This document shows positions 1 to 64,000 of a DNA stretch of 64,000 bases, piece after piece. The notes under the pieces were generated by a model, which saw only the letters and a program-made list of their open reading frames with translations, did not search any database and was not told the DNA's origin. The position numbers and the translations under genes were made by a program. Location: positions 1 to 64,000 of the IMG/VR virus record IMGVR_UViG_3300043185_000099; one strand, given 5' to 3'. Within the stretch, counting starts at the first letter, position 1. Every line of letters begins with the position of its first letter. The DNA comes from a virus.

Positions 1-420
1 CGCCTTGACGATCACCGGGTCGATCATGTCGATTGCGACGTCGAGCGCAAGATCGATGAACATCCCCGCGGCGATCTGGATGGGGCGTCCCCCCTGCTCG
101 GTGGGGAGTCTCTGTGCGAACATGAGCCGGCCAATTGCCCAGACCTCCATGTCGAAGTACCAGCATGGCTGGGGCACGACAGGTGCCGAAAACGTCATGC
201 GGAAGTAGAACGACAGTCTCTTGTCGCCCATGACGAGGAGAGGTTCGCTTGCGAACCGTTGGCCAGGAGCCGCGAGCCTGAAACCGTCGATTCGTCCCCA
301 GTCTCGGACGACGATGTAGAACTCACCGGCCTGCGCGAGCCGGACGATGGTCTCTAGCTCGTCATCCGTCATTGGGACGTACAGCCCGTGCTTGCTTTTG
401 CCGCCGAATGGATTGGTCAT
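1..420 (-). CDS. hypothetical protein (partial, runs off left edge)
   Basis: ATG at 420 overlaps the TGA of the upstream gene (ATGA). Frame MTNPFGGKSKHGLYVPMTDDELET... is open to position 1. Not in the ORF track because it has no stop in the window. Confidence 0.7.
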   Translation of the reverse strand, partial: MTNPFGGKSKHGLYVPMTDDELETIVRLAQAGEFYIVVRDWGRIDGFRLAAPGQRFASEPLLVMGDKRLSFYFRMTFSAPVVPQPCWYFDMEVWAIGRLMFAQRLPTEQGGRPIQIAAGMFIDLALDVAIDMIDPVIVKA

Positions 421-911
421 GGATTTTGCCCTGCTAGGGTGACATAACATGCCCGAGTACGCCCGCGTCTGAACCCCTCGAAGAAAAGGACTTCCATGCC
501 GGGCATCGGTAGGCGTCCGTCCGTCATCTCCGACCTGTGAAGGTAATGGGAGCGTCCATCGGTCGTCCTGATGAACCCGTACCCGCGACGCTCGTTGAAA
601 TCTTCGACGATCCCGTGAGAAGGCGTGGGGGCGTGCAATCTAGAGACGTGATGAGCCTTCGGCGCACTCCCGTTGGAGCGCGTGGTCGGGTCATAGTCCA
701 CATCGACTTCTTCCCCGATGATCGGTGGTGGTCGGATAGCGAAGTTGCCCCAGTTGAAGGCCCGGATGTGGAAGAAGACCTGGCGACCCTCGTCATCCTC
801 TACGAACCCGTAGAGTCGGGTCGGGAGATACTTGAGGACCCGCATCCGCTGCCGAATGATCTCTGACACAGCCCAAGGTCTCGTCTCGCGAAAGCTAGAG
901 GATCGATCCAA
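417..911 (-). CDS. tandem cold-shock domain (OB-fold) protein
   Basis: Two CSD RNP1/RNP2 motif pairs: YGFVEDDEGRQVFFH and RGYGFIRTTDGRSHYLH. The true start may be downstream (about 869 or 845). Confidence 0.8.
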   Translation of the reverse strand: MDRSSSFRETRPWAVSEIIRQRMRVLKYLPTRLYGFVEDDEGRQVFFHIRAFNWGNFAIRPPPIIGEEVDVDYDPTTRSNGSAPKAHHVSRLHAPTPSHGIVEDFNERRGYGFIRTTDGRSHYLHRSEMTDGRLPMPGMEVLFFEGFRRGRTRACYVTLAGQNP

Positions 912-1275
912 CCACCGCCTTCAGCACCTGGCCGATTGTCTGTCCCACTGCCGCGATCCACTTCCGGGCGTGCTCCTTCCGAGCGGCTTCGGCGTTCTGG
1001 AGCTGTGCCAGCATGTTGCTGGCGATCAACAGGTTCTTGGTGACTTTGCGGATATCGGTGGAGTCCCCGTCGAGGAGGCGCTCCACCGCGTCCTGGGCCA
1101 TCTTGAAGCCCTCGGGACCGTGGCGTCGCGCACCGTCGGCAAGGAAGTCGAGGAGCGTCCGTTTCCACGGCTCGTCGGCTTTCGACGCCTGTTCGTCCAA
1201 GACGGCTGCCAACTTGTCGACGCCGGCCTCTCCAACTTTGGAGGCTAGATTTGAGATCTTCCTCTTGTAGCTCAT
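895..1275 (-). CDS. hypothetical helical protein
   Basis: 126-aa ORF in the operon direction with natural composition. Confidence 0.65.
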   Translation of the reverse strand: MSYKRKISNLASKVGEAGVDKLAAVLDEQASKADEPWKRTLLDFLADGARRHGPEGFKMAQDAVERLLDGDSTDIRKVTKNLLIASNMLAQLQNAEAARKEHARKWIAAVGQTIGQVLKAVVGSIL

Positions 1276-1330
1276 GGCTTCTCCTTGGCTTCTTCAAAAG
1301 GCCCGCTCAAGGCGACGGCCATGAGGAACT

Positions 1331-1705
1331 CTACTCGCCTGGCGGACAGAGAGCGGCGGTATCCTCCTCCGAGACGGGAGGCTCCTCGCCCGGGTTCTCT
1401 TCCGAGAGGCCACCCAAGTACATCATCATGGCGATGTGCCATTTGAGCCGCGCCCCCATCACGACGACGTTGAGCGCGGCCATCTCGCAACTCTCGCTAG
1501 ACCAGTTGCCGTCCTCGTCGCATTTGCAGGCGCCGTCGGCCAAGTGTTCGCGCAGCAGCGCGGTGTCTTGCTCAATGGCCATCTCGAGCAGATAGATCTC
1601 GTTCTTGTACGTCAAGGCGTCCCGCACGACAACACGTTTGCAGGCGGACGTGCCCAACATGGAGACCGAGAGCGTCGAGAGAAGGAGCAGTTTAATGGCC
1701 CGCAT
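1331..1705 (-). CDS. putative lipoprotein
   Basis: Signal peptide MRAIKLLLLSTLSVSMLGTSA followed by a lipobox-like Cys. Confidence 0.65.
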   Translation of the reverse strand: MRAIKLLLLSTLSVSMLGTSACKRVVVRDALTYKNEIYLLEMAIEQDTALLREHLADGACKCDEDGNWSSESCEMAALNVVVMGARLKWHIAMMMYLGGLSEENPGEEPPVSEEDTAALCPPGE

Positions 1706-1706
1706 A

Positions 1707-2087
1707 CTAGATCCCGGCCCTCTTGAGCGCCGCGATGATCTCGTGCTTCCAGTCGCGTGACTTGACGTCGAGGCCGGCCTTCTTCGCGATCTGGTACAGC
1801 TCCTTCTGCGTCATGTCTTCGTCCCACTTCGGCTTCTTGGCCTTCTTGGGGGCCTCCTTCTTGGGGGCCTCCTTCTTGGGGGCCTCCTTCTTGGGGGCCT
1901 CCTTCTTGGGGGCCTCCTTCTTGGGAGTCGCAGGAGCGGGAGCCGCTGTCAGTTCGCTCTTTCCCCGCATCTGTTGTTGCTTCTCTAGATCAGAGAGAGT
2001 GGGTTGCTGAACGACGACTCGATGCACCGGAGGAGCAACCTTCCGTTGCACTCGTCCGTACATGGGGGGAGGTGGACGATTCGCCAT
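1707..2087 (-). CDS. Lys-rich protein with KKEAP repeats and a C-terminal HeH/Rho-N-like helical domain
   Basis: (KKEAP)x5 tract followed by MTQKELYQIAKKAGLDVKSRDWKHEIIAAL. Confidence 0.65.
   Translation of the reverse strand: MANRPPPPMYGRVQRKVAPPVHRVVVQQPTLSDLEKQQQMRGKSELTAAPAPATPKKEAPKKEAPKKEAPKKEAPKKEAPKKAKKPKWDEDMTQKELYQIAKKAGLDVKSRDWKHEIIAALKRAGI
1842..1925. repeat. perfect 15-bp tandem repeat (CTTCTTGGGGGCCTC) x5 plus a partial copy
   Basis: Directly visible; encodes PKKEA on the minus strand. Confidence 0.95.
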
Positions 2088-2109
2088 CTACTTGTCTCCT
2101 TTCGACATG

Positions 2110-3240
2110 TTACGCAACTTTCTGTTGTGCGGTGCAGGAACGACAGGCCCACGATTTGCCAGCCAGAAGTTTCTGTGCGGCAACAGGAGCCACAAGCCCG
2201 CAATCACAACGCGTCATCCATTGGGAGGAGGCCGAGCGAAAGAGATGATACAAGACGACACGAGACCCGAACCGTTGGCCGCCGAGATCGTGTAGTTTGG
2301 GGGGTGTTGCCTGTGCGAGCCGAGCCCTCTTTTTCGGGTATCGTGGTTTCACGAACTTCTTGAAGAGATCACGCGAGCCGGCCAAGATTCTGAGGCACTC
2401 TTGTTGCTTGGATCGGTCACGTGGAGGACGGTCATTTGTCGAATAGGAGACCCCTAGACGGTCGAGAACGGCACGGAGGAAATCGAAGCCACCGTGCGCC
2501 TTCTGTGAAAAGGAGATCCCCCGTCCATCACGAGACACGCTCCCATCGGAATCCAGAAGCCCGGCGACCCACTCTTCCCAATGAGCAGGATTTTCAGGAA
2601 ACACCCACTTCTCTCGGTCGAGCCCAGACACCTTGAAGCGCGCGAAATCTTCCGCAAGACGGACTGAATAGACATGAACTCCTGTCTTGGTGGTTCCCCA
2701 AGGAATCTTGAGACGGTCCAGCGCCTTAGAGATCTTGGCTTGATTTTCTGGAGGAACGCAAGCAAACGTGATAACGCCTCCTCCATCTTCGGCGAAATAT
2801 GTCGACCCATCGCCATGGAACACGCCAAGCAACCAGCACCAATCGCGGTCTTGAAGATTGAGCGAATGCCAGTACTTGGTCGAACCGCACGACTTGCACG
2901 ACTTTGAGTGACCGCTCCGTAGGTCTGGTCCCCCGACAGTTCCTTCGCGACCGCAATCACACACGACGTTCCAACGAGCTGTGGCGTTCTTGTTGGCCCT
3001 GCTAAGGACGGTCCACTTACCGAAGCGTCGACCGGTGAGGTCAATTAATTTCGTGAAGGTTGCACGGCCGCACTTGCGACATGCCTTCCCACCACCGTTT
3101 CGGAGGCGTTGAGACGGGACTACATCTTCCTTGCCGCAGTCGCAGCGGACGAGCCAGTGCACAGGACCAGAGATCGACACTTTCCGTAGAACGGTCCGCG
3201 ATCCGAACTTCTGTCCAGTTAGATCGAGGAACTTGCTCAT
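2110..3240 (-). CDS. homing endonuclease (LAGLIDADG-like, with repeated DLTG..FG..W..CDCG modules)
   Basis: Motifs WLLGVFHGDGS and WVAGLLDSDGS. Three DLxGxxFG...CDCG modules typical of phage homing endonucleases. Confidence 0.75.
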   Translation of the reverse strand: MSKFLDLTGQKFGSRTVLRKVSISGPVHWLVRCDCGKEDVVPSQRLRNGGGKACRKCGRATFTKLIDLTGRRFGKWTVLSRANKNATARWNVVCDCGREGTVGGPDLRSGHSKSCKSCGSTKYWHSLNLQDRDWCWLLGVFHGDGSTYFAEDGGGVITFACVPPENQAKISKALDRLKIPWGTTKTGVHVYSVRLAEDFARFKVSGLDREKWVFPENPAHWEEWVAGLLDSDGSVSRDGRGISFSQKAHGGFDFLRAVLDRLGVSYSTNDRPPRDRSKQQECLRILAGSRDLFKKFVKPRYPKKRARLAQATPPKLHDLGGQRFGSRVVLYHLFRSASSQWMTRCDCGLVAPVAAQKLLAGKSWACRSCTAQQKVA

Positions 3241-3509
3241 GCCTCTGGTTTCTCCGAATGACCCGACATGATGGCTGCTACGCGCGTGTAGCGATCGACG
3301 AGAGCTTGACCGCCGATGTAGAAACTGGCCAGCGTGCCCGCGGTGACGGCCAACACCATGAAGGCGACGTTCTCTCCGAGCGCACCGATCTCCTGCTCAA
3401 AGAGCATGATCCCCATCAACAGGAAGAAGCCGATCTCGCAAACGAGGAAGGCGATGAATTTCTTGGACGCGAGAGCACCCTTTTCTCCGTTGTTCGTATT
3501 CTTCGCCAT
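3237..3509 (-). CDS. holin-like two-TM membrane protein
   Basis: MAKNTNNGEKGALASKKFIAFLV...YIGGQALVD: SKKF start, two hydrophobic segments, YIGGQ..VD tail. Confidence 0.55.
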   Translation of the reverse strand: MAKNTNNGEKGALASKKFIAFLVCEIGFFLLMGIMLFEQEIGALGENVAFMVLAVTAGTLASFYIGGQALVDRYTRVAAIMSGHSEKPEA

Positions 3510-3598
3510 GGTCAGGTGCATCTCTTCGGTTGCTGTTTCGGAGCCAAATGCGGGGGGAGATTGACGATCTGGGAGACGCGGCCCACGGCCTGGCCACG

Positions 3599-4039
3599 TC
3601 AGCACTTCCTTGGCTGCATCTTCGGGGCGAGATGCGGGGGCAAGTTGATGGATTGCGCCACGCGACCCGCTGGCAGGAACCTGCCACCGAGTCGACCCGC
3701 TGTGTAGACCGGAATCCGGTTCATCCTGGCCTGGAACGTGTCTTCGCTGGTCGTGCAGTCCTTGACCAGGAACACGAGTCCAGGATTGTCCCGGAACAGG
3801 AGATCGAACCGCTCCTTTTCGCAAGGCCAGAGTGCCGGGTAGAGCTTACAGAAATCAGTGCGAGCCAGCTGGGAGTGCTCAAGGGCGTCCAGGATGAAGC
3901 AGTCCTGCAGCACGATGGGGTTGTCGGGGTCGCACTCGCAACCCTTGAGCGTGTTCGTGCCCGAGGAGAGGATCCAGTAGTTCGTCGAGCACGTGCAGGG
4001 AAACTGCCGACATTGCGCGCAGTTAGTCTCGCAGCCCAT
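3599..4039 (-). CDS. Cys-rich hypothetical protein
   Basis: 146 aa, N-terminal CETNCAQCRQFPCTC. Confidence 0.65.
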   Translation of the reverse strand: MGCETNCAQCRQFPCTCSTNYWILSSGTNTLKGCECDPDNPIVLQDCFILDALEHSQLARTDFCKLYPALWPCEKERFDLLFRDNPGLVFLVKDCTTSEDTFQARMNRIPVYTAGRLGGRFLPAGRVAQSINLPPHLAPKMQPRKC

Positions 4040-4074
4040 CCCCAGCGGGCATCGGATAGGCAGATTACTGCGGA

Positions 4075-4800
4075 CTACTCGGGCGTCTCTGATCCCAGGA
4101 GCGCGCTGATATCCACCGTCTCCGCGTCCTGCACGAGTTGCCGCAGGTTCTTCTTGTCGCCCGATATGCGGGGCGCGTCGAACGCAGGGGGCACGGCCGC
4201 AACCTCTACGACGACAGGAGCGGATACCGCGTCGGCCGTCTTCACGATCCCTTTCCGTCGCGGTGGGGGTTCGTCAGGAGGCGGGGACACGCGAACCTCG
4301 TCCGGCCCGGCCGACATCGGACCCGCATCGTCCTTTTCCTTTTTTCCGCCCCCTCGTTTTTCCCCGATTGCTTGGAGATGCTCCCAGATCTCCTTCCTCT
4401 TGCTCCCGAAGGAAGAGATGTCGATTCCGAGTTCGGCCGCCAGCTTGCGTAGTTCGTCGAGGAGCGGGACTTGTCGTTTTTTCGGCGGCTTGGCCTGGGG
4501 CACGACGGGGGCTTCGCCGTCGTAGCCGATTGCCAGGATCGCATGTCCAGTCTCCGACACGTAGATCGTTGCGCGGCCTCGTCTCCCTATCTTCGTCGCT
4601 TGGTGCTCGGCGACGATCTTGGCGAAGTCGCTCGTGACGAGGAACTTGTTTGCTCGCTCGACGAGTGTCGCCAAATTCTCCGCGGCCGCGCTCAAGGCAT
4701 CGCCGAGGAGAGCCTCACCGAACGACTCGCCGCTGCTGTTGAGAAGCTGGACGGCTAGATGAATGTCGATGGGACCTGAGTACGGCTTGGCCTTTGGCAT
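4075..4800 (-). CDS. hypothetical protein
   Basis: 241-aa ORF with a central HeH-like segment (LDELRKLAAELGIDISSFG). Confidence 0.7.
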   Translation of the reverse strand: MPKAKPYSGPIDIHLAVQLLNSSGESFGEALLGDALSAAAENLATLVERANKFLVTSDFAKIVAEHQATKIGRRGRATIYVSETGHAILAIGYDGEAPVVPQAKPPKKRQVPLLDELRKLAAELGIDISSFGSKRKEIWEHLQAIGEKRGGGKKEKDDAGPMSAGPDEVRVSPPPDEPPPRRKGIVKTADAVSAPVVVEVAAVPPAFDAPRISGDKKNLRQLVQDAETVDISALLGSETPE

Positions 4801-4809
4801 AGATTTTCC

Positions 4810-5298
4810 TCACAGAACGCGGACTATGCCGCCGAGCACGATGACTCCGTCGCGCGGTCTTGCCACCACATCACCAATGATCTGCACGGGTTGGTGTGGA
4901 CGTCGACCCCATGAGATCTTTTCGACATCGAGGGGGTTGCGGGTCTCGAAGTAGCCCGCCCATCCGTGCGACGATCTGAAGTAGACTCGGTAAAAGGCCC
5001 GACCCCGTTCGCGAACGTAGCGCATCCTCGTGACGGTCACCTCGATGGGGTATCGCTCGCCGTCTGCTGGTGGCTCGCGCACGGTCCCCCGGACCGAAGC
5101 CTGCTCGTACGCTTCCAACGCATCGGCGATCATCGCCAGCTCGCACCCCACGTGCTCATCTTCGGTATCTCGGAGAAGGGCCGCGACGACTTGCTCGCGG
5201 AGAGCGTCGCTCGCGGGGAGGGAGCTGAGGGCCCACGCTTCCCGAGGGTGATCGTTCATCCACGCCTTTACCCGTTCGCTGGACTCGACGGGAATCAC
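4810..5298 (-). CDS. hypothetical protein
   Basis: GTG at 5298 overlaps the upstream stop (GTGA). Confidence 0.6.
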   Translation of the reverse strand: MIPVESSERVKAWMNDHPREAWALSSLPASDALREQVVAALLRDTEDEHVGCELAMIADALEAYEQASVRGTVREPPADGERYPIEVTVTRMRYVRERGRAFYRVYFRSSHGWAGYFETRNPLDVEKISWGRRPHQPVQIIGDVVARPRDGVIVLGGIVRVL

Positions 5299-5822
5299 GT
5301 AAGACTCCAGCAGGACTCGTGAACCCAGAGCAGGTTGCCGCCGCCCCAGATCGGAGCAACCGATCCAAGGAACGGCTGTGCGCACAATGGACAGACTCGA
5401 GCCTGTTCGACGATCTCGTCTAGCGTTCGTGGAAAACCAGGTCGTGGATCGAAGAGAGGCGAACGCGGCAACGGTTTGCTACAACACATCCATTTGATAC
5501 GTGGATCCCGCTCAAAGAGCGGGTGGTAGCTATGGAAAGCTTCGGAGAGTCCTTCCGTCGCGGATTGCAGAAGGGCCTCGGTGCCCTCGACGTCGTGGAT
5601 GACCACTGCAACCTTGCCACGATGGACGCTGGGCGGTCCGTCCCACACGACTTCAATCGATAACAACGTATCCCCACGTAGGATGTCGTGCTCGGCCGAG
5701 AGCTTGATCAGTAACCACGAGGGCCGCTCAATCTCCCCTAGGATCGTCCGAGTCGCGATTTCGGGGAGTCCCAAACCTCCCCAAAACCTGTCAGTGCTGT
5801 TTGAGACGCTGATCAGAGGCAC
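5295..5822 (-). CDS. hypothetical protein with C-terminal CxxC...HxxC
   Basis: 175-aa ORF, CPLC and WVHESC motifs. Confidence 0.6.
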   Translation of the reverse strand: MPLISVSNSTDRFWGGLGLPEIATRTILGEIERPSWLLIKLSAEHDILRGDTLLSIEVVWDGPPSVHRGKVAVVIHDVEGTEALLQSATEGLSEAFHSYHPLFERDPRIKWMCCSKPLPRSPLFDPRPGFPRTLDEIVEQARVCPLCAQPFLGSVAPIWGGGNLLWVHESCWSLT

Positions 5823-5893
5823 AGAAAAGTCCCTCGCGGCACTATACGCACGCGAGAGACCCTTCTTATGGGGCGAAATTCGCCCCTACTTCA

Positions 5894-6091
5894 TCAGCCT
5901 GAAACCCGAGGCACGTAGAAGTACTGCGTGTTGCCGTTGGTCGGGGCCGTGCTCATGTTGGCCCGAGCCGGACCCGTCGTGGCGCTGGTGATCGCTCGGT
6001 AGCGCCCGATGTTGTGGTAGGGACCCGACTGCGGCAGCCGGTAGTTCGGCGGCGAGGGCTGGAACTGCGAGGTCGTCGAGCGGATGGCCAT
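5894..6091 (-). CDS. small hypothetical protein
   Basis: 65 aa with an AGGAG Shine-Dalgarno upstream. Confidence 0.55.
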   Translation of the reverse strand: MAIRSTTSQFQPSPPNYRLPQSGPYHNIGRYRAITSATTGPARANMSTAPTNGNTQYFYVPRVSG

Positions 6092-6163
6092 GATGAATCT
6101 CCTGCTCGAACGCCCTTCCTATAGCCGCGCTATACACGCGTCCACGCTCCGGGTGCAGCCGGG

Positions 6164-6367
6164 TCATGGCTTTGTCCTGGCCCGGCCCTGCAAGGTGACC
6201 CAGATCGCCCAGAGCAAGATGCCGGCGGCGCACAAGAGGGCGCACAGAAACAGCAGCGCGTTGATCGGGTTCATGAGCGCGTGCCTCCGCGTGCCCTCGA
6301 CCGACACGACAACGCGCCCGTCCTTGTCGATGACTTCGACCGGCAGCGGATCGGCCATGTGGATCAT
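6164..6367 (-). CDS. small membrane protein
   Basis: 67 aa with one long hydrophobic segment. Confidence 0.55.
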   Translation of the reverse strand: MIHMADPLPVEVIDKDGRVVVSVEGTRRHALMNPINALLFLCALLCAAGILLWAIWVTLQGRARTKP

Positions 6368-7044
6368 TATACGCCCTCACGGAGCCTCTGTCGCCTGACA
6401 GGCCCGTGGGACCAGTGTTCGTTCGTCTGCACATGGTCGGCGCGGACGAGCTTCCCGATCTTCGTCGCGAAGTCGGCATCATGGATGGCCCCTGACACTC
6501 TCACGACGACACCCTCACGAGCCCCGCCGTAGACCGATGGGTGTCCCATGTAAGCGATTGTGTAGGACTCGAGCGCGCGCAGTGTCGTAATGTCGACGCC
6601 CTTGCTCAGCACAGGCACAGTCGGAGCCCCGATCTCGGCTGCGATCGTCTCCACGTCGGACCAGGCCCACCACGTCGGCGAGAGACTATCCCACGGGATC
6701 CCATCCCAGCGGGCAGCAAAAACATGGAACCACGAGGGGAGTGCCTCGTACTCGATACTATGCACCGCGTACGTCCACTCGCCGAAGATGGACAGTCCGG
6801 GTGGAATCTGGAACCGCACGCTTGCGTGGAGCGCTTTGGCGGCGGCGAACGACGGATGCCCAGGAGCGCCCGAGTGAGACCTCGCGAAGATGGCGTCGCG
6901 CGTGAATGCCACATTGCTCCCATCTAATTTCTCGGTGACGACCAGGGGCACGCCCAGCAGGCCGACGTCCCCCATGCGCCGGTCGTCGCAGGTTCCGCCG
7001 GGCGACCAGGGAAGATGGGGGGTGCGAGGATACTTCGCGGACAT
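6367..7044 (-). CDS. RNA ligase family nucleotidyltransferase
   Basis: N-terminal KYPRTPHLPWSPG, motif I EKLDGSN, GEW, REGVVVR and KLVR. Confidence 0.85.
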   Translation of the reverse strand: MSAKYPRTPHLPWSPGGTCDDRRMGDVGLLGVPLVVTEKLDGSNVAFTRDAIFARSHSGAPGHPSFAAAKALHASVRFQIPPGLSIFGEWTYAVHSIEYEALPSWFHVFAARWDGIPWDSLSPTWWAWSDVETIAAEIGAPTVPVLSKGVDITTLRALESYTIAYMGHPSVYGGAREGVVVRVSGAIHDADFATKIGKLVRADHVQTNEHWSHGPVRRQRLREGV

Positions 7045-7127
7045 GACCTGTAGGTACGGGCTCTCCCCGATCTATACACGACCATTCGACCGGGTAAAAG
7101 GGCGCAGAACCGAAAACCGAGTATCAG

Positions 7128-7400
7128 ATGAACGAGTACGAGCAGATGCTGCATCGGTGGGAGGACGACACGCGGTTCCGCTTGGACCGCCTCGCCTACG
7201 CCCAACTCGTCGAGGCGGGTGCGGCCGTTGTCCCGATGCTGCTCCGAGCTGTCGAGCGCCGATCGGGGTGGAAGGCCCTCACGGCGCTGCGGGGGATCTT
7301 CGGCGAAGATGGCCCTGTGGTCGAGGACATCGCCGGCCGATTCGAGCCGATCTGTCAGCGGTGGATCGACTGTGCCCGAGCGCGAGGCATCTCGTGGTGA
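7128..7400 (+). CDS. hypothetical protein
   Basis: 90-aa ORF whose stop overlaps the UDG start. Confidence 0.6.
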   Translation: MNEYEQMLHRWEDDTRFRLDRLAYAQLVEAGAAVVPMLLRAVERRSGWKALTALRGIFGEDGPVVEDIAGRFEPICQRWIDCARARGISW

Positions 7401-7996
7401 ACGTCGCCGACCGCCTGGAGTACCTCCGCGTCCACAAGATCGGAGACTGCACACGATGCCCCCTGCACCTGCACAGGACGCGCGTCGTCTTCGGAGAGGG
7501 ACGCCCCGACGCGGATATCATGTTCGTGGGTGAGGCCCCCGGACAACAGGAGGACGCGACGGGCCGTCCATTCGTCGGGCTTGCGGGGCAACTATTGAAT
7601 GCATGGATTGCGGCGATCGGTCTGCGGCGCGAGGGCGTCTACATCGCCAACACCGTGAAGTGTCGCCCGCTTGAGAACCGAGATCCGTACCCGACGGAGA
7701 AGGAGACGTGTGCTCCGTTTCTGCACACGCAGATCTTCCTGGTGCGACCAAAGGTGCTGGTGGCGCTTGGGCGGCATGCGGCTCACAGCCTGGCCGAGAC
7801 CGACATCGCGATGAAGAGCCTACGCGGAGCAGACCTCCACTATCGCAACGCGCAGACCGGGGTCGCCGTGCCTGTCGTGGCAACGTACCATCCGAGTTAC
7901 GTCCTCAGGAAAGGCCGCGGCGAACCCGAGCAAGAGGTCCTGGCCGACCTACGCCGCGCCGTGACGTTGGGCGGCCTATCGACGGGACAGGGGTGA
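7397..7996 (+). CDS. uracil-DNA glycosylase, family 4 (4Fe-4S)
   Basis: CTRC, VGEAPG, GRPFVG, NTVKCRP and TYHPS motifs. Confidence 0.92.
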   Translation: MNVADRLEYLRVHKIGDCTRCPLHLHRTRVVFGEGRPDADIMFVGEAPGQQEDATGRPFVGLAGQLLNAWIAAIGLRREGVYIANTVKCRPLENRDPYPTEKETCAPFLHTQIFLVRPKVLVALGRHAAHSLAETDIAMKSLRGADLHYRNAQTGVAVPVVATYHPSYVLRKGRGEPEQEVLADLRRAVTLGGLSTGQG

Positions 7997-8166
7997 TGTC
8001 CACGGCAGTGAAACAAGGCAAGGACAAGGACGCCCGGGCCAAGGCCCGCACAGCGACCTTGGCTGCGGAAATCACCCGAGCGGCGACGATGACCATGAGC
8101 GAGGCCGACCGCGCCAAGGCCCTTCTCGCTCTCGGCCTATTGGCGCCACCCGCGCAAGACGGGTGA
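7996..8166 (+). CDS. small hypothetical protein
   Basis: ATG overlaps the UDG stop; MSTAVKQGKDK... Confidence 0.5.
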   Translation: MSTAVKQGKDKDARAKARTATLAAEITRAATMTMSEADRAKALLALGLLAPPAQDG

Positions 8167-8770
8167 GATCTCCCTCCCAGTTCCGAGGATTCGCAGTAAA
8201 CGGCGAAATTCCGCGTTTCCGCGGCTATTCGTGACCAAGGATGAGGCGTAGATATGCCCGTGACCTCGGACGCCCGCGCTCGTGCTCGACGACTCGTGGA
8301 CTTCTGGCGCAGTCGTCAGTGGCTGCGGTCCCCGTCGCCCGTCCACGTGCATCCTCTGGATCTCACGAAACTGGAGGAGCTGATCACCATGGAATTGACG
8401 GCGAACGCTGGGAATGGCCAAGACGAGGCTCGTGGCGACGTGTAACCTTCGACAGAGCCCCGTACTTTCCGTCGGAGGAGGACCCCCTGCCCAAGGCCAG
8501 CAAATTTGAACGTCGACGGAAGAAGGCCCGTCGCAAGCGAAACCGTCGTGAGAGGGCAGCCAACGTCTCGACGGTCCCGTCGGAAACGCGCGTCCGTACC
8601 TCCTTCAAGGCCAAGGCGCGACGAGGTGACGAGGCCATCCTCGACTTTGTCTTCTCGTCGACAGCCGTCCCCTTCATTCCTGACGAGCCCGAGCCCGAGG
8701 CGGCCGCGAAGCGGCGTCATGATGCCGTGGAGACGTGGGAGGCGGGAAATCACCAGACTGTGGGCGACGC

Positions 8771-9427
8771 CTAGTCCGCGTGCGCGGTCGGGAACTTCGC
8801 GCGGACGAAATCCTGCATCTGCTTGCGGGAAACCGGTCGGTGTCCGTCCCACGGAACGTCGTCGCCCCAGAGAAAGCCAAACTCGAAGGAAATCCCGCGG
8901 GCCTTGGAGTAGAGATCCTTGTCGGTAGAGATGGCAAACGCTGGATCGGACTTCGGGTCGACGGCGATCTGAGCCTTGGGTGGTCCCTTCGTGTGGTACA
9001 TGCCGAGCACCCCATCCTTCGACTTGTGGATGACGGCGTCCTGTCCGTACGTACGCCCGAGATCGAACAGCTGCTCGGGACGGATGTTGGGGATGAGCAT
9101 GGACTTCTCGGTCACCCCCTCCCAGGAACCTCGCAACGGAACAGGTCGATAGCCGAGACGCTGCAGGTCCGCCATCAACTCGCCATGCCGCTCTTGATTC
9201 TTCTTCTTGCTGCTCCCGCTTTGGTACGCGGAGACGATCCCGAAGGTGCCCCCATGCTCCAGCATCTTCTGGAGGTTGCGCTTGCGCAGGGCCTCCTTGT
9301 CGAGCGACGCAGCGATATCCCGGGCTGTTTCTCGATCAGACAGGTGCTCGATCTCGGCGAGGAGGCTCGTGGCTAAGTTCGGCCGTTCCCGGGCCATTCG
9401 CAGGATTCGATCGGTAACGAGCACCAT
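8771..9427 (-). CDS. conserved phage protein (DUF3293-like)
   Basis: FGIVSAY...KNQERH..L...GSW..TEKSMLI...YGQDAVI pattern. Confidence 0.6.
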   Translation of the reverse strand: MVLVTDRILRMARERPNLATSLLAEIEHLSDRETARDIAASLDKEALRKRNLQKMLEHGGTFGIVSAYQSGSSKKKNQERHGELMADLQRLGYRPVPLRGSWEGVTEKSMLIPNIRPEQLFDLGRTYGQDAVIHKSKDGVLGMYHTKGPPKAQIAVDPKSDPAFAISTDKDLYSKARGISFEFGFLWGDDVPWDGHRPVSRKQMQDFVRAKFPTAHAD

Positions 9428-9491
9428 CTGTAGAGGCCCCGACGTATAGAGGGACCATCGACGGTAGAGTCCGTTCCACAGGAGACAGCAC

Positions 9492-9944
9492 ATGACAAGC
9501 GACATCAAACAGACCATCCGGGACATCGGGCGCCTCACGGAGCGCCGCTCCGACATGGACGATTTCAAGGCGATGGCCACGGTTCCGCTCATCGACATGA
9601 TGCGGCCGTGGCTCGTCATCACCAATCTCGACTTCAAGGACGTCGTACATGTCTCGGTCGAGGAGATCTGGTCGGCGTTATGTCGTGTTCACGACAAGCT
9701 GGGCGGGATCCTCGACGTGCTCGAGGAGGACCAGATGCGGGAGACTGCATGCCGCATGATCGCGAGCGTCACCGTACGCGATGCGGATCCCGTAGTAGAT
9801 GGGGACATCCTCCTCCACTGCGGCACGACGATCTCGTGGGACGGAGGATCGTGGCAGTACGTGTCCGATCCCAAGCTCCGGATGCGCGCCTCTGCGAAGA
9901 CGTACGCAGAGGCGCTGGAAGCCGTGCGCGGAAGATCGGAGTAG
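9492..9944 (+). CDS. hypothetical protein
   Basis: 150 aa, AGGAG Shine-Dalgarno upstream. Confidence 0.65.
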   Translation: MTSDIKQTIRDIGRLTERRSDMDDFKAMATVPLIDMMRPWLVITNLDFKDVVHVSVEEIWSALCRVHDKLGGILDVLEEDQMRETACRMIASVTVRDADPVVDGDILLHCGTTISWDGGSWQYVSDPKLRMRASAKTYAEALEAVRGRSE

Positions 9945-9951
9945 AAGGAAC

Positions 9952-10437
9952 GTGATTGTCTACATCGTCGGTGATGCCACGAGGCCCCAGGGCGACGGCC
10001 TGAAGGTCGTCGCCCACTGTCTCTCGGACACGGGAGCCTGGGGCGCAGGGTTCGTCCTGGCCGTGTCTCGACGATGGCCAAGGCCTGAAGCAGAGTATCG
10101 GCGCTGGTATCGCGAGAAACGGGCAATGTTCCCTCGCATGCTCGGCTGTGTCCAACTCGTCCCCGTCGAACATGACATCTGGATCGCCAACCTCCTTGGA
10201 CAACGAGGAGTCGGGAGAGGACAAGACGGACGACCACCAGTCAGGTACGAGGCTCTCGGGAAGGGTTTCTCTCTGATCGCGGACTTCGCCGAGGCTCATC
10301 CAGAACGTCGTGTATCGGTCCATGCGCCCCGGCTGGGCTGTGGTCTCGCTGGCGGGCGTTGGGAAGAGGTAGAGCCGATTCTGGAACAGACTCTGGTACG
10401 ACGAGGCATCTCTGTCACGGTGTACGATCTCCCGTGA
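9952..10437 (+). CDS. macro domain (TARG1/DarG-like) ADP-ribose processing protein
   Basis: GDAT, AHC, WGAGFV and PRLGCGLAGGRW motifs. Confidence 0.88.
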   Translation: MIVYIVGDATRPQGDGLKVVAHCLSDTGAWGAGFVLAVSRRWPRPEAEYRRWYREKRAMFPRMLGCVQLVPVEHDIWIANLLGQRGVGRGQDGRPPVRYEALGKGFSLIADFAEAHPERRVSVHAPRLGCGLAGGRWEEVEPILEQTLVRRGISVTVYDLP

Positions 10438-11518
10438 ATTTGACGATTCTTCGGCACCACTCCAGGAAATCCTCGATCGACAAGACGTTCCTCATCATGT
10501 TGACGTCCTTGTGAACCCACTGGACATTGTCCGGTCGATAGCCTGTTTCACGGTCGAGGCGATCTAGGGAGGCCGTTCGTCTTCGTCCTCTCAGTTCCAA
10601 GGGAAGCCCAGTCAACGCGCAGTGACCTTGTTGTTTTCGGTATATCTGCCAAGCCTCGGCCGCGGAGAGATCGACCGAGAGGCCGCGACGGCGCGCGCGG
10701 CGAAGAACCCTGGACCACAAGGTGGCCGAGACCTCACCTGACCCCTTGAACTGCAGACATCCACACGATGTCGACTTGTTCTGCACGAGAGAGTCGAACC
10801 GAACCTCCTTCTCCACGCCACACGCGCATCGACATCGGGCCGTGTAAGAGAGACCAGAGGGCGTCCGAGTACGCCATCGTTCTAGCACAGTCCATCTCCC
10901 GTAGCGTGTCTTTCGCGGCATGGGAATGCTCTCTCGAGACGACCCCTTTGCTCGCGGGTTCTCTGCGCAGACGGGACAATCCGGACTGACCACGAGGCCA
11001 CACAGGAACAGAAATCTCGACGGTGTCAAACGTCCCTTCATCAGGTTCACGGTCTTGTGGAGCCACTGAACGTTCGTGATCAGGTAGCCGCGGTCATTGT
11101 CTATGCGGTCGAGCGAGGCGGTCCCTTCCTTGAATCCGAGGGCTTGACCAGACAACGCACAGATGCCTTCCTGAGCTTGAAACAGATCCCAAGCATCCTC
11201 GATGTTCAACTTGAAGTCGTGTCCGCGTTCTCGCGCTCCGCGACCAAGACCAGACCAGTACTTGGCTGGGATGTCTCCGGCTCCGCGCCAGCTCGCGGAT
11301 CGAGATCCACGGAGATCTCTCGTGACCTCGCGATTTAGACACCCACAACTTCGGGTGGCACCTCGCTTGATCGAGGCGACCAACACTTCGATTTCCCTCC
11401 CGCAATCGCAGCGACATTGGGCAACGTAGCGGCGCACTCCCACCCTTCGGCGCCTCAACACAACCAAGCGTCCGAACCTACGGCCGTCCAAGTTCTCCTG
11501 GGAGTAGATGCGGGGCAT
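10415..11518 (-). CDS. HNH-type homing endonuclease, internally duplicated
   Basis: Two copies of CxCxCG...SCGC...CALSG/TG...ASLDRID/LD...NVQW.HK.VN.M. Confidence 0.8.
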   Translation of the reverse strand: MPRIYSQENLDGRRFGRLVVLRRRRVGVRRYVAQCRCDCGREIEVLVASIKRGATRSCGCLNREVTRDLRGSRSASWRGAGDIPAKYWSGLGRGARERGHDFKLNIEDAWDLFQAQEGICALSGQALGFKEGTASLDRIDNDRGYLITNVQWLHKTVNLMKGRLTPSRFLFLCGLVVSPDCPVCAENPRAKGSSRESIPMPRKTRYGRWTVLERWRTRTPSGLSYTARCRCACGVEKEVRFDSLVQNKSTSCGCLQFKGSGEVSATLWSRVLRRARRRGLSVDLSAAEAWQIYRKQQGHCALTGLPLELRGRRRTASLDRLDRETGYRPDNVQWVHKDVNMMRNVLSIEDFLEWCRRIVKFTGDRTP

Positions 11519-11587
11519 GTTTGGACAGACCAGTTTACCACGGGAGGGTTTTCGTATCAAGAATCGTTCTCTAAGAGGGTCCTGGAC

Positions 11588-11878
11588 ATGGCCGAGTCGA
11601 GCAAGAGCACGTCACGTGTAGACAGAGCGTGGGGAGTCTCGGATCCCGTAGCGGCCGCGGTGGGCTACGTCGTGACGATCTTGGCAGTGTTCGGGGTCTT
11701 CAAGAACCTGGGCCTCGATCCCGATCAGGTAGCCACTCTAGGCGGCGCCCTAGGGGGTCTTGTGGCGACCCTCCGTGCCCTCCATGAGAGGAGCAAGAAG
11801 CGCCAGATCACGTCTCTCCTGGAAGAGTTGGAGCGCCATCGAGCATCCTCCTCTCACAGCGGCAGCTCGCCGAAGTAA
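11588..11878 (+). CDS. holin-like small membrane protein
   Basis: Two hydrophobic segments followed by a basic/charged C-terminus. Confidence 0.5.
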   Translation: MAESSKSTSRVDRAWGVSDPVAAAVGYVVTILAVFGVFKNLGLDPDQVATLGGALGGLVATLRALHERSKKRQITSLLEELERHRASSSHSGSSPK

Positions 11879-11895
11879 GATTTCTCCGCCAGCGC

Positions 11896-11924
11896 TTGAC
11901 GTCGTCGAGAAAGCCCGCTAGAGT
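11896..11924 (+). promoter_or_regulatory. sigma70-type promoter
   Basis: TTGACG-17 nt-TAGAGT upstream of the Thr-rich leader and tRNA-Thr cluster. Confidence 0.7.
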
Positions 11925-11970
11925 GCTCCCGTCCCTGTCCTTGGCAGGCGGGACGACCGAGAACCACGCC

Positions 11971-12066
11971 ATGAGACGCACCACGACAACCGAGACCACC
12001 GTGACGGCCAAGCCGGCCGCCGCGATGTGGTCGTGCGGCCCCGATACGGCCGCAATCGCGTGTTGA
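11971..12066 (+). CDS. Thr-rich leader peptide (31 aa, MRRTTTTETTVTAKPAAAMWSCGPDTAAIAC)
   Basis: 7 Thr codons within codons 4-12 (ACC, ACG, ACA). Lies between a promoter and three tRNA-Thr genes; resembles thrL-type leaders. Confidence 0.7.
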   Translation: MRRTTTTETTVTAKPAAAMWSCGPDTAAIAC

Positions 12067-12140
12067 GCGTCTCCCCGGTGTAGTTCCGTCCAACAGACAA
12101 CACCGGGGAGACCCGCAGCACGCGAGCCGACCGGCTAGGC
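12007..12140 (+). promoter_or_regulatory. attenuator-like alternative RNA structures
   Basis: Stems: GTCTCCCCGGTGT/ACACCGGGGAGAC (12069-81/12100-12); CGCGTGTTG/CAGCACGCG competing with the CGCGAT..TGCGGCC/GGCCGCA..ATCGCG hairpin; GCCAAGCCGG/CCGGCTAGGC. Confidence 0.5.
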
Positions 12141-12151
12141 ATCATGCCCTC

Positions 12152-12219
12152 GCTGACGTAGCACAGTGGCAGTGCACCGCCCTCGTACTGCGGGGACAAG
12201 AGTTCGATTCTCGGCTCCA
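12152..12219 (+). pseudogene. tRNA-Thr(CGT), apparently with a ~6-nt deletion in the T-stem/acceptor 3' strand
   Basis: GCTGACG..D-arm..CCGCC CT CGT AC TGCGG..AAGAG TTCGATT CTC[..]GGC T CCA. Confidence 0.65.
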
Positions 12220-12238
12220 CGAACCAGGAGAAACCATC

Positions 12239-12311
12239 GCCGGCGAAGCTCAAGAGGAAGAGCGCCTGACTTGTAATCAGGAGGAAGCGGGTTCGACTCC
12301 CGTAGCCGGCT
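12239..12311 (+). tRNA. tRNA-Thr(TGT)
   Basis: Cloverleaf with anticodon arm CCTGA CT TGT AA TCAGG and T-loop GGTTCGACTCC. Confidence 0.85.
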
Positions 12312-12317
12312 CCCGAC

Positions 12318-12393
12318 GCTACCGTAGCTCAGTCGGGAGAGCGCAAACTTGGTAAGTCTGAGGTCGCCGGTTCGATCCCGGCCGGTAGCTCCA
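12318..12393 (+). tRNA. tRNA-Thr(GGT)
   Basis: Acceptor stem GCTACCG/CGGTAGC, anticodon arm CAAAC TT GGT AA GTCTG, encoded CCA. Confidence 0.9.
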
Positions 12394-12420
12394 AGCGACA
12401 AGACGAGGAAAGGAAGACAG

Positions 12421-12537
12421 ATGCCACGCACGCTCACAGGACCACTCGATCAGGACTCCGACGAGGACGACGATCGTTCGCCGCGTTGGGGTAGTGGTCA
12501 TCCTGTCCGGTTGTCTCCCGGACGACACCGCGGATGA
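12421..12537 (+). CDS. Asp-rich leader ORF (MPRTLTGPLDQDSDEDDDR...) reading into tRNA-Asp
   Basis: Purine-rich Shine-Dalgarno (GAGGAAAGGAAG). 6 Asp codons in 9 codons, ending 5 nt before the tRNA-Asp 5' end. Confidence 0.65.
   Translation: MPRTLTGPLDQDSDEDDDRSPRWGSGHPVRLSPGRHRG
12480..12530 (+). pseudogene. tRNA-Asp(GTC), 5' two-thirds, truncated at the T-stem
   Basis: GCCGCGT TG GGGTAGTGGTCATCCT G TCCGG TT GTC TC CCGGA CGAC ACC, then foreign sequence. Confidence 0.65.
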
Positions 12538-12598
12538 GCAGGTCGCGAAGCGGCGCCGGGAAGAGCACGCACGCGTCGTAGACCACGATGAACGCCAC
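12530..12598 (-). pseudogene. PIN-domain toxin N-terminal fragment
   Basis: GTG start, AFIVVYDACVLFPAPLRDLLIR. Typical start of PIN proteins paired with excisionase-like HTH genes; the similarity stops at the tRNA-Asp junction. Confidence 0.65.
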
Positions 12599-12613
12599 GA
12601 CGCGACCTGCCTG

Positions 12614-13066
12614 TCAGTACCCTAGGTCGTGCTTCTGCGCCTCGGCGGCGAGTTCTTCGAGGGCGGCCTTCGCCTCGACTTCTTCGCGGCGCTTGTACTC
12701 GAGGACATCCGCCATCTTGATCCGACGGTGGGTGCCCACCTTCCGGTGCGGGATCTTTCCCTCCTCGAGCAGGCGCACGACGTGAGGCCGGGAGACGTTC
12801 AGGAACTCGGCCGCCTGCTGGGTGGTCAGCTCCGCGTGCTGCGGAAGGATGGCGACCAGGCTCCCGTTCGCCATGTGCCCGAGCACCTCGACGAGAAGGC
12901 GCAGGGCGTCCGGCGGCAAGGTCACGGTGACCTCGTGCCCATTGTCCTCGGAACGCAGGGTCACGGCCCGTGGGGCCCGGGCCCGCTTGCTCAGGGGCTC
13001 GAGCCCGCGCAGGGCCGAGCGGGCGATCTCGGCGGCGTCCTTTGCGGGTGCAGGGGCGGCGTGCAT
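12614..13066 (-). CDS. excisionase-family HTH DNA-binding protein (putative antitoxin)
   Basis: LTTQQAAEFLNVSRPHVVRLLEEGKIPHRKVGTHRRI. Confidence 0.85.
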   Translation of the reverse strand: MHAAPAPAKDAAEIARSALRGLEPLSKRARAPRAVTLRSEDNGHEVTVTLPPDALRLLVEVLGHMANGSLVAILPQHAELTTQQAAEFLNVSRPHVVRLLEEGKIPHRKVGTHRRIKMADVLEYKRREEVEAKAALEELAAEAQKHDLGY

Positions 13067-13499
13067 GGGGTGGGCTCCGAGGGGAGCTTACCCCTCCGCC
13101 GCGTAAACGCAATAAACGAAACCGACCTGAACCAAGGGAGGTTCAAACCGCCCCAGAAACCAGTTTGCAGACCGTTGGCCGGGTTCGAGGGACGCGAAAG
13201 GGTTTGCGAACTCGCCCACGTTCGCGCTCGCGCGGGATGAGCGCCCGTCGGGGTTCGCGCGGGCGCGCTGCTCGGGGGTGAGACGGGGTCGGGACACGGT
13301 CGCGGGGCCACCAGGGTAGCGTCCGCGGCGCGGGTGGCGGTCGAACCTTCGAGATCGCCGGCGCGCCGGCGATGCGTGGGACTCCGCGAACGCACGGCCC
13401 GGGCCGAGGGATTCACCGATCCTCGGGAAACGGGCAGCTAGAGGGTCTGCGGGCGCGGTGGTGGAGGGGCACAGAGGAGGCGAGGGCCCGGGCGGTCGT

Positions 13500-13800
13500 C
13501 GCGAATGGTACAGGCACACGACGAGGGGCAGGCGAGGTCGCACGGTCACGATCCCGCGAGACCTCGTCCAGGCGCTTCGTGTCGCGAACCCGGGAGCGAA
13601 CGATCCCGTCGCCCGCGGCGCGGATGGGCAACGCGTCATGCCGTGCGCCCTGACCGAGCTGCTCCCCACCTTGCTGCGCAAGGCGGGGCTCGACCGACCC
13701 GGCCTCGGGCTGCACTGCCCGCGGCACACGTACTGCTCGCCGACCGGTACAGGCACCTCGCCCCGAGGCACGTCGAGCAATCCGTTCACGGGCGGCCCGG
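13500..13800 (+). pseudogene. tyrosine recombinase/integrase C-terminal remnant
   Basis: T[R]GRRGRTVTIP and LHC[P]RHTYCS, then a jump to DRYRHLAP (catalytic Tyr region) in another frame with the intervening segment missing. Confidence 0.65.
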
Positions 13801-13848
13801 CCTTGACCCGGACCTGACGGCAAGAAGCCCCGTTTTCGGGGCCTAGAC

Positions 13849-13888
13849 GGAGCGGGAGACGGGATTCGAACCCGCGACATCCAGCTTG
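13849..13888 (-). other. 3' half of a tRNA-Gly (att-like site)
   Basis: Minus strand reads CAAGCTGGATGTCGCGGGTTCGAATCCCGTCTCCCGCTCC. No 5' half nearby; adjacent to the integrase remnant. Confidence 0.7.
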
Positions 13889-13944
13889 CCTTCTAAGCAA
13901 GCGTGCAGCAAAACAAGACCTCGCACTCGGAACGACCTGACATT

Positions 13945-14066
13945 GCCGGACCACGACCCCATCGGGGGGTCACCGACTCAAAATCGGAAAAGACCGCAGC
14001 ACTCGCCTCCCCGAGAGGCATCCGCGGATGGTCCACAAGCTCCTGGTTCGACTCCAGGGTCCGGCG
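13945..14066 (+). tRNA. atypical tRNA-Leu(CAA)-like gene with a ~53-nt variable region
   Basis: Acceptor GCCGGAC/GTCCGGC, anticodon arm CCGA CT CAA AA TCGG, T-arm CCTGG TTCGACT CCAGG. D-arm is non-canonical. Confidence 0.5.
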
Positions 14067-14096
14067 CCGAAGGTGGCCCGCCAGACAGGGCCTACA

Positions 14097-14153
14097 AGCA
14101 AAGTAGCTCAATCGGTTGAGCGTCTCGATCGCAACGAGAAGGTCGCTGGTTCG
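14097..14153 (+). pseudogene. tRNA-like fragment, anticodon CGC (Ala), truncated in the T-loop
   Basis: TAGCTCAATCGGTTGAGCG TCTCG AT CGC AA CGAGA AGGTC GCTGGTTCG, then foreign sequence. Confidence 0.5.
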
Positions 14154-14431
14154 GCAGCCGCTTCCTGGACCCATCGACGGAGAACGTCGCCGTCAAACGT
14201 CTCGGCGAACAGGTGGAGACGGGTCGTGTGCGCTGCAGGTGCACGGAACGAGGTCGCGTAGTACCGGCTGAACTCCTCGATGTAGTGCCGGTCGACGTAC
14301 GGGTGTTCCACGACCATCGTGCCGATGTCGAACCCACCGTGGCGAAAGTAAGCGGCGAGGTACTTGACCTGCTCGGACTCATGGTCCCCGCCGCACACTT
14401 CCGCCACGAGCTGTTGCAGCGGCCGCGTCAT
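14108..14431 (-). pseudogene. N-terminal fragment of a bacterial hypothetical protein
   Basis: VVEHPYVDRHYIEEFSRYYATSF...RLHLF. The frame runs into the antisense of the tRNA fragment, suggesting truncation. Confidence 0.45.
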
Positions 14432-14445
14432 GGCCGATGCCGAGG

Positions 14446-14625
14446 CTACCGCAGGCGGATGCGAAGATCCTTTGCGGTCAACTTCTCAAGAGATGCGGTC
14501 CCGGCTTCCACCGCTGCACGGAACTCGGTCGCCTCCTTGTCCAGGCGGTCGAGATCGGCGTCGGTGAGGGTCGCAGGTCGAGGCAGCTCCGTCGCCAGTT
14601 TCGGCTTCTGGGTCTCGTCGGCCAT
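14446..14625 (-). CDS. small hypothetical protein
   Basis: MADETQKPKL..., GGAG Shine-Dalgarno. Confidence 0.55.
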   Translation of the reverse strand: MADETQKPKLATELPRPATLTDADLDRLDKEATEFRAAVEAGTASLEKLTAKDLRIRLR

Positions 14626-14691
14626 GGTGCGCTCCCGAAGATCCGGGGAGGATCTCGGCGTCAGGCTAGCCGCCGCTGCGCCGAGGCGCAA

Positions 14692-14716
14692 GGTTCAAAT
14701 TCTGTCCCCGCTACCA
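14692..14716 (+). other. 3' fragment of a tRNA-Met(initiator)-like gene
   Basis: GGTTCAAATTCTGTCCCCGCTACCA. Confidence 0.45.
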
Positions 14717-14807
14717 CGACAATCCCGAGGTCGGTCGCCGATGGCGGCGTGACAGGCCGGCCTCGCATGCCCCCCTCCTCAGGGATCGTCGACGTGGCTT
14801 CTATGCC

Positions 14808-15467
14808 ATGTCCTTGACCTCGCTCTGGCGTAGAAGCAAGGTGCGACGCATCTTCCGCTGCCCCCAAGAAGTAGTCTTGGATCCGTCCGAGATTCGCGTC
14901 GCTCGAGCCCTCGGTACGGCGAGACATAATCGAGACCGCAAGCACGGAATCGTTGACCGCCAGGTCGACATCAAAACACCAGACGAGTCGATTCGCCGGG
15001 ATGCCCTGGCGATGGGAGCCGAGCTAGCCCTCTGCAAGGCTTGGAATCTGTATCCGGATCTCACAACCCATCCCCGGCATGGCGGGATCGACACACGCCT
15101 CCACAATGGCCGGACAGTAGACGTCAAACACACTCCGCATGGCTGGAACCTTTGGTTCCCGACCTACAAGACCCTCGACGGGCACGCTGACATCTGTGTG
15201 CTCGTTACCGGCGGAGATCCAGATGGCACTCCCTATGTCATCCAGGGGTGGGCCTGGACCACGGATCTCACCCAGGAGCGGAGGATCGGCCGTCTTCCAC
15301 GTCGGGAGGAGCCGACATACCTGATGACCATTGGCGAGCTGTTCACGGAAATCGAGGACCTCCCGGGGGTTGACCTTCCACCCGCTCGGGAAGTGCCTGA
15401 CCTGGATCTGAGCTGCCTCTGGACCTCCGAGACGCCGTCCCTTGACAACGGCTCTCATTCCACGTAG
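14808..15467 (+). CDS. hypothetical phage protein (possible PD-(D/E)xK fold)
   Basis: GAELALCK...D...TVDVKHT pattern. Confidence 0.6.
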   Translation: MSLTSLWRRSKVRRIFRCPQEVVLDPSEIRVARALGTARHNRDRKHGIVDRQVDIKTPDESIRRDALAMGAELALCKAWNLYPDLTTHPRHGGIDTRLHNGRTVDVKHTPHGWNLWFPTYKTLDGHADICVLVTGGDPDGTPYVIQGWAWTTDLTQERRIGRLPRREEPTYLMTIGELFTEIEDLPGVDLPPAREVPDLDLSCLWTSETPSLDNGSHST

Positions 15468-15470
15468 GAT
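15442..15470 (+). promoter_or_regulatory. sigma70-type promoter
   Basis: TTGACA-17 nt-TAGGAT upstream of tRNA-His. Confidence 0.75.
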
Positions 15471-15523
15471 GCGTCTGAACACGGTCCCATGATGATCTCC
15501 CGACATAGCGACGAGCCACACAT

Positions 15524-15600
15524 GGTGGGTGTAGTGCAGTCGGTCAGAACGCGGGTCTGTGAAACCCGAGGCACCGGTTCGATCCCGGTCACCTACCCCA
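15524..15600 (+). tRNA. tRNA-His(GTG)
   Basis: G-1, anticodon arm CGGGT CT GTG AA ACCCG, T-arm, C discriminator and encoded CCA. Confidence 0.9.
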
Positions 15601-15774
15601 AGAACAACACGAGCGCGCGCTTTATCTAGCCGGATCTCCGCACGACGGAGGATCCGGCCGAGAAGAAACGCGACCCGTCGGACAGCTCTCGACCGAGGCT
15701 GTCCTCGTGGTCGCACTCCTGCGTGCGTCCATCGTGATGGGTGAAAATCATGGACATTGTTCTCTTTCCTGCGG

Positions 15775-15849
15775 TGCCTCGGGTTGGAGTTGAACCAACA
15801 CCTCCTGGTCTTCAGCCAGGCGCTTACGGACCGCGTCAGCTTCCGAGGC
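15775..15849 (-). tRNA. tRNA-Phe(GAA)
   Basis: Acceptor GCCTCGG/CCGAGGC, anticodon arm CCTGG CT GAA GA CCAGG, T-arm GTTGG TTCAACT CCAAC; followed by CCG rather than CCA. Confidence 0.85.
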
Positions 15850-16106
15850 CGCGCATCTGTCTGCGCTGCGGCCAGACCGTAACCGCGGAGCAGTTTACAC
15901 GGCCGGCTCCGCGAGGAGAAGGACCGGCGCCGCAGACTCGCCGCGGTCGGGTAGCTCATCTTCGGGCTCGATGACACTCGTGGTTCACGCGCCAGAGTCG
16001 GGAACGGCAGAACTCTGCCGGAGGATCATCGGGGCCGTGGAGGCGAGGACGTAGAGAATAGGGGAGATGAATGTCGACGGTTCGACCTCGTCCCCGACCA
16101 CCGCCG

Positions 16107-17162
16107 TCACATCGTCCGCGCGAAGAACTCCTCGTGCTCGGGCGGCAGCGTGCCGAGCACGTGCATGGCGAACGCCTCCGGGAAGTGCTCGGTCACCTTC
16201 GTGGCCGCGTAGTCCGACGGGAAACTCCTGGCCATCGCCTCGTGCTCCATGAGGTTCCAGAGGGAGTTCGCCGACACCTTCGCTCCCGTGGACAGGACCA
16301 CCAGGATCCTGCCCCGCAGATCGGTCTCGTACTTGACTATCGTGGGAGTCTCCTTGGCCCCCTTGATCGGCACCGGGAGTAGATCGCCCGGCTTCGGAAG
16401 AGAGACTTGAGGGCGCCTGATCCCCAACTCCGTATGTCTGGCGGCCCACGCCTGCTTTTGCGTGCCTGACATGAACTTTGTCCAGTAGCGGTGTCCCAGC
16501 TCGTGTAGGAAGTTGTGCAGTTCCCCGCGTCCGACCTTCAGGTGCGGCCGCAGGTAGACGTCGTCCCCAGCCTCGTAGTACCACGCCAGCGTACGAGGTT
16601 GCTTGAGCCGTCCGACGAGGAATACGTCCCCATAGAGAACACGCGCCAGGTCGCTCCCCGCGCGCCGTAGCTTGGTCTCAGCCTGCGTGAGCAGACTCTT
16701 GATCGTGTCGAGCTTCCGGTCGTCGAGGTGCAGCGAGTTGTGAACCGTGAACGGTCCAACCTTGACCAGCTCCTGGACTTCGCGAGGGCTCTCTCCACGC
16801 TCCGGCCACTTCTCGGCCTCTAGGATGGTGGCGATGTGGCGTCGGTTCTTCGCCCACCACTTCACGATGTTTTTTGTTCGCGAGGCCTCGACGGCTCTGG
16901 CCGCAAGCTCGACCGCCTTCGCCTTTCCGGGAGGGATGGACCTCGTCTCGACGATCCATCGGGCGATCTGCTGCGCGTGGATGATAATCCGGCCCCACAG
17001 TACCCGGAGCAGCATGTCGCCCGGATCGCCCTTCACCAGTTCCTCCTCCAGCTGGTCGACGGTGCGACGTAAGTCTCCGTAGAGCCAGGAGATGCGTGAC
17101 GGATCATGGACCATCCCCGCGATCCACCGAGATGCGACACGTTTGGAGACTACACTCGTCAC
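16107..17162 (-). CDS. HEXXH zinc metallopeptidase-like protein
   Basis: LHELGH with downstream YA...EHFPEAF. Confidence 0.7.
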   Translation of the reverse strand: MTSVVSKRVASRWIAGMVHDPSRISWLYGDLRRTVDQLEEELVKGDPGDMLLRVLWGRIIIHAQQIARWIVETRSIPPGKAKAVELAARAVEASRTKNIVKWWAKNRRHIATILEAEKWPERGESPREVQELVKVGPFTVHNSLHLDDRKLDTIKSLLTQAETKLRRAGSDLARVLYGDVFLVGRLKQPRTLAWYYEAGDDVYLRPHLKVGRGELHNFLHELGHRYWTKFMSGTQKQAWAARHTELGIRRPQVSLPKPGDLLPVPIKGAKETPTIVKYETDLRGRILVVLSTGAKVSANSLWNLMEHEAMARSFPSDYAATKVTEHFPEAFAMHVLGTLPPEHEEFFARTM

Positions 17163-17163
17163 G

Positions 17164-18798
17164 CTACTTCACCGTGACCACAGTCCCGTCGAACTTGCGG
17201 AGCTTGAAGCCCACGAACGGCTGGTTGTATGTGTTCGCCACGTCCTTAAGGAACTGGATCGCCACCTTCTCGCCGAGGAGGATGCTCTGATCGCCGTCGC
17301 TCCGGTAGTGAACCCCCGCCATGTTTCGGCCCGTGGCGATGTTGGACGCGAGCTTGTTCAGCTCGACGCCCACGGTCAGCTGGCTCGTGATGTCGGGATC
17401 CGTAATAGCAGCGGCCTCCAGCTGGGCCATCGTCTCGGTCCCCGTGACCGACTCCACGATCTTGAACGTGCCTCCCGCGAGGCTCGTCATCAGGACGTCC
17501 TCATCAAAGAAGGCTTTGAGTACCGTGGCGCAAGCCCCAGCCACGGTTGCGTGTCCAGCTGGGTAGCTGGGATGCGCCGGACTTCCCTCTGGGAATACGA
17601 GCGGAAGCATGTAGGTCGGATGACCGTTCATCGTGTTGATGGCGAGGATACGGGCGGTCGTACCCGAACTCAGGAGTGTCGCATCGAGTCCATAGTTCTG
17701 TGCATCTGTCAGCGTGAAGTGAACCCGCCCGGCCATCACCTCTGGCCGCAGGCGCATGTTCACGCACCATTTGTGCCGCCAACACGTCTGCAAAGCGATC
17801 TGTGAGACCTCGAAGATCCTGGCCATGACGTCCGGCGGTCCCATGGTTCCGAATCCCACCTCGTTGGGGAGTACTGGAATGTTGGGGTCAAGCGGGGCTC
17901 CGGCGTTGAGGAGGATCAAGCAGGCGTGAAAGAACGCCTGCGCGAGAGGATCGTTGTGCACGTAGCTAGCGAGCACGCGCGGGCTGAACACCCGGCGACG
18001 GAGACCAGTCCGGTTGGCTCCCGGCGGCGTGATGCCTCGCTGGATGTCGAGCCACCCGGAGACGGAGATCGACGCGGCCGCGTCCGACTCCGTCTCCGTA
18101 AGCTGCTCGACGAACAGGTTGCCGTAGTCGAAGTCGTGGAGCATGAACTGGCTGACGTACGGCCCCACGGTCTCGCCCTGTCCCACGCCGCGGAAGAGCG
18201 TCTGTCTCGTCACGAGACCTCCGACCTTCGGTCCCTTGAAGCTTCCGCCGAACGTGTTGAGGTCGGACAGGAGCGTGTTCACGTCCGGCTCCTGCCCCGT
18301 CGTGCCATCAGCGATGTCGCGGAAGGCCGCGTCGCGCAAGATGGCCATGCCGTAGACCTCGACCATCTCTGAGCCGGCCTCGTCCGAAAGCATGGACGGG
18401 GCAGGTGGCATGCTCACGCTGAACGAGTCGGCGCCCAGGAGGGAGAACGCGAGACCAGCCTGTGGATCGACGAGTTTCCTGACGGCTGCCGGATCGCGCT
18501 TGATCCTGTCGAAGTACGCCTGGTCCCCGCTGCGCAGCGCGACCTCCACCATCACCCAGTCGTCATCCGACACCTCGCCGTAGGCGTTGTGGATCAGACA
18601 CTTGGAGTACATGGCGGTTCGGTACCAGACGCCTCCCCGCTGGATCATGAGGGCGCGGTCCGCGTTCTGGGCCTGGACGATCTCGGCCTCCTCTCGCTGC
18701 ACGTTGGCCCGGTCGATGCGGAAGTCGTAGGGCATCTCCTGGGGGTCGGAAGGGTCCTGGCGCCTCATCTTGCATACGGGGAAGGATAGGCCGAGCAC
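17164..18798 (-). CDS. vanadium-dependent haloperoxidase (PAP2 superfamily)
   Basis: All three vanadate-binding motifs: KWCVNMRLRPE, HPSYPAGH and RNMAGVHYRSD. Confidence 0.88.
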   Translation of the reverse strand: MLGLSFPVCKMRRQDPSDPQEMPYDFRIDRANVQREEAEIVQAQNADRALMIQRGGVWYRTAMYSKCLIHNAYGEVSDDDWVMVEVALRSGDQAYFDRIKRDPAAVRKLVDPQAGLAFSLLGADSFSVSMPPAPSMLSDEAGSEMVEVYGMAILRDAAFRDIADGTTGQEPDVNTLLSDLNTFGGSFKGPKVGGLVTRQTLFRGVGQGETVGPYVSQFMLHDFDYGNLFVEQLTETESDAAASISVSGWLDIQRGITPPGANRTGLRRRVFSPRVLASYVHNDPLAQAFFHACLILLNAGAPLDPNIPVLPNEVGFGTMGPPDVMARIFEVSQIALQTCWRHKWCVNMRLRPEVMAGRVHFTLTDAQNYGLDATLLSSGTTARILAINTMNGHPTYMLPLVFPEGSPAHPSYPAGHATVAGACATVLKAFFDEDVLMTSLAGGTFKIVESVTGTETMAQLEAAAITDPDITSQLTVGVELNKLASNIATGRNMAGVHYRSDGDQSILLGEKVAIQFLKDVANTYNQPFVGFKLRKFDGTVVTVK

Positions 18799-18879
18799 CG
18801 TGTAAACTCATGGATTGGGCCGTACTATGCCTCGCGAGATCCTCATGGAACGTCTACACATCGGCGGACGTCCATCCAC

Positions 18880-19653
18880 GTGCCGGAGGCGCGGGCCGTG
18901 TTCGATGCCGGGACGGTTCTCCCGGTGACGGTCGACCACCTGTTTCTGACGCACGGCCATCCCGACCACGCGGGCGCGCTCCCAGCCATCGCCGCGCGCC
19001 GGAAGATCCAGGGATGCCCCCGCCCACTCATGGTGTACCTGCCCGCCGAGATCGCCGAGGACGTAAAGACGGCTCTTGATGCGATGGGCAGGATCGGAGG
19101 GGATCGATCCTCGTCGGAGACCATAACACTCCGTCCGTGCAAGCCGGGAGATGCTGTGCCCCTCGAGCACGGGATCTCCGTCCGCGCGATGAAGACGTTC
19201 CACCGGGTGCCCACCTGCGGATGGGCCGTCGAGCAGACGACCAGGAAGCTGCGACCGGAATTCCAAGGCATGCCTGGCAAGGAGATCGGGCGTCTGCGCG
19301 CTGAAGGTGTCGTGGTCGCTGACGAGGCGGTGCGCACAATGCTCGTGATTCCCGGGGACACGACGATCGACTTCCTTCTGGAGAATGAACAGGCGCGACG
19401 GGCCCATGTGCTCACGCACGAGGTGACGTACTGGGACGACCGTTCCTCGATCGAGGAGTGTCGCAAGTTCGGCCACACACACGTGGACGACATGATCGAG
19501 CACTGCGAAAAATTCGAGGGCGATTTCCTTGTGCTCGTGCACCGATCTCTCAAGTACAGGAGGAACCACGCACAGGACGTTGGAATAACCCGAAGAAGAG
19601 CACCTACGCGTTGTTGGCTGGCAATATGGCGCTCGACAGCAAAAACCACGTGA
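18880..19653 (+). CDS. RNase Z (tRNase Z)-like metallo-beta-lactamase, probably damaged at both ends
   Basis: FDAG, THGHPDH, FHR, PGDT, HEVT, GHTH and LVHRSLKY. The upstream ATG at 18845 is out of frame, and the C-terminus after about 19575 looks foreign. Confidence 0.75.
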   Translation: MPEARAVFDAGTVLPVTVDHLFLTHGHPDHAGALPAIAARRKIQGCPRPLMVYLPAEIAEDVKTALDAMGRIGGDRSSSETITLRPCKPGDAVPLEHGISVRAMKTFHRVPTCGWAVEQTTRKLRPEFQGMPGKEIGRLRAEGVVVADEAVRTMLVIPGDTTIDFLLENEQARRAHVLTHEVTYWDDRSSIEECRKFGHTHVDDMIEHCEKFEGDFLVLVHRSLKYRRNHAQDVGITRRRAPTRCWLAIWRSTAKTT

Positions 19654-19898
19654 TCTGGAAGGGCCTCACGCAGTACTCCAACGCGCCCGAGATCTCGGAT
19701 TTCGTGCGGGACTTTCCGCAGTCCAATTATTCCGTGCTCGGAAAGTTCGCGAAGGCCAAGGTGAACCACCTCAAGGGCATGATCAATGGCACCAAAGTGA
19801 TCACCATCAACGGCGTCCCACAGCGTCCGAGCGAGGACGATCTCGGACGATGGCGCAAGGAGCTGGAGATCTGGGAAGATGTCCAGCGCCGGATCTAG
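19575..19898 (+). pseudogene. 3' portion of a phage hypothetical gene (WNNPKKSTY...)
   Basis: Natural-looking frame starts abruptly inside the RNase Z 3' end with no own start. Confidence 0.45.
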
Positions 19899-19931
19899 CG
19901 TCCCTTAATCATCCTATCGCATGCCTCCCGT

Positions 19932-20783
19932 ATGCGCATCACCGTTCCCGTCCTACTCCTTCTCGCATCTTGCGGCCGTCCCGCCCAGGAGAAAAGGTCA
20001 GAGCCAGAGCCCTCGCCGTCCCCACAGCACCAGGTGACAATCGCGAACCTTTGCCCGTTCGATGTCTGGGTGGCCTCGCAACCCAACGCCGGGCATCCGG
20101 TCCTGCCAGACGGGATCGTGAAACTCACGGCCAAGACCGGTACCCACGGCTACGCCATGCCCAACGCTGGGTGGGCTGGTCGATTTTGGCCGAAGACGGG
20201 ATGTGACGCGAGTGGTGAGGCGTGCGCGACGGGACAAGCCATTCCCCCGTGTCCCGCGGCGGGTTGCCAGCCCCCGGCCGACACCAAGATTGAGTTCTTC
20301 TTCGGCCCCGCAGGCGGCGCAGCCAGGCCCTACTACGACGTGAGTCTCGTGGACGGGTTCTCTCTGGGCGCCAAGATCGTGCCCTCAACCTCAGGCGGAA
20401 GATGTACGCCGACTTCGTGCGCGCTCGTGCTGAATGAGTGCCCCACTGCCGAGAAGGACAACGTCGGTGATCTGCAGATCAAGCAGGGGAACGACGTGGC
20501 CCAATGCTTCGCGCCCTGCAAGAAGTGGACGTGGCCCACACCTCTCGGTGATGGGAAGACCGAGGCCGACCCCACTGGCCAAGCGCTCTGCTGTCCGAGT
20601 CCCGTGACGCCCGAGACGTGCAACGCCGGGATCGTGAAAGACACAGAGTATGTGAAACTCGTGCACCAGGGCTGCCCCTCGGCCTACGCGTTTTCCTACG
20701 ACGACAAGGGAGGATCGCACGACTGCGATCCCGGCACGACCTTCACTGTCACCCTCTGCCCGGGTGTCCCCGCTCAGCCCTGA
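19932..20783 (+). CDS. thaumatin-family (PR-5-like) lipoprotein
   Basis: Lipobox LLLLASC; motifs IANLCPFDVW, WAGRFWPKTGC, TKIEF, YYDVSLVDGF, CPSAYAFSYDD and FTVTLCP. Confidence 0.88.
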   Translation: MRITVPVLLLLASCGRPAQEKRSEPEPSPSPQHQVTIANLCPFDVWVASQPNAGHPVLPDGIVKLTAKTGTHGYAMPNAGWAGRFWPKTGCDASGEACATGQAIPPCPAAGCQPPADTKIEFFFGPAGGAARPYYDVSLVDGFSLGAKIVPSTSGGRCTPTSCALVLNECPTAEKDNVGDLQIKQGNDVAQCFAPCKKWTWPTPLGDGKTEADPTGQALCCPSPVTPETCNAGIVKDTEYVKLVHQGCPSAYAFSYDDKGGSHDCDPGTTFTVTLCPGVPAQP

Positions 20784-21009
20784 CGCCGCCCGAAGGCCAA
20801 CGTCTTGTTCAGACGCTTGCGTCGTTCCTCGCAGGGGGAGCACGTCTTGATCCCCAGGGCGTTCGTCACCTTCTTCACGACATCCCCCGCACCAACTTGA
20901 CCTTTGATGGGCACGGGTACGACGATTTTGGGTTTCGGGTGGCGCTGGTGCATGCGGGGCCTTCCAAGACCCGGGAAGCCATAGACCCGAAACCGGGTAT
21001 ACTTCGTGC

Positions 21010-21252
21010 GTGTCAGCCGCGGGTCACGAGGCCCTCGTGAAGATCGTGCTCAGCACGGAGTGCCCATTCTCGGACGATGACTGGGTCGAGCGTTGTGCCC
21101 GTTACCGGGCCGACAACTTCAGCGTGTGCTGCTGCTGGATGTGCGGCAATCCCAGACGCCTGCGGAACAGCAACGGCCCGTCCCTCACGGTCCAGGAGCG
21201 TCTGGCGGATCTTCGCGAGCAGGTGTTGCTCGACGAGGGCTCGGACGGATAG
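21010..21252 (+). CDS. small Cys-rich phage protein
   Basis: CCCWMCGNPRR...LTVQER motif. Confidence 0.55.
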   Translation: MSAAGHEALVKIVLSTECPFSDDDWVERCARYRADNFSVCCCWMCGNPRRLRNSNGPSLTVQERLADLREQVLLDEGSDG

Positions 21253-21601
21253 AAAAGACGTCGTGTACGGGCCGCCGGAGGACATCGATGGGCAGTGCAA
21301 CGCGCAGCTCCACATCGGAGACGACTACGGCGACAATCACACGACCATGCGCTGCCAGCTCTCCCCGGGACACGACGGACCTCATCGCGAGGAGTTCCAG
21401 AGGTCCGGGACTCCCGTCGTGGTGACCTGGATGGTCGACGACAGGCTCGAGGACTGCCCCGTGTGTGGGCAGACGAGCATCGAGACGAAGTGGCCCGAGC
21501 ACTGCCAACACTGCTACACGCGCGCCTGTTCACCCGCTTGCCTGGAGAGGCACGAGTGCGACTGGGGAAGCCCGCTTGACACGATCCCCGAGAACGGCTA
21601 A
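21077..21601 (+). CDS. Cys/His-rich hypothetical protein (start uncertain, likely near 21240)
   Basis: CQLSPGHDGPH, CPVC, CQHC and CSPAC motifs. Confidence 0.45.
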   Translation: MTGSSVVPVTGPTTSACAAAGCAAIPDACGTATARPSRSRSVWRIFASRCCSTRARTDRKDVVYGPPEDIDGQCNAQLHIGDDYGDNHTTMRCQLSPGHDGPHREEFQRSGTPVVVTWMVDDRLEDCPVCGQTSIETKWPEHCQHCYTRACSPACLERHECDWGSPLDTIPENG

Positions 21602-21604
21602 AAA
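21576..21604 (+). promoter_or_regulatory. sigma70-type promoter (weak -10)
   Basis: TTGACA-17 nt-TAAAAA. The predicted +1 falls near the ATG at 21611, so the mRNA may be leaderless. Confidence 0.55.
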
Positions 21605-21610
21605 CCTTCC

Positions 21611-21733
21611 ATGACTCGCGAGACCCGTGTCCGGGAAGCCATCGACCAGGTGCTCAGCACCCGGGGCGATCTCCTGCGCCGTCTCGCCGAGGTCGAAGCC
21701 GCCGAGAAACGGATCGGGAAGCACAAGCGTTAG
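21611..21733 (+). CDS. 40-aa leader ORF ending EKRIGKHKR
   Basis: All 3 Lys codons are in the last 8 codons; followed by a hairpin and tRNA(CTT). Confidence 0.5.
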   Translation: MTRETRVREAIDQVLSTRGDLLRRLAEVEAAEKRIGKHKR

Positions 21734-21782
21734 CCCGCCGTGGACGATCCTCCGTCCGCGCCGGGCTTCGCAGGCACATCTC

Positions 21783-21868
21783 GGGCCGGTCGCACAGTCT
21801 GGTTGGTGTAGCGGACTCTTAATCCGCCGGACGCAAGTCCCTCGTGGGTTCAAATCCCTCCCGGCTCA
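21783..21868 (+). tRNA. tRNA with Lys anticodon CTT and a long variable arm
   Basis: Acceptor GGGCCGG/CCGGCTC, anticodon arm GCGGA CT CTT AA TCCGC, V-arm GGAC GCAA GTCC, T-arm GTGGG TTCAAAT CCCTC. Confidence 0.8.
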
Positions 21869-21895
21869 CCGCCCTCCACAGGTTCACGGAATACC

Positions 21896-22141
21896 GTGGA
21901 CACCATTCCACTTTTCCCCAACAGCTCCGGGGCCGCCACTTTCCTCGGCTCCTTCGACGGGCACGACTTGTATTTCGATCCGCAAATCGGCATCCCGACC
22001 GTGATCGCCCGGTATGGGCCCGAGGGCCACGAGTACAAGAGCGGCATGGAGTTCGCCGTGCGCGGACTCGACACGCACTTGGTCGAGGCGCGTCGACGTG
22101 CCCTCGCTCTCGGCCTCATCAAGACGATCCAGGAGGGATGA
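21896..22141 (+). CDS. small conserved phage protein
   Basis: FLGSFDGHDLYF...TVIARYG...YKSG pattern. Confidence 0.65.
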   Translation: MDTIPLFPNSSGAATFLGSFDGHDLYFDPQIGIPTVIARYGPEGHEYKSGMEFAVRGLDTHLVEARRRALALGLIKTIQEG

Positions 22142-22192
22142 TCCGATGCCCGTCACACACCACAAGCTCAAACGCAACCGCTCCCGAAACAA

Positions 22193-22274
22193 GGGCGGGT
22201 TAAGCGTAGCTGGCCGAACGCACCGGACTTTTAACCCGGCGAGGAGAAATCCCCATCGAATCCCACCCCGCTCT
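22193..22274 (+). pseudogene. tRNA-Lys(TTT) with a long variable arm, 5' T-stem strand missing
   Basis: Acceptor GGGCGGG/CCCGCTC, anticodon arm CCGGA CT TTT AA CCCGG, V-arm GGA GAAA TCC, then ATCGAATCCCAC lacking the GTGGGTT strand. Confidence 0.6.
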
Positions 22275-22295
22275 CCGCAACGAAGGAACACAGCC

Positions 22296-22980
22296 ATGGA
22301 CACCCTCATCATCGAGATACGTGCCGCCGAGGGCGGTCAAGACGCCAAGCTGCTCGTGATCGAGCAGTTCAAGGTCTACGAGCGCTTCATGCAGCTGGAG
22401 CGCCTTTGACCACGAGCTGATCGACGTACGGCCTGGGATTCTCCTGTTCCGCGTGACCGGCCGAGGTGCGCGAGAAGCCTTCCGCCACGAACCGGGCGGT
22501 CATAGGTGGCAGAGAGTGCCCCCCACCGAGAAGCGCGGTCGAGTGCACACGAGCACCGTGACGGTCGCCGTGCTCGACGTGCCGTCCGAGCACGAGGTCG
22601 TGATCGATCCCCGCGACATCGAGGAGTCCTTCACCCGAGGCAGCGGCAAGGGTGGCCAGCACAGGAACAAGACGGACACCTGCGTGGTGCTCAGGCACCT
22701 GCCCACCGACATCTCGATCCGCGTCGACGGGGGTCGAAGCCAGCACGTCAACCGTCAGACGGCCATGCAGATGCTGAGAACCAGGATCAAGGCGGCGGCA
22801 GACGAACGCGCCACCGGAACCAGGAACGCGAGCCGTCGGGCACAGCTGGGAAGCGGCATGCGCGGTGACAAGGTCCGGACGGTGGCCCTCCAGCGCGACA
22901 CCGTGACGGACCACGAGACGGGGCGGTCGATGGCCTCGAGGCCATACCTGCGAGGGCACCTCCGTCACCTGTGGGCATGA
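22296..22980 (+). CDS. class I peptide chain release factor (RF1-type PxT, lacks domain 1), expressed by a +1 frameshift at 22404-22410
   Basis: Frame 0 encodes IEIRAAEGG; the +1 frame encodes GGHRWQRVPPTEKRGRVHTS, GSGKGGQHRNKT and RSQHVN. Junction is GGAG CGC CTT TGA C. Confidence 0.9.
22397..22410 (+). promoter_or_regulatory. prfB-type programmed +1 frameshift cassette
   Basis: Internal SD-like GGAG, 3-nt spacer, CTT TGA C. Confidence 0.85.
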
Positions 22981-23195
22981 GGTCGCGTCCACCATCGGCG
23001 AAGCCTGCCTCGCCATCGTCGCAGGAGCACCTGCCACCACGACATCCGGCGCACCAGGATCTCCCGCCGCCCGCCCGCGAGGACCTCGTAGCGGGCTGCG
23101 CCTCTCGCCGTCTGCAGGAGAACCATATCGCCGCGACGAAAGACCGACGGGTCCTCGACCGGGATCCAAGAGCGGCGGTGACGAGGCACAGTCAC
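22965..23195 (-). CDS. small hypothetical protein
   Basis: 76-aa ORF at the end of the minus-strand block. Confidence 0.4.
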   Translation of the reverse strand: MTVPRHRRSWIPVEDPSVFRRGDMVLLQTARGAARYEVLAGGRREILVRRMSWWQVLLRRWRGRLRRWWTRPHAHR

Positions 23196-23216
23196 CCGTA
23201 CCTCGGGATAGAACCG

Positions 23217-24041
23217 TCACCGCTCAATCCCGAGCAGGTCGAAGATGCCTCCGGTCTGGGCGGGTGCGTCAGCATGCTCCTCGTAGTGCCATCCCTGGCG
23301 CCGACGCTCAAAATGGTCGAGCGCCTCTTGCTTGACGTCGAACCCGAGGAACCGCCTCCCGAGATTGAACGCGGCCTCACCACACGATCCGCTACCAGCG
23401 AACGGATCGAGCACTAGGTCGCCCGGGGCGCTCGACTGTGCGATCAAGATCTCGTTGAGACGCACGGGCTTCTCCGTCGGGTAAGCGTCGTTCCCCTTGA
23501 TCCACGGGACGTCAGCGATATCCTGAAAGTTCCTGACGGACTTGTCGGCCGGGGGTAACCTTTTCCCCTTCTCCGCGAGGAGGACAAACTCGTAGGATGA
23601 TCGGTACGGGTACCCCATCCCAGGCGCTCCCGGAGCGTGTCGCTCGGTCACGTGCGCCCCGCACCGTGGACACGCTACCGACTCGAGCTTGCCCACCTTG
23701 TGCCAGATGACGGACTTGCGCAACCCGAAGCCCGCGTCACGGATCATCGGCTTGAGCGCATCCGCGGTCTCCTCGTCGCACATGATGTACATGTGCGAGT
23801 CTCTGTCTAGAACTCGATAACACTCGACGAAGAACTCTTTGAAGTAACTGTTCGGCACTGTCGGGAACCACGCGTTGCTCGACTGCTTCGACTTCGTCAG
23901 CCGAGTCGTCGTACCCATGTTTCTCCACTTCTCCAGGCTCTCGTAGGGAGGATCGGTGACGATGAGGCCGACCGACTCCGCTTCGAGGACTCGCATGGCC
24001 GTCATGGCATCGTCGACGAGACGCATCTCGTGGTCGCTCAC
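23217..24041 (-). CDS. beta-class DNA methyltransferase (N6A/N4C)
   Basis: TDPPY, YPTEKP and DPFAGSGS; internal CPRC insertion. Confidence 0.9.
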   Translation of the reverse strand: MSDHEMRLVDDAMTAMRVLEAESVGLIVTDPPYESLEKWRNMGTTTRLTKSKQSSNAWFPTVPNSYFKEFFVECYRVLDRDSHMYIMCDEETADALKPMIRDAGFGLRKSVIWHKVGKLESVACPRCGAHVTERHAPGAPGMGYPYRSSYEFVLLAEKGKRLPPADKSVRNFQDIADVPWIKGNDAYPTEKPVRLNEILIAQSSAPGDLVLDPFAGSGSCGEAAFNLGRRFLGFDVKQEALDHFERRRQGWHYEEHADAPAQTGGIFDLLGIER

Positions 24042-24307
24042 GGGTTCTCCATCATGCTCAAGCTCGCCTTGGTCTTCTCGACGTAGTTCCCGACCTCGTC
24101 GTGAACGAGGTACCACGACAGACGTGGCGTCCGTCGTGCCGCGAGGCGACGTACTCCTTCGGGGCCGGACGAACGCAGACGGGGGCAGAACACCCGCGGC
24201 CTCGTGTCGTACGCCTCCTGCGCAATCTCGACGAACCGCTTGTGGTCCGGCATGCCTCCGTCCTTCACCTCCAGCATCGGGCTGCGTTTCTCTTGATCGT
24301 CGCTCAC
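24038..24307 (-). CDS. hypothetical protein
   Basis: GTGA overlaps at both ends. Confidence 0.55.
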   Translation of the reverse strand: MSDDQEKRSPMLEVKDGGMPDHKRFVEIAQEAYDTRPRVFCPRLRSSGPEGVRRLAARRTPRLSWYLVHDEVGNYVEKTKASLSMMENP

Positions 24308-24437
24308 ACATCCTCCGTATCGTTCGACGGATAGGGCCCCACAACGAAGTTGTTGCCTAGGAGCGTGCTCGCTGAGAACACCACGACGATCACCGCGAGC
24401 ATCCACGGCGACTGCGTGGTCTGTCGCGCTTGTATAT

Positions 24438-24875
24438 TCACCGTGGTACCTCCTGGCGCAGGGGACATGCTTCGAAGTCGGCGCGGTGCTTGGCGGTCGC
24501 CATCGCCGACTCGACGACGCTGTCGTCCCAACCCTCTCCCTCCGGAGTCACGCCGGCCCCGCACAGGCTCTCTACCTGCGCGTCGAACCACGCGCACTCG
24601 GGACACCGGGCGGTCGGGAACGGTCTGTCAGCCCCCATGATCGCCAGCACGTGCCCACGCTCGGCCCGCTGCTCGGCACTCTCGGACGGGCAGCTCGACG
24701 TCACCGAGCATCCGTGCCTTCTCATGGTCTCCTCGATGTCGGCGACCTGCGCGTCGGTACAGAGACTTCTCAGGATTGACCTTCCTCCATCATGGCTCAT
24801 GATCGGGTTGCCATGGACCTGCATCTCGAATGGCGTGCCACCGGTGACGAGGAAGACCCACAGTCGTCGCGTCAT
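24438..24875 (-). CDS. Cys-containing hypothetical protein
   Basis: MTRRLWVFLV...CPECAW...CPLR. Confidence 0.6.
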   Translation of the reverse strand: MTRRLWVFLVTGGTPFEMQVHGNPIMSHDGGRSILRSLCTDAQVADIEETMRRHGCSVTSSCPSESAEQRAERGHVLAIMGADRPFPTARCPECAWFDAQVESLCGAGVTPEGEGWDDSVVESAMATAKHRADFEACPLRQEVPR

Positions 24876-25210
24876 CACTTCGATCCCACGGAAGATCGCT
24901 CCCCCAGCCACCTGTGAACAGCGAGGACGTCGCTCGGGCTCGTTGCGTCCTCGCATCCGAGCATCACCTGGCGATACCCGTGACCGTCGAACTCCTCGTC
25001 GTGCAGAGGAACCACGGTCACCCGACCGCCGTCCGGCAATAGCACGGAACGACCCGCGCTCGTCGATCCCGTAACCGCGATCCCGTACAGCAGGCGCAAG
25101 ACCGTGCCTGCATCCTGGTCGGGGACCACGACAACGATCCACTCCACGCCGCGCACTGCCTCGTCCACCACCTTCCTGAGCACGGGCAGACACGTCAGGA
25201 TTCGTTCCAT
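24875..25210 (-). CDS. hypothetical protein
   Basis: 111 aa; stop overlaps the next start. Confidence 0.55.
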   Translation of the reverse strand: MERILTCLPVLRKVVDEAVRGVEWIVVVVPDQDAGTVLRLLYGIAVTGSTSAGRSVLLPDGGRVTVVPLHDEEFDGHGYRQVMLGCEDATSPSDVLAVHRWLGERSSVGSK

Positions 25211-25238
25211 GCACTCACCTTATACGCCTTCCTGAGAG

Positions 25239-26315
25239 TCATTCCAGCAGCTCGGCTCGCCAGCCTACCACTCGGTCGGCCACCGTGTTGATCGGTGATA
25301 CGCGGAGGGCCATCGGCGTGAGCTTGCTCGCTCTGTCAGCCAGCCCTCGACCGAGCTTCGTGGCGAGCGACCGCGCCGCGACGACGATGAAGTTGAAGTT
25401 CGGGTTCCGCTCGGTTCGGCCTCCGTCGATGGACACGGTCCACTCGGCAGTAACGAGAGATCGCGTCCCTCGCCGATCGTCGATTTGTGTGCCCGTGTAT
25501 CCGGCCTCGTGGAGCGAGGAGAGGACCATGTCCGCGATGACCGGCGCCGAGGAGCGACGGCCCTGCGTACTCGTGAGCGTCATGTGGGCCAGACCCTGAC
25601 GCTCGTCGAACGTCATCGCGGCCAGCTCGGCCCCTGTCGGAGGAGCCACATCACGCAGGGCGACGGGTCTGCCTGGTTCGTAGCCCTCCACTCCGACACC
25701 CCGCGCGAATTCCTGGCGCACGAGACCATGGTCGGGGGTCGGTCCTCCGACGGCTTCCAACATCTTCGCAACACTCTCGTCGTGCGCTGCCTGTGCCCTA
25801 CGCAGGTGATCCGTAATATCTTGGCTCGCTCGCTTGAGCATGGCTCCGATCACCACTGGATCACGCGCCGTTGTGTGTACGGGGACCGCCGCGTGACCCC
25901 CCTCGGGCAGTGGGCCAGTCCTGAGTTCGGGAACATCCCCGTCGAACTGGAGAAGCTCGACGATCATCCCCATGAACAGGGGATGGAGCATCTTGTAGCC
26001 CGGACGATCCTCGAAAGGTTGGAAGACGAGATCCTCCTCCGTGAACCCCCAACGACTCAGAGCTGTCTCGCGTTCTGGGAAGTGTGCGAGGTCGGTGGAT
26101 TGGGCCTCGACTTCAAACGCCGTGAGCAGCGCCCTCTCCACACGAGAACGCAAGTCGTCGTTCGTCGAGCCAAGCGTCCACACACGGCGAACCGCCTCCT
26201 CCTGGCGGATCAAGCCTTGTCTGGCGTCCTGCAGGATCTGAGCGATTTCTGGACAAGCAACGAGAATCTCCTTGTCGAAGGCCGCGACCGCTTCGAGAAA
26301 CTTGTCTGCGCTCAT
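25239..26315 (-). CDS. hypothetical protein
   Basis: 358-aa ORF with ATGA overlap. Confidence 0.75.
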   Translation of the reverse strand: MSADKFLEAVAAFDKEILVACPEIAQILQDARQGLIRQEEAVRRVWTLGSTNDDLRSRVERALLTAFEVEAQSTDLAHFPERETALSRWGFTEEDLVFQPFEDRPGYKMLHPLFMGMIVELLQFDGDVPELRTGPLPEGGHAAVPVHTTARDPVVIGAMLKRASQDITDHLRRAQAAHDESVAKMLEAVGGPTPDHGLVRQEFARGVGVEGYEPGRPVALRDVAPPTGAELAAMTFDERQGLAHMTLTSTQGRRSSAPVIADMVLSSLHEAGYTGTQIDDRRGTRSLVTAEWTVSIDGGRTERNPNFNFIVVAARSLATKLGRGLADRASKLTPMALRVSPINTVADRVVGWRAELLE

Positions 26316-26967
26316 TTCTCCCCCCGAATCTGGGGGAAGAAGCGAGACGCCGTGCCGACATCGCCGTAGCCCGGGTCGCCGCGGACCTCATCTGGCGAGA
26401 GATCCATTCCCAAACCTTTCCCGCCTCCGTAGACGCGTTGACCCCCGGAGATGTTGGCAATGCGGCCCCCCGCCGAACGGCTGACACCGCTCGCTCGATC
26501 GAGCGCGAGGACGGGACAGCCCGGCTGGCACTCCCATCGCGTCACGACTTCGCCGTCCATGTGGTGCTCCTGGAGCCCGGTCTGACCGGCATGTCCTGTC
26601 GGCCCCGCAACGTCGGAACCGGAGGGTCGCGAGGACGGGTAGTGCCCGTTCGCTCGGACCGATGCCGGGCCGACGGGCACGCAGGATGGATGGTGCTGGA
26701 GCACGACGTTGGGCGGCCATCTTCCGGACTTCGGCTTCCACCGCACCGGATCTCCAGCACGTCCTCCCTGGTCCTGCCCCAGCCGGGGCCCTCCCGCTCG
26801 TAGCTCTGGGGATAGTCCTTTCGTCGAACCGCGTTCACGCTGCCGAGGATGTCCCCTCCGCCAACCCGGGAGCCGTCTATGTCGATCGCGCCCGTCCCCC
26901 ATCGGAGGACGTTCTCCGCAACAGAGGCTCCGGCCAGCGGCTTGCGAGTGATAGTCACGATTCTCAT
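26312..26967 (-). CDS. free-standing DNA-methyltransferase middle module, frameshifted near 26770
   Basis: MRIVTITRKP...WGTGAIDIDGSRV in one frame and GRWPPNVVLQH...CPV..LD...ASRFF in the -1 frame. Confidence 0.7.
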
Positions 26968-27914
26968 GGCTTCCGTCTCCGGAGAGTTACGGTTCCTCCG
27001 GGCTCCACGACGATGTCTTTGCGCGGTGCCCAGGGATCGATGGCTTCCCGTACCGGGAGACGCGCTCGAGCAGTCGCCGGAGGTAGAGGCTCTCCGCCTA
27101 CCATGACGCCCTCCGGCGGCATCGGTGTGTTGAAGGGCTGAGAATGAGGCTGCTGCTCAACAGATGGCGGGGGAGCAATAGACGCTGCTGTCTCTCTCTG
27201 CTTGGTTTCCTCTTCCGCTATCATGCGGAGCTGGTCCTCGTACCAGGAACGCACGGTCTCCAAGTGCTTGCAGCGGTGTATGTGACGGAACCCCTGGCAC
27301 TCGCAAGACCACTCGCCGCTCTTCGTCAACGCAACCCTATAGGACTTGTTCGGCTCGGAGGAAGACGGGTACTGCGTTTCGTACTCGACTTCCGTCACCT
27401 CGCGGAAATGAGTCGGTGTGCTCTCGGACCGCGGTCGCGGCAGATCCGGCTCGGGGCGCCCCTTAGCCCGTGCGAGTTCCTTCACTGCCTCGTCGACGGC
27501 GGTCGTCGCGTCTGGCGCGGCAACCGTTGCCACTCCATCCGAAGGCACATCGGGGATCTCCCAGTCTTGCCTTCGTGCAGCGATCTCCAGACGTTCTGCT
27601 TTGGCGTTCATCTGCTCAAACGCCATTTGGGTGATCGCCTGGTGTTCCGGGCTCGACAGATCTGAGAACTGCGGGTCGTTGAGAAGGTAATCCACCTGCT
27701 CTCGCATCCTCGTGAGCCAGGGGCTGATGGCTCCTTTCGCTCGAATGCAGTCGACGTTACGACAGACTCGACAGAACGCCTTCATGAACGCGTTCGCATC
27801 GGGGTGGAACCACGGCTGTCCGGGTTCGTTGCAGCCGCCGAACAGATCGCGCTGTTCTCTCGGCCGCACACCGACGAGGCGTTCCTCGCCAAGAGAGCGC
27901 TTCGGGTTCGCCAT
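26964..27914 (-). CDS. SWIM zinc-finger protein
   Basis: YRVAL...WSCECQGFRHIHRCKH; N-terminal CRVCRNVDC. Confidence 0.75.
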   Translation of the reverse strand: MANPKRSLGEERLVGVRPREQRDLFGGCNEPGQPWFHPDANAFMKAFCRVCRNVDCIRAKGAISPWLTRMREQVDYLLNDPQFSDLSSPEHQAITQMAFEQMNAKAERLEIAARRQDWEIPDVPSDGVATVAAPDATTAVDEAVKELARAKGRPEPDLPRPRSESTPTHFREVTEVEYETQYPSSSEPNKSYRVALTKSGEWSCECQGFRHIHRCKHLETVRSWYEDQLRMIAEEETKQRETAASIAPPPSVEQQPHSQPFNTPMPPEGVMVGGEPLPPATARARLPVREAIDPWAPRKDIVVEPGGTVTLRRRKP

Positions 27915-28519
27915 CAGTCGTCTGCCAGGGCGTCGATGATATCGTCCTCGACAGCCGCGTCGTCTTTCTCGGGCGGTTCGGTCGATTCCGGTGTGTCTCC
28001 CGCGGCAGCGATCTGGTCTGCGATGCTGGGTGGGCGCGACCCCGCGCTGGGAGCGGGTACGTGCGGCCGCTCGACGTCGCCCAACACAACACGCTCAAGG
28101 TCAGCAGAGACGGGTTCGGGCGCTCGTCCTCGAGGTTCCGGGATCTCGGCAGGATCCTCGATGACCTCGGTGTCTTCCGACGTCAGCGTCTTGTTCCGCG
28201 CCATGTCTTCCCAGTGGATTTGGTCCTTGACGGTCAGCCAGGGTTCCGTCTCGATCACATGCGGACGTCCGGGCCTCGGGTTCTGCTTGAGCGCGAGTGG
28301 ACAGTCCAAGCACTTCGGACCCATGACCATGATCCCGCAATGCTCGCGCCACGTGGTGAGAAGTTGGTAGAGGTTCTGATCGATCGTCCCCTGGCGCCAC
28401 ATTGTGTCGATGTCGTCGGGGGTGTGTCCATACATCTGCGGCGGAGGAAACTGGCGTGCGTGCGTGCACTCGAGGGTGAGCTTGCGCCCTCTGTACTCGA
28501 CATCTATGGATTTGAGCAT
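27914..28519 (-). CDS. hypothetical protein with acidic tail
   Basis: MLKSIDVEY...KCLDCPL...DDIIDALADD. Confidence 0.65.
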   Translation of the reverse strand: MLKSIDVEYRGRKLTLECTHARQFPPPQMYGHTPDDIDTMWRQGTIDQNLYQLLTTWREHCGIMVMGPKCLDCPLALKQNPRPGRPHVIETEPWLTVKDQIHWEDMARNKTLTSEDTEVIEDPAEIPEPRGRAPEPVSADLERVVLGDVERPHVPAPSAGSRPPSIADQIAAAGDTPESTEPPEKDDAAVEDDIIDALADD

Positions 28520-28533
28520 TTGGTGGCCTTTCG

Positions 28534-31500
28534 TTAGAGCCCGTGGATTCTCGCGAGGGTATCGAAGACCAGGGGATTCACCCGAATCTCCTCGTCGGCG
28601 TACTTGATGGGTTCGCCCATTGGTCCGTAGACGCGCAGTGGATGGACGCCGCTCCACCGGCACTCTACGATGATCTCCGCGAGCCGCTGCGCGACTCGAC
28701 ACGACAGGCGTCTCAGGTGCAGCTCATGAGGCGCGCCGGGCGGCAGGGTTGGACCCTGGGGGGTGGCCGGGGCGGGGTCTGGCGTGGGAGCCGTTTCCTG
28801 CGTCCCGGGGGGCCTCGCCACAGGCTCGGGGGTAGGCGGGGGCGTGGTCGTCTCGGCGGGCGTCCGTGCCTCCTGGACGCCTCCCAGGGCTTCCTCCGGG
28901 GGCGCAAAAGGCGCCTGTTCCTCAGAAGGTTTGGGGGGAGCCTCGGTCTGAAGCTTGGGGGCATCCGCAGTGCCGTAGGCCGCCGCGAAGAGGCGGACGA
29001 GATTCTCCGGCCAGCGCTTGGTTGTGGGTTGTCCCTTGGAGTCAACCTCGACGCCATCCGAACGAACTCGACCTGCTTTGAAGACATTCACGTTCCAAGG
29101 GACGGTCCAGTCGTAGCCAATCTCGCAGTCGGTCGTGAGGGGGACGGGCCACTTCCTGTTGAGGATGGTCTTGTTCCGTGCCATCAAATCGCGGAATGTC
29201 TCGATCGCTTCCACGAGAATATCCTCGTCAATCTCAAAGACCAGCTCGTCGTGGATCGTGATCGTCAGGTAAACCTTCTCGAACCACCCTCGCTTCTTGC
29301 ACTCGCGGTAGATCATCCCCATGGCGAGCTTCGTGATGTCGGCCGACAAGCCCTGGATCGGTCCGTTCGTCGCGTTCCGTTCGGCCTTCGCTTTCCACTT
29401 CCTGTTCAAGGCGACTCGCTCTCGCACGACATGGTCGTCTGGAGGGTCCGCGCGTTCTCCCGCTTCAATCTTCTGTCGGTACTCCTCGGTGAGCACGCGG
29501 TGCACCTCGTGCTGTGTCACTGGAAGCTGGATGTCGGGCAGTGGATACCGTCTCCCGAAATCCGTCTCGACGAAGCCATACTTGACCCCGTACTTCTTGA
29601 TGTAATCCCACCACGATCGCAGGGTGGAGTACGTCTGGTTGAATGCACGATGGTGGCGAGCTGCCTCGTCGTTGCTGCACCCGATCGAACGCTCGATCGC
29701 CTGCGGACCACCTCCGTACGCCAAGGCGAAGTTCGACGACTTCGCGTCGTTTCTCTGCTGCTTCCACTGTTTGCCGCCGACGGCGTCCTCACCGAAGAAC
29801 GTGATCGCGGTCAAGGTGTGAAGGTCGCCGATACGGTCGTCGCCGCATTTTGGACAGAACGGGGGTGGCGGTTCGGGAGTAGTCGTGCCGTCCCCTTGAT
29901 CGAAGTCTTGGCCGCACGAGCTGCAGCGGAAGTACTCCCGCATCCACTTGGGTTCACGGGAGAGGATTGTTGCGATGCGTAACTCGACGCCAGCGTAGTC
30001 GATCGAGACCATCACCTTGCCAGGCCGCGCCGTGATGACCTCGCGGACCCTCAGGAGACATTGCGGGCGGCTCTTGTCGTAGGTCGCCGGGGTGCCGTGC
30101 ATCGGGTACTTGGTGCCCCCGTCCTGCGACGGATCCTCGGAGCCAGGTGTGGTGAACCTCCCCGTGTCGGTCCCTTGCTGCTTGTACCTGACCTTGATGG
30201 TCGAGTCCGGGCCTCGGTCGGCATGTAGCGACACGAGATACGTGCCCAGCGCCTTCTGGAGTTCTCCCAGCCGCTTGAACTTGGGCAGGAAGGGATATTT
30301 CTTGCCGTGGTCCGACTCCAGCCTGTCGATGACCTCCTGCGTCGTCTGGATCTGCTCGGACTTTCCCGTGCGCCTCAACCCGGGAATCTGGAGTTCGCAG
30401 AACAGGGGCCCGAGCTGCGGACGCGAGAGCACGTCGTAGCGCTCGGGGAAATCCTTGAAGACCTCCTTTTTCCCATCGATCTTCAGCTCGACGTGCTTCT
30501 CGATGGGATAGAAGTGTCCCTTGCGATCGAGGCGGTCGGCCATCTCCGCCTCCTCGGGATTCATGGAGTTCGTAGACAGCCCCCTGGCGCGGGCCTTGCA
30601 GTCGTCCATCTGGCGGGCGAGGCTGTACGACGGATCGTCCGCAACGAACGTCTTGCGGAGAAGGCGAAACCACGCCGGCTCCACGTTTCGTCCTAACGAG
30701 GCATTACAGGCGTCATAAATCTCGCGGAGGCAATCGAACAGCTCCGTCTGGCCCAGCTGGATCAGCTCGGCTACCTTCCGCTCATCAATGTGAACGCGGC
30801 AGCGCTCCATCCACCGCACTGCCGGTGTGCACATCTTCTCGATCTGGTAGACGGCACGCTGCCCCTTGGACCCTGGAATCTCTTTCTCCAACACCTCGGC
30901 TTTCAGTTTCTGGAACAGTCTCCAGGTGCAAATAACGTCGCTCGTCGCGTACCAGAGGGCCGGCTCCCATGTAATGTCTAGCGTGGAGAAGTCATACGTC
31001 TTTGCTTCGGGCGGGAACAGCTCGTGCAACTCGATCATGTTCATGCCGAGTATTTCGCGGGACATGCTCTTGAGGCTCAGCTCGCGTGACCGGGCGTCTC
31101 GTAGGTAGGCGAGGTGATATGTGTCCTCCCACTTCGTAGGATCGTCCCAGGTACCGAGTGGCGTCCCGACGCCGTACTGCAGGAACTCGTGATCGAAGGA
31201 CCCGTTGTGGAAGATGGCGACAGCAGGCGATTCGACGAGTCGCATCATCGCCCGCTCAAACTTGTTGTGCGGGATGCAGATCTCCTCGTTCGGGAGATGA
31301 AGGAGAGGGATGTAGTAGCCCACTTGACCATCGGGACTAACCCCGACGCCCGCGATTCGGGAAGCCGTTCGGCCGTTGAACACTCGAGAATCCTTGCCCG
31401 ACGTCTCAAGGTCCATCGCGTATAGCCCCGAAGCGACGCACTCGTCGATCACACGGTCAAGCGTGTCTTCGGTGACCAGCTCCATGCGTACCGAGGAGAA

Positions 31501-31560
31501 CCACTCCTTGGGCTGGATGTCAGGACGGGTGGCCTGTTCAAGCTCTGCCAGAAAGTTCAT
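28534..31560 (-). CDS. polA: family A DNA polymerase (3'-5' exonuclease + polymerase)
   Basis: Exonuclease motifs DLET and HNGSFD; TGRF; motif A DYAGVELR, motif B RNDAKSSNFALAYG, motif C IHDEL. Confidence 0.95.
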   Translation of the reverse strand: MNFLAELEQATRPDIQPKEWFSSVRMELVTEDTLDRVIDECVASGLYAMDLETSGKDSRVFNGRTASRIAGVGVSPDGQVGYYIPLLHLPNEEICIPHNKFERAMMRLVESPAVAIFHNGSFDHEFLQYGVGTPLGTWDDPTKWEDTYHLAYLRDARSRELSLKSMSREILGMNMIELHELFPPEAKTYDFSTLDITWEPALWYATSDVICTWRLFQKLKAEVLEKEIPGSKGQRAVYQIEKMCTPAVRWMERCRVHIDERKVAELIQLGQTELFDCLREIYDACNASLGRNVEPAWFRLLRKTFVADDPSYSLARQMDDCKARARGLSTNSMNPEEAEMADRLDRKGHFYPIEKHVELKIDGKKEVFKDFPERYDVLSRPQLGPLFCELQIPGLRRTGKSEQIQTTQEVIDRLESDHGKKYPFLPKFKRLGELQKALGTYLVSLHADRGPDSTIKVRYKQQGTDTGRFTTPGSEDPSQDGGTKYPMHGTPATYDKSRPQCLLRVREVITARPGKVMVSIDYAGVELRIATILSREPKWMREYFRCSSCGQDFDQGDGTTTPEPPPPFCPKCGDDRIGDLHTLTAITFFGEDAVGGKQWKQQRNDAKSSNFALAYGGGPQAIERSIGCSNDEAARHHRAFNQTYSTLRSWWDYIKKYGVKYGFVETDFGRRYPLPDIQLPVTQHEVHRVLTEEYRQKIEAGERADPPDDHVVRERVALNRKWKAKAERNATNGPIQGLSADITKLAMGMIYRECKKRGWFEKVYLTITIHDELVFEIDEDILVEAIETFRDLMARNKTILNRKWPVPLTTDCEIGYDWTVPWNVNVFKAGRVRSDGVEVDSKGQPTTKRWPENLVRLFAAAYGTADAPKLQTEAPPKPSEEQAPFAPPEEALGGVQEARTPAETTTPPPTPEPVARPPGTQETAPTPDPAPATPQGPTLPPGAPHELHLRRLSCRVAQRLAEIIVECRWSGVHPLRVYGPMGEPIKYADEEIRVNPLVFDTLARIHGL

Positions 31561-31578
31561 TGGCGCAAATCTTCTACC

Positions 31579-32034
31579 CTACGTCACGACGAACTCGTCC
31601 CCGACGACGACGAACACGTAACGACCCTCTGCCCATGCGTGAGCGACGGCATTTGCGGCGACTCGCAGGGCATCGCGACGAGCAGGCGCTACATAACACT
31701 CCGGCATCTCACCCGATCCTGGATGACACGTCGGCTTGGCTGCGGCACACATTCTTTTTTGGCGCTCGAGACACATGGTTTCGCCAAGCGGGATCCTCCG
31801 AGCGCGCGCGAACGGAGGATTTCCGAGCTGCAAGCGCAGTGGTTTCGGGTGCCCGTGAAGGGCGTGGGACCACACTTCGCCCGTGACCTCGGGGATCTGG
31901 TCCCCCCACGAGGTACCACGCAGGGGAGTCAAGACTCCCCACGGCTCGCCGGGCAGCGGCGCAGGGTACATGACCAGGAGTCTCGTCGCCCTGTCTGGAT
32001 CGGCTATCGAGGCGTAGCGCAGACCATCGATCAC
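31579..32034 (-). CDS. hypothetical protein
   Basis: 151 aa with GTGA overlap. Confidence 0.65.
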   Translation of the reverse strand: MIDGLRYASIADPDRATRLLVMYPAPLPGEPWGVLTPLRGTSWGDQIPEVTGEVWSHALHGHPKPLRLQLGNPPFARARRIPLGETMCLERQKRMCAAAKPTCHPGSGEMPECYVAPARRDALRVAANAVAHAWAEGRYVFVVVGDEFVVT

Positions 32035-33053
32035 GGTTTCCTCCCGACGACCACAGGCTCCCAGGCTGGCTTAAGCGCGGTCCCGTACCCCTGCCACGTC
32101 TTCGCGAGATCGGAGGAGGGCGCGGTGATGCGACGTGTGCCGTTCCATCGCTCGCCCGTCTTCTGGTAGCCCCAGTCTCCATCCTCAGTAGCAACGAGAT
32201 CGGCCTTCCCTCCGTCCGCGCGGGACCGCATCGCGCGCGACGGGATAGCCGAGGCAATGTAGTCGTCGTGGACGGAGTCGAGGTGCAGCACCTCCTTGAG
32301 ACGGACCCATTCCTCGGGCGTCGGCAGATAGATCTCCTCAGCTCTCTTTCCTCCCCGGCCCTCCACCCACGAGTAACGAGTCGTCCCGCCGAACACCAGG
32401 CGATCCACCTCGACCCTGGACAGCCCGAGAGCCTCTCTCCGCTCGCGGAGGTACGCCTGGATCTCGCGTTCCCTCGCACGGTCTGTTCCTCGCAGCTTGT
32501 CGACAGCCTTTGCCACGTTCGTCGACTTGGGAAATCCCGTCGAGTACGTCCAGGCTCGGATATCCACGTCAACAAACCCCACGCCTCGCATCGCTTTCAC
32601 GAGCCGATGATAGGTTCTGGTCCCCCCGAACGCTCGAAGCATGCCGTCCGGCTTCAGCAGACGGTAGCACTCCGCCAGCCATCGTCTGTGCCACTTATCC
32701 ATCTCCCGGAGGTGGTTGTTCTTGATTTCGTCGGGATCAACGGCCCGACCCCGGACGTGCCACCGCGGGTTCTCGCAAATGCATTTCCGTCGGCCGCGGC
32801 GACGCCCCCCACAGACGGAACACGACGGATTCGCCCCTCCGAATCCAGAGGCCATCCCAAAAGACACCCACTCGGTCTTGCGGGCCCCGATACCAGGCCG
32901 ACTCATCCCGGCCCCGGTCACCCACAACGTGTCCCACTCCGCGCCCATGAATTCTAAGCCGTAGGGGGGATCGCACACGACGGCGTCGATGGACTCGGGA
33001 GCAAATTGTCCGAGCCGCTCGACACAGTCTCCGTGCCACAATTCGATCTTCAC
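32031..33053 (-). CDS. DNA methyltransferase catalytic (DPPY) half only, with zinc-ribbon and HTH insertions
   Basis: GDC, CDPPYGLEFMG, GFPKS; ends GYGTALKPAWEPVVVGRKP. No FxGxG motif. Confidence 0.85.
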   Translation of the reverse strand: MKIELWHGDCVERLGQFAPESIDAVVCDPPYGLEFMGAEWDTLWVTGAGMSRPGIGARKTEWVSFGMASGFGGANPSCSVCGGRRRGRRKCICENPRWHVRGRAVDPDEIKNNHLREMDKWHRRWLAECYRLLKPDGMLRAFGGTRTYHRLVKAMRGVGFVDVDIRAWTYSTGFPKSTNVAKAVDKLRGTDRAREREIQAYLRERREALGLSRVEVDRLVFGGTTRYSWVEGRGGKRAEEIYLPTPEEWVRLKEVLHLDSVHDDYIASAIPSRAMRSRADGGKADLVATEDGDWGYQKTGERWNGTRRITAPSSDLAKTWQGYGTALKPAWEPVVVGRKP

Positions 33054-33661
33054 GACATTCCTTTCACGTCAAGGACCTTTTCGCGGAGACGGACGAGCGC
33101 TTGGACCCCCTTCAGCTCGCCCCACGACTCCTTGCTCACGCCGTAGTCCACGCGATCAAATGTCTCCCAGAATGCGAGGATCGTACGCGCGTCCGGCTCC
33201 CGATCATGGGTGAGCCCCCTGAGCAGTCGATCGGTCCGGCGACGTTCGTCCTCGTAGGAGACCGACCGCGCGACATCAATCTCATCGTGGACATCCGCTG
33301 GACGATCCTCGGCATCGACCCATGGAAGCGCCCCAAGCCCGAGGCGCTGTTCGAGGTGCTCGACTGCCTCCCGGAAACCGACGCCCTCCTTCTCCATGAC
33401 ATAGGCAATCGGATCCCGGCTCTTGCGGCAGACCCAGCACCATGTCGAGTTCGTCGAAGGGTAGTAGCGCGCAGATGGTTTCCGGTCGACGCCGTGGAGA
33501 TCGCACGAGAACTGCTGCTCACGGTGCGGGTCAGAGACGACAGCGTACCCGTACGAGCGAAGCAGGTCGCCAAGGTTGCACGTATGGTTGACTCGATCTG
33601 CACGCGCCCTCAGTCGCTTGATGGCCTTGAGCCGCGCTGCCTCGTCGTCCACCGTACTCAC
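33050..33661 (-). CDS. primase-type CHC2 zinc-finger protein
   Basis: FSCDLH..DRKPS...WCWVC...D.I.YVMEKEG..F.EAV..L. Confidence 0.8.
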   Translation of the reverse strand: MSTVDDEAARLKAIKRLRARADRVNHTCNLGDLLRSYGYAVVSDPHREQQFSCDLHGVDRKPSARYYPSTNSTWCWVCRKSRDPIAYVMEKEGVGFREAVEHLEQRLGLGALPWVDAEDRPADVHDEIDVARSVSYEDERRRTDRLLRGLTHDREPDARTILAFWETFDRVDYGVSKESWGELKGVQALVRLREKVLDVKGMS

Positions 33662-34308
33662 CGGTCGAACGCCTTTCGCAACCGCAGATTCAGAATCAGC
33701 CGAGTCTCCTCGCGGTGCCAACCCGGATACGTCACCGGAGATACCGACGACGATCTACGGCAGGTGATCGGGCAGATGCTGCGCTCCATGAGGAGCGAGG
33801 CTCCCGCATCCGTGAGGCTTAGCACGCGATCGCCATCTCTGTCGCGCGCGTTCCACACGCCATCGTCATCGCGCTCAATGCTGCGGATGAGAGACCGAGG
33901 GGCCTCGACGTCTAGGAGCGCAGGATCGCAGAACACCGCCCACGAGTACCACGTGTATCCGTGGAGTTGGTCTTCCCTTCCTCCCGGAATCGCGAAGCGT
34001 ACCTGTCGCTTGAGCGAGGCGCGTGCGGTGCCCCCCAGGTCGTCGTCGATTCTCTCGAGGAGACGCATCAGGTACCTCGCTCGAGCCTGATCGTGCGTGG
34101 TGACGAGGAACGGAAACTTGTGGTTGTGTCCGCTGTGAGCTTGGTGGAAGTCCAGGCACAGCTCGGACATCAGCTGTACGTCCGGGTCACGTAGCCGTCG
34201 CGAGTCATCGGCGTCGGCGAGGCGGTCTTTGAACACGAGTGACGTGACGTGCAGGGCGAGACCCCCGCGCGCGCGGAAGCCACGGGTCCCCGTGTCTGAA
34301 CCGGACAT
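33658..34308 (-). CDS. hypothetical protein
   Basis: 216-aa ORF in operon. Confidence 0.6.
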   Translation of the reverse strand: MSGSDTGTRGFRARGGLALHVTSLVFKDRLADADDSRRLRDPDVQLMSELCLDFHQAHSGHNHKFPFLVTTHDQARARYLMRLLERIDDDLGGTARASLKRQVRFAIPGGREDQLHGYTWYSWAVFCDPALLDVEAPRSLIRSIERDDDGVWNARDRDGDRVLSLTDAGASLLMERSICPITCRRSSSVSPVTYPGWHREETRLILNLRLRKAFDR

Positions 34309-34340
34309 CCGACGTTGTACGCCTCAGGATAGACGGAGTC

Positions 34341-34802
34341 TCACCCGAGGATCCGGAGACGCACGCGGTCCGGGCCGACACCGCGTTCGGCGGCAATCTC
34401 TGCCCCGCGCTCCACGAACTCCTGCGGTCCCTCGATGCTCACGGTGCCGTCATGGTGCTTGACGTAGAGCCCTTGGCCGCTCCGTCGCAGATCGCGCATG
34501 AGGTGTGCTCCCTTGTCCTTCTGGAGAGCCCGGGGGGCAAGCTCCCTCACGACCACGGTCTCGCCGAGGTTCGTGTGCTGGACATCCAGCAGGACATCGC
34601 TGCGATCGGGACGATGGCGATCCACACCGAATCCGAGGAGCCATAGACAGGAGAATCCCCTGCACGCGGTCGGCCGCCCCTCGTAGATCGAGCACCCCTC
34701 GCGCGAGGCGTGTCGGCACCGTTCGCCAGCCGGCTTGTCGATCTCCTCCACACGCAGCACCGTGCAGCACACGGTGCAGCGTCCGCACGTCCTGGTGCTC
34801 AT
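34341..34802 (-). CDS. YkgJ-family Cys-cluster protein
   Basis: CGRCTVCC...C..CSIYEGRPTACRGFSCLW. Confidence 0.8.
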   Translation of the reverse strand: MSTRTCGRCTVCCTVLRVEEIDKPAGERCRHASREGCSIYEGRPTACRGFSCLWLLGFGVDRHRPDRSDVLLDVQHTNLGETVVVRELAPRALQKDKGAHLMRDLRRSGQGLYVKHHDGTVSIEGPQEFVERGAEIAAERGVGPDRVRLRILG

Positions 34803-35065
34803 GACTCGGGCTCCAGGACGGCCACGATCCACTCCTGCCGAACGATGACCTCGACGCCGTCTTCCTGGCGCACGGAGAACTCCACGACCGTCGGGTGCGT
34901 CGGGTGATCGCCCCGCACGCGGATGACCACGCCCTCGACGACCCTCCTCGTCGCGGCCACCTTCATCTGCGCACCGGCCAGTGAGGCGCGAGGGATCGGC
35001 TCGAACCACTCGGCCCTGACACGCGTCCCCTTGGTCACGTAGACCTCGGTGCGATTCTCCGTCAC
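34799..35065 (-). CDS. hypothetical protein
   Basis: 88 aa, overlapping both neighbours by 4 nt. Confidence 0.6.
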   Translation of the reverse strand: MTENRTEVYVTKGTRVRAEWFEPIPRASLAGAQMKVAATRRVVEGVVIRVRGDHPTHPTVVEFSVRQEDGVEVIVRQEWIVAVLEPES

Positions 35066-37002
35066 AGCATGGCCTCCACGTCGGCGACGCCGATCACCTG
35101 GACGCCGTAGTCGCGCGCCTTCTTAGCCTTGCCGCTCGCCGATGTCGGGTCCTTCGCTACGAGATACGTGAGATCCTTGCCCACGCTCGTCTTGATAGCC
35201 CCTCCGGCGTCCTTGATCCGATCCTCCATTCCCTTGTCGCGGATCCCGGTGAAGCAGAACGACTTGCCCGACAGCTTCCCCTTCACGGGGCCCTTGACGG
35301 AGACGCCGGCCGCCAGCAGGTCCTCGACCAGCTTGCGGCAGCCGCGGAAACCGTCGACGAACGCTCCCGCCTTGGTCTCGCCCAGTCCGGGGATCGCGGC
35401 GAGGGCGGCGAGCGACGCCTTCCCCATCTTCTCCAGCGTGTCGAACCCGGCGTCGACGATCATCTGGCACACCGTCTGGCCGCAGAGGTCGATCCCGAGC
35501 GCGCCCACGAAGTCTGCGATGCGAAGCGTTTTCTTGGCGGAGAGGTTCTCCAGCATGCGCTCGGCCGTGCTGGTGCCGATCCTCTTCCCCGAGAGCTGGA
35601 AGTCTTCCAGATCGGTCACCGTGAGTCGGTAGATGTCGGCGAGGGAACGGACCTTGCCCGAGGCACAGAGCGCCTCGATCGCCGTGTCGCCCCACTCCTT
35701 CACGTCGAGTTTCTTGACCCACCGCTTGACGGCGCCGCTCTGCTGCGCCGGGCACCGCGCCCCGTCGTCGCAGACGAGGAACTCCCCCTTCTTGGACAGG
35801 GGCTTGCCGCACGACGGACAGTCGCGAGGGATCGCGAACCTCCCGTTCTGCGACGGCCGCAGCACCTGCTCCACGTATGGGATCACGTCGTTCCGACGCG
35901 AGACGAGCACGGTGTCGCTCATGCCGAGCAGGTTCTGCGGGCACTTCTCGGCGAGGCGGCGGATGTTGGACTCGTTGTGGAGGCTCGCCTGCGAGACGGA
36001 CGCACCCGCGAGGTTCACCGCGTCGAAGTACGCCACCGGAGTCACCCGGCCGCTCGCTCCTACCTGCCACACGATCTCGCGCAGCTTGGTGGGCTGCTTC
36101 TCGTGGGGGAACTTGAACGCCCGTGCGCCCTTGGGCCGCCCGTCGTGCTCGCCGAGGTGCTCCATGGCGGACAGGTCGTCGAGTTCGACGACGAGTCCGT
36201 CGATTTCGTAGTCCAGACCCTCCCGCGTCTTGGAGACATACTCCCTGTAGACGGAGAGGACATCGTCGACCGTAGACGCTGTGCTCCAATTGGGAGTTAT
36301 ACAGCCGAGCTTCTCCAGGAGCTTCAGCTCGACGGACTTGCGCACGATCCCGTGCGCGTCCGTGATCACTTGGTAGCAGATGACCGTGAGGTGCTTGCAC
36401 GGAGCCGGGTCCGACTCTCGCTTGGCGATGCCCGAAGCTGCGTTGCGTGGGTTCTTGTACTCGGGGACGTGCTTCCGATGATCGCTCCGCAGAAGAACGA
36501 TCTCACCGCGCACGAACCCGGTGAAGTCGCGCATCTTCCTCTGGACGCCCTTCATCAGCAGGACGTTGCGCGTGATGTCCTCGCCCATCTCTCCGTCTCC
36601 CCGCGTGAGAGCCTGGACGAGCTGCCCGTTCTCGTAACGGAGGCTGATGGAGATCCCATCGAGCTTCTCTGAGATCACGATGCCTGGATCAGCCGAGCCG
36701 ACATCCCCGGAAACGTGGGCCGCCCGAATCTTGGCGCTTACGTCGGTGTGCCACTCGGCGAGTTCCTGCTCGACCTGGACCTTGAGGAGACTGCCCATGG
36801 GCGCCCCGTGGCGTACCTTGGACCACCCGGACTTGGGCTTCGCGCCGACAGCCTTGAAGTAGGCGTTCTCGGGGTCCAGGTCTCGTAGTTGGTCCTCCAG
36901 CGCGTCAAACTCCGCATCCGACATGATGGGGGAGTCCCCGTAGTAGGCGTCCCTGGCCTGCTGGAGCTGCTCGACGAGGTCCTGGACTTCGCGTGTACTC
37001 AT
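35062..37002 (-). CDS. ligA: NAD-dependent DNA ligase
   Basis: AYY..SDAEFD, EKLDG, TRGDG, RGE, NPRNAASG, IDGLV, Cys4 zinc finger, HhH repeats and BRCT (FCFTG). Confidence 0.95.
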   Translation of the reverse strand: MSTREVQDLVEQLQQARDAYYGDSPIMSDAEFDALEDQLRDLDPENAYFKAVGAKPKSGWSKVRHGAPMGSLLKVQVEQELAEWHTDVSAKIRAAHVSGDVGSADPGIVISEKLDGISISLRYENGQLVQALTRGDGEMGEDITRNVLLMKGVQRKMRDFTGFVRGEIVLLRSDHRKHVPEYKNPRNAASGIAKRESDPAPCKHLTVICYQVITDAHGIVRKSVELKLLEKLGCITPNWSTASTVDDVLSVYREYVSKTREGLDYEIDGLVVELDDLSAMEHLGEHDGRPKGARAFKFPHEKQPTKLREIVWQVGASGRVTPVAYFDAVNLAGASVSQASLHNESNIRRLAEKCPQNLLGMSDTVLVSRRNDVIPYVEQVLRPSQNGRFAIPRDCPSCGKPLSKKGEFLVCDDGARCPAQQSGAVKRWVKKLDVKEWGDTAIEALCASGKVRSLADIYRLTVTDLEDFQLSGKRIGTSTAERMLENLSAKKTLRIADFVGALGIDLCGQTVCQMIVDAGFDTLEKMGKASLAALAAIPGLGETKAGAFVDGFRGCRKLVEDLLAAGVSVKGPVKGKLSGKSFCFTGIRDKGMEDRIKDAGGAIKTSVGKDLTYLVAKDPTSASGKAKKARDYGVQVIGVADVEAML

Positions 37003-37125
37003 CTGGCCTCCCGTACGGCCCGGTCCCCGCTTTTACACGCCGCGGCCGCCCAACGAGGCCCGCGCACTATGCGCGTCACCAGGACCTCGCGAAAACCAGT
37101 ATCTCCTCTATAGCCCACCACCAGG

Positions 37126-37707
37126 GTGTCCCTGTCTCTCCGAGAAGGAGCGCTGTCGCAAGACGTCGAGGTGCTCCTCCACGGGGATCGGCTCGTGGTC
37201 GCGGCGGGCCCGGTGCTGCGCCAGACCCGATGGTCGGGTGGTCTCTGGGTCCTGTTCGTCACGCCGACGGGCGTGAGCGACTGGATCGTCGAGAGATCGA
37301 ACGGCGTACAGGCGACCGGATTCCTGCTGTTCGGCTCGGAGAACTACGCGAACTCGGCTGGCGACGCCGGCTACCGCAACTTCACGAGCATCCAGCCGGC
37401 CAACCCGCAGGCCACGACGTTCGCGATGGGCGCCAACACGCTCCCGATGGTCACGGGCGGAGGTCGGTTCCTCTTCCGCGTGTTCGAGACGGTGGCGCTG
37501 ACGCCGGCGGGCGTGCGCGCCGGCGGTCCCGCCGTCTACAACCTCAACGACATCCTCAAGGTCAGCGAGAACGGTCTCCTGTGCAACGATCCCGACGCCA
37601 ACCTGCTGGCCGCTACGGGTGGCACGGAGACTATCAAGGTGGGGACATGCTCGGCCATTCCCGATGACCGCAGTGGCAACAGGCTCGGCCTCGACTTCAA
37701 GTTCTGA
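37126..37707 (+). CDS. hypothetical protein (possibly virion-associated)
   Basis: 193-aa isolated + strand ORF with strong GC3 codon bias. Confidence 0.7.
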   Translation: MSLSLREGALSQDVEVLLHGDRLVVAAGPVLRQTRWSGGLWVLFVTPTGVSDWIVERSNGVQATGFLLFGSENYANSAGDAGYRNFTSIQPANPQATTFAMGANTLPMVTGGGRFLFRVFETVALTPAGVRAGGPAVYNLNDILKVSENGLLCNDPDANLLAATGGTETIKVGTCSAIPDDRSGNRLGLDFKF

Positions 37708-38332
37708 CCTGCTTGAAGAATCTCGATCCCCCTCCCTGATCGCCGTACCAGATCTGCGGCGTGTCGGCTGGACGGCTCTCTGCACCGAAGGTCGCGCTTC
37801 TGTTTCCGTCTCGCCCTCGCCCCGTCCGTCGCTTGATCGTGCCGCTTCCACTCGCGAGCAGACCACTCTGCGCGTCGATGTCATCGACGGGGCATCCGCG
37901 TTCGCACGTCCACGACGCAATAGTCTCGAGCCCGTCCGTTTCCGCGTACCCGTGGTCTGGCGTCCCTGGAGGCACCTTGCCCCAGCCGGTGACGCCCTCC
38001 GATCTCACGCCGTGGCGCTTGACGGCGACGCCTGTCTTGACTCTGCGAGTCCCGCTCTGTCGACATCCTGCAAGGTGCTGCAGGATCACGTTCGCCGGCC
38101 ACCGTCCTCCGGCCGTCTCGGGACCGTGAAATGTCTCTCCTGACGTCGATCTGCCTTCGTTTCGATGACCGAGACAGAGACCGTCTGGTCCTCGTCGCGT
38201 GCAGTGGGTCCCACCACCGTCGGATCCGATCCGGCTCCTGGTAATATCCAGCGCACCTGTGCCCCAGGTCGACACGTTGTCCGTGATGCTCTGTTGAGCC
38301 AGCGGCTTGCGCGAGATGGTGACGACTCTCAT
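37697..38332 (-). CDS. free-standing DNA-methyltransferase middle module
   Basis: MRVVTISRKP...WGTGALDITRSRI...GRWPANVILQH...W.C..GCPV...GGSRFFKQV. Confidence 0.75.
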   Translation of the reverse strand: MRVVTISRKPLAQQSITDNVSTWGTGALDITRSRIGSDGGGTHCTRRGPDGLCLGHRNEGRSTSGETFHGPETAGGRWPANVILQHLAGCRQSGTRRVKTGVAVKRHGVRSEGVTGWGKVPPGTPDHGYAETDGLETIASWTCERGCPVDDIDAQSGLLASGSGTIKRRTGRGRDGNRSATFGAESRPADTPQIWYGDQGGGSRFFKQVRT

Positions 38333-38883
38333 GGACGTACCTGCTTGAAGAATCTCGCCGCCGCCGTGCCGCTGTCTCCGTAGTCCTCGGGTGGAACAAA
38401 CACTCGATGACGCGGGAGCACTGGCGCTTTCCCCCGGTCGACCTTGAACGGTTGCTGTCCAGGTCGTGCTCGACGGGACACTCCCGTTCCGGTACCGCCC
38501 GATTCGCTCTGTCGGTCCAGGATCCCGACGGGACACACCGGACCGCACTCGCCGTCGCACGCCTTGACATGCTGGAGGATCACGTTCGCCGGCCACCGAC
38601 CAAGCTGCTCGGACGGGCGCTCTGCCATGTAAACATCCGCGCTTCCACGACGCCCGAGTTTACCAAGAAGCTCGGTCTCGGACGCTCGGCTAGAGCCATA
38701 GATCCGCTCGGCCATGGGCGCCTTGTCAGACTTGCGAGCCGAGGCTCGCCGTGCAGCAGCGGGAGATCCTCCAGGAGACGATATCCGACAGGGATCCACG
38801 GCGAGGCCACCAGACCCCCAGCGCTGGATGTTCGCCGCGATGGGTCCCTCAGGTGGTTTACGCGCTACGGTGATCACCCTCAA
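38329..38883 (-). CDS. free-standing DNA-methyltransferase middle module
   Basis: MRVITVARKP...WGSGGLAVDPCRI...GRWPANVILQH...CPV..LDRQS...AARFFKQV. Confidence 0.75.
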   Translation of the reverse strand: MRVITVARKPPEGPIAANIQRWGSGGLAVDPCRISSPGGSPAAARRASARKSDKAPMAERIYGSSRASETELLGKLGRRGSADVYMAERPSEQLGRWPANVILQHVKACDGECGPVCPVGILDRQSESGGTGTGVSRRARPGQQPFKVDRGKAPVLPRHRVFVPPEDYGDSGTAAARFFKQVRP

Positions 38884-40418
38884 TCTTCGACTCCTCCGAT
38901 GTCGAGGCCGAAGATACCACCCTCCTGCTCAGCCTCGTTCTCCATGGGTGGAACTTCGCTCTCGATCCTGGGGGACAGGTCACCCGGGGTTTCTGCCGCC
39001 TTCCATCGCACGCGTTGTTCTGCAATCTGTGCGTACTCGACGTCCTGCTCGATGCCCACGAAGTTGAGTCCGTGCCCCTTCTTCCGACGTTTCGATTCGG
39101 CCATGCAAGCGAGCCCTGTCGTACCGGACCCCATGAATGGATCGCAGACCAGCGCACCATCCGAGACGTCTCTCAGAAGAGCTTCCATGACGGCAACCGG
39201 CTTCACTGTGGGGTGGTCCGACTGCACGATGCGCTTTTTCTCGACCGTACGCGTGTCGAACCGCTCGCGCATTTCATCAGGAACGTCGTCGACTGCCAGG
39301 CCGTCCTCGACCATCCTCTCCAAGATGTCTTTGTCCACATTCTCGGAGAGTTCTTCGCGCAGATCCTCGACACTCTCGTCCTCGCGCGGGAACAACCGCT
39401 CCGAGCGGATGACCTTTTCCCTCGGTACGACGCCAGCGTTGCGTTCCGTAGTGCTAGCCTTCGCGACGTAGTGGAACTCTCCAGGCGTGTCGAGGACGGC
39501 GATGGCGTCCCTGATCTCGTACCCGAAGTCCTCGACGGCACACGCCCCCGTCGTCCCGGTCGGGTCGTCCTCGTCCGAGATCAGGAGCAGGTGTGCTCCC
39601 GGACGCAGCACCCTGTCGATCTCCTTCATCCACGGGCTGGGATCGCCGACGGTCACGATGCCGTGCACGGACTTGTCGGCGAGGGCCGCGAAGTCGACGC
39701 TGGCCAAGTCGGCCTCGGCGATGATCACTGGCTCGCAGCTCGGGGGCGGGCTGATCATCGTGACGAGGTAGTCCCAGAGTTCCTGCGGGATGCCGTCCTT
39801 CATGTCTGCTCTCCTGGTCTGTTTGAAGAAGCGCGAGGCTCCGCCTCCATCGGCGTAGACGCGCGTGCCCGGATCGTTGAGGGCCACGTCGCCCTGTGGG
39901 TCTCCGTAGACGACACCCCTCTTCCGCGTCGCGGTCGCCGGATGCGGGTGAGGCCCGCGAGGATCGGCCCTCCCCGTGAGGGTCGAGGGTCGATCCCCGG
40001 ACTGGCGGTCGAGCGCCATCACGGCACATCCGTCCTGGCAGACCCACTTGACGACCCTCTCGTCCGGCAGTCGCTCGCTCTCGTACGCGACCCCCGCCGC
40101 GTCCCCGAACGGATGGGCCCCTCCCACGTGCCTGTTGATGACGTAGCCCGGCACCATGGTCGTGCCGTCGGGCCTGCAGCCCGTCTCGTGGACGAGCACG
40201 GTGTTGGCCGGCCAGCGACCCGACGCGCTCGACATCTGGCCGCTGCGGCGATGGGTCGCGCGACCTCCCACATGCCTGAAGTCCGGCTGCGGCACGGACG
40301 GAGGCACGCCCGCGATGCGGCACCCGTCCACGTCGATGGCGCCCGCGGCCCACCGCAGAGCGTTCGACGTCGCGCTGCCCTCCGAGCACACCTTGCGGGA
40401 GAGCGTCACCACTCTCAC
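38880..40418 (-). CDS. methyltransferase middle module fused in-frame to a DPPY-less, SAM-binding module (internal start at 39803)
   Basis: RVVTLSRK...GAIDVDGCRI...GRWPAN...ASRFFKQ; then AGGAG-ATG MKDGIP..., RVLRPGAHLL, GYEIRD, YVAKASTTERNAG, HPTVKP and DPFMGSGTTG. Confidence 0.8.
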   Translation of the reverse strand: MRVVTLSRKVCSEGSATSNALRWAAGAIDVDGCRIAGVPPSVPQPDFRHVGGRATHRRSGQMSSASGRWPANTVLVHETGCRPDGTTMVPGYVINRHVGGAHPFGDAAGVAYESERLPDERVVKWVCQDGCAVMALDRQSGDRPSTLTGRADPRGPHPHPATATRKRGVVYGDPQGDVALNDPGTRVYADGGGASRFFKQTRRADMKDGIPQELWDYLVTMISPPPSCEPVIIAEADLASVDFAALADKSVHGIVTVGDPSPWMKEIDRVLRPGAHLLLISDEDDPTGTTGACAVEDFGYEIRDAIAVLDTPGEFHYVAKASTTERNAGVVPREKVIRSERLFPREDESVEDLREELSENVDKDILERMVEDGLAVDDVPDEMRERFDTRTVEKKRIVQSDHPTVKPVAVMEALLRDVSDGALVCDPFMGSGTTGLACMAESKRRKKGHGLNFVGIEQDVEYAQIAEQRVRWKAAETPGDLSPRIESEVPPMENEAEQEGGIFGLDIGGVED

Positions 40419-42157
40419 TCCGGTCTTCTCGCGACGACGATGGGCTCCCAGGCCGGCTTCAGAGCGGTGCCGTACCCATCCCACAGCTTGGCCTCCTCGG
40501 TCGCCGGGACCGTCACCGGGACCTGGACCGGAATCTGACGGATGCCTGTCCCGTAGGCGCCGAGAGATCCGCCCGGACTCGTGTGGATGCGCGGGTCTTT
40601 GCCGGCAAGAACGTCGTTGAGATTTTCTCCGCCGACGCCGCGAGAGTAGCCGACTACTTGTCTCTCGGCCTTGGCTCTCCTGTCGATCTGCTTGGAGATG
40701 TTGGTCGATTTCGGGAAGCCACTGTTCCCGGTGACGAAGACGCGACCGTTGTGGCGAGCGAGGAAGGCTCCGGTCGGCACCCGGACACACCACACGTCGC
40801 CCGTGTAGTGTTCCCGAACGGGATCCTTGAGGTGTCGTCGTACGAGCTGTGTCTGCGGGTTCTCATGCAGAGAGACGGTCGCCTTGCGCGGATTGTCGCG
40901 CGCCTGCCACCCGATGACGTGTGCGAGCGTCTGGAACCACTCGCGATCCGCATCGTCCTTCTGATAGAAAGCCTTGGCGGCCGGGGTTCCGTCACCGCGG
41001 AGAGCCGCGTGGAGGAATGCCTCCTTCTCCTCCAGCGACATCCTCCAGAGCAGATCATACGTTGGGTGCTTGTCTGGCAGGTCCTCGCGCACTCGGGCGG
41101 CCATTTCCCCAGTGAAGAACCACATGTGCTCGTCGTACGGCAGCCCCCGGTAGAGGCGCGGACGAACGTAGTGCTTGCGATACGGCACCAGATCCCCCAC
41201 GAGAGCATGGATCTCCTCGACGAACTCGCGGCCCGATCCGTCGACCCTCGTACTCTGGCAGATCCTGACTCCGGTGCCGTGCTCGTCGAATCCACCCTCC
41301 GTCCATACCCAGGCCAGTAATTCGGCGTAGCGAAGGCCACCGTCCAGGCCTGAACCATCGTGGTAACCGGCGAGAGGGAGGTTGAGTGTGTTCCAGCGAT
41401 TGATCTCCCCGGCTTCCACCGCGTTCCAGTGATCCTCGCGAGTCGTGACGCGGACGCCGTCCCGCTGCTTCCTGATCCGCGCTCGCTTGTAGACCCGATG
41501 GTTCGGTGTGAGCATCTGGTCTGTGTTGTCGTTGACAAACCGGACCATCTCCCCGTCGTAGGGAGCGACGATCTTCTCCTGGACAGGCAAGAGCAGGACG
41601 GCCTCGGTCTCATGGTCCCAGCACGCCACCCGTTCCCTCTCGTCCACATCGATGCCGAGCTTCCAGCCGTGTTCGGTCAAGATCTCGGACGAGGCATCGA
41701 GACACCCGTAAATCCAGGAGTGCAGCTCGACGTCGACGAGACCCGCGCGCCGCATCGCCCTGACCATGCGATGGTAGGTCCGCGTGCCGCCGAACGCCTT
41801 GACGACGCCTCCCGGCCGCAGCTTGCGGAGTACGAGGTCCCAGAAGTCGGGATCGAACGCGATGCCCGTCGCGTCCCAGACCTTCCCCATGAAGCCCCCA
41901 CCTCTTCGCACTTGGTCGTGAGAGTCCAGCCGGGTCCGGCCGAAGGGTGTCCCGGGATCATTCATGCGAGGACTTCCCCCACGGCTGGCGGACGTCATGC
42001 GAGGACTTCCCCCACGGCTGGCGGACGTCAGATCGTACGGAGGATCGGTCACGACGACGTCGAGACTGTCATCTGGAAGTTCTGCCAAACGAAGCAGGCA
42101 GTCACCTTGCCAGAGTCTGATGTTGGCTGTAGATCTTGTCTTGGTGGCGGACATCAC
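40415..42157 (-). CDS. intein-containing DNA methyltransferase catalytic (DPPY) half only
   Basis: GDC, TDPPY, GFMGKVWD, AFGGTRTYHRM, SGFPKS; ends GYGTALKPAWEPIVVARRPE. No FxGxG motif. Confidence 0.85.
   Translation of the reverse strand: MMSATKTRSTANIRLWQGDCLLRLAELPDDSLDVVVTDPPYDLTSASRGGSPRMTSASRGGSPRMNDPGTPFGRTRLDSHDQVRRGGGFMGKVWDATGIAFDPDFWDLVLRKLRPGGVVKAFGGTRTYHRMVRAMRRAGLVDVELHSWIYGCLDASSEILTEHGWKLGIDVDERERVACWDHETEAVLLLPVQEKIVAPYDGEMVRFVNDNTDQMLTPNHRVYKRARIRKQRDGVRVTTREDHWNAVEAGEINRWNTLNLPLAGYHDGSGLDGGLRYAELLAWVWTEGGFDEHGTGVRICQSTRVDGSGREFVEEIHALVGDLVPYRKHYVRPRLYRGLPYDEHMWFFTGEMAARVREDLPDKHPTYDLLWRMSLEEKEAFLHAALRGDGTPAAKAFYQKDDADREWFQTLAHVIGWQARDNPRKATVSLHENPQTQLVRRHLKDPVREHYTGDVWCVRVPTGAFLARHNGRVFVTGNSGFPKSTNISKQIDRRAKAERQVVGYSRGVGGENLNDVLAGKDPRIHTSPGGSLGAYGTGIRQIPVQVPVTVPATEEAKLWDGYGTALKPAWEPIVVARRPE
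40724..41704 (-). mobile_element. intein (327 aa) with LAGLIDADG-like endonuclease
   Basis: G|CLDASSEILT, block B LTPNHRV, FLHAALRGDG, and VWCVRVPTGAF...VTGN|S. Confidence 0.9.
41962..42030. repeat. perfect 33-bp tandem duplication (TSASRGGSPRM x2) just after the DPPY motif
   Basis: TCATGCGAGGACTTCCCCCACGGCTGGCGGACG occurs twice. Confidence 0.95.
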
Positions 42158-42938
42158 CTGCGCTCGTTGTGTGAAGTCATTCCACGTCCCTGACTATCGA
42201 GCCCGGACGGCTCAGTTCTGTTCGCGCGGCTGCATGACTCAGGCACCACTCTGCCGACTCCCCCCTCATCGTCCCCGAAAGAGGATCGTCCTGACGTGCA
42301 AGACTTGCCAGCAGACGTTTGAGAGACAGAGCGGACGCCCACGCCATGGGCGCGGCGTCTACTGCTCCCGTCGTTGTATGTATGAGGGACTCGCCGAACA
42401 CAGAGCCCCACGTCAGACGATGGTCTGTGTCGGCTGCGGAGCAATCTTCCAGATTCTTGCTTGCCAGCAACGAGACCGCAGAGGGGCAGGCACGTACTGC
42501 TCGCGAGCCTGCCGCGACGAAAATCGGCGCGGGCCGAAGCATCCTCAGTACCTCCACGGCGCAGGGGCCTACCATCGCGGACCGAATTGGCAGCGGCAGA
42601 AACGTCACGCGAAAGCGCGGGACGGCCATCGGTGCCTGCGCTGCGGAACCCGTGAACAAGATCTTCGGGCGCGTGGCAAGTTCCTCCACGTCCATCACGT
42701 CGTGCCCTATCGCCTCTGTTCCTCTTGGAAGAGTGCCAACCGCTTAGAGAACCTCCGATCCCTGTGCGAGAACTGCCATCGCGTCGAGGATGCAGAGTTC
42801 CAGGCGCTGGAACGCGATCTGATTGCTGATCTGGAGAAGATCTCGTCAAGCACATCTGTCCATGTGGCCCCTGAAGACGGCGAGACTCTCGGCACCCGTC
42901 AAGACGGTCAGCGAAGTTGTGGAGCAGGCACACCATGA
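42120..42938 (+). CDS. HNH endonuclease with three CxxC...(Y/F)CSRxC zinc modules
   Basis: RDGHRCLRCG, LHVHHVVP and NLRSLCENCH; start uncertain. Confidence 0.8.
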   Translation: MLAVDLVLVADITCARCVKSFHVPDYRARTAQFCSRGCMTQAPLCRLPPHRPRKRIVLTCKTCQQTFERQSGRPRHGRGVYCSRRCMYEGLAEHRAPRQTMVCVGCGAIFQILACQQRDRRGAGTYCSRACRDENRRGPKHPQYLHGAGAYHRGPNWQRQKRHAKARDGHRCLRCGTREQDLRARGKFLHVHHVVPYRLCSSWKSANRLENLRSLCENCHRVEDAEFQALERDLIADLEKISSSTSVHVAPEDGETLGTRQDGQRSCGAGTP

Positions 42939-42973
42939 CCTGTCTACCCGCCCGAGTGCCATGTCGAAAACAT

Positions 42974-44536
42974 CTACTCGACCTCCAGGATGACGGGCCG
43001 CTGCTTCGACTCCTTGAATTTGGTCTCCTGGCCCTTCGCGTTCTTCACCTTCTCCTCGAGTGTCTCGATCGGCGTGTGATCAGTCAGGAATCGTCGGCAA
43101 GCGAATTCAATGCGAACCGGCACCCGTGCGAACGGTTTCTGGTCGCGAGATTTCAGGCACTGAAAGATTGCCTGCCCGAGCTTGGCCAGCTCCTCGTCGA
43201 TCCACGTGGCCGTCACGATGTCCGCAGATCGCTCGCATTCGTTCGCATACGACAGGGCCGTGAGGTTGTACCTTCCGCCGGCTTTCTCGGCCGCGCGCCA
43301 CCCCTCGCGGCTGATCTGGAACAGGGCGACGACGGCAATTCCCATGCCGCGGTTGAAGGACATGGCGAGCTTTTTGAGGTCGCGGATCACCTCGTTAAGC
43401 CTCTCTGTCGTGCTGCTGTAGCGACCCCTGGCGCTCATCAGCCCCGCGTGGTCCACGAAGATTGACCTGAACGGAGTCTTGCTGAAGAGCAGCTCGGCAC
43501 GGCTCCGCAGGTCCACGATCGTGAAATCGTTCTTGTCGGGGTCCGCCACCTCGATATGGATGTCCCCATACTCCGACGGATCGACCGGATACGGACCGCT
43601 CGGTGGCACGACACGGACCTTGTTGATTGATGGGACCACGAATTCACGGAGAAACTGCTCTTCATGCGGAAGCAACTTGCCATCCCTGATCTTCTCGTAG
43701 TCGAGACCAAGCGTAGGGATGCCCAGGCGTTTCCGCACATCGCGGAAGTCGTCGTGAGCACTGTGCATCGTGTAGAGCAGGTTCCGGACCTGGAGGTACG
43801 GCATCTCCAGGCTGAAGTAGACGGAGGAGCACCTGTGGTAAATGGCCTGCGTGTAGGCCCAGTGGAGGGCCCAGCTGGACTTGAGTGCGCCGGTGAATCC
43901 CGCGTGGACCCACAGCTCGTTCCGTTTGGCGCCGTTGAGCGTGACGTCGATCTGCTCGATCCCGCAGTGTTGGCCGACACCGAAGTTGGGATCGGCCTTG
44001 ACTTGGTCGTACCGCTTGAAGAAGTCCTCCGCGTCCTGCATCGCGTTGCCAGACAACTTGCCGCCCAATGTCGGGGCTACGATGTCGTGGCTCTTGTCCA
44101 AAACGTAGCGCACCGCGTCGACAGCCCCCATGAGCTTGGTGGACTTCCCCCTGGGATCCTTGATCTCGAGGCCCGAAGAGACGATCTGTGCCATCTCCTT
44201 GGCCAGGTCCATCACGATGCGGTTGCGCCGATCACGGGCCTTCTCCTCCAAGTAGGCTACGAAGTCGCCTCGCGTGCGCGCTTTGATAGCGGAGAGCCAC
44301 TCGATACGATCGACGACATCTACTTCCTGGACCCCTGAGAAGTGGCTCCGCATCGTCTGGATTGTCGGAGCGTGGCCGTGCTGCTTAAAAAAGTCCTGGA
44401 TGTATGTCCAAATGACGTTGTCCTCGACCGTGTCGAAGCCCAGACCCGAGTCCGCCATCGCGTGGTAGTTGAGCGCGATCTCGTTGCTGCTGTCGGTCGG
44501 ATCGGCGACGAAGCAGGAGCGCAGAAGATTTTTCAC
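42974..44536 (-). CDS. DnaB-like replicative helicase
   Basis: Walker A variant GFTGALKS, YFSLEM, FVDHAGLM, LFQISR, ERSAD and KSRD. Confidence 0.85.
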   Translation of the reverse strand: MKNLLRSCFVADPTDSSNEIALNYHAMADSGLGFDTVEDNVIWTYIQDFFKQHGHAPTIQTMRSHFSGVQEVDVVDRIEWLSAIKARTRGDFVAYLEEKARDRRNRIVMDLAKEMAQIVSSGLEIKDPRGKSTKLMGAVDAVRYVLDKSHDIVAPTLGGKLSGNAMQDAEDFFKRYDQVKADPNFGVGQHCGIEQIDVTLNGAKRNELWVHAGFTGALKSSWALHWAYTQAIYHRCSSVYFSLEMPYLQVRNLLYTMHSAHDDFRDVRKRLGIPTLGLDYEKIRDGKLLPHEEQFLREFVVPSINKVRVVPPSGPYPVDPSEYGDIHIEVADPDKNDFTIVDLRSRAELLFSKTPFRSIFVDHAGLMSARGRYSSTTERLNEVIRDLKKLAMSFNRGMGIAVVALFQISREGWRAAEKAGGRYNLTALSYANECERSADIVTATWIDEELAKLGQAIFQCLKSRDQKPFARVPVRIEFACRRFLTDHTPIETLEEKVKNAKGQETKFKESKQRPVILEVE

Positions 44537-45498
44537 CGACGTCCTCCGCGACCCCGGGGCTTCCTGGGTTTCGGGTCTTCGAGCGAGAGCGTATGCAGGA
44601 AGCTGGTGGTGTGATTGTTCGACTCATCTTCCTCGGCCAGCTCATCGATGATTCCCCCAGCGTCGTCGACGGCATCTTCTCCTTCGTCATCCGCATCGTC
44701 CGTGATGCCCTCTGCCGGTTCTTCGGCCGGCGCGGACTCACGAGGCGCGTCAAGGTCCTCCAGGGCAGCAGTGATAGCCCCGTCCTGTGCCACGACATCC
44801 ACGACAGTGGAGACACTCTTGAAGTTCTTCACCTTGTCGTTGATGATCCGTATGTGGGACCACGTGCTCAGCAGCGACTCCAGGCTCTCGCTGTAGAACC
44901 TATGGTGAACCTCGTTGATGCGGTGGTCTGGTTGATCGACGATCCACGTCGGCTTTCCCTCGTACCGCCGGAGCCCGAGAGCTTCGAGCAGTGCGTTGGG
45001 GGCCTCCTTGTTGGGAAGCTGCTTGACGCCGAGGAAGATCACGAGGAGGTCAGGTGGCGTCACGAGATCGGGCAAGTCGATGGCCTCCAAGGTGGCCCGC
45101 TCGATCTCCAGGTCGTAAATCTTGATGCCCTGAGCCTTCTGTGTGCCGAACCAGCTGTCCAGGAGCTGTGAGTCCGCGTAGACCCGACAGTCCCACATCG
45201 AGGACATGGCGTACGCGAGGGCCTTCATGTGTCGCCGGAATGTGATCTCGCTGGTTGTGATCCACAGGTTGCGGCGCAAGAACAGCTTGAGAGGCGGATC
45301 GTTGCGCAGGCCGGGGATGTCCTTGGCCTCGGACAGCGACTTCCAGATGCTCTCCATGTTCACGAGCTTCAGAGCATCCTTCGTGCAGTCGCAGTACTCG
45401 CCGCCCTTCTCGCCCGGTCGCGTGTAGATACAATCGGGGTAGATGAAGCCCGTGCCACCACACTTCGGGCATTTCGGGTCGGCGTAGTCGCGGCTCAC
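44533..45498 (-). CDS. DnaC/IstB-like helicase loader (degenerate) with N-terminal zinc finger
   Basis: CPKCGGTG...CDC, PDLLVIFLG, R..EGKPTWI; directly upstream of the helicase. Confidence 0.55.
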   Translation of the reverse strand: MSRDYADPKCPKCGGTGFIYPDCIYTRPGEKGGEYCDCTKDALKLVNMESIWKSLSEAKDIPGLRNDPPLKLFLRRNLWITTSEITFRRHMKALAYAMSSMWDCRVYADSQLLDSWFGTQKAQGIKIYDLEIERATLEAIDLPDLVTPPDLLVIFLGVKQLPNKEAPNALLEALGLRRYEGKPTWIVDQPDHRINEVHHRFYSESLESLLSTWSHIRIINDKVKNFKSVSTVVDVVAQDGAITAALEDLDAPRESAPAEEPAEGITDDADDEGEDAVDDAGGIIDELAEEDESNNHTTSFLHTLSLEDPKPRKPRGRGGRR

Positions 45499-45505
45499 GG
45501 TCTGT

Positions 45506-47020
45506 CTACTCCAACGTCGGATCGGGCGGGGCGTCGTCACTAGGGTTTGCAACCGAAAGGAAGTCGAACAACCCTCCTCCGTCGTCTGCCACGTCGGCCA
45601 TCCCGAGCGGCTCCTGGTCCCTGATCCTGGCCGTAGCCAATCCGAGGTAGGTCGCGCTGGCGTCGATTCCGATGTAGTCCCGAGCCTCTCGAAGAGCCAC
45701 GAACCCTGTCGTGCCCGAGCCAGAGAACGGATCGAGCACCGTGCATGGTGTCATGTCGTGCGGAGAGCACGAGCACGTCGGTTCCCATCCGACCGTCTTG
45801 TCCGGGTGCCGCGCCTTCCATGCGTTGATCTCTTTGCCAGATAGCTTGGATGCTCTGAATCCCATGTTGCCCGCACCCACGTTGCCGGGCTGCCCGATCT
45901 CAAGACGCTTACCTGGATCGCGGTGTGCCGGCTCCGGCGCAGGCGGGCCCTTCTCCACGACCCTCCTCCACGGAGAGCCGCACGACGAGCAACACCCCAG
46001 GGATGTTCCAGCTTGGATGCAGAGGCGCGGGAGTTCGGGCGGGAACACGGCGAAGTGCGCTCCCGGGTACGGCTTGGTGTTGATGGGCCACACAGATCGC
46101 CGATTACGGCCCGGCTGGTTAGGGGCCTCCTGTGGTCTGCGTTTGCCCCCGATGGAGAGCCGCTCTGGCGTCTCCCAGTTGTTGCCCCCAGCCGCGCCCA
46201 TCCTCTCGTCGGCCCAGGGTTCCATGATCGCGACGTGGTCGTAGTAGTAGTCGTGTGGGTTCTTCGTCAGCAGGAAGATGTACTCGTGGGAGGTTGTCGG
46301 TCGATCCTTGACCGCCTCTGGCATTGGGTTTCCTTTGCTCCACACAATGTTGGACCGCACGTTCCACCCGTCCTCCTGCAGCGCGATGGCGACGCGATGC
46401 GGGATCATCACGAGATTCTTCGGGCGCAGACCCTCGGGAACACGCGACGACTGGCCCTGTGGCAGATTCTTCCACTTCGTCGGTGAGACTTGCTTCACAC
46501 GGTTGGCCGTGTAGCTATCTCCCAGGTTGAGCCACAGGGTCCCGTCGTCTCTGAGGACTCTCCACACCTCGCGGAACACCTCGATGATGTGCTCGACGTA
46601 CATCCATGGGGTTGGCTCAAGTCCGAGGTGCCCGCGCCACGCCCCGCACAGCGTACAAGACTCGGAGCGGTCGACCCTGTACTGCTCCGTCTCGCCGTGG
46701 TCATTCTCAAGACCAGGACCGAGAGTCTTCTCCGCACCCGCCGACACCAGGGTGGAGCCGAGATCTTCTCGGCCGTTGGTGCTGCCCTTGCGCACGACAG
46801 ACGCGTCCTCCCACCGGTGCGGGCACGCGGCATCGCCTCCCCACACGCTCGGCTCGGAATCGTAGGCGCGGAGGCCCCAGTACGGGGGCGACGTCACGAC
46901 GCAGTGGACCGAGGAAGACGGTAGCTCTCGCAGAGCCTCGCGACAGTCGTGGCCGTAGTAGAGATGCGCCTCGGGCGGGCGGTCTCCTGTCGGCCGACGG
47001 ACGACGACGGGCTCAGGCAC
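45506..47020 (-). CDS. beta-class DNA methyltransferase (SPPY, probably N4C)
   Basis: TSPPYWGLR, WLNLGDSY, PMPEAVKDRPT, AHFAVFP and DPFSGSGTT. Confidence 0.92.
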   Translation of the reverse strand: MPEPVVVRRPTGDRPPEAHLYYGHDCREALRELPSSSVHCVVTSPPYWGLRAYDSEPSVWGGDAACPHRWEDASVVRKGSTNGREDLGSTLVSAGAEKTLGPGLENDHGETEQYRVDRSESCTLCGAWRGHLGLEPTPWMYVEHIIEVFREVWRVLRDDGTLWLNLGDSYTANRVKQVSPTKWKNLPQGQSSRVPEGLRPKNLVMIPHRVAIALQEDGWNVRSNIVWSKGNPMPEAVKDRPTTSHEYIFLLTKNPHDYYYDHVAIMEPWADERMGAAGGNNWETPERLSIGGKRRPQEAPNQPGRNRRSVWPINTKPYPGAHFAVFPPELPRLCIQAGTSLGCCSSCGSPWRRVVEKGPPAPEPAHRDPGKRLEIGQPGNVGAGNMGFRASKLSGKEINAWKARHPDKTVGWEPTCSCSPHDMTPCTVLDPFSGSGTTGFVALREARDYIGIDASATYLGLATARIRDQEPLGMADVADDGGGLFDFLSVANPSDDAPPDPTLE

Positions 47021-48626
47021 GCTGCCTCCTGGCATCGGCTGCCAGCGCGTTGAAGATGTCGTCGACGCTGTTCGCGTCGGAGACCAGCACGTTCTTGTCG
47101 TCCTCCCCCTTGATGCGGCGCCCCATGACCTCCTCGATGAGCTGCATCTTCTTCCTGAGCACGGCCATGACCTGCACGTCGATGGTCCCGCGCGCCACCA
47201 GGTGGATCGCGTAGCAGCGGTCGTGCGTCGACCCGATGCGGATCATGCGGCCGAGAATCTGGATGTAGTCCCCCGCGCTCCAGGGGTTGTCGTAGAAGAT
47301 CAGCGCCTTCGCAGCCTGGAGATTGATGCCCTCCGCCCCCGCCGACGTGATCCAGCAGACGCGCACGTCCGACTTCGGGTCCTGGAAGATCCGCATCGCC
47401 TCCTCACGCTCGCCCTCATCCTCGTCTCCGGTGATGCGGACCGTCTTGAGTCCGTACTTCTTGGAAGATGCTTCTCGTTCCAGGATATTGACCATTTTCC
47501 GGAAGCGGCTGAAGACGATCACTTTCTCGTCGGCGAGATCCCCCTCCGTGAGGATTTCAAACAGCTCGTCCATCTTGTCACTCTCGCCATCGCACTCGAC
47601 CAGCTCCGGGTGGTCGACGATCTGCTGGCAGTAGATCAAGGCGGTGAGCTTGGTTGTCTCCTTTGTCTCGCCCGTCTGATCGATCTCCAGGAGCCCCGAC
47701 AGCGCCTCGTGGTACTTCACGGCCTGCTCTGGCGTCATGGCCATGCGGTGTTCTTTCACCGTGAGGATGGGCAGTTCCTTCGCCACGTCCATCTTGGCTC
47801 GGGCGAGGAAGTACGGATCGATCTTCTCGCGGAAACGCTTGATCTGGTCGCTACGATAGCCGATGATCACCGGGATTTGCCGTCGGCTTCCAGGGATGGG
47901 CTGGAGTCGGGTGAGACAGTACTCGGACATGAACCTGTTCTTGGACGTGGGAAACAGGCCCGGCACCAGCAACGAGTAGATCCCGAATCCCTCGATCAGG
48001 TTATTTTTGATGAGGGTGGCAGTGAGCGCCCACATCCTCCGAGCGCGCTCGGGATGGCCGAGGTGCCGCACGACTTGATACGTCTGCGTCGATGGGTTCT
48101 TGTAGGCCGTAGCCTCGTCGGTCACGAGGATGTAGTCCTTCAAGTTCTGCAGATGCTTGATGTCCCGGCGCGCGCTGGCGTAACCCAGGATCAGGACTGT
48201 GGGCCCGACAGAGTGCTGGAACTCCTTGTAGACCGCGTGCCTTTGTGCAGGGGCGCCACTGCACGGCAGCGCCTTGATTGACCCTGGCGTGCAGAACTTC
48301 GCAAACTCCGTGGCCCACTGCATCACCACGCTCTTATTCGTGAGGATGATGACCCTCGTGTTCGGCTCCTTCGCCCAGACGAAGCACAGCGCCGCGATGC
48401 TGACCAAGGTCTTTCCCGTGCCGGTGTCGTCGCCCAGCAGGAACCTGTTCATCATCACGAGATGCAGGACGGCCTGCACCTGGTAGTAACGAATGCGGAG
48501 CGGCTGCTCACTCCCGTCGAAATCCGTGAACGTCGGCTTCAAGAGCGGCGTAGCCCGGAGAGACAGGTCGGTGCGCGTCCTGATATCCCGGAGCTTGTCG
48601 TGGGCAGCCTTCAGGCGCTCGTCCAT
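47013..48626 (-). CDS. SNF2-family helicase
   Basis: DDTGTGKT, DEA, LTAT, EGINLQ and Q..GR..RIG. Confidence 0.92.
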   Translation of the reverse strand: MDERLKAAHDKLRDIRTRTDLSLRATPLLKPTFTDFDGSEQPLRIRYYQVQAVLHLVMMNRFLLGDDTGTGKTLVSIAALCFVWAKEPNTRVIILTNKSVVMQWATEFAKFCTPGSIKALPCSGAPAQRHAVYKEFQHSVGPTVLILGYASARRDIKHLQNLKDYILVTDEATAYKNPSTQTYQVVRHLGHPERARRMWALTATLIKNNLIEGFGIYSLLVPGLFPTSKNRFMSEYCLTRLQPIPGSRRQIPVIIGYRSDQIKRFREKIDPYFLARAKMDVAKELPILTVKEHRMAMTPEQAVKYHEALSGLLEIDQTGETKETTKLTALIYCQQIVDHPELVECDGESDKMDELFEILTEGDLADEKVIVFSRFRKMVNILEREASSKKYGLKTVRITGDEDEGEREEAMRIFQDPKSDVRVCWITSAGAEGINLQAAKALIFYDNPWSAGDYIQILGRMIRIGSTHDRCYAIHLVARGTIDVQVMAVLRKKMQLIEEVMGRRIKGEDDKNVLVSDANSVDDIFNALAADARRQRA

Positions 48627-48643
48627 CGCCCAGGCTATACCCC

Positions 48644-49276
48644 TTAGAACAGATCGACGATGCGGCCCACGGCCGGTTTCTCCTGGAATCTATCCCCGAC
48701 GAGACGTCGTTTGAAGTCGCGCAGAAGCAGCACACCCGCATCGGCGTCAGGAGCGGGACCCTTGAACACCTTCACCAAATCGCGCGCCTTCCGCCACACC
48801 GAAGCCAAGTACTCGCGGCGTGCAGGACCTACGACATTCGCGAGAAACCACTCGCCGATCTCCTTCATCGCCTCGTCGCGGGCGTCGCCGTGTTCGAGTT
48901 CGGGCACGATCATGTCGCTCCACGTCGCCGGAACGGCCCCAAACCAGATGTGGAGACTTTGCAGGGCTCGCAGGGCTTCTCTCGTCCTCGGCGAGAGGGG
49001 CGGCCAGTGCTTCCCATTCACGAGAAACCAGTTCACGAACAGCGGATCAAGGCCGTGTTTGGCCGCAATCCTTGCCTCCTCGCGCAAGATCTCCGGAATC
49101 GCCGCAACCAGATCTTTGAGCAGGGAGTCCTTTGTCGCCTCGTACGCCTGCTCGACCAGGCGTTCGCGCTCTGCTCGGGTCATCGCACGCGCTGGGGGTG
49201 GCTCCTCGCGCTGGTCTGGCTGCCCGAGCAGCTTGTCGAGCCACGCCCAGGCCACACGCTCGTGGGTCTCGATCAT
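48644..49276 (-). CDS. hypothetical protein
   Basis: 210 aa; start overlaps the upstream stop. Confidence 0.65.
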   Translation of the reverse strand: MIETHERVAWAWLDKLLGQPDQREEPPPARAMTRAERERLVEQAYEATKDSLLKDLVAAIPEILREEARIAAKHGLDPLFVNWFLVNGKHWPPLSPRTREALRALQSLHIWFGAVPATWSDMIVPELEHGDARDEAMKEIGEWFLANVVGPARREYLASVWRKARDLVKVFKGPAPDADAGVLLLRDFKRRLVGDRFQEKPAVGRIVDLF

Positions 49277-50091
49277 CGAGGAGGCTCCATGAAATCAATG
49301 ACCACGCGCCCCGCCCCGGAGACGCTGATCTCGGCCCCTCGCACTGTCCTGGCGGTTCGCACCTGACCATAGGGGTGGATAGCAAAATCAACGCCAGGCA
49401 CATCGACGGTCCCGCGCACGGGAGGGTCAAGCGTCGCGACCGAACGGGGAACCATTGTTGAGAGCTTCTGCGCCACGTCGGCCGCGCGAGTCGAGTGGAG
49501 GCCTGCTGCCCGCAAGGCTCCCTGTGTCTTGTTCCCTAGGATCCCATCGATGGCCCCCACGTTGTAGCCGAGAAGGTGAAGCCGCGCCTGAATCATCCGC
49601 TCTGTCGCACGCGCTCCACCCCACGTCTCGACGTCAATCTGCGCGGCGCAACAGAATCCCGGCCATCCGGCTTCGCCGCGACCGGCACCGAGCAGGTTGT
49701 CCATGAGGATCGACCACTGACCGAACACGTGGAAGATATCGTCATGCGGTCCCGGCAAGGGGTACCTTGAGAAGGGGACGAACCCGAGGGGAATCGCAGC
49801 TCCCCAGAGCATGGCGATCTCTCGCTCCCGTCTTGACGCGGCTGGCTCGGCATCCTCGACCAAGTCGAGGCGCAGGTAGACCTCTCGACCCGTTGGAATG
49901 GCCGACCACTCGGGAGGCAGACCCGTCGGACCGGGGTCCTTCCGGACACTTTCCCATGTCATCTCGCTCGCTTCGCGACCGCTCACGTGCAGCCGTGCCT
50001 TGAGGGTGGTCACGCGGCTCTCGAGCTTGCGCAGCATGTCGACTGTGTCGGGTGTGAAGGTTCCGGTGCGGTACTGGATGAGACTGGTCAT
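49273..50091 (-). CDS. peptidoglycan-binding domain protein
   Basis: IQARLHLLGYNVGAIDGILGNKTQGAL (PG_binding_1 signature). Confidence 0.7.
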   Translation of the reverse strand: MTSLIQYRTGTFTPDTVDMLRKLESRVTTLKARLHVSGREASEMTWESVRKDPGPTGLPPEWSAIPTGREVYLRLDLVEDAEPAASRREREIAMLWGAAIPLGFVPFSRYPLPGPHDDIFHVFGQWSILMDNLLGAGRGEAGWPGFCCAAQIDVETWGGARATERMIQARLHLLGYNVGAIDGILGNKTQGALRAAGLHSTRAADVAQKLSTMVPRSVATLDPPVRGTVDVPGVDFAIHPYGQVRTARTVRGAEISVSGAGRVVIDFMEPPR

Positions 50092-51716
50092 GGGGCCCTC
50101 TGCTTCTTCACAATCGCGACATCGGCCGTGAGCATAGTCGAGGCCGCCGAGATCGCGGAGATGACCGCGGCCTTCACGACTTCGTAGGGATCGCACAGAA
50201 CGGGAGGCTCCATCAGGTCCCGGAGCCGCTGGCGGATGGCGTCCCAGCCTACCCCCCAACCCATCCCCTCGGAGGCGTCCCTAGACGCCTCCAAGATGCT
50301 CCGCAGGACCACCGGAGGCTCTGCCCCGGCGTTCTTGGCGAGCACTTTCAGGGGCTCCCTGAGAGCCTCAGCGACGACCCTTGCCTCCACAGTGTCGTCC
50401 TCCGCGCGGAGCCGTTCAGAGAGGGCCAGGCAGGCTATGCCTCCTCCCGGGACGACGCCTCCCTCGACCGCCACCTTGACGGCGTTCAACGCGTCCTCGA
50501 CCTTGCCCTTTCGCTCGCGAATCTCGACCTGTGTCGCCCCACCGATACGGAGAACACAAAACCCGTCGGTCAGACGAGCGATCCGAGTGCGGATCTCCTC
50601 GATATCGTGGCTGTGGGTGGCCCGCTGCTCCTCAAGATGAAGCGCCGCCACACGAGCTTCGATCCGAGGGAACGCGTCCTCGAACGTGAACATGGTGGTT
50701 GTTGTCCGATTTGTGACGATACGTTGGGCCGAACCCAGATGTTCCGACCTGAAGCTGGCGATCGGGAGAGCGTGCGGATCGATGATGGTAGCGCCCGTCA
50801 AGGCCGCAATGTCCTCCAACTTGGTGCGAACTAGATCGGGGCGTCCCGGGAGGCGCACAGCCACGGCCTCAAACTTGACGCCGTCGGGGCGTTCCAACTT
50901 GCGGTCGTTGGCCACAATCGTCTGGAGAGCTTTCCCGTAACAGCCGCGAGACACGATCACGAGAGGGTGTGGAAACTGGATCGCCTCTTCCATGATTTGG
51001 CGAACGTCGTTGATCGTTTCCAGCGTGCCATCGACGATCGCTACGAGAGGGATTTCAAAGGCTCGTCGGCCCTCATCGTCGGCGAGATCGGAACTCTCGA
51101 GGCCGCCGGAGATTTCCATGCCGGTTTTGTGGACGATCTCGACTCCGCGACCCCGCCCGTCTTCAACGACGATCATGCCCTCGGTCCCGACAGCATCCAG
51201 CGCAGCGACGATGGCCTCAGCCACGTCTACATCACCGCCGCTCGCCTGGAGCGCTAGTTCTCGCAAGAGTGTGGGATCCTCTACGGGCAACCTCCACTCG
51301 GCGAGCATGTCGGAGACGCGGTTACTGATCCTGCGGAGGCCGTCAGCCAGTTCGACGACGTTGGTGCCGGCGGTCCATTTCACGGACTCACGAACGAGCG
51401 CGGCCAACAGCAGCGCCGTCGTTGTCGTCCCATCCCCGGTGGTCCGGGAGACGTGGCCGCACACGTTTTGCGCGATGCGGACCCCGAGACGATGCACAGG
51501 ATCAGCCGGCTCCAGTTCCCAGGCTACGGTTGCGCCGTCGCGAGTGGACAGGATTCCCCCCGCTCGATCCAGCATGACCGTCCTGCCCCGGGGCCCGAAG
51601 GTCACCGCGACTACCCGCTCAAAATCCCGGATTCCTGCTTGCAGGGCTTTGCGAGTAGGTGGTCCTTCAGAAACACAAACAGGGGTCTTAGTCCGTCGGG
51701 GCGAGCGCGAGACCAT
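50088..51716 (-). CDS. groL: chaperonin GroEL-like (divergent)
   Basis: TFGPRGR, TRDGATVA, GDGTTT, RIARL...IGGAT, EDALNA and GVVPGGG. Confidence 0.92.
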   Translation of the reverse strand: MVSRSPRRTKTPVCVSEGPPTRKALQAGIRDFERVVAVTFGPRGRTVMLDRAGGILSTRDGATVAWELEPADPVHRLGVRIAQNVCGHVSRTTGDGTTTTALLLAALVRESVKWTAGTNVVELADGLRRISNRVSDMLAEWRLPVEDPTLLRELALQASGGDVDVAEAIVAALDAVGTEGMIVVEDGRGRGVEIVHKTGMEISGGLESSDLADDEGRRAFEIPLVAIVDGTLETINDVRQIMEEAIQFPHPLVIVSRGCYGKALQTIVANDRKLERPDGVKFEAVAVRLPGRPDLVRTKLEDIAALTGATIIDPHALPIASFRSEHLGSAQRIVTNRTTTTMFTFEDAFPRIEARVAALHLEEQRATHSHDIEEIRTRIARLTDGFCVLRIGGATQVEIRERKGKVEDALNAVKVAVEGGVVPGGGIACLALSERLRAEDDTVEARVVAEALREPLKVLAKNAGAEPPVVLRSILEASRDASEGMGWGVGWDAIRQRLRDLMEPPVLCDPYEVVKAAVISAISAASTMLTADVAIVKKQRAP

Positions 51717-51745
51717 TTCGTCTCTACACTACACACTGCGCCGCT

Positions 51746-52063
51746 CTAGCACTCCCAGGACTCCTCGAGAGTGTCGTACCAGAGGATGTACTTGCGGATC
51801 GCCACCACGTCGGCTTTCCCGCTCGTCACGACAATCTCGATGTCCTTGACCGTGTCCACTTCGGCGAACGTCGCAATCACGTTAAATTCGGACTTGAGCG
51901 TGTAGGCCAAGTTCGGGTGGCAATCGCTGTAGCTGAGGTAGAGGGGACCGTGGCGCACGATGATCGTGGCCGCCACTCGTTTGTCGGCTTGCTCGCTGGG
52001 CACGGGCATCTCAACAATACCCTCGGAGGCGATGAGCGCGAGAATCAGGGTTTGAAGGATCAT
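51746..52063 (-). CDS. hypothetical protein
   Basis: Short ORF with a hydrophobic N-terminus. Confidence 0.5.
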   Translation of the reverse strand: MILQTLILALIASEGIVEMPVPSEQADKRVAATIIVRHGPLYLSYSDCHPNLAYTLKSEFNVIATFAEVDTVKDIEIVVTSGKADVVAIRKYILWYDTLEESWEC

Positions 52064-52120
52064 CTTGTCTCCTGTACGGACAATGCTTCGAGGATACACT
52101 GCGCTACTAGCGCAGCCCTC

Positions 52121-52732
52121 CTATGCTCCTTCGGGCTTCATTTCGGGCTCGGACGTGGCCTTGTTCTTCAGGAAGTGCTTGAAGACCATCTCCCAGAGCC
52201 CAACGGCGGACGCGCCGACCATGAAGCCTCCCGCGAGAGCATCGATGATACTTGCGCCTTCGACCATGAGAGCGGCGGCGATGTAGCCGAGGATGCTCGT
52301 ACCGGCCGCGAACCACGGCATTGCGGACTTGGGCAGCTTCTTGGCCAATCCCAGACGACCGGCGATGAACACGACGAGCATGATGGCCAGCGCGGCCACG
52401 AGGCTCCACTGTCCATTGCGCGCCGCATCGATCAAGGTTTTCACGGCCGCGGTGGCGGCGTCGTCGTCCTTGATTTCGGCGGGACTCTCGCTGTCGGCCT
52501 TCTCGAGAGTTCCTGGATTCTCCTTGGTTTCCTCGGCAGGATCAGCCGCTTTCGGCTCCTCGGCTTTGGCTTCCTCGGCCTTCGCCTCGGGTGTCCCGGG
52601 ATCCTCGGTTTTGGCTTCCTCGGCCTTCGCCTCGGGGGAAGCCTCTTCCGGAGGCGCCGCGATTGCGGGGATCGAAAACAGGAACGCAGCCACGAAGACT
52701 GCAGGGATAGGGATCATGAACGGGTTTCGCAT
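52121..52732 (-). CDS. membrane protein (signal peptide, acidic repeats, three TM helices; holin-like C-terminus)
   Basis: EAKAEEAK repeats; ...GASAVGLWE tail. Confidence 0.65.
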   Translation of the reverse strand: MRNPFMIPIPAVFVAAFLFSIPAIAAPPEEASPEAKAEEAKTEDPGTPEAKAEEAKAEEPKAADPAEETKENPGTLEKADSESPAEIKDDDAATAAVKTLIDAARNGQWSLVAALAIMLVVFIAGRLGLAKKLPKSAMPWFAAGTSILGYIAAALMVEGASIIDALAGGFMVGASAVGLWEMVFKHFLKNKATSEPEMKPEGA

Positions 52733-53106
52733 GGCTTCTTTCCTTTGGCGGCGAGGATCTTCTGTATGATCAGCGCCTTCGTGTCTCCGGGCTCCAGAAC
52801 CACCGCATGGCGGTCGGCCACTCTCCTCAATCTTTGATGCGGGAACGCGAGCAGGTCATCGGCAGTGACATGGTCGAGGTCGAGGGGCGCCTCTGGCATC
52901 GGACCTGAGTCGATGCCCCATGCGGGAGGTTCCTGCGCGGCGTACACCTTCGGACGACCAAGATCGCGCAGCTCTCGCCGGAGACGATTCATCTCCTCAA
53001 CCGAGAGATCGCTCCGTGACAGCGACGCTCGCAGAGACTTCCGATAGCTGTCCAAATGCGGACGCCGGACATCCATCGTCAACATCTGCTGAGAGATGTG
53101 TTTCAT
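52714..53106 (-). CDS. hypothetical protein
   Basis: 130 aa with ATGA overlap. Confidence 0.6.
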   Translation of the reverse strand: MKHISQQMLTMDVRRPHLDSYRKSLRASLSRSDLSVEEMNRLRRELRDLGRPKVYAAQEPPAWGIDSGPMPEAPLDLDHVTADDLLAFPHQRLRRVADRHAVVLEPGDTKALIIQKILAAKGKKPCETRS

Positions 53107-56100
53107 GTGATGTCGACCTGGTCACGGCCCGGGAACGGAGCCATCGAGATCGTCTCTGGATTGGGGGTTGTTCTGGTGCGACCGACGAACATAGGCTTGC
53201 CGTTGATGCGATAGCGATCAGCCGCAGCCGTGCCCTCCCCGAACCCTGTGGGGCCGATGATCCCGGCGAGCGTGACCCCTTTCGCTTGCGTGGACCCGTC
53301 TCCGAGCACTCCGTTGGTGAGGATGATCATCTGGATCTCGTCACCGTCGGTCGTCGTGTCATCGGTGGAGAACGCCTCCTCGAAGAAGTTGCGGACGAGC
53401 ACCGCCTTGCACGCAAGCAGGGCTCCCTTGAGGACCGGGGTGAGAGACGGCGGCAGTGCGTCGGAGAACCAGTCGAGAGGGCCGCCCGGATTGCGTCCCG
53501 AGAGCATGAGGGATGACCCGCCACCACGGTAGAGACGGAATCTTTTCGTTCCTCCAGGATTTGTGGTCGAGAAGGCCGTGTATTGCAAGATGGCCCCATC
53601 CGCCTCAGCCACCAGCTCGCCGGGTGCCCCTGAGAATCTCGTGAACTCCTCGCCGGCCGATCGCGTGAGAGGCAACAGAATCTGCACGGGGCGGATGCCA
53701 CCGTAGGTTGCCTGCACGGCGGAGGCGGCATCGTTGAGCGGGTTCTCGCCGATGAAGTCGCTGTCTTGCAGGAGGATGCCGAGCGGGAGACGGTCTGTCA
53801 TGCCCGTCAAGACGAGCTGTGTCGTCCCGTTGCCGGCATTGAGGACGAGATCCTGTCCCCCGAGCAGTGGGGTCGTGGTCAGCCGAGCGCTAAGACCCTG
53901 TTCTCCCGTCGTCGGGACCTTCAGCAGGAAGTTGACGAGATCGTTGACCTCAACCGTGACCGCGTTGCCCGCCGCTCCGACCGCGAACGCCACGATCTCG
54001 ATCTGAGGCGTGTCGATGTCGTTGAAGGCCACGATAGTGCTCTGGAGTTCTGTGCGTGCGTTGATCTTGTCGAACAATTCCCGGGCGATGACCGCCGGGT
54101 CCGGTGAGCTAGCGTCGAACTCACCGGGGTTCACCGTGGGGCCGTTGATTGCCACGAACGCAATGCGCTCTCCGGTGGGCTTGATCACCGTGAACGTCGA
54201 GACCAGGAAGTCGAAGGTCGCGTTGTTGCCGATGATCTCGAGAACAGCCTCTGCCCGGTCCGTGTTGGTCTTCGCCTGACCCTCCGTGAAGGCTCGTGTC
54301 AGAACACGCCACGGTGGGGTTGTGGCCTGTGCGGGGATCCTCGTGGATGCTGCGGGGGTGTTCTGAACGAACCCCACGTCTGTCACGGTGCCGGGGAAGA
54401 GCCTGCCTCCGATGTTGCCCGATCCCATCGTCGTGTAGAAGTCGAGAGATGCGAGCACTTGGAACGAGCGCGCGTTGGGACGCTCGGGGATCTGTTCACC
54501 ATCGACCTCGAATTGTTGGATGGCGAAGTTGAGCTGGTAAGCGTCCGACTGCGCGACTTGGCCGTAGCGGTCCTCGTAATCAGTCGTCATCCTCACTTCG
54601 CCCGCTCGCGTCATGTACGGGTCTCCTTGGTAGACGGTGCGCTCCTGCGCAACGTAGAGACGACTGGAATCCGGAGCTGCCGACGGGATCGCCATGAAAA
54701 ATCCCTGCAGTTCAGGGTTCAGTCCGTCCGTCCGCAGGGTCCCTTGTCCGTTGTGGCGCCGCGCCACCACGAAGTTGTTGTCGTTGACCCACCCTCTGGC
54801 GAACCCGAAGCAAGTGAACTCCAGGACATACTCCAAATCTGTGGGCAACTCCCCGTCCACGTAATTCGGAGACTTCGTGATGTCCAGGAGGTTGAACGGA
54901 ACTATGTACGTGTGGTCGCCCCGCTCGCCTGTGAGGTCGAACGCACCATCCTCACAGAGGAACAGAGTCTGCTTGGTGGCATCACGACGCATGAGGTTGA
55001 TCGCCCGATTAGCTTCGGGTGTCACTCGGTCGGCTTGGAATGTGGCGCCGCCCTTGGCGACGAAGTCTCGACGGTCGTAGACGCCGTAGAGCCGCGCAAT
55101 CCCAAGATACGGAGGCAACTGGATGCCGATGAGGCCCGACCCGAAATCCGAGCTGATGACGCTGTCGAGGTAGTTAGTGATCTCGGCTGCGTTGGTCGTC
55201 CCGGTGCCAATCTCCGTTGTGAGCCGTCCCTGGTAAGCGTTTCGCAGGGTGCCGATGATGTTGGCGAACTGGCCGTACTTGAGCCCCGATGTTGACCCCG
55301 TCTGCACACAGATGGGCGTGACCTGGACGCCGCCCGACAGGTTGTCCTCGCCGCCAATGATGTTGAACACCGGGTTGGTGAGGTCTGTCGTGTCGCAGAA
55401 CAGATGGTTGACGCCGTCCAGGAATATCCCTGCTCCGAACGCCGGTCCGTTGTCCTGGTAATAGGGGATGTCCATCCGCCCGAACCGCGGCATGTACTGT
55501 GGCGGCACCGGGTACCCCATCTGCAGCCCTGTGGTGAGGATCTGCGCGTCATCCTTGGGACCATCCCATCCGTTCAAGATGAGCGAGGGGTTGGGGTATT
55601 GGGTAGATGCGTTCGGGAAGTCTGGCGGGTTGTTGGCCCCCAACAACGTCGCGGTGACCGAAGGGATGATCGTGACCCCCTTCGTCGTCATGTTCTGGCG
55701 TTGGAACGGCCGGAACAACAACGTCTTCGATCCTGCGTCGAAGAAGCTCTCGTTCTCGCGGTCGGTCTCGGACGACAAAACGACATTACCTCCGTAGTTG
55801 GGAGCGTCCGGAGCCCACATGCCCAGACTCGGCAGGCGATTCCAGGTCTGGATGTGCGTCGGGTCGTAATTGACCTCGACCGGATTGCCCGGTGCTCCCG
55901 TCTGCGTGGGAAAATTCGGATCGAGGACGGCTCTGCTCTGCCGCATGATCCGGCTGTTCGGACTCTGAATGGCGATGCGGTGGATCAGATCGGGCACGCG
56001 GGCATTCGCCCCACGGCCAGGGTGGTAGAGGAGCGTCAGATTGAGGATTGCCTTGAAGTCGAACGGGGTCTGCAGCGTCTTCCCGTTGGCCGCCATGCTC

Positions 56101-58757
56101 GGGTTGATGTTGTTGATGTTCCAGGGATTGGCGGCACCTCCCTGCTGAGCCGTCAGATCCGTGAACGTGATGGTCAAAGTTGCGGGACCGATGGCGGACC
56201 CTCCGTTGTCCTCGGAGTTCGTGGTCTGCGACCGCAACTCGGCGGTGACCGTCTTCGTCGTCGTATTGTCGAAGTCGGTCACACCCTGGCTCAGGAACTG
56301 GACGCGGACGCGATTGGACGCCGAGGCCGGGTTCGTGGTGATCCCCGACACCGACGTGCCGGCTCCGATCACCTTGAAGGCGCCGTTGTTCGGCGTCTTG
56401 GAATCGTCCCCGAAGAGAATCAGGTACACCTCAGACGAGTTTCCCGTGATGTCCTTGCCGCCGTTGGTGAGCATGCTCCACAGGGTCCGCTCGCCGCGGA
56501 GGACGGGGAAGTTGAGCAGCGACGGGTCATTCTGAAAGTTGCCGTTGGCGTCCTTGGTCCACCAGTCGCCTGCGGTGTCGAAGTTAGTGCCGGGCAATAC
56601 GATCTCACCCTCACCGAGTGGGATCAGGGGATCGAGACTGTTCCCGATGAGCTGCGTGGCCCCGTCGATGCCGGTGACGACGGACGCGCTGTTGAGCACG
56701 CCACCACACACGAGGAACGGCCGCTCGAAATCGAGGAACTGCAGCGGGTACATCGGGCCCGGATGCTCCGTCGTCGACTCGCCGGGGCCCGCATTCGAGA
56801 GGGACTGAAGACCACCTCCAGATCCCGCCACCCCGGCGTTGGCCTGGTCACTGCTGACCCACTGGATCGAGACGGGGTGCTGCAGGCCCGTTGTCGAATC
56901 GGGGAACTGCTGCTTCCAGTATTCCTGCGGCGACACGAAGCGCACGGCTTTCGTACCCGCGGCTCGGAACGTCTTGCGTGCTCCGTTCGATCCATCGTCG
57001 CCTCCGATGTAGATGAAGATGGTCGTCCCGTTCGTGAACCCGGGCATCGCGTTGTTCTGGTTGTTCATGAACGCCGCCGGCTTGAAATCGGCGCCCACGT
57101 CCCACTCGACGAGGTCGTCGAGCGTCTGGATGAAGCCAGCGTTCATCGTAGCATCGGGGTTGAGGAGACAGGTGACATCTCCTTGAATCGTCGCAGCGTC
57201 AGACCAGATCTGGCGGATGCCGTCGGGACCATCGAGCGCCTCCGATCCAATGGGCACCGCTGTGGCACCATCCTGGAGCAGATAGTCGACTTCGGTGACG
57301 GACACGCCCTCCGTGTCCCCGCCCGGAGCGCCGGCCTGCTTCCAGGTCGAACGCAGATTATTGCGCATCAGGGCCGAGACATTGTGAAGGAGGAGCCTGT
57401 TGTAGTCCCAGTCCCCGATGATCGTGCCACGTCGCAAGTCCAGGATGTCGTCCTCGGACACCTCGTCGGCATAACGTCCGTCCGGGCGCGTGTTGAAGAA
57501 GTTGACGTTCGATCCACTGCCGAAGTCGTTGTTGTCGTTGCGGCCCACATGCGTCACGATGTCGGAGCCCCAACGGCCACGCCCGTTGGCGGGAACGGTG
57601 ACCGTTGGTGGGCTGGAAACCGTGTCGACGGCGGAGATCCCGATCACTTCCTCGTCGATGACCATGAACGCTTTGGTTAAATCGAGACTCGGATCGTCCC
57701 AGCCGGAGCCGATCAGGTTGTCTACCTGGATCAGCGTATCCACCGTGAATTGCTGCGGTGGCATGTCATTGATCAGCGTCATCTGGAGGAGCTGCTTGGC
57801 GCCGTCCCGCGGATCGGGGAGAGTCAACGCCGACGGGTTGCGATTGAAGGCGCCGTTCTGATTGGGAGCGCCCGCGAGATTGGCGGCGACGAACGGCTGG
57901 CTGTTGCGTCGGAACACGGCGCAAATCGGGATCGCGTAGGAGTAGCCGTCCGTCGTCCCAAGGTCGTTCTGGGAGTCGCCATCCCCGGCGCGCCAGAGCG
58001 AGGGATCGCCGAGCTGCGTGCGCATGTTCGCGAAGGTGAACGACGTAACAGCGCTGCTCGCCCCTTGAGCGAATACGTTGGGGTCGCCAAGGCCATCCGG
58101 GTAGACACTCAGGTCAGGGCTCGTGCCGGCCCCGGAACCTTCACCCACGACGCGGATGCGGTACTGGAGCTGCACGCGCTCCGTCGTCTCAAAGCCGATG
58201 GTGGGGTCCGTGATGTCATCAGAGATATTCGTGGCCCCGAACTCGACGTTGCCGTACTTCCAGACTGCGTTCGCGGCCGGCTTGTTGGCCGTGCTGGGAT
58301 TCGGCGCGACACTCACCATCCACGCCTCGAGGAAAACGAAGTCGATGCGGGAGTCGCTCTCGGGCGGAGGGAAGAGGCGAACCTCGTTGGACGTCGAGTT
58401 CTCCAACGTCAGGAACGTCCCGGTCACCGGGATGATCCACCCGTTGACGTTGGCGAAGAGGACGGGGCTAATCTCTTCCGGAGCCCCGTCTACGTCGTTC
58501 TTCTGTTGACCGAAGAGGAACCTGTTAGAGTCGAGCGGGTTGGTCACGAAGTCTGCCAGAGCCCGCGTCGGGTCCAGGAAGAACCCACTGTGCGCCTCGG
58601 CGCGCACGAGCTGCCGCAGCTGCTCGATCTGGTCCTGCTGCAGGAGGTTCAGCTCGCTGTCCAGCGGAGGCTTGCCCTGCTGGAAAACGACAACTTGGAA
58701 CTGCCGGGCAAGGGCAGAGAGGGTACGGCTGACTCCGTTTCCGAAATCTTCGGACAT
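53103..58757 (-). CDS. large virion structural protein (baseplate/tail-associated)
   Basis: 1884 aa, G/N/T/D-rich. N-terminal VVFQQGKPPLDSELNLLQ and ETTERVQLQY resemble baseplate/tail proteins of large myoviruses. Confidence 0.7.
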   Translation of the reverse strand: MSEDFGNGVSRTLSALARQFQVVVFQQGKPPLDSELNLLQQDQIEQLRQLVRAEAHSGFFLDPTRALADFVTNPLDSNRFLFGQQKNDVDGAPEEISPVLFANVNGWIIPVTGTFLTLENSTSNEVRLFPPPESDSRIDFVFLEAWMVSVAPNPSTANKPAANAVWKYGNVEFGATNISDDITDPTIGFETTERVQLQYRIRVVGEGSGAGTSPDLSVYPDGLGDPNVFAQGASSAVTSFTFANMRTQLGDPSLWRAGDGDSQNDLGTTDGYSYAIPICAVFRRNSQPFVAANLAGAPNQNGAFNRNPSALTLPDPRDGAKQLLQMTLINDMPPQQFTVDTLIQVDNLIGSGWDDPSLDLTKAFMVIDEEVIGISAVDTVSSPPTVTVPANGRGRWGSDIVTHVGRNDNNDFGSGSNVNFFNTRPDGRYADEVSEDDILDLRRGTIIGDWDYNRLLLHNVSALMRNNLRSTWKQAGAPGGDTEGVSVTEVDYLLQDGATAVPIGSEALDGPDGIRQIWSDAATIQGDVTCLLNPDATMNAGFIQTLDDLVEWDVGADFKPAAFMNNQNNAMPGFTNGTTIFIYIGGDDGSNGARKTFRAAGTKAVRFVSPQEYWKQQFPDSTTGLQHPVSIQWVSSDQANAGVAGSGGGLQSLSNAGPGESTTEHPGPMYPLQFLDFERPFLVCGGVLNSASVVTGIDGATQLIGNSLDPLIPLGEGEIVLPGTNFDTAGDWWTKDANGNFQNDPSLLNFPVLRGERTLWSMLTNGGKDITGNSSEVYLILFGDDSKTPNNGAFKVIGAGTSVSGITTNPASASNRVRVQFLSQGVTDFDNTTTKTVTAELRSQTTNSEDNGGSAIGPATLTITFTDLTAQQGGAANPWNINNINPSMAANGKTLQTPFDFKAILNLTLLYHPGRGANARVPDLIHRIAIQSPNSRIMRQSRAVLDPNFPTQTGAPGNPVEVNYDPTHIQTWNRLPSLGMWAPDAPNYGGNVVLSSETDRENESFFDAGSKTLLFRPFQRQNMTTKGVTIIPSVTATLLGANNPPDFPNASTQYPNPSLILNGWDGPKDDAQILTTGLQMGYPVPPQYMPRFGRMDIPYYQDNGPAFGAGIFLDGVNHLFCDTTDLTNPVFNIIGGEDNLSGGVQVTPICVQTGSTSGLKYGQFANIIGTLRNAYQGRLTTEIGTGTTNAAEITNYLDSVISSDFGSGLIGIQLPPYLGIARLYGVYDRRDFVAKGGATFQADRVTPEANRAINLMRRDATKQTLFLCEDGAFDLTGERGDHTYIVPFNLLDITKSPNYVDGELPTDLEYVLEFTCFGFARGWVNDNNFVVARRHNGQGTLRTDGLNPELQGFFMAIPSAAPDSSRLYVAQERTVYQGDPYMTRAGEVRMTTDYEDRYGQVAQSDAYQLNFAIQQFEVDGEQIPERPNARSFQVLASLDFYTTMGSGNIGGRLFPGTVTDVGFVQNTPAASTRIPAQATTPPWRVLTRAFTEGQAKTNTDRAEAVLEIIGNNATFDFLVSTFTVIKPTGERIAFVAINGPTVNPGEFDASSPDPAVIARELFDKINARTELQSTIVAFNDIDTPQIEIVAFAVGAAGNAVTVEVNDLVNFLLKVPTTGEQGLSARLTTTPLLGGQDLVLNAGNGTTQLVLTGMTDRLPLGILLQDSDFIGENPLNDAASAVQATYGGIRPVQILLPLTRSAGEEFTRFSGAPGELVAEADGAILQYTAFSTTNPGGTKRFRLYRGGGSSLMLSGRNPGGPLDWFSDALPPSLTPVLKGALLACKAVLVRNFFEEAFSTDDTTTDGDEIQMIILTNGVLGDGSTQAKGVTLAGIIGPTGFGEGTAAADRYRINGKPMFVGRTRTTPNPETISMAPFPGRDQVDIT

Positions 58758-58760
58758 AGC

Positions 58761-59996
58761 TCAAAGGCTCCTTGCGGCCGGCAAATCATACCGACGACGA
58801 TGATTAGCGATGGTGTCCCGATGGACATTGACTTGCCTGGCGAGAGCAACGTCAGGCATCGTGCCAACCAGGGCATGCCAAGCCGGCATCTGAGTCTCGG
58901 TATACACCGGGATGGCGAGTTTGCGACGGTAATGCAGCACCGTCACTGGCGAGAGGTTGAACTTCGTCGCGATGTGGGAGTCAGGCATCGTGCCAACCAG
59001 GGCATGCCACGGTCGCGAAGACAGTTTTCGTGTGGGGGCGACAGCTTTGAACCCTGCCAACTTTCGTGAACGAGCGACATCCGAGATCCCGAGACCGACT
59101 CGTTCGCTGATCTCTTGATCCGTCAACTTGCCAAACCACTTGTGCCACGGTTGAGGTCGAAGGCCCCGCAACGGCTCGTACGGGTCTCGTTCGCTGATCA
59201 GGCCTCCAACTTTGGCACGCATCGCGCACCAGTCTTGCCAAATCTTGTACTTGCGAGCGAGCCGCATACCGGTCCCAGCATAGATGGCCTTACAGAACAG
59301 TTCCGCTTGCGAGCCGTCCATACGGACCGTTGTCGACGTCACGCTGTGTGGAACACCCAGGGTGTCCAGAAGTCGAGAGAGGAACACCAGGTCACGACGC
59401 GGGCCACACGCGATGCCGGCACGGAGGACACTGCCTCCAGGCATCTTGCGATTTTTGACGCTCATGATCCATCCATCTCCGTCGCAGACACCACGCAAGA
59501 AATCGGTGGCCCACAACTCAGGAATGAAGACCATCCTTGTTCCAGTCTTTGACTTGCGAGGCCGAATACCCAGCCGCAGGAGACGACCGACAAGCGTATC
59601 GCTGACCGTGACGGAGGCATGTTGGACCTTGGGTGTTTTCCTCAACTTGGTCCCGCACACCTCGCGCTGCTTCGGCGTCTTCCTGATGATCTTGTTCGGG
59701 TTCCCCACGAAGTTGTGGAACCAACGAGCTTGCTCCTCGTCCGTGCTGACGAACTGAATCCTCCACGAGCCCTTCGCCGGTTTCGTGATGTTCCCATCAC
59801 TGAAAATGAGCCCGAGCGCGTAAGCCATGTCCGGCGTCCACTCGTCGAAGGCATCCAGTCGCAACTGAGTCTCCGTCGCACGACGCTTGAACTGCCCTCG
59901 ACATTTTGCCGAACACATCCGAGCCATGCCATACCGGCTTGTCGAGAACTGCTGCTCGCAGATCTCGCACAGGGCCGTCTTCATGTGCGTTGACAT
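58761..59996 (-). CDS. LAGLIDADG homing endonuclease with C-terminal HTH-like repeats
   Basis: YALGLIFSDG and FLRGVCDGDG; repeats WHALVGTMPD (30-bp identical copies at 58851-58880 and 58980-59009). Confidence 0.85.
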   Translation of the reverse strand: MSTHMKTALCEICEQQFSTSRYGMARMCSAKCRGQFKRRATETQLRLDAFDEWTPDMAYALGLIFSDGNITKPAKGSWRIQFVSTDEEQARWFHNFVGNPNKIIRKTPKQREVCGTKLRKTPKVQHASVTVSDTLVGRLLRLGIRPRKSKTGTRMVFIPELWATDFLRGVCDGDGWIMSVKNRKMPGGSVLRAGIACGPRRDLVFLSRLLDTLGVPHSVTSTTVRMDGSQAELFCKAIYAGTGMRLARKYKIWQDWCAMRAKVGGLISERDPYEPLRGLRPQPWHKWFGKLTDQEISERVGLGISDVARSRKLAGFKAVAPTRKLSSRPWHALVGTMPDSHIATKFNLSPVTVLHYRRKLAIPVYTETQMPAWHALVGTMPDVALARQVNVHRDTIANHRRRYDLPAARSL

Positions 59997-60784
59997 CAGA
60001 AAAGTACCGCGTAGTGGGCCAAGTAATACTTGGCGTTGGGATTCGTGTTCTTGAAGGCCAGCCGGATCAGCAGACCCGGGGTGCAGAAGGCGATGGGGAT
60101 GAGACGCTGTACCGGGAAGAAGTTCGCGCCGTCATTGATGGAGAGGAACGCCTGGAAGTCACCAGGCTCCTGGTCGACTTCCAGCACCTGCCGGATGGCG
60201 GCGAGGTTCTGACCGGCGAAGAACCCGAAGCTCGAGCGCACGTCGATGGTCGTAGAGAAGCGATACAAATACCAGTAGACGGCGAACTCCGAGGCGCCCG
60301 CGCCACCTGTGAGAGCCCCGACGTCGATGGTGTCCGTGACGATCACGCCGGGACGCTCGAGTCCGAGTCCGGCGGTGTCGTTGCTTTCCAGCATCGCCAC
60401 TGAGCAAGCCGCGTTTCCAGACGGGAGCGGGCCCGCCGTCCCGCGCCCCATCTGGAGGCGCGACACATGCGAGGCCGTCACCGGCGCACCCTCATTGAGG
60501 ACGGCCGTCGGATCGAGGTCATCCATGTCCGTGTCCTCGATCAAAGGGTTGTAAAGGACGTTCTCGTACTGCGGAAACTGTGCGAGGAGCCCGGCGAAGT
60601 TCCTCGCGACCACCGAGTTCGGATTGAAGGACGGGAGGATGAAGCTGTCCGGCTCGACGGCGACCTTGACCCCCTCCGCGATGGGGACCATATACATCCC
60701 GTTTCGCGATACGGGGGTACCGTTCGGTGGATTTTTCTCCACTTGGACGATGCGGTTGTCCGCAAGTGTGGCAACGACGCGCAC
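59996..60784 (-). CDS. putative virion protein
   Basis: 262 aa in the structural block; ends YYLAHYAVLF. Confidence 0.6.
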   Translation of the reverse strand: MRVVATLADNRIVQVEKNPPNGTPVSRNGMYMVPIAEGVKVAVEPDSFILPSFNPNSVVARNFAGLLAQFPQYENVLYNPLIEDTDMDDLDPTAVLNEGAPVTASHVSRLQMGRGTAGPLPSGNAACSVAMLESNDTAGLGLERPGVIVTDTIDVGALTGGAGASEFAVYWYLYRFSTTIDVRSSFGFFAGQNLAAIRQVLEVDQEPGDFQAFLSINDGANFFPVQRLIPIAFCTPGLLIRLAFKNTNPNAKYYLAHYAVLF

Positions 60785-60915
60785 GACGTTTCACGGAGGC
60801 GAGGTTATAGAGCCGTTAGGGGAGACTCGAGGGTCCTCGGAGATCCACATGCCAAGAACCATCGCGAGGAAGCTGTGCTCGACAGTGACGATGCGAGGTA
60901 GAGGATACGCGGACC

Positions 60916-63900
60916 TCATGGCGGCAGCAGCGGTGGTCCCGTGATGTCGAACCGCGTGACAGAGTGGGTGAACCATGTGTCCAAGTTCACCCTGGGCGCT
61001 CCAGCCGACGTCTTTTGGATGGCTGTGATGAGGTAGAGCCCGGTAGCGCCGGCCGGTAGGTTGGCTGCGGAGTTGATGACGCCGTTGGCGATCATGGTGA
61101 AGTTGGCATCGAATAGACCGTACCGAACTTCAGGCCCGGAGAACGTCTCCATCACGAAGTGGTAGACTCCCGTGCCGTCGGACACCACCCCCGTCGGGAG
61201 CCCCAGCGCGCCTCCCGACCCGAGGCCGAAAAAGCTGAACGTGTCGGTTGTGGGGCCATAGACCCTGAGTCCGGCCATGACGACGTCCGCGGGAGGGGCA
61301 AGGATGCTGATGGCCTCAGCCGATGTGATGGGCGATGTCACTCCCGTGTCTGTGCCAATGAGCCCCGTGAAAAAGATGTATTCCTCGCCCGACGCGTTGA
61401 TCTCGAATTTGGTCACATACCTCGTGAACGAGTTGACAGACACGACCCCGACACCGTTGTTGTCGGGGCTCGTCATCACTCCCTTGTAGTCGAACTGCGC
61501 GATGAGGCTAGCAAGGCGAAGCCTCGGGCCGTGAGACGTCACAGCGTAGACCCCACCCGGAGCGCCGTTCACCGGATTGGCGTTGTCTTGATACGCCAAA
61601 GGTTCGACGAAACCGTTCTCGCTGTAAAATTTGTTCCCGATGACGTTGGCTTCGGGGAAAGCCGACGCACAGAAGTACCCCCACTGATAGCTGGAGAAGG
61701 CAAACTGCGCGGCCTGAATCGGGAGAATGACCTTCACGGAGCCGTCTATCTGCGGCTCCACTGTCGCATCAGGGAAGCGCAGGGCCGTCGCTCGTTGGCT
61801 CGCTCCGTAGACGGTGTCGAACTTGGCGTCCTCGGTCAGCTTTGCGTTATTGCTCGACGTCTGGCTGAACACCACGTCACGTCGAAGGATGACGCACAGC
61901 GCGGCCGCCCCGCTCGGATCGTCGACGTCGGGATGGCTCGACACGAGTAGCAGTGAGCTTGAGAAGCCCACAGTGATGACTTCCGTGTACCCCCACAATC
62001 CGTAGCTCCTGGTTACGGGCGTCCCGTCCGGCGCGAGACTCCCCTCCAGGATCTCGATCACCCCGGTGGGAGGCCCCTCCCAAACTTGGGAAAGGACGAT
62101 GCCAGTGGCGCCGATGTATGGAGGCGTCGCGACGAAGCCGGTGGCAACCAAGTCCACGTTGGCGCCAATCCGTCCGCTGTAGGCATCGACACTCCCGTCT
62201 CGTCCTCCGGCCACTCGCATGCCCGGTCCCGTCTGCGAGGGCTCCATGCTGTAGGGCACGCAGGCGGCGAAGAGAACGATCTCGTTGCGGGGGTTGTCCG
62301 TGCCGGATCCGCCAATAATGCCGTTGGGAACAATCTGGCCGCCAGGAGCTGCGGGCGGCGCGTGACTCAGAGAGATGACCCCCGAGGAGTAGTCGATGTC
62401 GACGTACTGCTCCTCCGTGAGCGAGGGATCGATGATGATTTCGCGTGACGTGATGGGGCGATCAAAATCCGGTTCCGGATCCCCCGAAGATCCCTCGCGC
62501 GCTGGAAAGAGGACCATGCGGAATCCCAAGTCGAGCAGACTCCCCGGGTCGGACGCACTGGGCAAGCCGCCTCCGACGGGAGTTTGGGCCATGGTGTCAA
62601 AGATCGCCTTGTCGGCCCGTGCAGGACTCACACCTCCTGGAAGAGGCCACGACGCAGCATCGCTGACCTCCTTCAACGCCCGCTCGACCAAAACGGGATC
62701 GATCAGGTTTCGGAGTCGGAGGGCCTCGACTTTGTCCAGGTCGAAAGCGCCTTGCCACACGAGACTTGCTGGTTCATGGACCGTGAAAAAGGCCAAGTGT
62801 ACGGGGTCACCTCCAGCGATGAAATACGGACCCGGACCGAAAAAGGTAGCCCCATCGTTTGGGTCCACTTCAGCCACGCGAGCCAAGATATAGCGGTCGC
62901 CGAGCAGAACGGCGCCAGTACTAAGAACCTCAAACCATCCCAGAGCTTGGATTCGCGTTCCAAAGGTGAGATCTACACCATCATCTGAGTCAATCTGGTA
63001 GATCTTCAAGATACGCCCGAGGTCCGAGGACGACGGGTTCTGCACGTTTTGGATGATCATTTGACCCGCAAGAGCCGTGGTCGCGGCCGCTTGCTTTTCG
63101 ATCTCCGCGGTCCCTTCACGTAGCGGACGAGGATTCGGCAGAGTAGCCCGTCCTCCGTACTGTGCCGCTGCACCGACAGTGGGAACACCAGCGAATCCAC
63201 CCTGCAGCCACGAACCATCGCCTAGTGTGCCACCATCGTACGGAGGGTATAGATCGGACGCGGCGGCCTCTTCAGGGCTAAGGACCACAAAGCTTCGCTC
63301 GCGCCCGACACCTTCTCCGCTCCCGGGAACGGCCGCCAAGCGAGTCACATAGGGCTTGAGGATAGTGATGGAGCGGATGTGCCTGGGCAGTGGCACCGTG
63401 AGATCAAAGTGATCCGCGAGGCGCTTGTTAGGATGCAGCTCGATGACGTTGCCGCCAACAGAGGCGACGCGGAAAATCTCGTACTTCGCTGTGTCCAGAC
63501 GGCTCGGGAGAGCCCCCATCGGCGTCGTACCAGCAGGCGTCGATCCGGGATTCGCGCCGTCGTCGGTAATTACGACGTAGAGGCCCCCGAGAGGCTCGTT
63601 CAAATCTCCGATCGTGAAGTTCGGGATGTCGTACCCTTCGGCGACTGTGACGGCGACTGCCGGCCCCCCATCTGGACGCACGTCCATCGTAAGGGTGTCC
63701 CCTCCATTGGCACCCGCAGCAGGACTCGCAGCCCAAGTCCAGTCGCAAAACGGGCTCTTGAGCGTGGGGCCAATCACCTCAAAGCTGATCGGATGACCGA
63801 CAAGACTGGGCCCCTTTTGACCAAACCTGTTGGTTCGCCAATTGTAGGGTACGAAGTCGACATCAGGAAGCCCTCGCTGACCCAACTTGAGGGGCTTGGA

Positions 63901-64000
63901 GCGGATCGGAGATGGAACCTCGGGCGACGCCTCATTAATGTCGGTGCTCTCCGCGACGAACCCAACCGCGTACCCATATGCGTAAGAGCTGGCCCAGGAG
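60916..64000 (-). CDS. large putative virion protein (5' end lies beyond the window)
   Basis: The frame of the 989-aa ORF stays open from 63885 to the right edge; G/P/T-rich. Confidence 0.7.
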   Translation of the reverse strand, partial: SWASSYAYGYAVGFVAESTDINEASPEVPSPIRSKPLKLGQRGLPDVDFVPYNWRTNRFGQKGPSLVGHPISFEVIGPTLKSPFCDWTWAASPAAGANGGDTLTMDVRPDGGPAVAVTVAEGYDIPNFTIGDLNEPLGGLYVVITDDGANPGSTPAGTTPMGALPSRLDTAKYEIFRVASVGGNVIELHPNKRLADHFDLTVPLPRHIRSITILKPYVTRLAAVPGSGEGVGRERSFVVLSPEEAAASDLYPPYDGGTLGDGSWLQGGFAGVPTVGAAAQYGGRATLPNPRPLREGTAEIEKQAAATTALAGQMIIQNVQNPSSSDLGRILKIYQIDSDDGVDLTFGTRIQALGWFEVLSTGAVLLGDRYILARVAEVDPNDGATFFGPGPYFIAGGDPVHLAFFTVHEPASLVWQGAFDLDKVEALRLRNLIDPVLVERALKEVSDAASWPLPGGVSPARADKAIFDTMAQTPVGGGLPSASDPGSLLDLGFRMVLFPAREGSSGDPEPDFDRPITSREIIIDPSLTEEQYVDIDYSSGVISLSHAPPAAPGGQIVPNGIIGGSGTDNPRNEIVLFAACVPYSMEPSQTGPGMRVAGGRDGSVDAYSGRIGANVDLVATGFVATPPYIGATGIVLSQVWEGPPTGVIEILEGSLAPDGTPVTRSYGLWGYTEVITVGFSSSLLLVSSHPDVDDPSGAAALCVILRRDVVFSQTSSNNAKLTEDAKFDTVYGASQRATALRFPDATVEPQIDGSVKVILPIQAAQFAFSSYQWGYFCASAFPEANVIGNKFYSENGFVEPLAYQDNANPVNGAPGGVYAVTSHGPRLRLASLIAQFDYKGVMTSPDNNGVGVVSVNSFTRYVTKFEINASGEEYIFFTGLIGTDTGVTSPITSAEAISILAPPADVVMAGLRVYGPTTDTFSFFGLGSGGALGLPTGVVSDGTGVYHFVMETFSGPEVRYGLFDANFTMIANGVINSAANLPAGATGLYLITAIQKTSAGAPRVNLDTWFTHSVTRFDITGPPLLPP

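Follow-up and report, generated by a model that had tools for sequence, protein, structure and literature searches.

The region described here lies in a giant freshwater phage, the 152-kb record of which covers about 29% of the genome. The window, i.e. the whole analysed stretch of 64,000 nucleotides, encodes three kinds of proteins, termed N, M and C, whose genes are all located on the minus strand. N2 (40415..42157, 580 aa, interrupted by an intein) is a catalytic half extending from motif IV (DPPY) through beta-7, and N1 (32031..33053, 340 aa) is a second one. M4-C (38880..40418) is one 512-aa frame consisting of a target-recognition domain (TRD) module, M4 (39804-40418), and of C (38880-39803). 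M3 (38329..38883, 184 aa, with a TTG start overlapping the M4-C stop) and M2 (37697..38332, 211 aa, with an ATG overlapping the M3 stop) are stand-alone TRD modules, and M1 (26312..26967) is a frameshifted (-1) TRD module. The 152-kb record contains no other copies of N, M or C; additional copies of C may sit in the remainder of the genome. Two intact single-chain enzymes of family PF01555 are also encoded in the window, and a gene for an HNH endonuclease adjoins N2.

A preliminary description had interpreted these genes as one methyltransferase split into two catalytic halves, four middle modules and a SAM-binding module. These observations stand in part, with four corrections concerning the M4-C frame, the frameshift in M1, the intein in N2 and a pseudo-half in C. 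Both catalytic halves were confirmed to carry DPPY and to stop right after GYGTALKPAWEP(V/I)VV(G/A)R(K/R)P, with N1 ending in EPVVVGRKP and N2 in GYGTALKPAWEPIVVARRPE directly before the stop codon. Among the middle modules, M2 and M3 are indeed intact genes that start with MRV(V/I)T..RKP and end with (S/A)RFFKQVR, whereas M4 is fused to C and M1 is frameshifted. The separation of M4 and the SAM-binding module into two genes was not upheld, as no stop codon is present at 39803/39804. The 4-nt start/stop overlaps noted earlier are real and comprise GTGA at N2/M4, TTGA at M4-C/M3, ATGA at M3/M2 and, elsewhere, ATGA between an upstream gene and M1 and GTGA between N1 and the next gene. The strand ending in RKP is duplicated at the N|M break as described, and the RFF strand likewise flanks the M|C break on either side.

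PF01555 (gathering cut-off 26.7 bits) matches N1 with 43.2 bits at profile positions 1-95 and M4-C with 62.2 bits at positions 34-220. No Pfam family is matched by M1-M3, the intein, the neighbouring small ORFs or the whole of N2, the latter because the intein interrupts it; an N HMM built here matches N2 on both flanks of the insert. N1 contains inserts with a CxxC...CxC pattern and a weak HTH-like segment, the HTH_31 match in Pfam lying under the cut-off. Neither a C nor an M gene adjoins N1, which is missing at the syntenic place in the related locus L013.

C comprises more than a C-terminal third of the enzyme. It turned out to be nearly a whole methyltransferase-like domain, composed of a degenerate N-half of its own (about 39465-39803), which has no DPPY, and of a SAM half (about 38880-39464) containing FHYVAKAS, HPTVKP and DPFMGSG. 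The beta-class motif IV is thus found in N1 and N2 and is missing from C, while motif I (DPFMGSG) and motif X (HPTVKP) are found in C. DPPY is invariant across 38 N-only proteins, N being devoid of a SAM motif. All of 34 C proteins keep H..K of HPTVKP and, in motif I, D..GSG; at the place of motif IV they read G(D/N/T)P and never DPPY, with GDPSPW in the C of the window. Only beta-7 and the TRD are absent from C, and the rest of the degenerate N-half is present; its N-terminus may correspond to a degenerate motif X/I or, instead, to motif III. N2 and M4-C as a pair of genes preserve the motif order IV-VIII, TRD, X, I, split between RKP and MRV, and not in a single chain. In other phages, the genes are ordered C..N..M, or M-C followed by N.

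The SAM-binding module had also been credited with its own Shine-Dalgarno (SD) sequence. Such a sequence exists (AGGAGA, 39810-39815, minus strand), 6 nt ahead of an ATG at 39801-39803, but this element (39801..39815) is located inside the larger ORF. The Met at the junction is conserved in 31 of 40 M-C fusions, and SD-like motifs are likewise found in L013, L027, L028 and L030, suggesting that the internal start may be used to produce free C. Within the window, C exists only as a fusion to M4, and free M2 and M3 would therefore compete with the cis module unless the internal start yields free C. The working set in the phage would consist of N2 (spliced) and/or N1, M4-C, free M2 and M3, and perhaps free C.

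The breakpoints in related phages were checked, and the same points recur in large N-only, M-only, C-only and M-C families from metagenomes. Every one of about 65 N-only clusters terminates at HMM position 359/360 (...EPxVVGRKP), next to about 35 clusters of free M, about 35 of free C and about 70 of M-C. The C profile, which aligns to CcrM 67-259, retrieved 3195 representative clusters at E<=1e-30 and scores canonical PDB enzymes with at most 79 bits. Purifying selection is indicated by dN/dS ratios of 0.13 for M2 (versus L026 and L027), 0.33 for M3 (versus the L026 ortholog) and 0.22 for the end of C. The earlier statement that the cuts are unlike random decay is therefore borne out by shared breakpoints, invariant motifs and selection, with the exception of M1. 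The latter can be read through only with a -1 shift located somewhere from about 26730 to 26860, and another assembly of the run that is its probable source yields the identical sequence at depth 35. Among the sequencing runs listed as containing the phage, one is a DNA run, probably of the source sample, and none is an RNA run. No slippery heptamer that would suit a programmed frameshift was seen in 26730-26860, and M1 is probably a pseudogene, or would require frameshifting. The anchors of M2, M3 and M4 are 42-77% identical; their variable regions show 0-17% identity and differ in length. Throughout the M family, residues H86, C90, C143 and C147 do not vary, and the variable loop of M2 is rich in Cys and His and common to single-chain enzymes.

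Related loci were searched with the C profile, which mostly returned ordinary methyltransferases because one pattern corresponds to the generic motif I; the informative loci from this search were L028-L031. Three separate genes (C..N|M) are present in L014. L013, L027, L028 and L030 resemble the window in carrying N, M-C and then one or two free M genes (two in L027). L031/L114 combines one C with six N and six M genes, and L126 one C with two N and seven M genes; more than one pseudo-half per locus was never counted (within 20 kb for L031/L114 and L126). M without N or C within 8-10 kb occurs in L022-L024. Natural fusions join the modules in several orders, namely N-M-C (P0355, which retains both copies of beta-7, and P0315), C-N (P0364, P0416, P0417 and P0406), M-C-N (P0418) and M-M-M-C (P0317). 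Given that one C lies beside several N and M genes and is sometimes part of an M-M-M-C chain, C looks like a shared hub.

The assembly of N1, C and M2 was examined by complex prediction, a check proposed in the preliminary description. The predicted complex passed its controls with an ipSAE of 0.88 in comparison to 0.63 for the best of three controls; 58 of 80 solved complexes reach the mark for the complex score, as do 2 of 110 mismatched pairs. The runs had at least 74% of contacts in common, with a partner pLDDT of at least 55. The tightest predicted contacts link M2 residues 4-9 to C residues 69-75 and 97-104 (beta-5' and beta-6'), which suggests that the first strand of M fills the empty beta-7 slot in the pseudo-half of C. 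Since a score of 0.63 was still obtained in the control in which N1 had been exchanged, the prediction backs the docking of M to C more than the placement of N, and the pass may partly reflect a likeness to solved beta-class folds because the M strand mimics beta-7.

In the AF2 model of M4-C (pLDDT 77.9), canonical beta-class enzymes superpose on residues 313-490 only; the pseudo-half matches Rossmann folds separately and is not packed canonically onto the SAM half. Foldseek hits of this model to beta-class enzymes (TM 0.12-0.25) were rejected as fold matches. The natural N-M-C chain P0355 was modelled by AF2 with a pLDDT of 86.1 and a pTM of 0.87, from an alignment that included single-chain enzymes and hence favours canonical packing of N and the SAM half. 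CcrM superposes on this model with Z 25.9 and an rmsd of 2.9 over 230 residues (model 1..604 versus chain 4..257), and M.BceJIV with Z 24.9 over 210 residues. The canonical Rossmann-like fold is thereby predicted in the fused relative P0355 and not from the window's own chains. With lobes assigned from aligned ranges and contact lists, the models suggest a two-lobed enzyme in which N and the SAM half of C rebuild the canonical beta-class fold.

Taken together, we interpret the region as a multi-subunit beta-class DNA methyltransferase made from three kinds of proteins, N, M and C, and assign this reading a probability of roughly 0.6. The enzyme is probably of the N6-adenine type. It would be encoded as separate catalytic (N), DNA-reading (M) and cofactor-binding (C) proteins with spare copies of N and M, a layout common to many uncultured phages that probably directs one enzyme core to several DNA targets. 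N would contribute motif IV and strands beta-4 to beta-7, and C motifs X and I together with a catalytically dead copy of the N-half that is complete except for beta-7. M would be the target-recognition domain between the beta-7-like strand (MRVVT.RKP) and the RFFKQ strand. By packing on the SAM half of C, N would form one canonical catalytic lobe, and the entry of the first M strand into the empty beta-7 slot of the pseudo-half would anchor the DNA-reading domain beside the active site. Varied M modules would provide several methylation specificities against host restriction, to which N modules, bearing variable Zn-ribbon or HTH inserts of their own, would likewise add.

Assembly in trans, as originally proposed, is thus supported in silico by shared breakpoints in many unrelated phage contigs, the invariant motif IV of N and motif I of C, purifying selection, natural fusions in multiple orders, the predicted complex and the superposition of CcrM on the fold model. 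The accompanying idea of one fold cut in three was too simple, because the pseudo-half of C and the predicted docking of M via strand insertion would give each duplicated strand its own slot. The proposed exchange of middle modules would fit three sequence observations, i.e. contigs with one C and many M and N, M-M-M-C tandems, and the anchor/variable pattern of M.

We favour a hub-and-spoke N6-adenine methyltransferase that is probably multispecific and would act against restriction. More tentatively, the enzyme may be combinatorial, with C as the single SAM hub and N and M as exchangeable parts, and may represent a living intermediate of 'permutation by duplication', the route thought to have given rise to methyltransferase classes. 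The dead half-domain of C would then be a socket that interchangeable DNA-reading subunits enter by beta-strand insertion, and its live half would take interchangeable catalytic halves, so that up to n x m specificities could arise from one hub in a phage with n genes for N and m for M.

The alternative that survives best, although we regard it as rather unlikely, is that of fixed heterotrimers without exchange, in which each N and M is tied to its own enzyme. The extra modules would then pair with additional C genes in the other 70% of the genome; alternatively, one complex would require M2 and M3 as its second TRDs, comparable to the CcrM dimer. The incomplete record (about 29%), the distance of N1 and M1 from the main cluster and the fact that beta-class enzymes act as dimers with divided labour (PMC7544214) are in line with this possibility. 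However, just one C with a pseudo-half lies within 20 kb even where N and M genes are numerous (L031/L114, L126), minimal systems have a single M (L014, L025, L016), and the modules of an M-M-M-C tandem cannot share one slot simultaneously.

The preliminary description had also considered that the middle module became an independent zinc-binding protein. Free M proteins would then be TRD-derived, DNA-binding regulators, decoys or inhibitors of host enzymes that are no longer parts of a methyltransferase. We judge this unlikely and, for lone M genes as well, less likely than a role as methyltransferase part. The four invariant His and Cys residues, the lack of a Pfam family for M, its exclusively unnamed viral atlas neighbours and the contigs with M alone within 8-10 kb would agree with such a function. 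Nevertheless, conservation is highest in the beta-7-like and RFFKQ anchors, which are of no use outside the enzyme, M2 and M3 show translational coupling to M4-C, docking onto C is predicted, and the same module occurs in fusions, either with C or placed between N and C.

It is highly unlikely that C alone is the enzyme, with pseudo-half and SAM half forming a complete fold with a non-canonical catalytic loop and N being accessory or separate. The alignment of the C profile to nearly the whole domain of CcrM and the PF01555 coverage of M4-C speak in its favour. Against it, the motif IV position of C is without a conserved aromatic residue or DPPY-like motif, beta-7 and TRD are missing, the pseudo-half packs non-canonically in the AF2 model, and N keeps an invariant DPPY yet no SAM motif and is known in C-N fusions. 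That the genes are decaying paralogues of single-chain enzymes cut by homing endonucleases and inteins, as the frameshift in M1, the HNH gene next to N2, the inteins in N2 and in C of one relative, and the two intact PF01555 enzymes might imply, is largely refuted for N1, N2, M2, M3 and M4-C by identical breakpoints across hundreds of clusters, invariant catalytic motifs, dN/dS of 0.13-0.33, tight overlaps and multi-order fusions, and stands for M1 only.

In comparison to single-chain beta-class enzymes (PF01555; CcrM 6PBD, M.BceJIV 8URK, M.RsrI 1EG2), the same motifs appear in the same order (DPPY ... GTALKPxxEP..ARKP ... TRD with G.LNID and GRWPAN ... RFFY.AKAS ... HPTVKP ... DPFMGSG), and full-length relatives such as P0033 even share the variable loop of M2. 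In contrast to them, the chain is split here into genes at fixed points with both flanking strands duplicated, a dead second half-domain that would hold the TRD has been added to C, and N and M are multi-copy. Active and eroded beta-class subunits form heterodimers in MettL3-MettL14 and MTA1-MTA9 (PMC7544214), where a degenerate lobe without motif IV lies beside the active lobe and helps to hold the substrate; METTL3 and MTA1 are among the structural matches of the P0355 model (Z 13-14). In those heterodimers, each lobe is a complete protein of its own. Here, the dead lobe shares a chain with the live SAM half and, according to the models, receives its missing strand from the TRD subunit.

Several alternative target-recognizing domains on one catalytic core are known from the multispecific C5-cytosine methyltransferases of Bacillus phages SPR, phi3T and rho11s (Trautner et al. 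1996; Walter et al. 1992, as listed in PMC7544214). A comparable multi-TRD design may be seen in the several M modules, whose variable regions are unrelated, and in the M-M-M-C tandem of P0317. SPR-type enzymes differ in C5 chemistry and fold order (motifs I-X) and carry all TRDs within one polypeptide; they are not known to have separate TRD subunits, a pseudo-domain or a separate catalytic half. The motifs of the region are those of an amino-methyltransferase (DPPY) and not PCQ and ENV, which limits the likeness to functional analogy. The naturally split C5 enzymes M.AquI and M.EcoHK31I (PMC3404938) likewise build the active site from two polypeptides of adjacent genes, but consist of two C5 pieces without exchangeable TRD subunits, multi-copy modules or homology to the family described here. 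Type I (HsdM/HsdS) and Type IIB (BcgI A/B) systems (PMC3510504, PMC3592470) place DNA recognition in a separate swappable subunit that alters specificity, also encoded by translationally coupled genes. They are gamma-class enzymes, however, with unrelated S subunits comprising two TRDs and coiled coils and with an unsplit catalytic domain.

Full-text literature outside subscription journals was found to contain no account of a beta-class enzyme split in such a way that its TRDs are subunits of their own, and a megablast of the 16.5-kb region against phage records yielded zero matches. If our reading is true, tailed phages, mostly large uncultured ones, hold a widespread unannotated means to diversify methylation against host restriction by exchanging small subunits instead of whole enzymes. 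It would be the first amino-methyltransferase with an active site from two proteins and a recognition domain provided by a third, which is held by a pseudo-enzyme lobe. Such an enzyme would offer a natural scaffold toward programmable methyltransferases and give meaning to M proteins annotated as "hypothetical", of which there are thousands, and to "DNA methylase" fragments that currently pass for broken genes.

The intein in N2 (40724..41704, minus strand, 327 aa, site WIYG|C...VTGN|SGFPKS) contains, in order, Cys1 (CLDASSEILT), a TPNH block, LAGLIDADG-like motifs, VWCVRVPTGAFLAR and VFVTGN, followed by Ser; the penultimate residue is Gly instead of His. Its sequence gave no Pfam match at E<=0.01 and no PDB sequence match at E<=1, and an insert in C of a relative shows a faint match to Hint_2. 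Seven homologous inserts of 140-390 aa with like end motifs occupy the same site in P0234, P0244, P0272, P0291, L016, L021 and L025, among them mini forms of 140 aa.

The two catalytic halves in the window, N1 (32031-33053) and N2 (40415-42157), both on the minus strand and with DPPY present, stop directly past GYGTALKPAWEP(V/I)VV(G/A)R(K/R)P, so that translation and alignment bear out the breakpoint claimed in the preliminary description. The tight start/stop overlaps reported there also recur, as GTGA, TTGA and ATGA link N2, the fused gene M4-C and the target-recognition modules M3 (38329-38883, minus strand) and M2 (37697-38332, minus strand) in a chain. Of the four middle modules originally proposed, M2 and M3 are separate intact genes that start with MRV(V/I)T..RKP, end with (S/A)RFFKQVR and contain the motifs G.L..D..R, GRWPANVILQH..C and C...CPV..LD.QS, but M4 is fused with the SAM-binding module C, and M1 (26312-26967) is frameshifted. 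A -1 shift inside the first variable region is needed to read M1, its sequence is identical in an independent assembly at a depth of 35, and it is most likely a pseudogene. A tblastn search of every module against the whole 152-kb record revealed no extra copies.

A separate SAM-binding gene with its own Shine-Dalgarno (SD) sequence had been described as well, but M4-C (38880-40418, minus strand) is one 512-aa frame without a stop at 39803/4; only the SD stood, inside the frame, as AGGAGA 6 nt ahead of an in-frame ATG at the M4/C junction. The Met at this junction is kept in 31 of 40 M-C fusions and is preceded by an SD-like motif in the related loci L013, L027, L028 and L030, while none was found ahead of it in the clade of L016, L021, L025 and L109. 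Because of the SD motif, the conserved Met and the motifs in the four related loci, a free C as a second product via internal start is plausible. C is more than the C-terminal third of a methyltransferase: its N-terminal stretch of ~110 residues shares homology with the N half (RVLRPGAHLL, ED.GYEIRD), with G(D/N/T)P at the DPPY position, and beta-6 of this pseudo-half runs directly into FHYVAKAS, without beta-7 and without a target-recognition domain (TRD). C proteins also share a conserved acidic C-terminal tail, I.S(D/E)...(L/F)(D/E)D(L/F)FG (window ~38880-38960, minus strand; alignment A3), which looks like a short docking peptide.

Conservation of the pieces indicates that they are not products of decay, in line with the contrast to random decay drawn in the preliminary description. 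Database searches yielded ~35 clusters each of free M (160-220 aa) and free C, ~70 of M-C fusions and ~65 of N-only proteins, the last all terminating at one HMM position. The C profile retrieved 3195 representative clusters at E<=1e-30, a threshold that needs ~130 bits, where canonical PDB enzymes reach at most 79 bits. None of the ~35 free M clusters has a Pfam family, and the atlas neighbours of M are all unnamed viral proteins. DPPY in N and motif I in C are invariant, as are H86, C90, C143 and C147 of M, likely a zinc site. Computed against the close orthologues in L026 and L027, with dS near saturation, dN/dS was 0.13 (M2), 0.33 (M3) and 0.22 (end of C).

Scanning 174 fetched loci with HMMs for N, M, pseudo-half and SAM half, we found the layout N, M-C, M of the window in L013, L027, L028 and L030, with two free M genes following M-C in L027 as in the window. 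C, N and M are three separate genes in L014, with the N/M cut as in the window, and M-C or M-M-C lies ahead of N in L016, L021 and L025. The richest module set was seen in L031/L114 (IMGVR_UViG_3300025669_002088), where a 9-kb array comprises one C and after it six N and six M (C,N,N,M,N,M,M,N,N,N,M,M,M), making it a good candidate for experimental work; L126 holds seven M, one C and two N. No second C bearing a pseudo-half was detected in any of the 174 loci. Natural fusions comprise N-M-C (P0355, P0315), C-N (P0364, P0416, P0417, P0406), M-C-N (P0418), M-M-C and M-M-M-C (P0317). Since P0355 retains both beta-7 copies in a single chain (...NWEPILLGVKH-linker-RVVWLARKP...), the duplicated strands are not redundant leftovers.

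We propose a two-lobed enzyme, in which the live lobe would consist of N (beta-4 to beta-7, DPPY) and the SAM half of C, while the dead lobe, C's pseudo-half with M's first strand added in trans or in cis to complete it, would position the TRD beside the active site; the function of the enzyme as a whole we infer. Three features point to the M modules as alternative TRDs, hence to several specificities: many M and N genes accompany a single C, M occurs in M-M-M-C tandems, and among M2, M3 and M4 the anchors are 42-77% identical versus 0-17% for the variable regions. We hypothesize that modules are exchanged. Two inserts of N1, one with CxxC..CxC and one weakly HTH-like, have no counterpart in N2, and N may therefore also contribute to target recognition. 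As motif IV DPPY is associated with N6-adenine methylation, the motif suggests N6-adenine as the putative target base.

When N1, C and M2 were predicted as a complex, M2 scored 0.88 versus 0.63 for the best control, a mark that 58 of 80 solved complexes attain, against 2 of 110 mismatched pairs; at least 74% of contacts were common to the runs, and partner pLDDT was at least 55. By the most confident contacts, residues 4-9 of M2 are flanked by residues 69-75 and 97-104 of C, which are beta-5' and beta-6' of the pseudo-half, with the M2 strand at the beta-7 position of the sheet. The assembly of N, M and C envisaged earlier is thus supported for the docking of M2 on C, but the control with 0.63 is the one with N1 replaced; M is predicted to dock on C largely independently of N, and the pass may partly be owed to likeness with solved beta-class folds. 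When M4-C was modelled by itself with AF2 (pLDDT 77.9), canonical enzymes could be superposed on residues 313-490 only (~80-90 residues, rmsd 1.3-2.1), and the pseudo-half separately matches generic Rossmann folds. For P0355, a natural N-M-C chain, the AF2 model, whose MSA included single-chain enzymes, reached pLDDT 86.1 and pTM 0.87. The solved single-chain enzymes CcrM (Z 25.9, 230 residues, model 1..604 versus chain 4..257) and M.BceJIV (Z 24.9) match it; judged from the aligned ranges of CcrM, the matched part would be only N and the SAM half.

Single-chain PF01555 enzymes are homologous to the N, M and C parts. Several TRDs on one core, as proposed here, occur in multispecific C5 enzymes of Bacillus phages (as listed in PMC7544214), split active sites in M.AquI and M.EcoHK31I (PMC3404938), separate specificity subunits in Type I and BcgI systems (PMC3510504, PMC3592470), and live/dead lobe pairs in MettL3-MettL14 and MTA1-MTA9 (PMC7544214). 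A literature search returned no account of a beta-class enzyme uniting these four features. The N/M/C layout has the look of an intermediate in which tandem duplication and truncation became frozen.

A CheckV completeness of ~29% for the 151,955-bp record (GC ~63%), whose first 64 kb form the window, suggests a very large phage. The stretch was found in one public run only, a freshwater metagenome that is probably the source sample. The split-methyltransferase genes lie on the minus strand within a replication-gene block (DnaB-like helicase, NAD-ligase, primase Zn-ribbon protein and DNA polymerase A, minus strand). N1 is missing at the syntenic spot of the related contig L013 (L013:14975-16047 compared), between the primase Zn-ribbon gene and a small gene ahead of polymerase A, which makes it an accessory insertion of the present phage. 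The two ordinary, complete single-chain PF01555 methyltransferases of the record (23220-24356, 108.8 bits; 45509-47242, 125.9 bits; both minus strand) point to a heavy investment of the phage in DNA methylation.

Inteins target both N and C, as insertions lie at conserved motifs of each. N2 contains a 327-aa intein at WIYG/C...VTGN/SGFPKS (minus strand), and in seven homologues insertions of 140-390 aa that share its terminal blocks lie at exactly this site. The M4-C orthologue of the close relative L027 (L027:285-2891, 868 aa) carries an intein inside HP/TVKP of the SAM half, and P0298, P0305, P0318, P0323 and further C homologues show 300-350-aa gaps near that position.

Free-standing homing endonucleases may be companions of these methyltransferase clusters. 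An HNH endonuclease gene with repeated CxxC motifs (41964-42938, plus strand; PF01844, 31.7 bits) adjoins the 5' end of N2 on the opposite strand. L014 has, between C and N, a 327-aa gene on the opposite strand that weakly matches PvuRts1I-like endonucleases. A gene of 178-193 aa without a Pfam family (37126-37707, plus strand) is convergent with the end of M2, and in L026 and L027 the M2 orthologue is likewise followed by this opposite-strand gene, of 178 aa.
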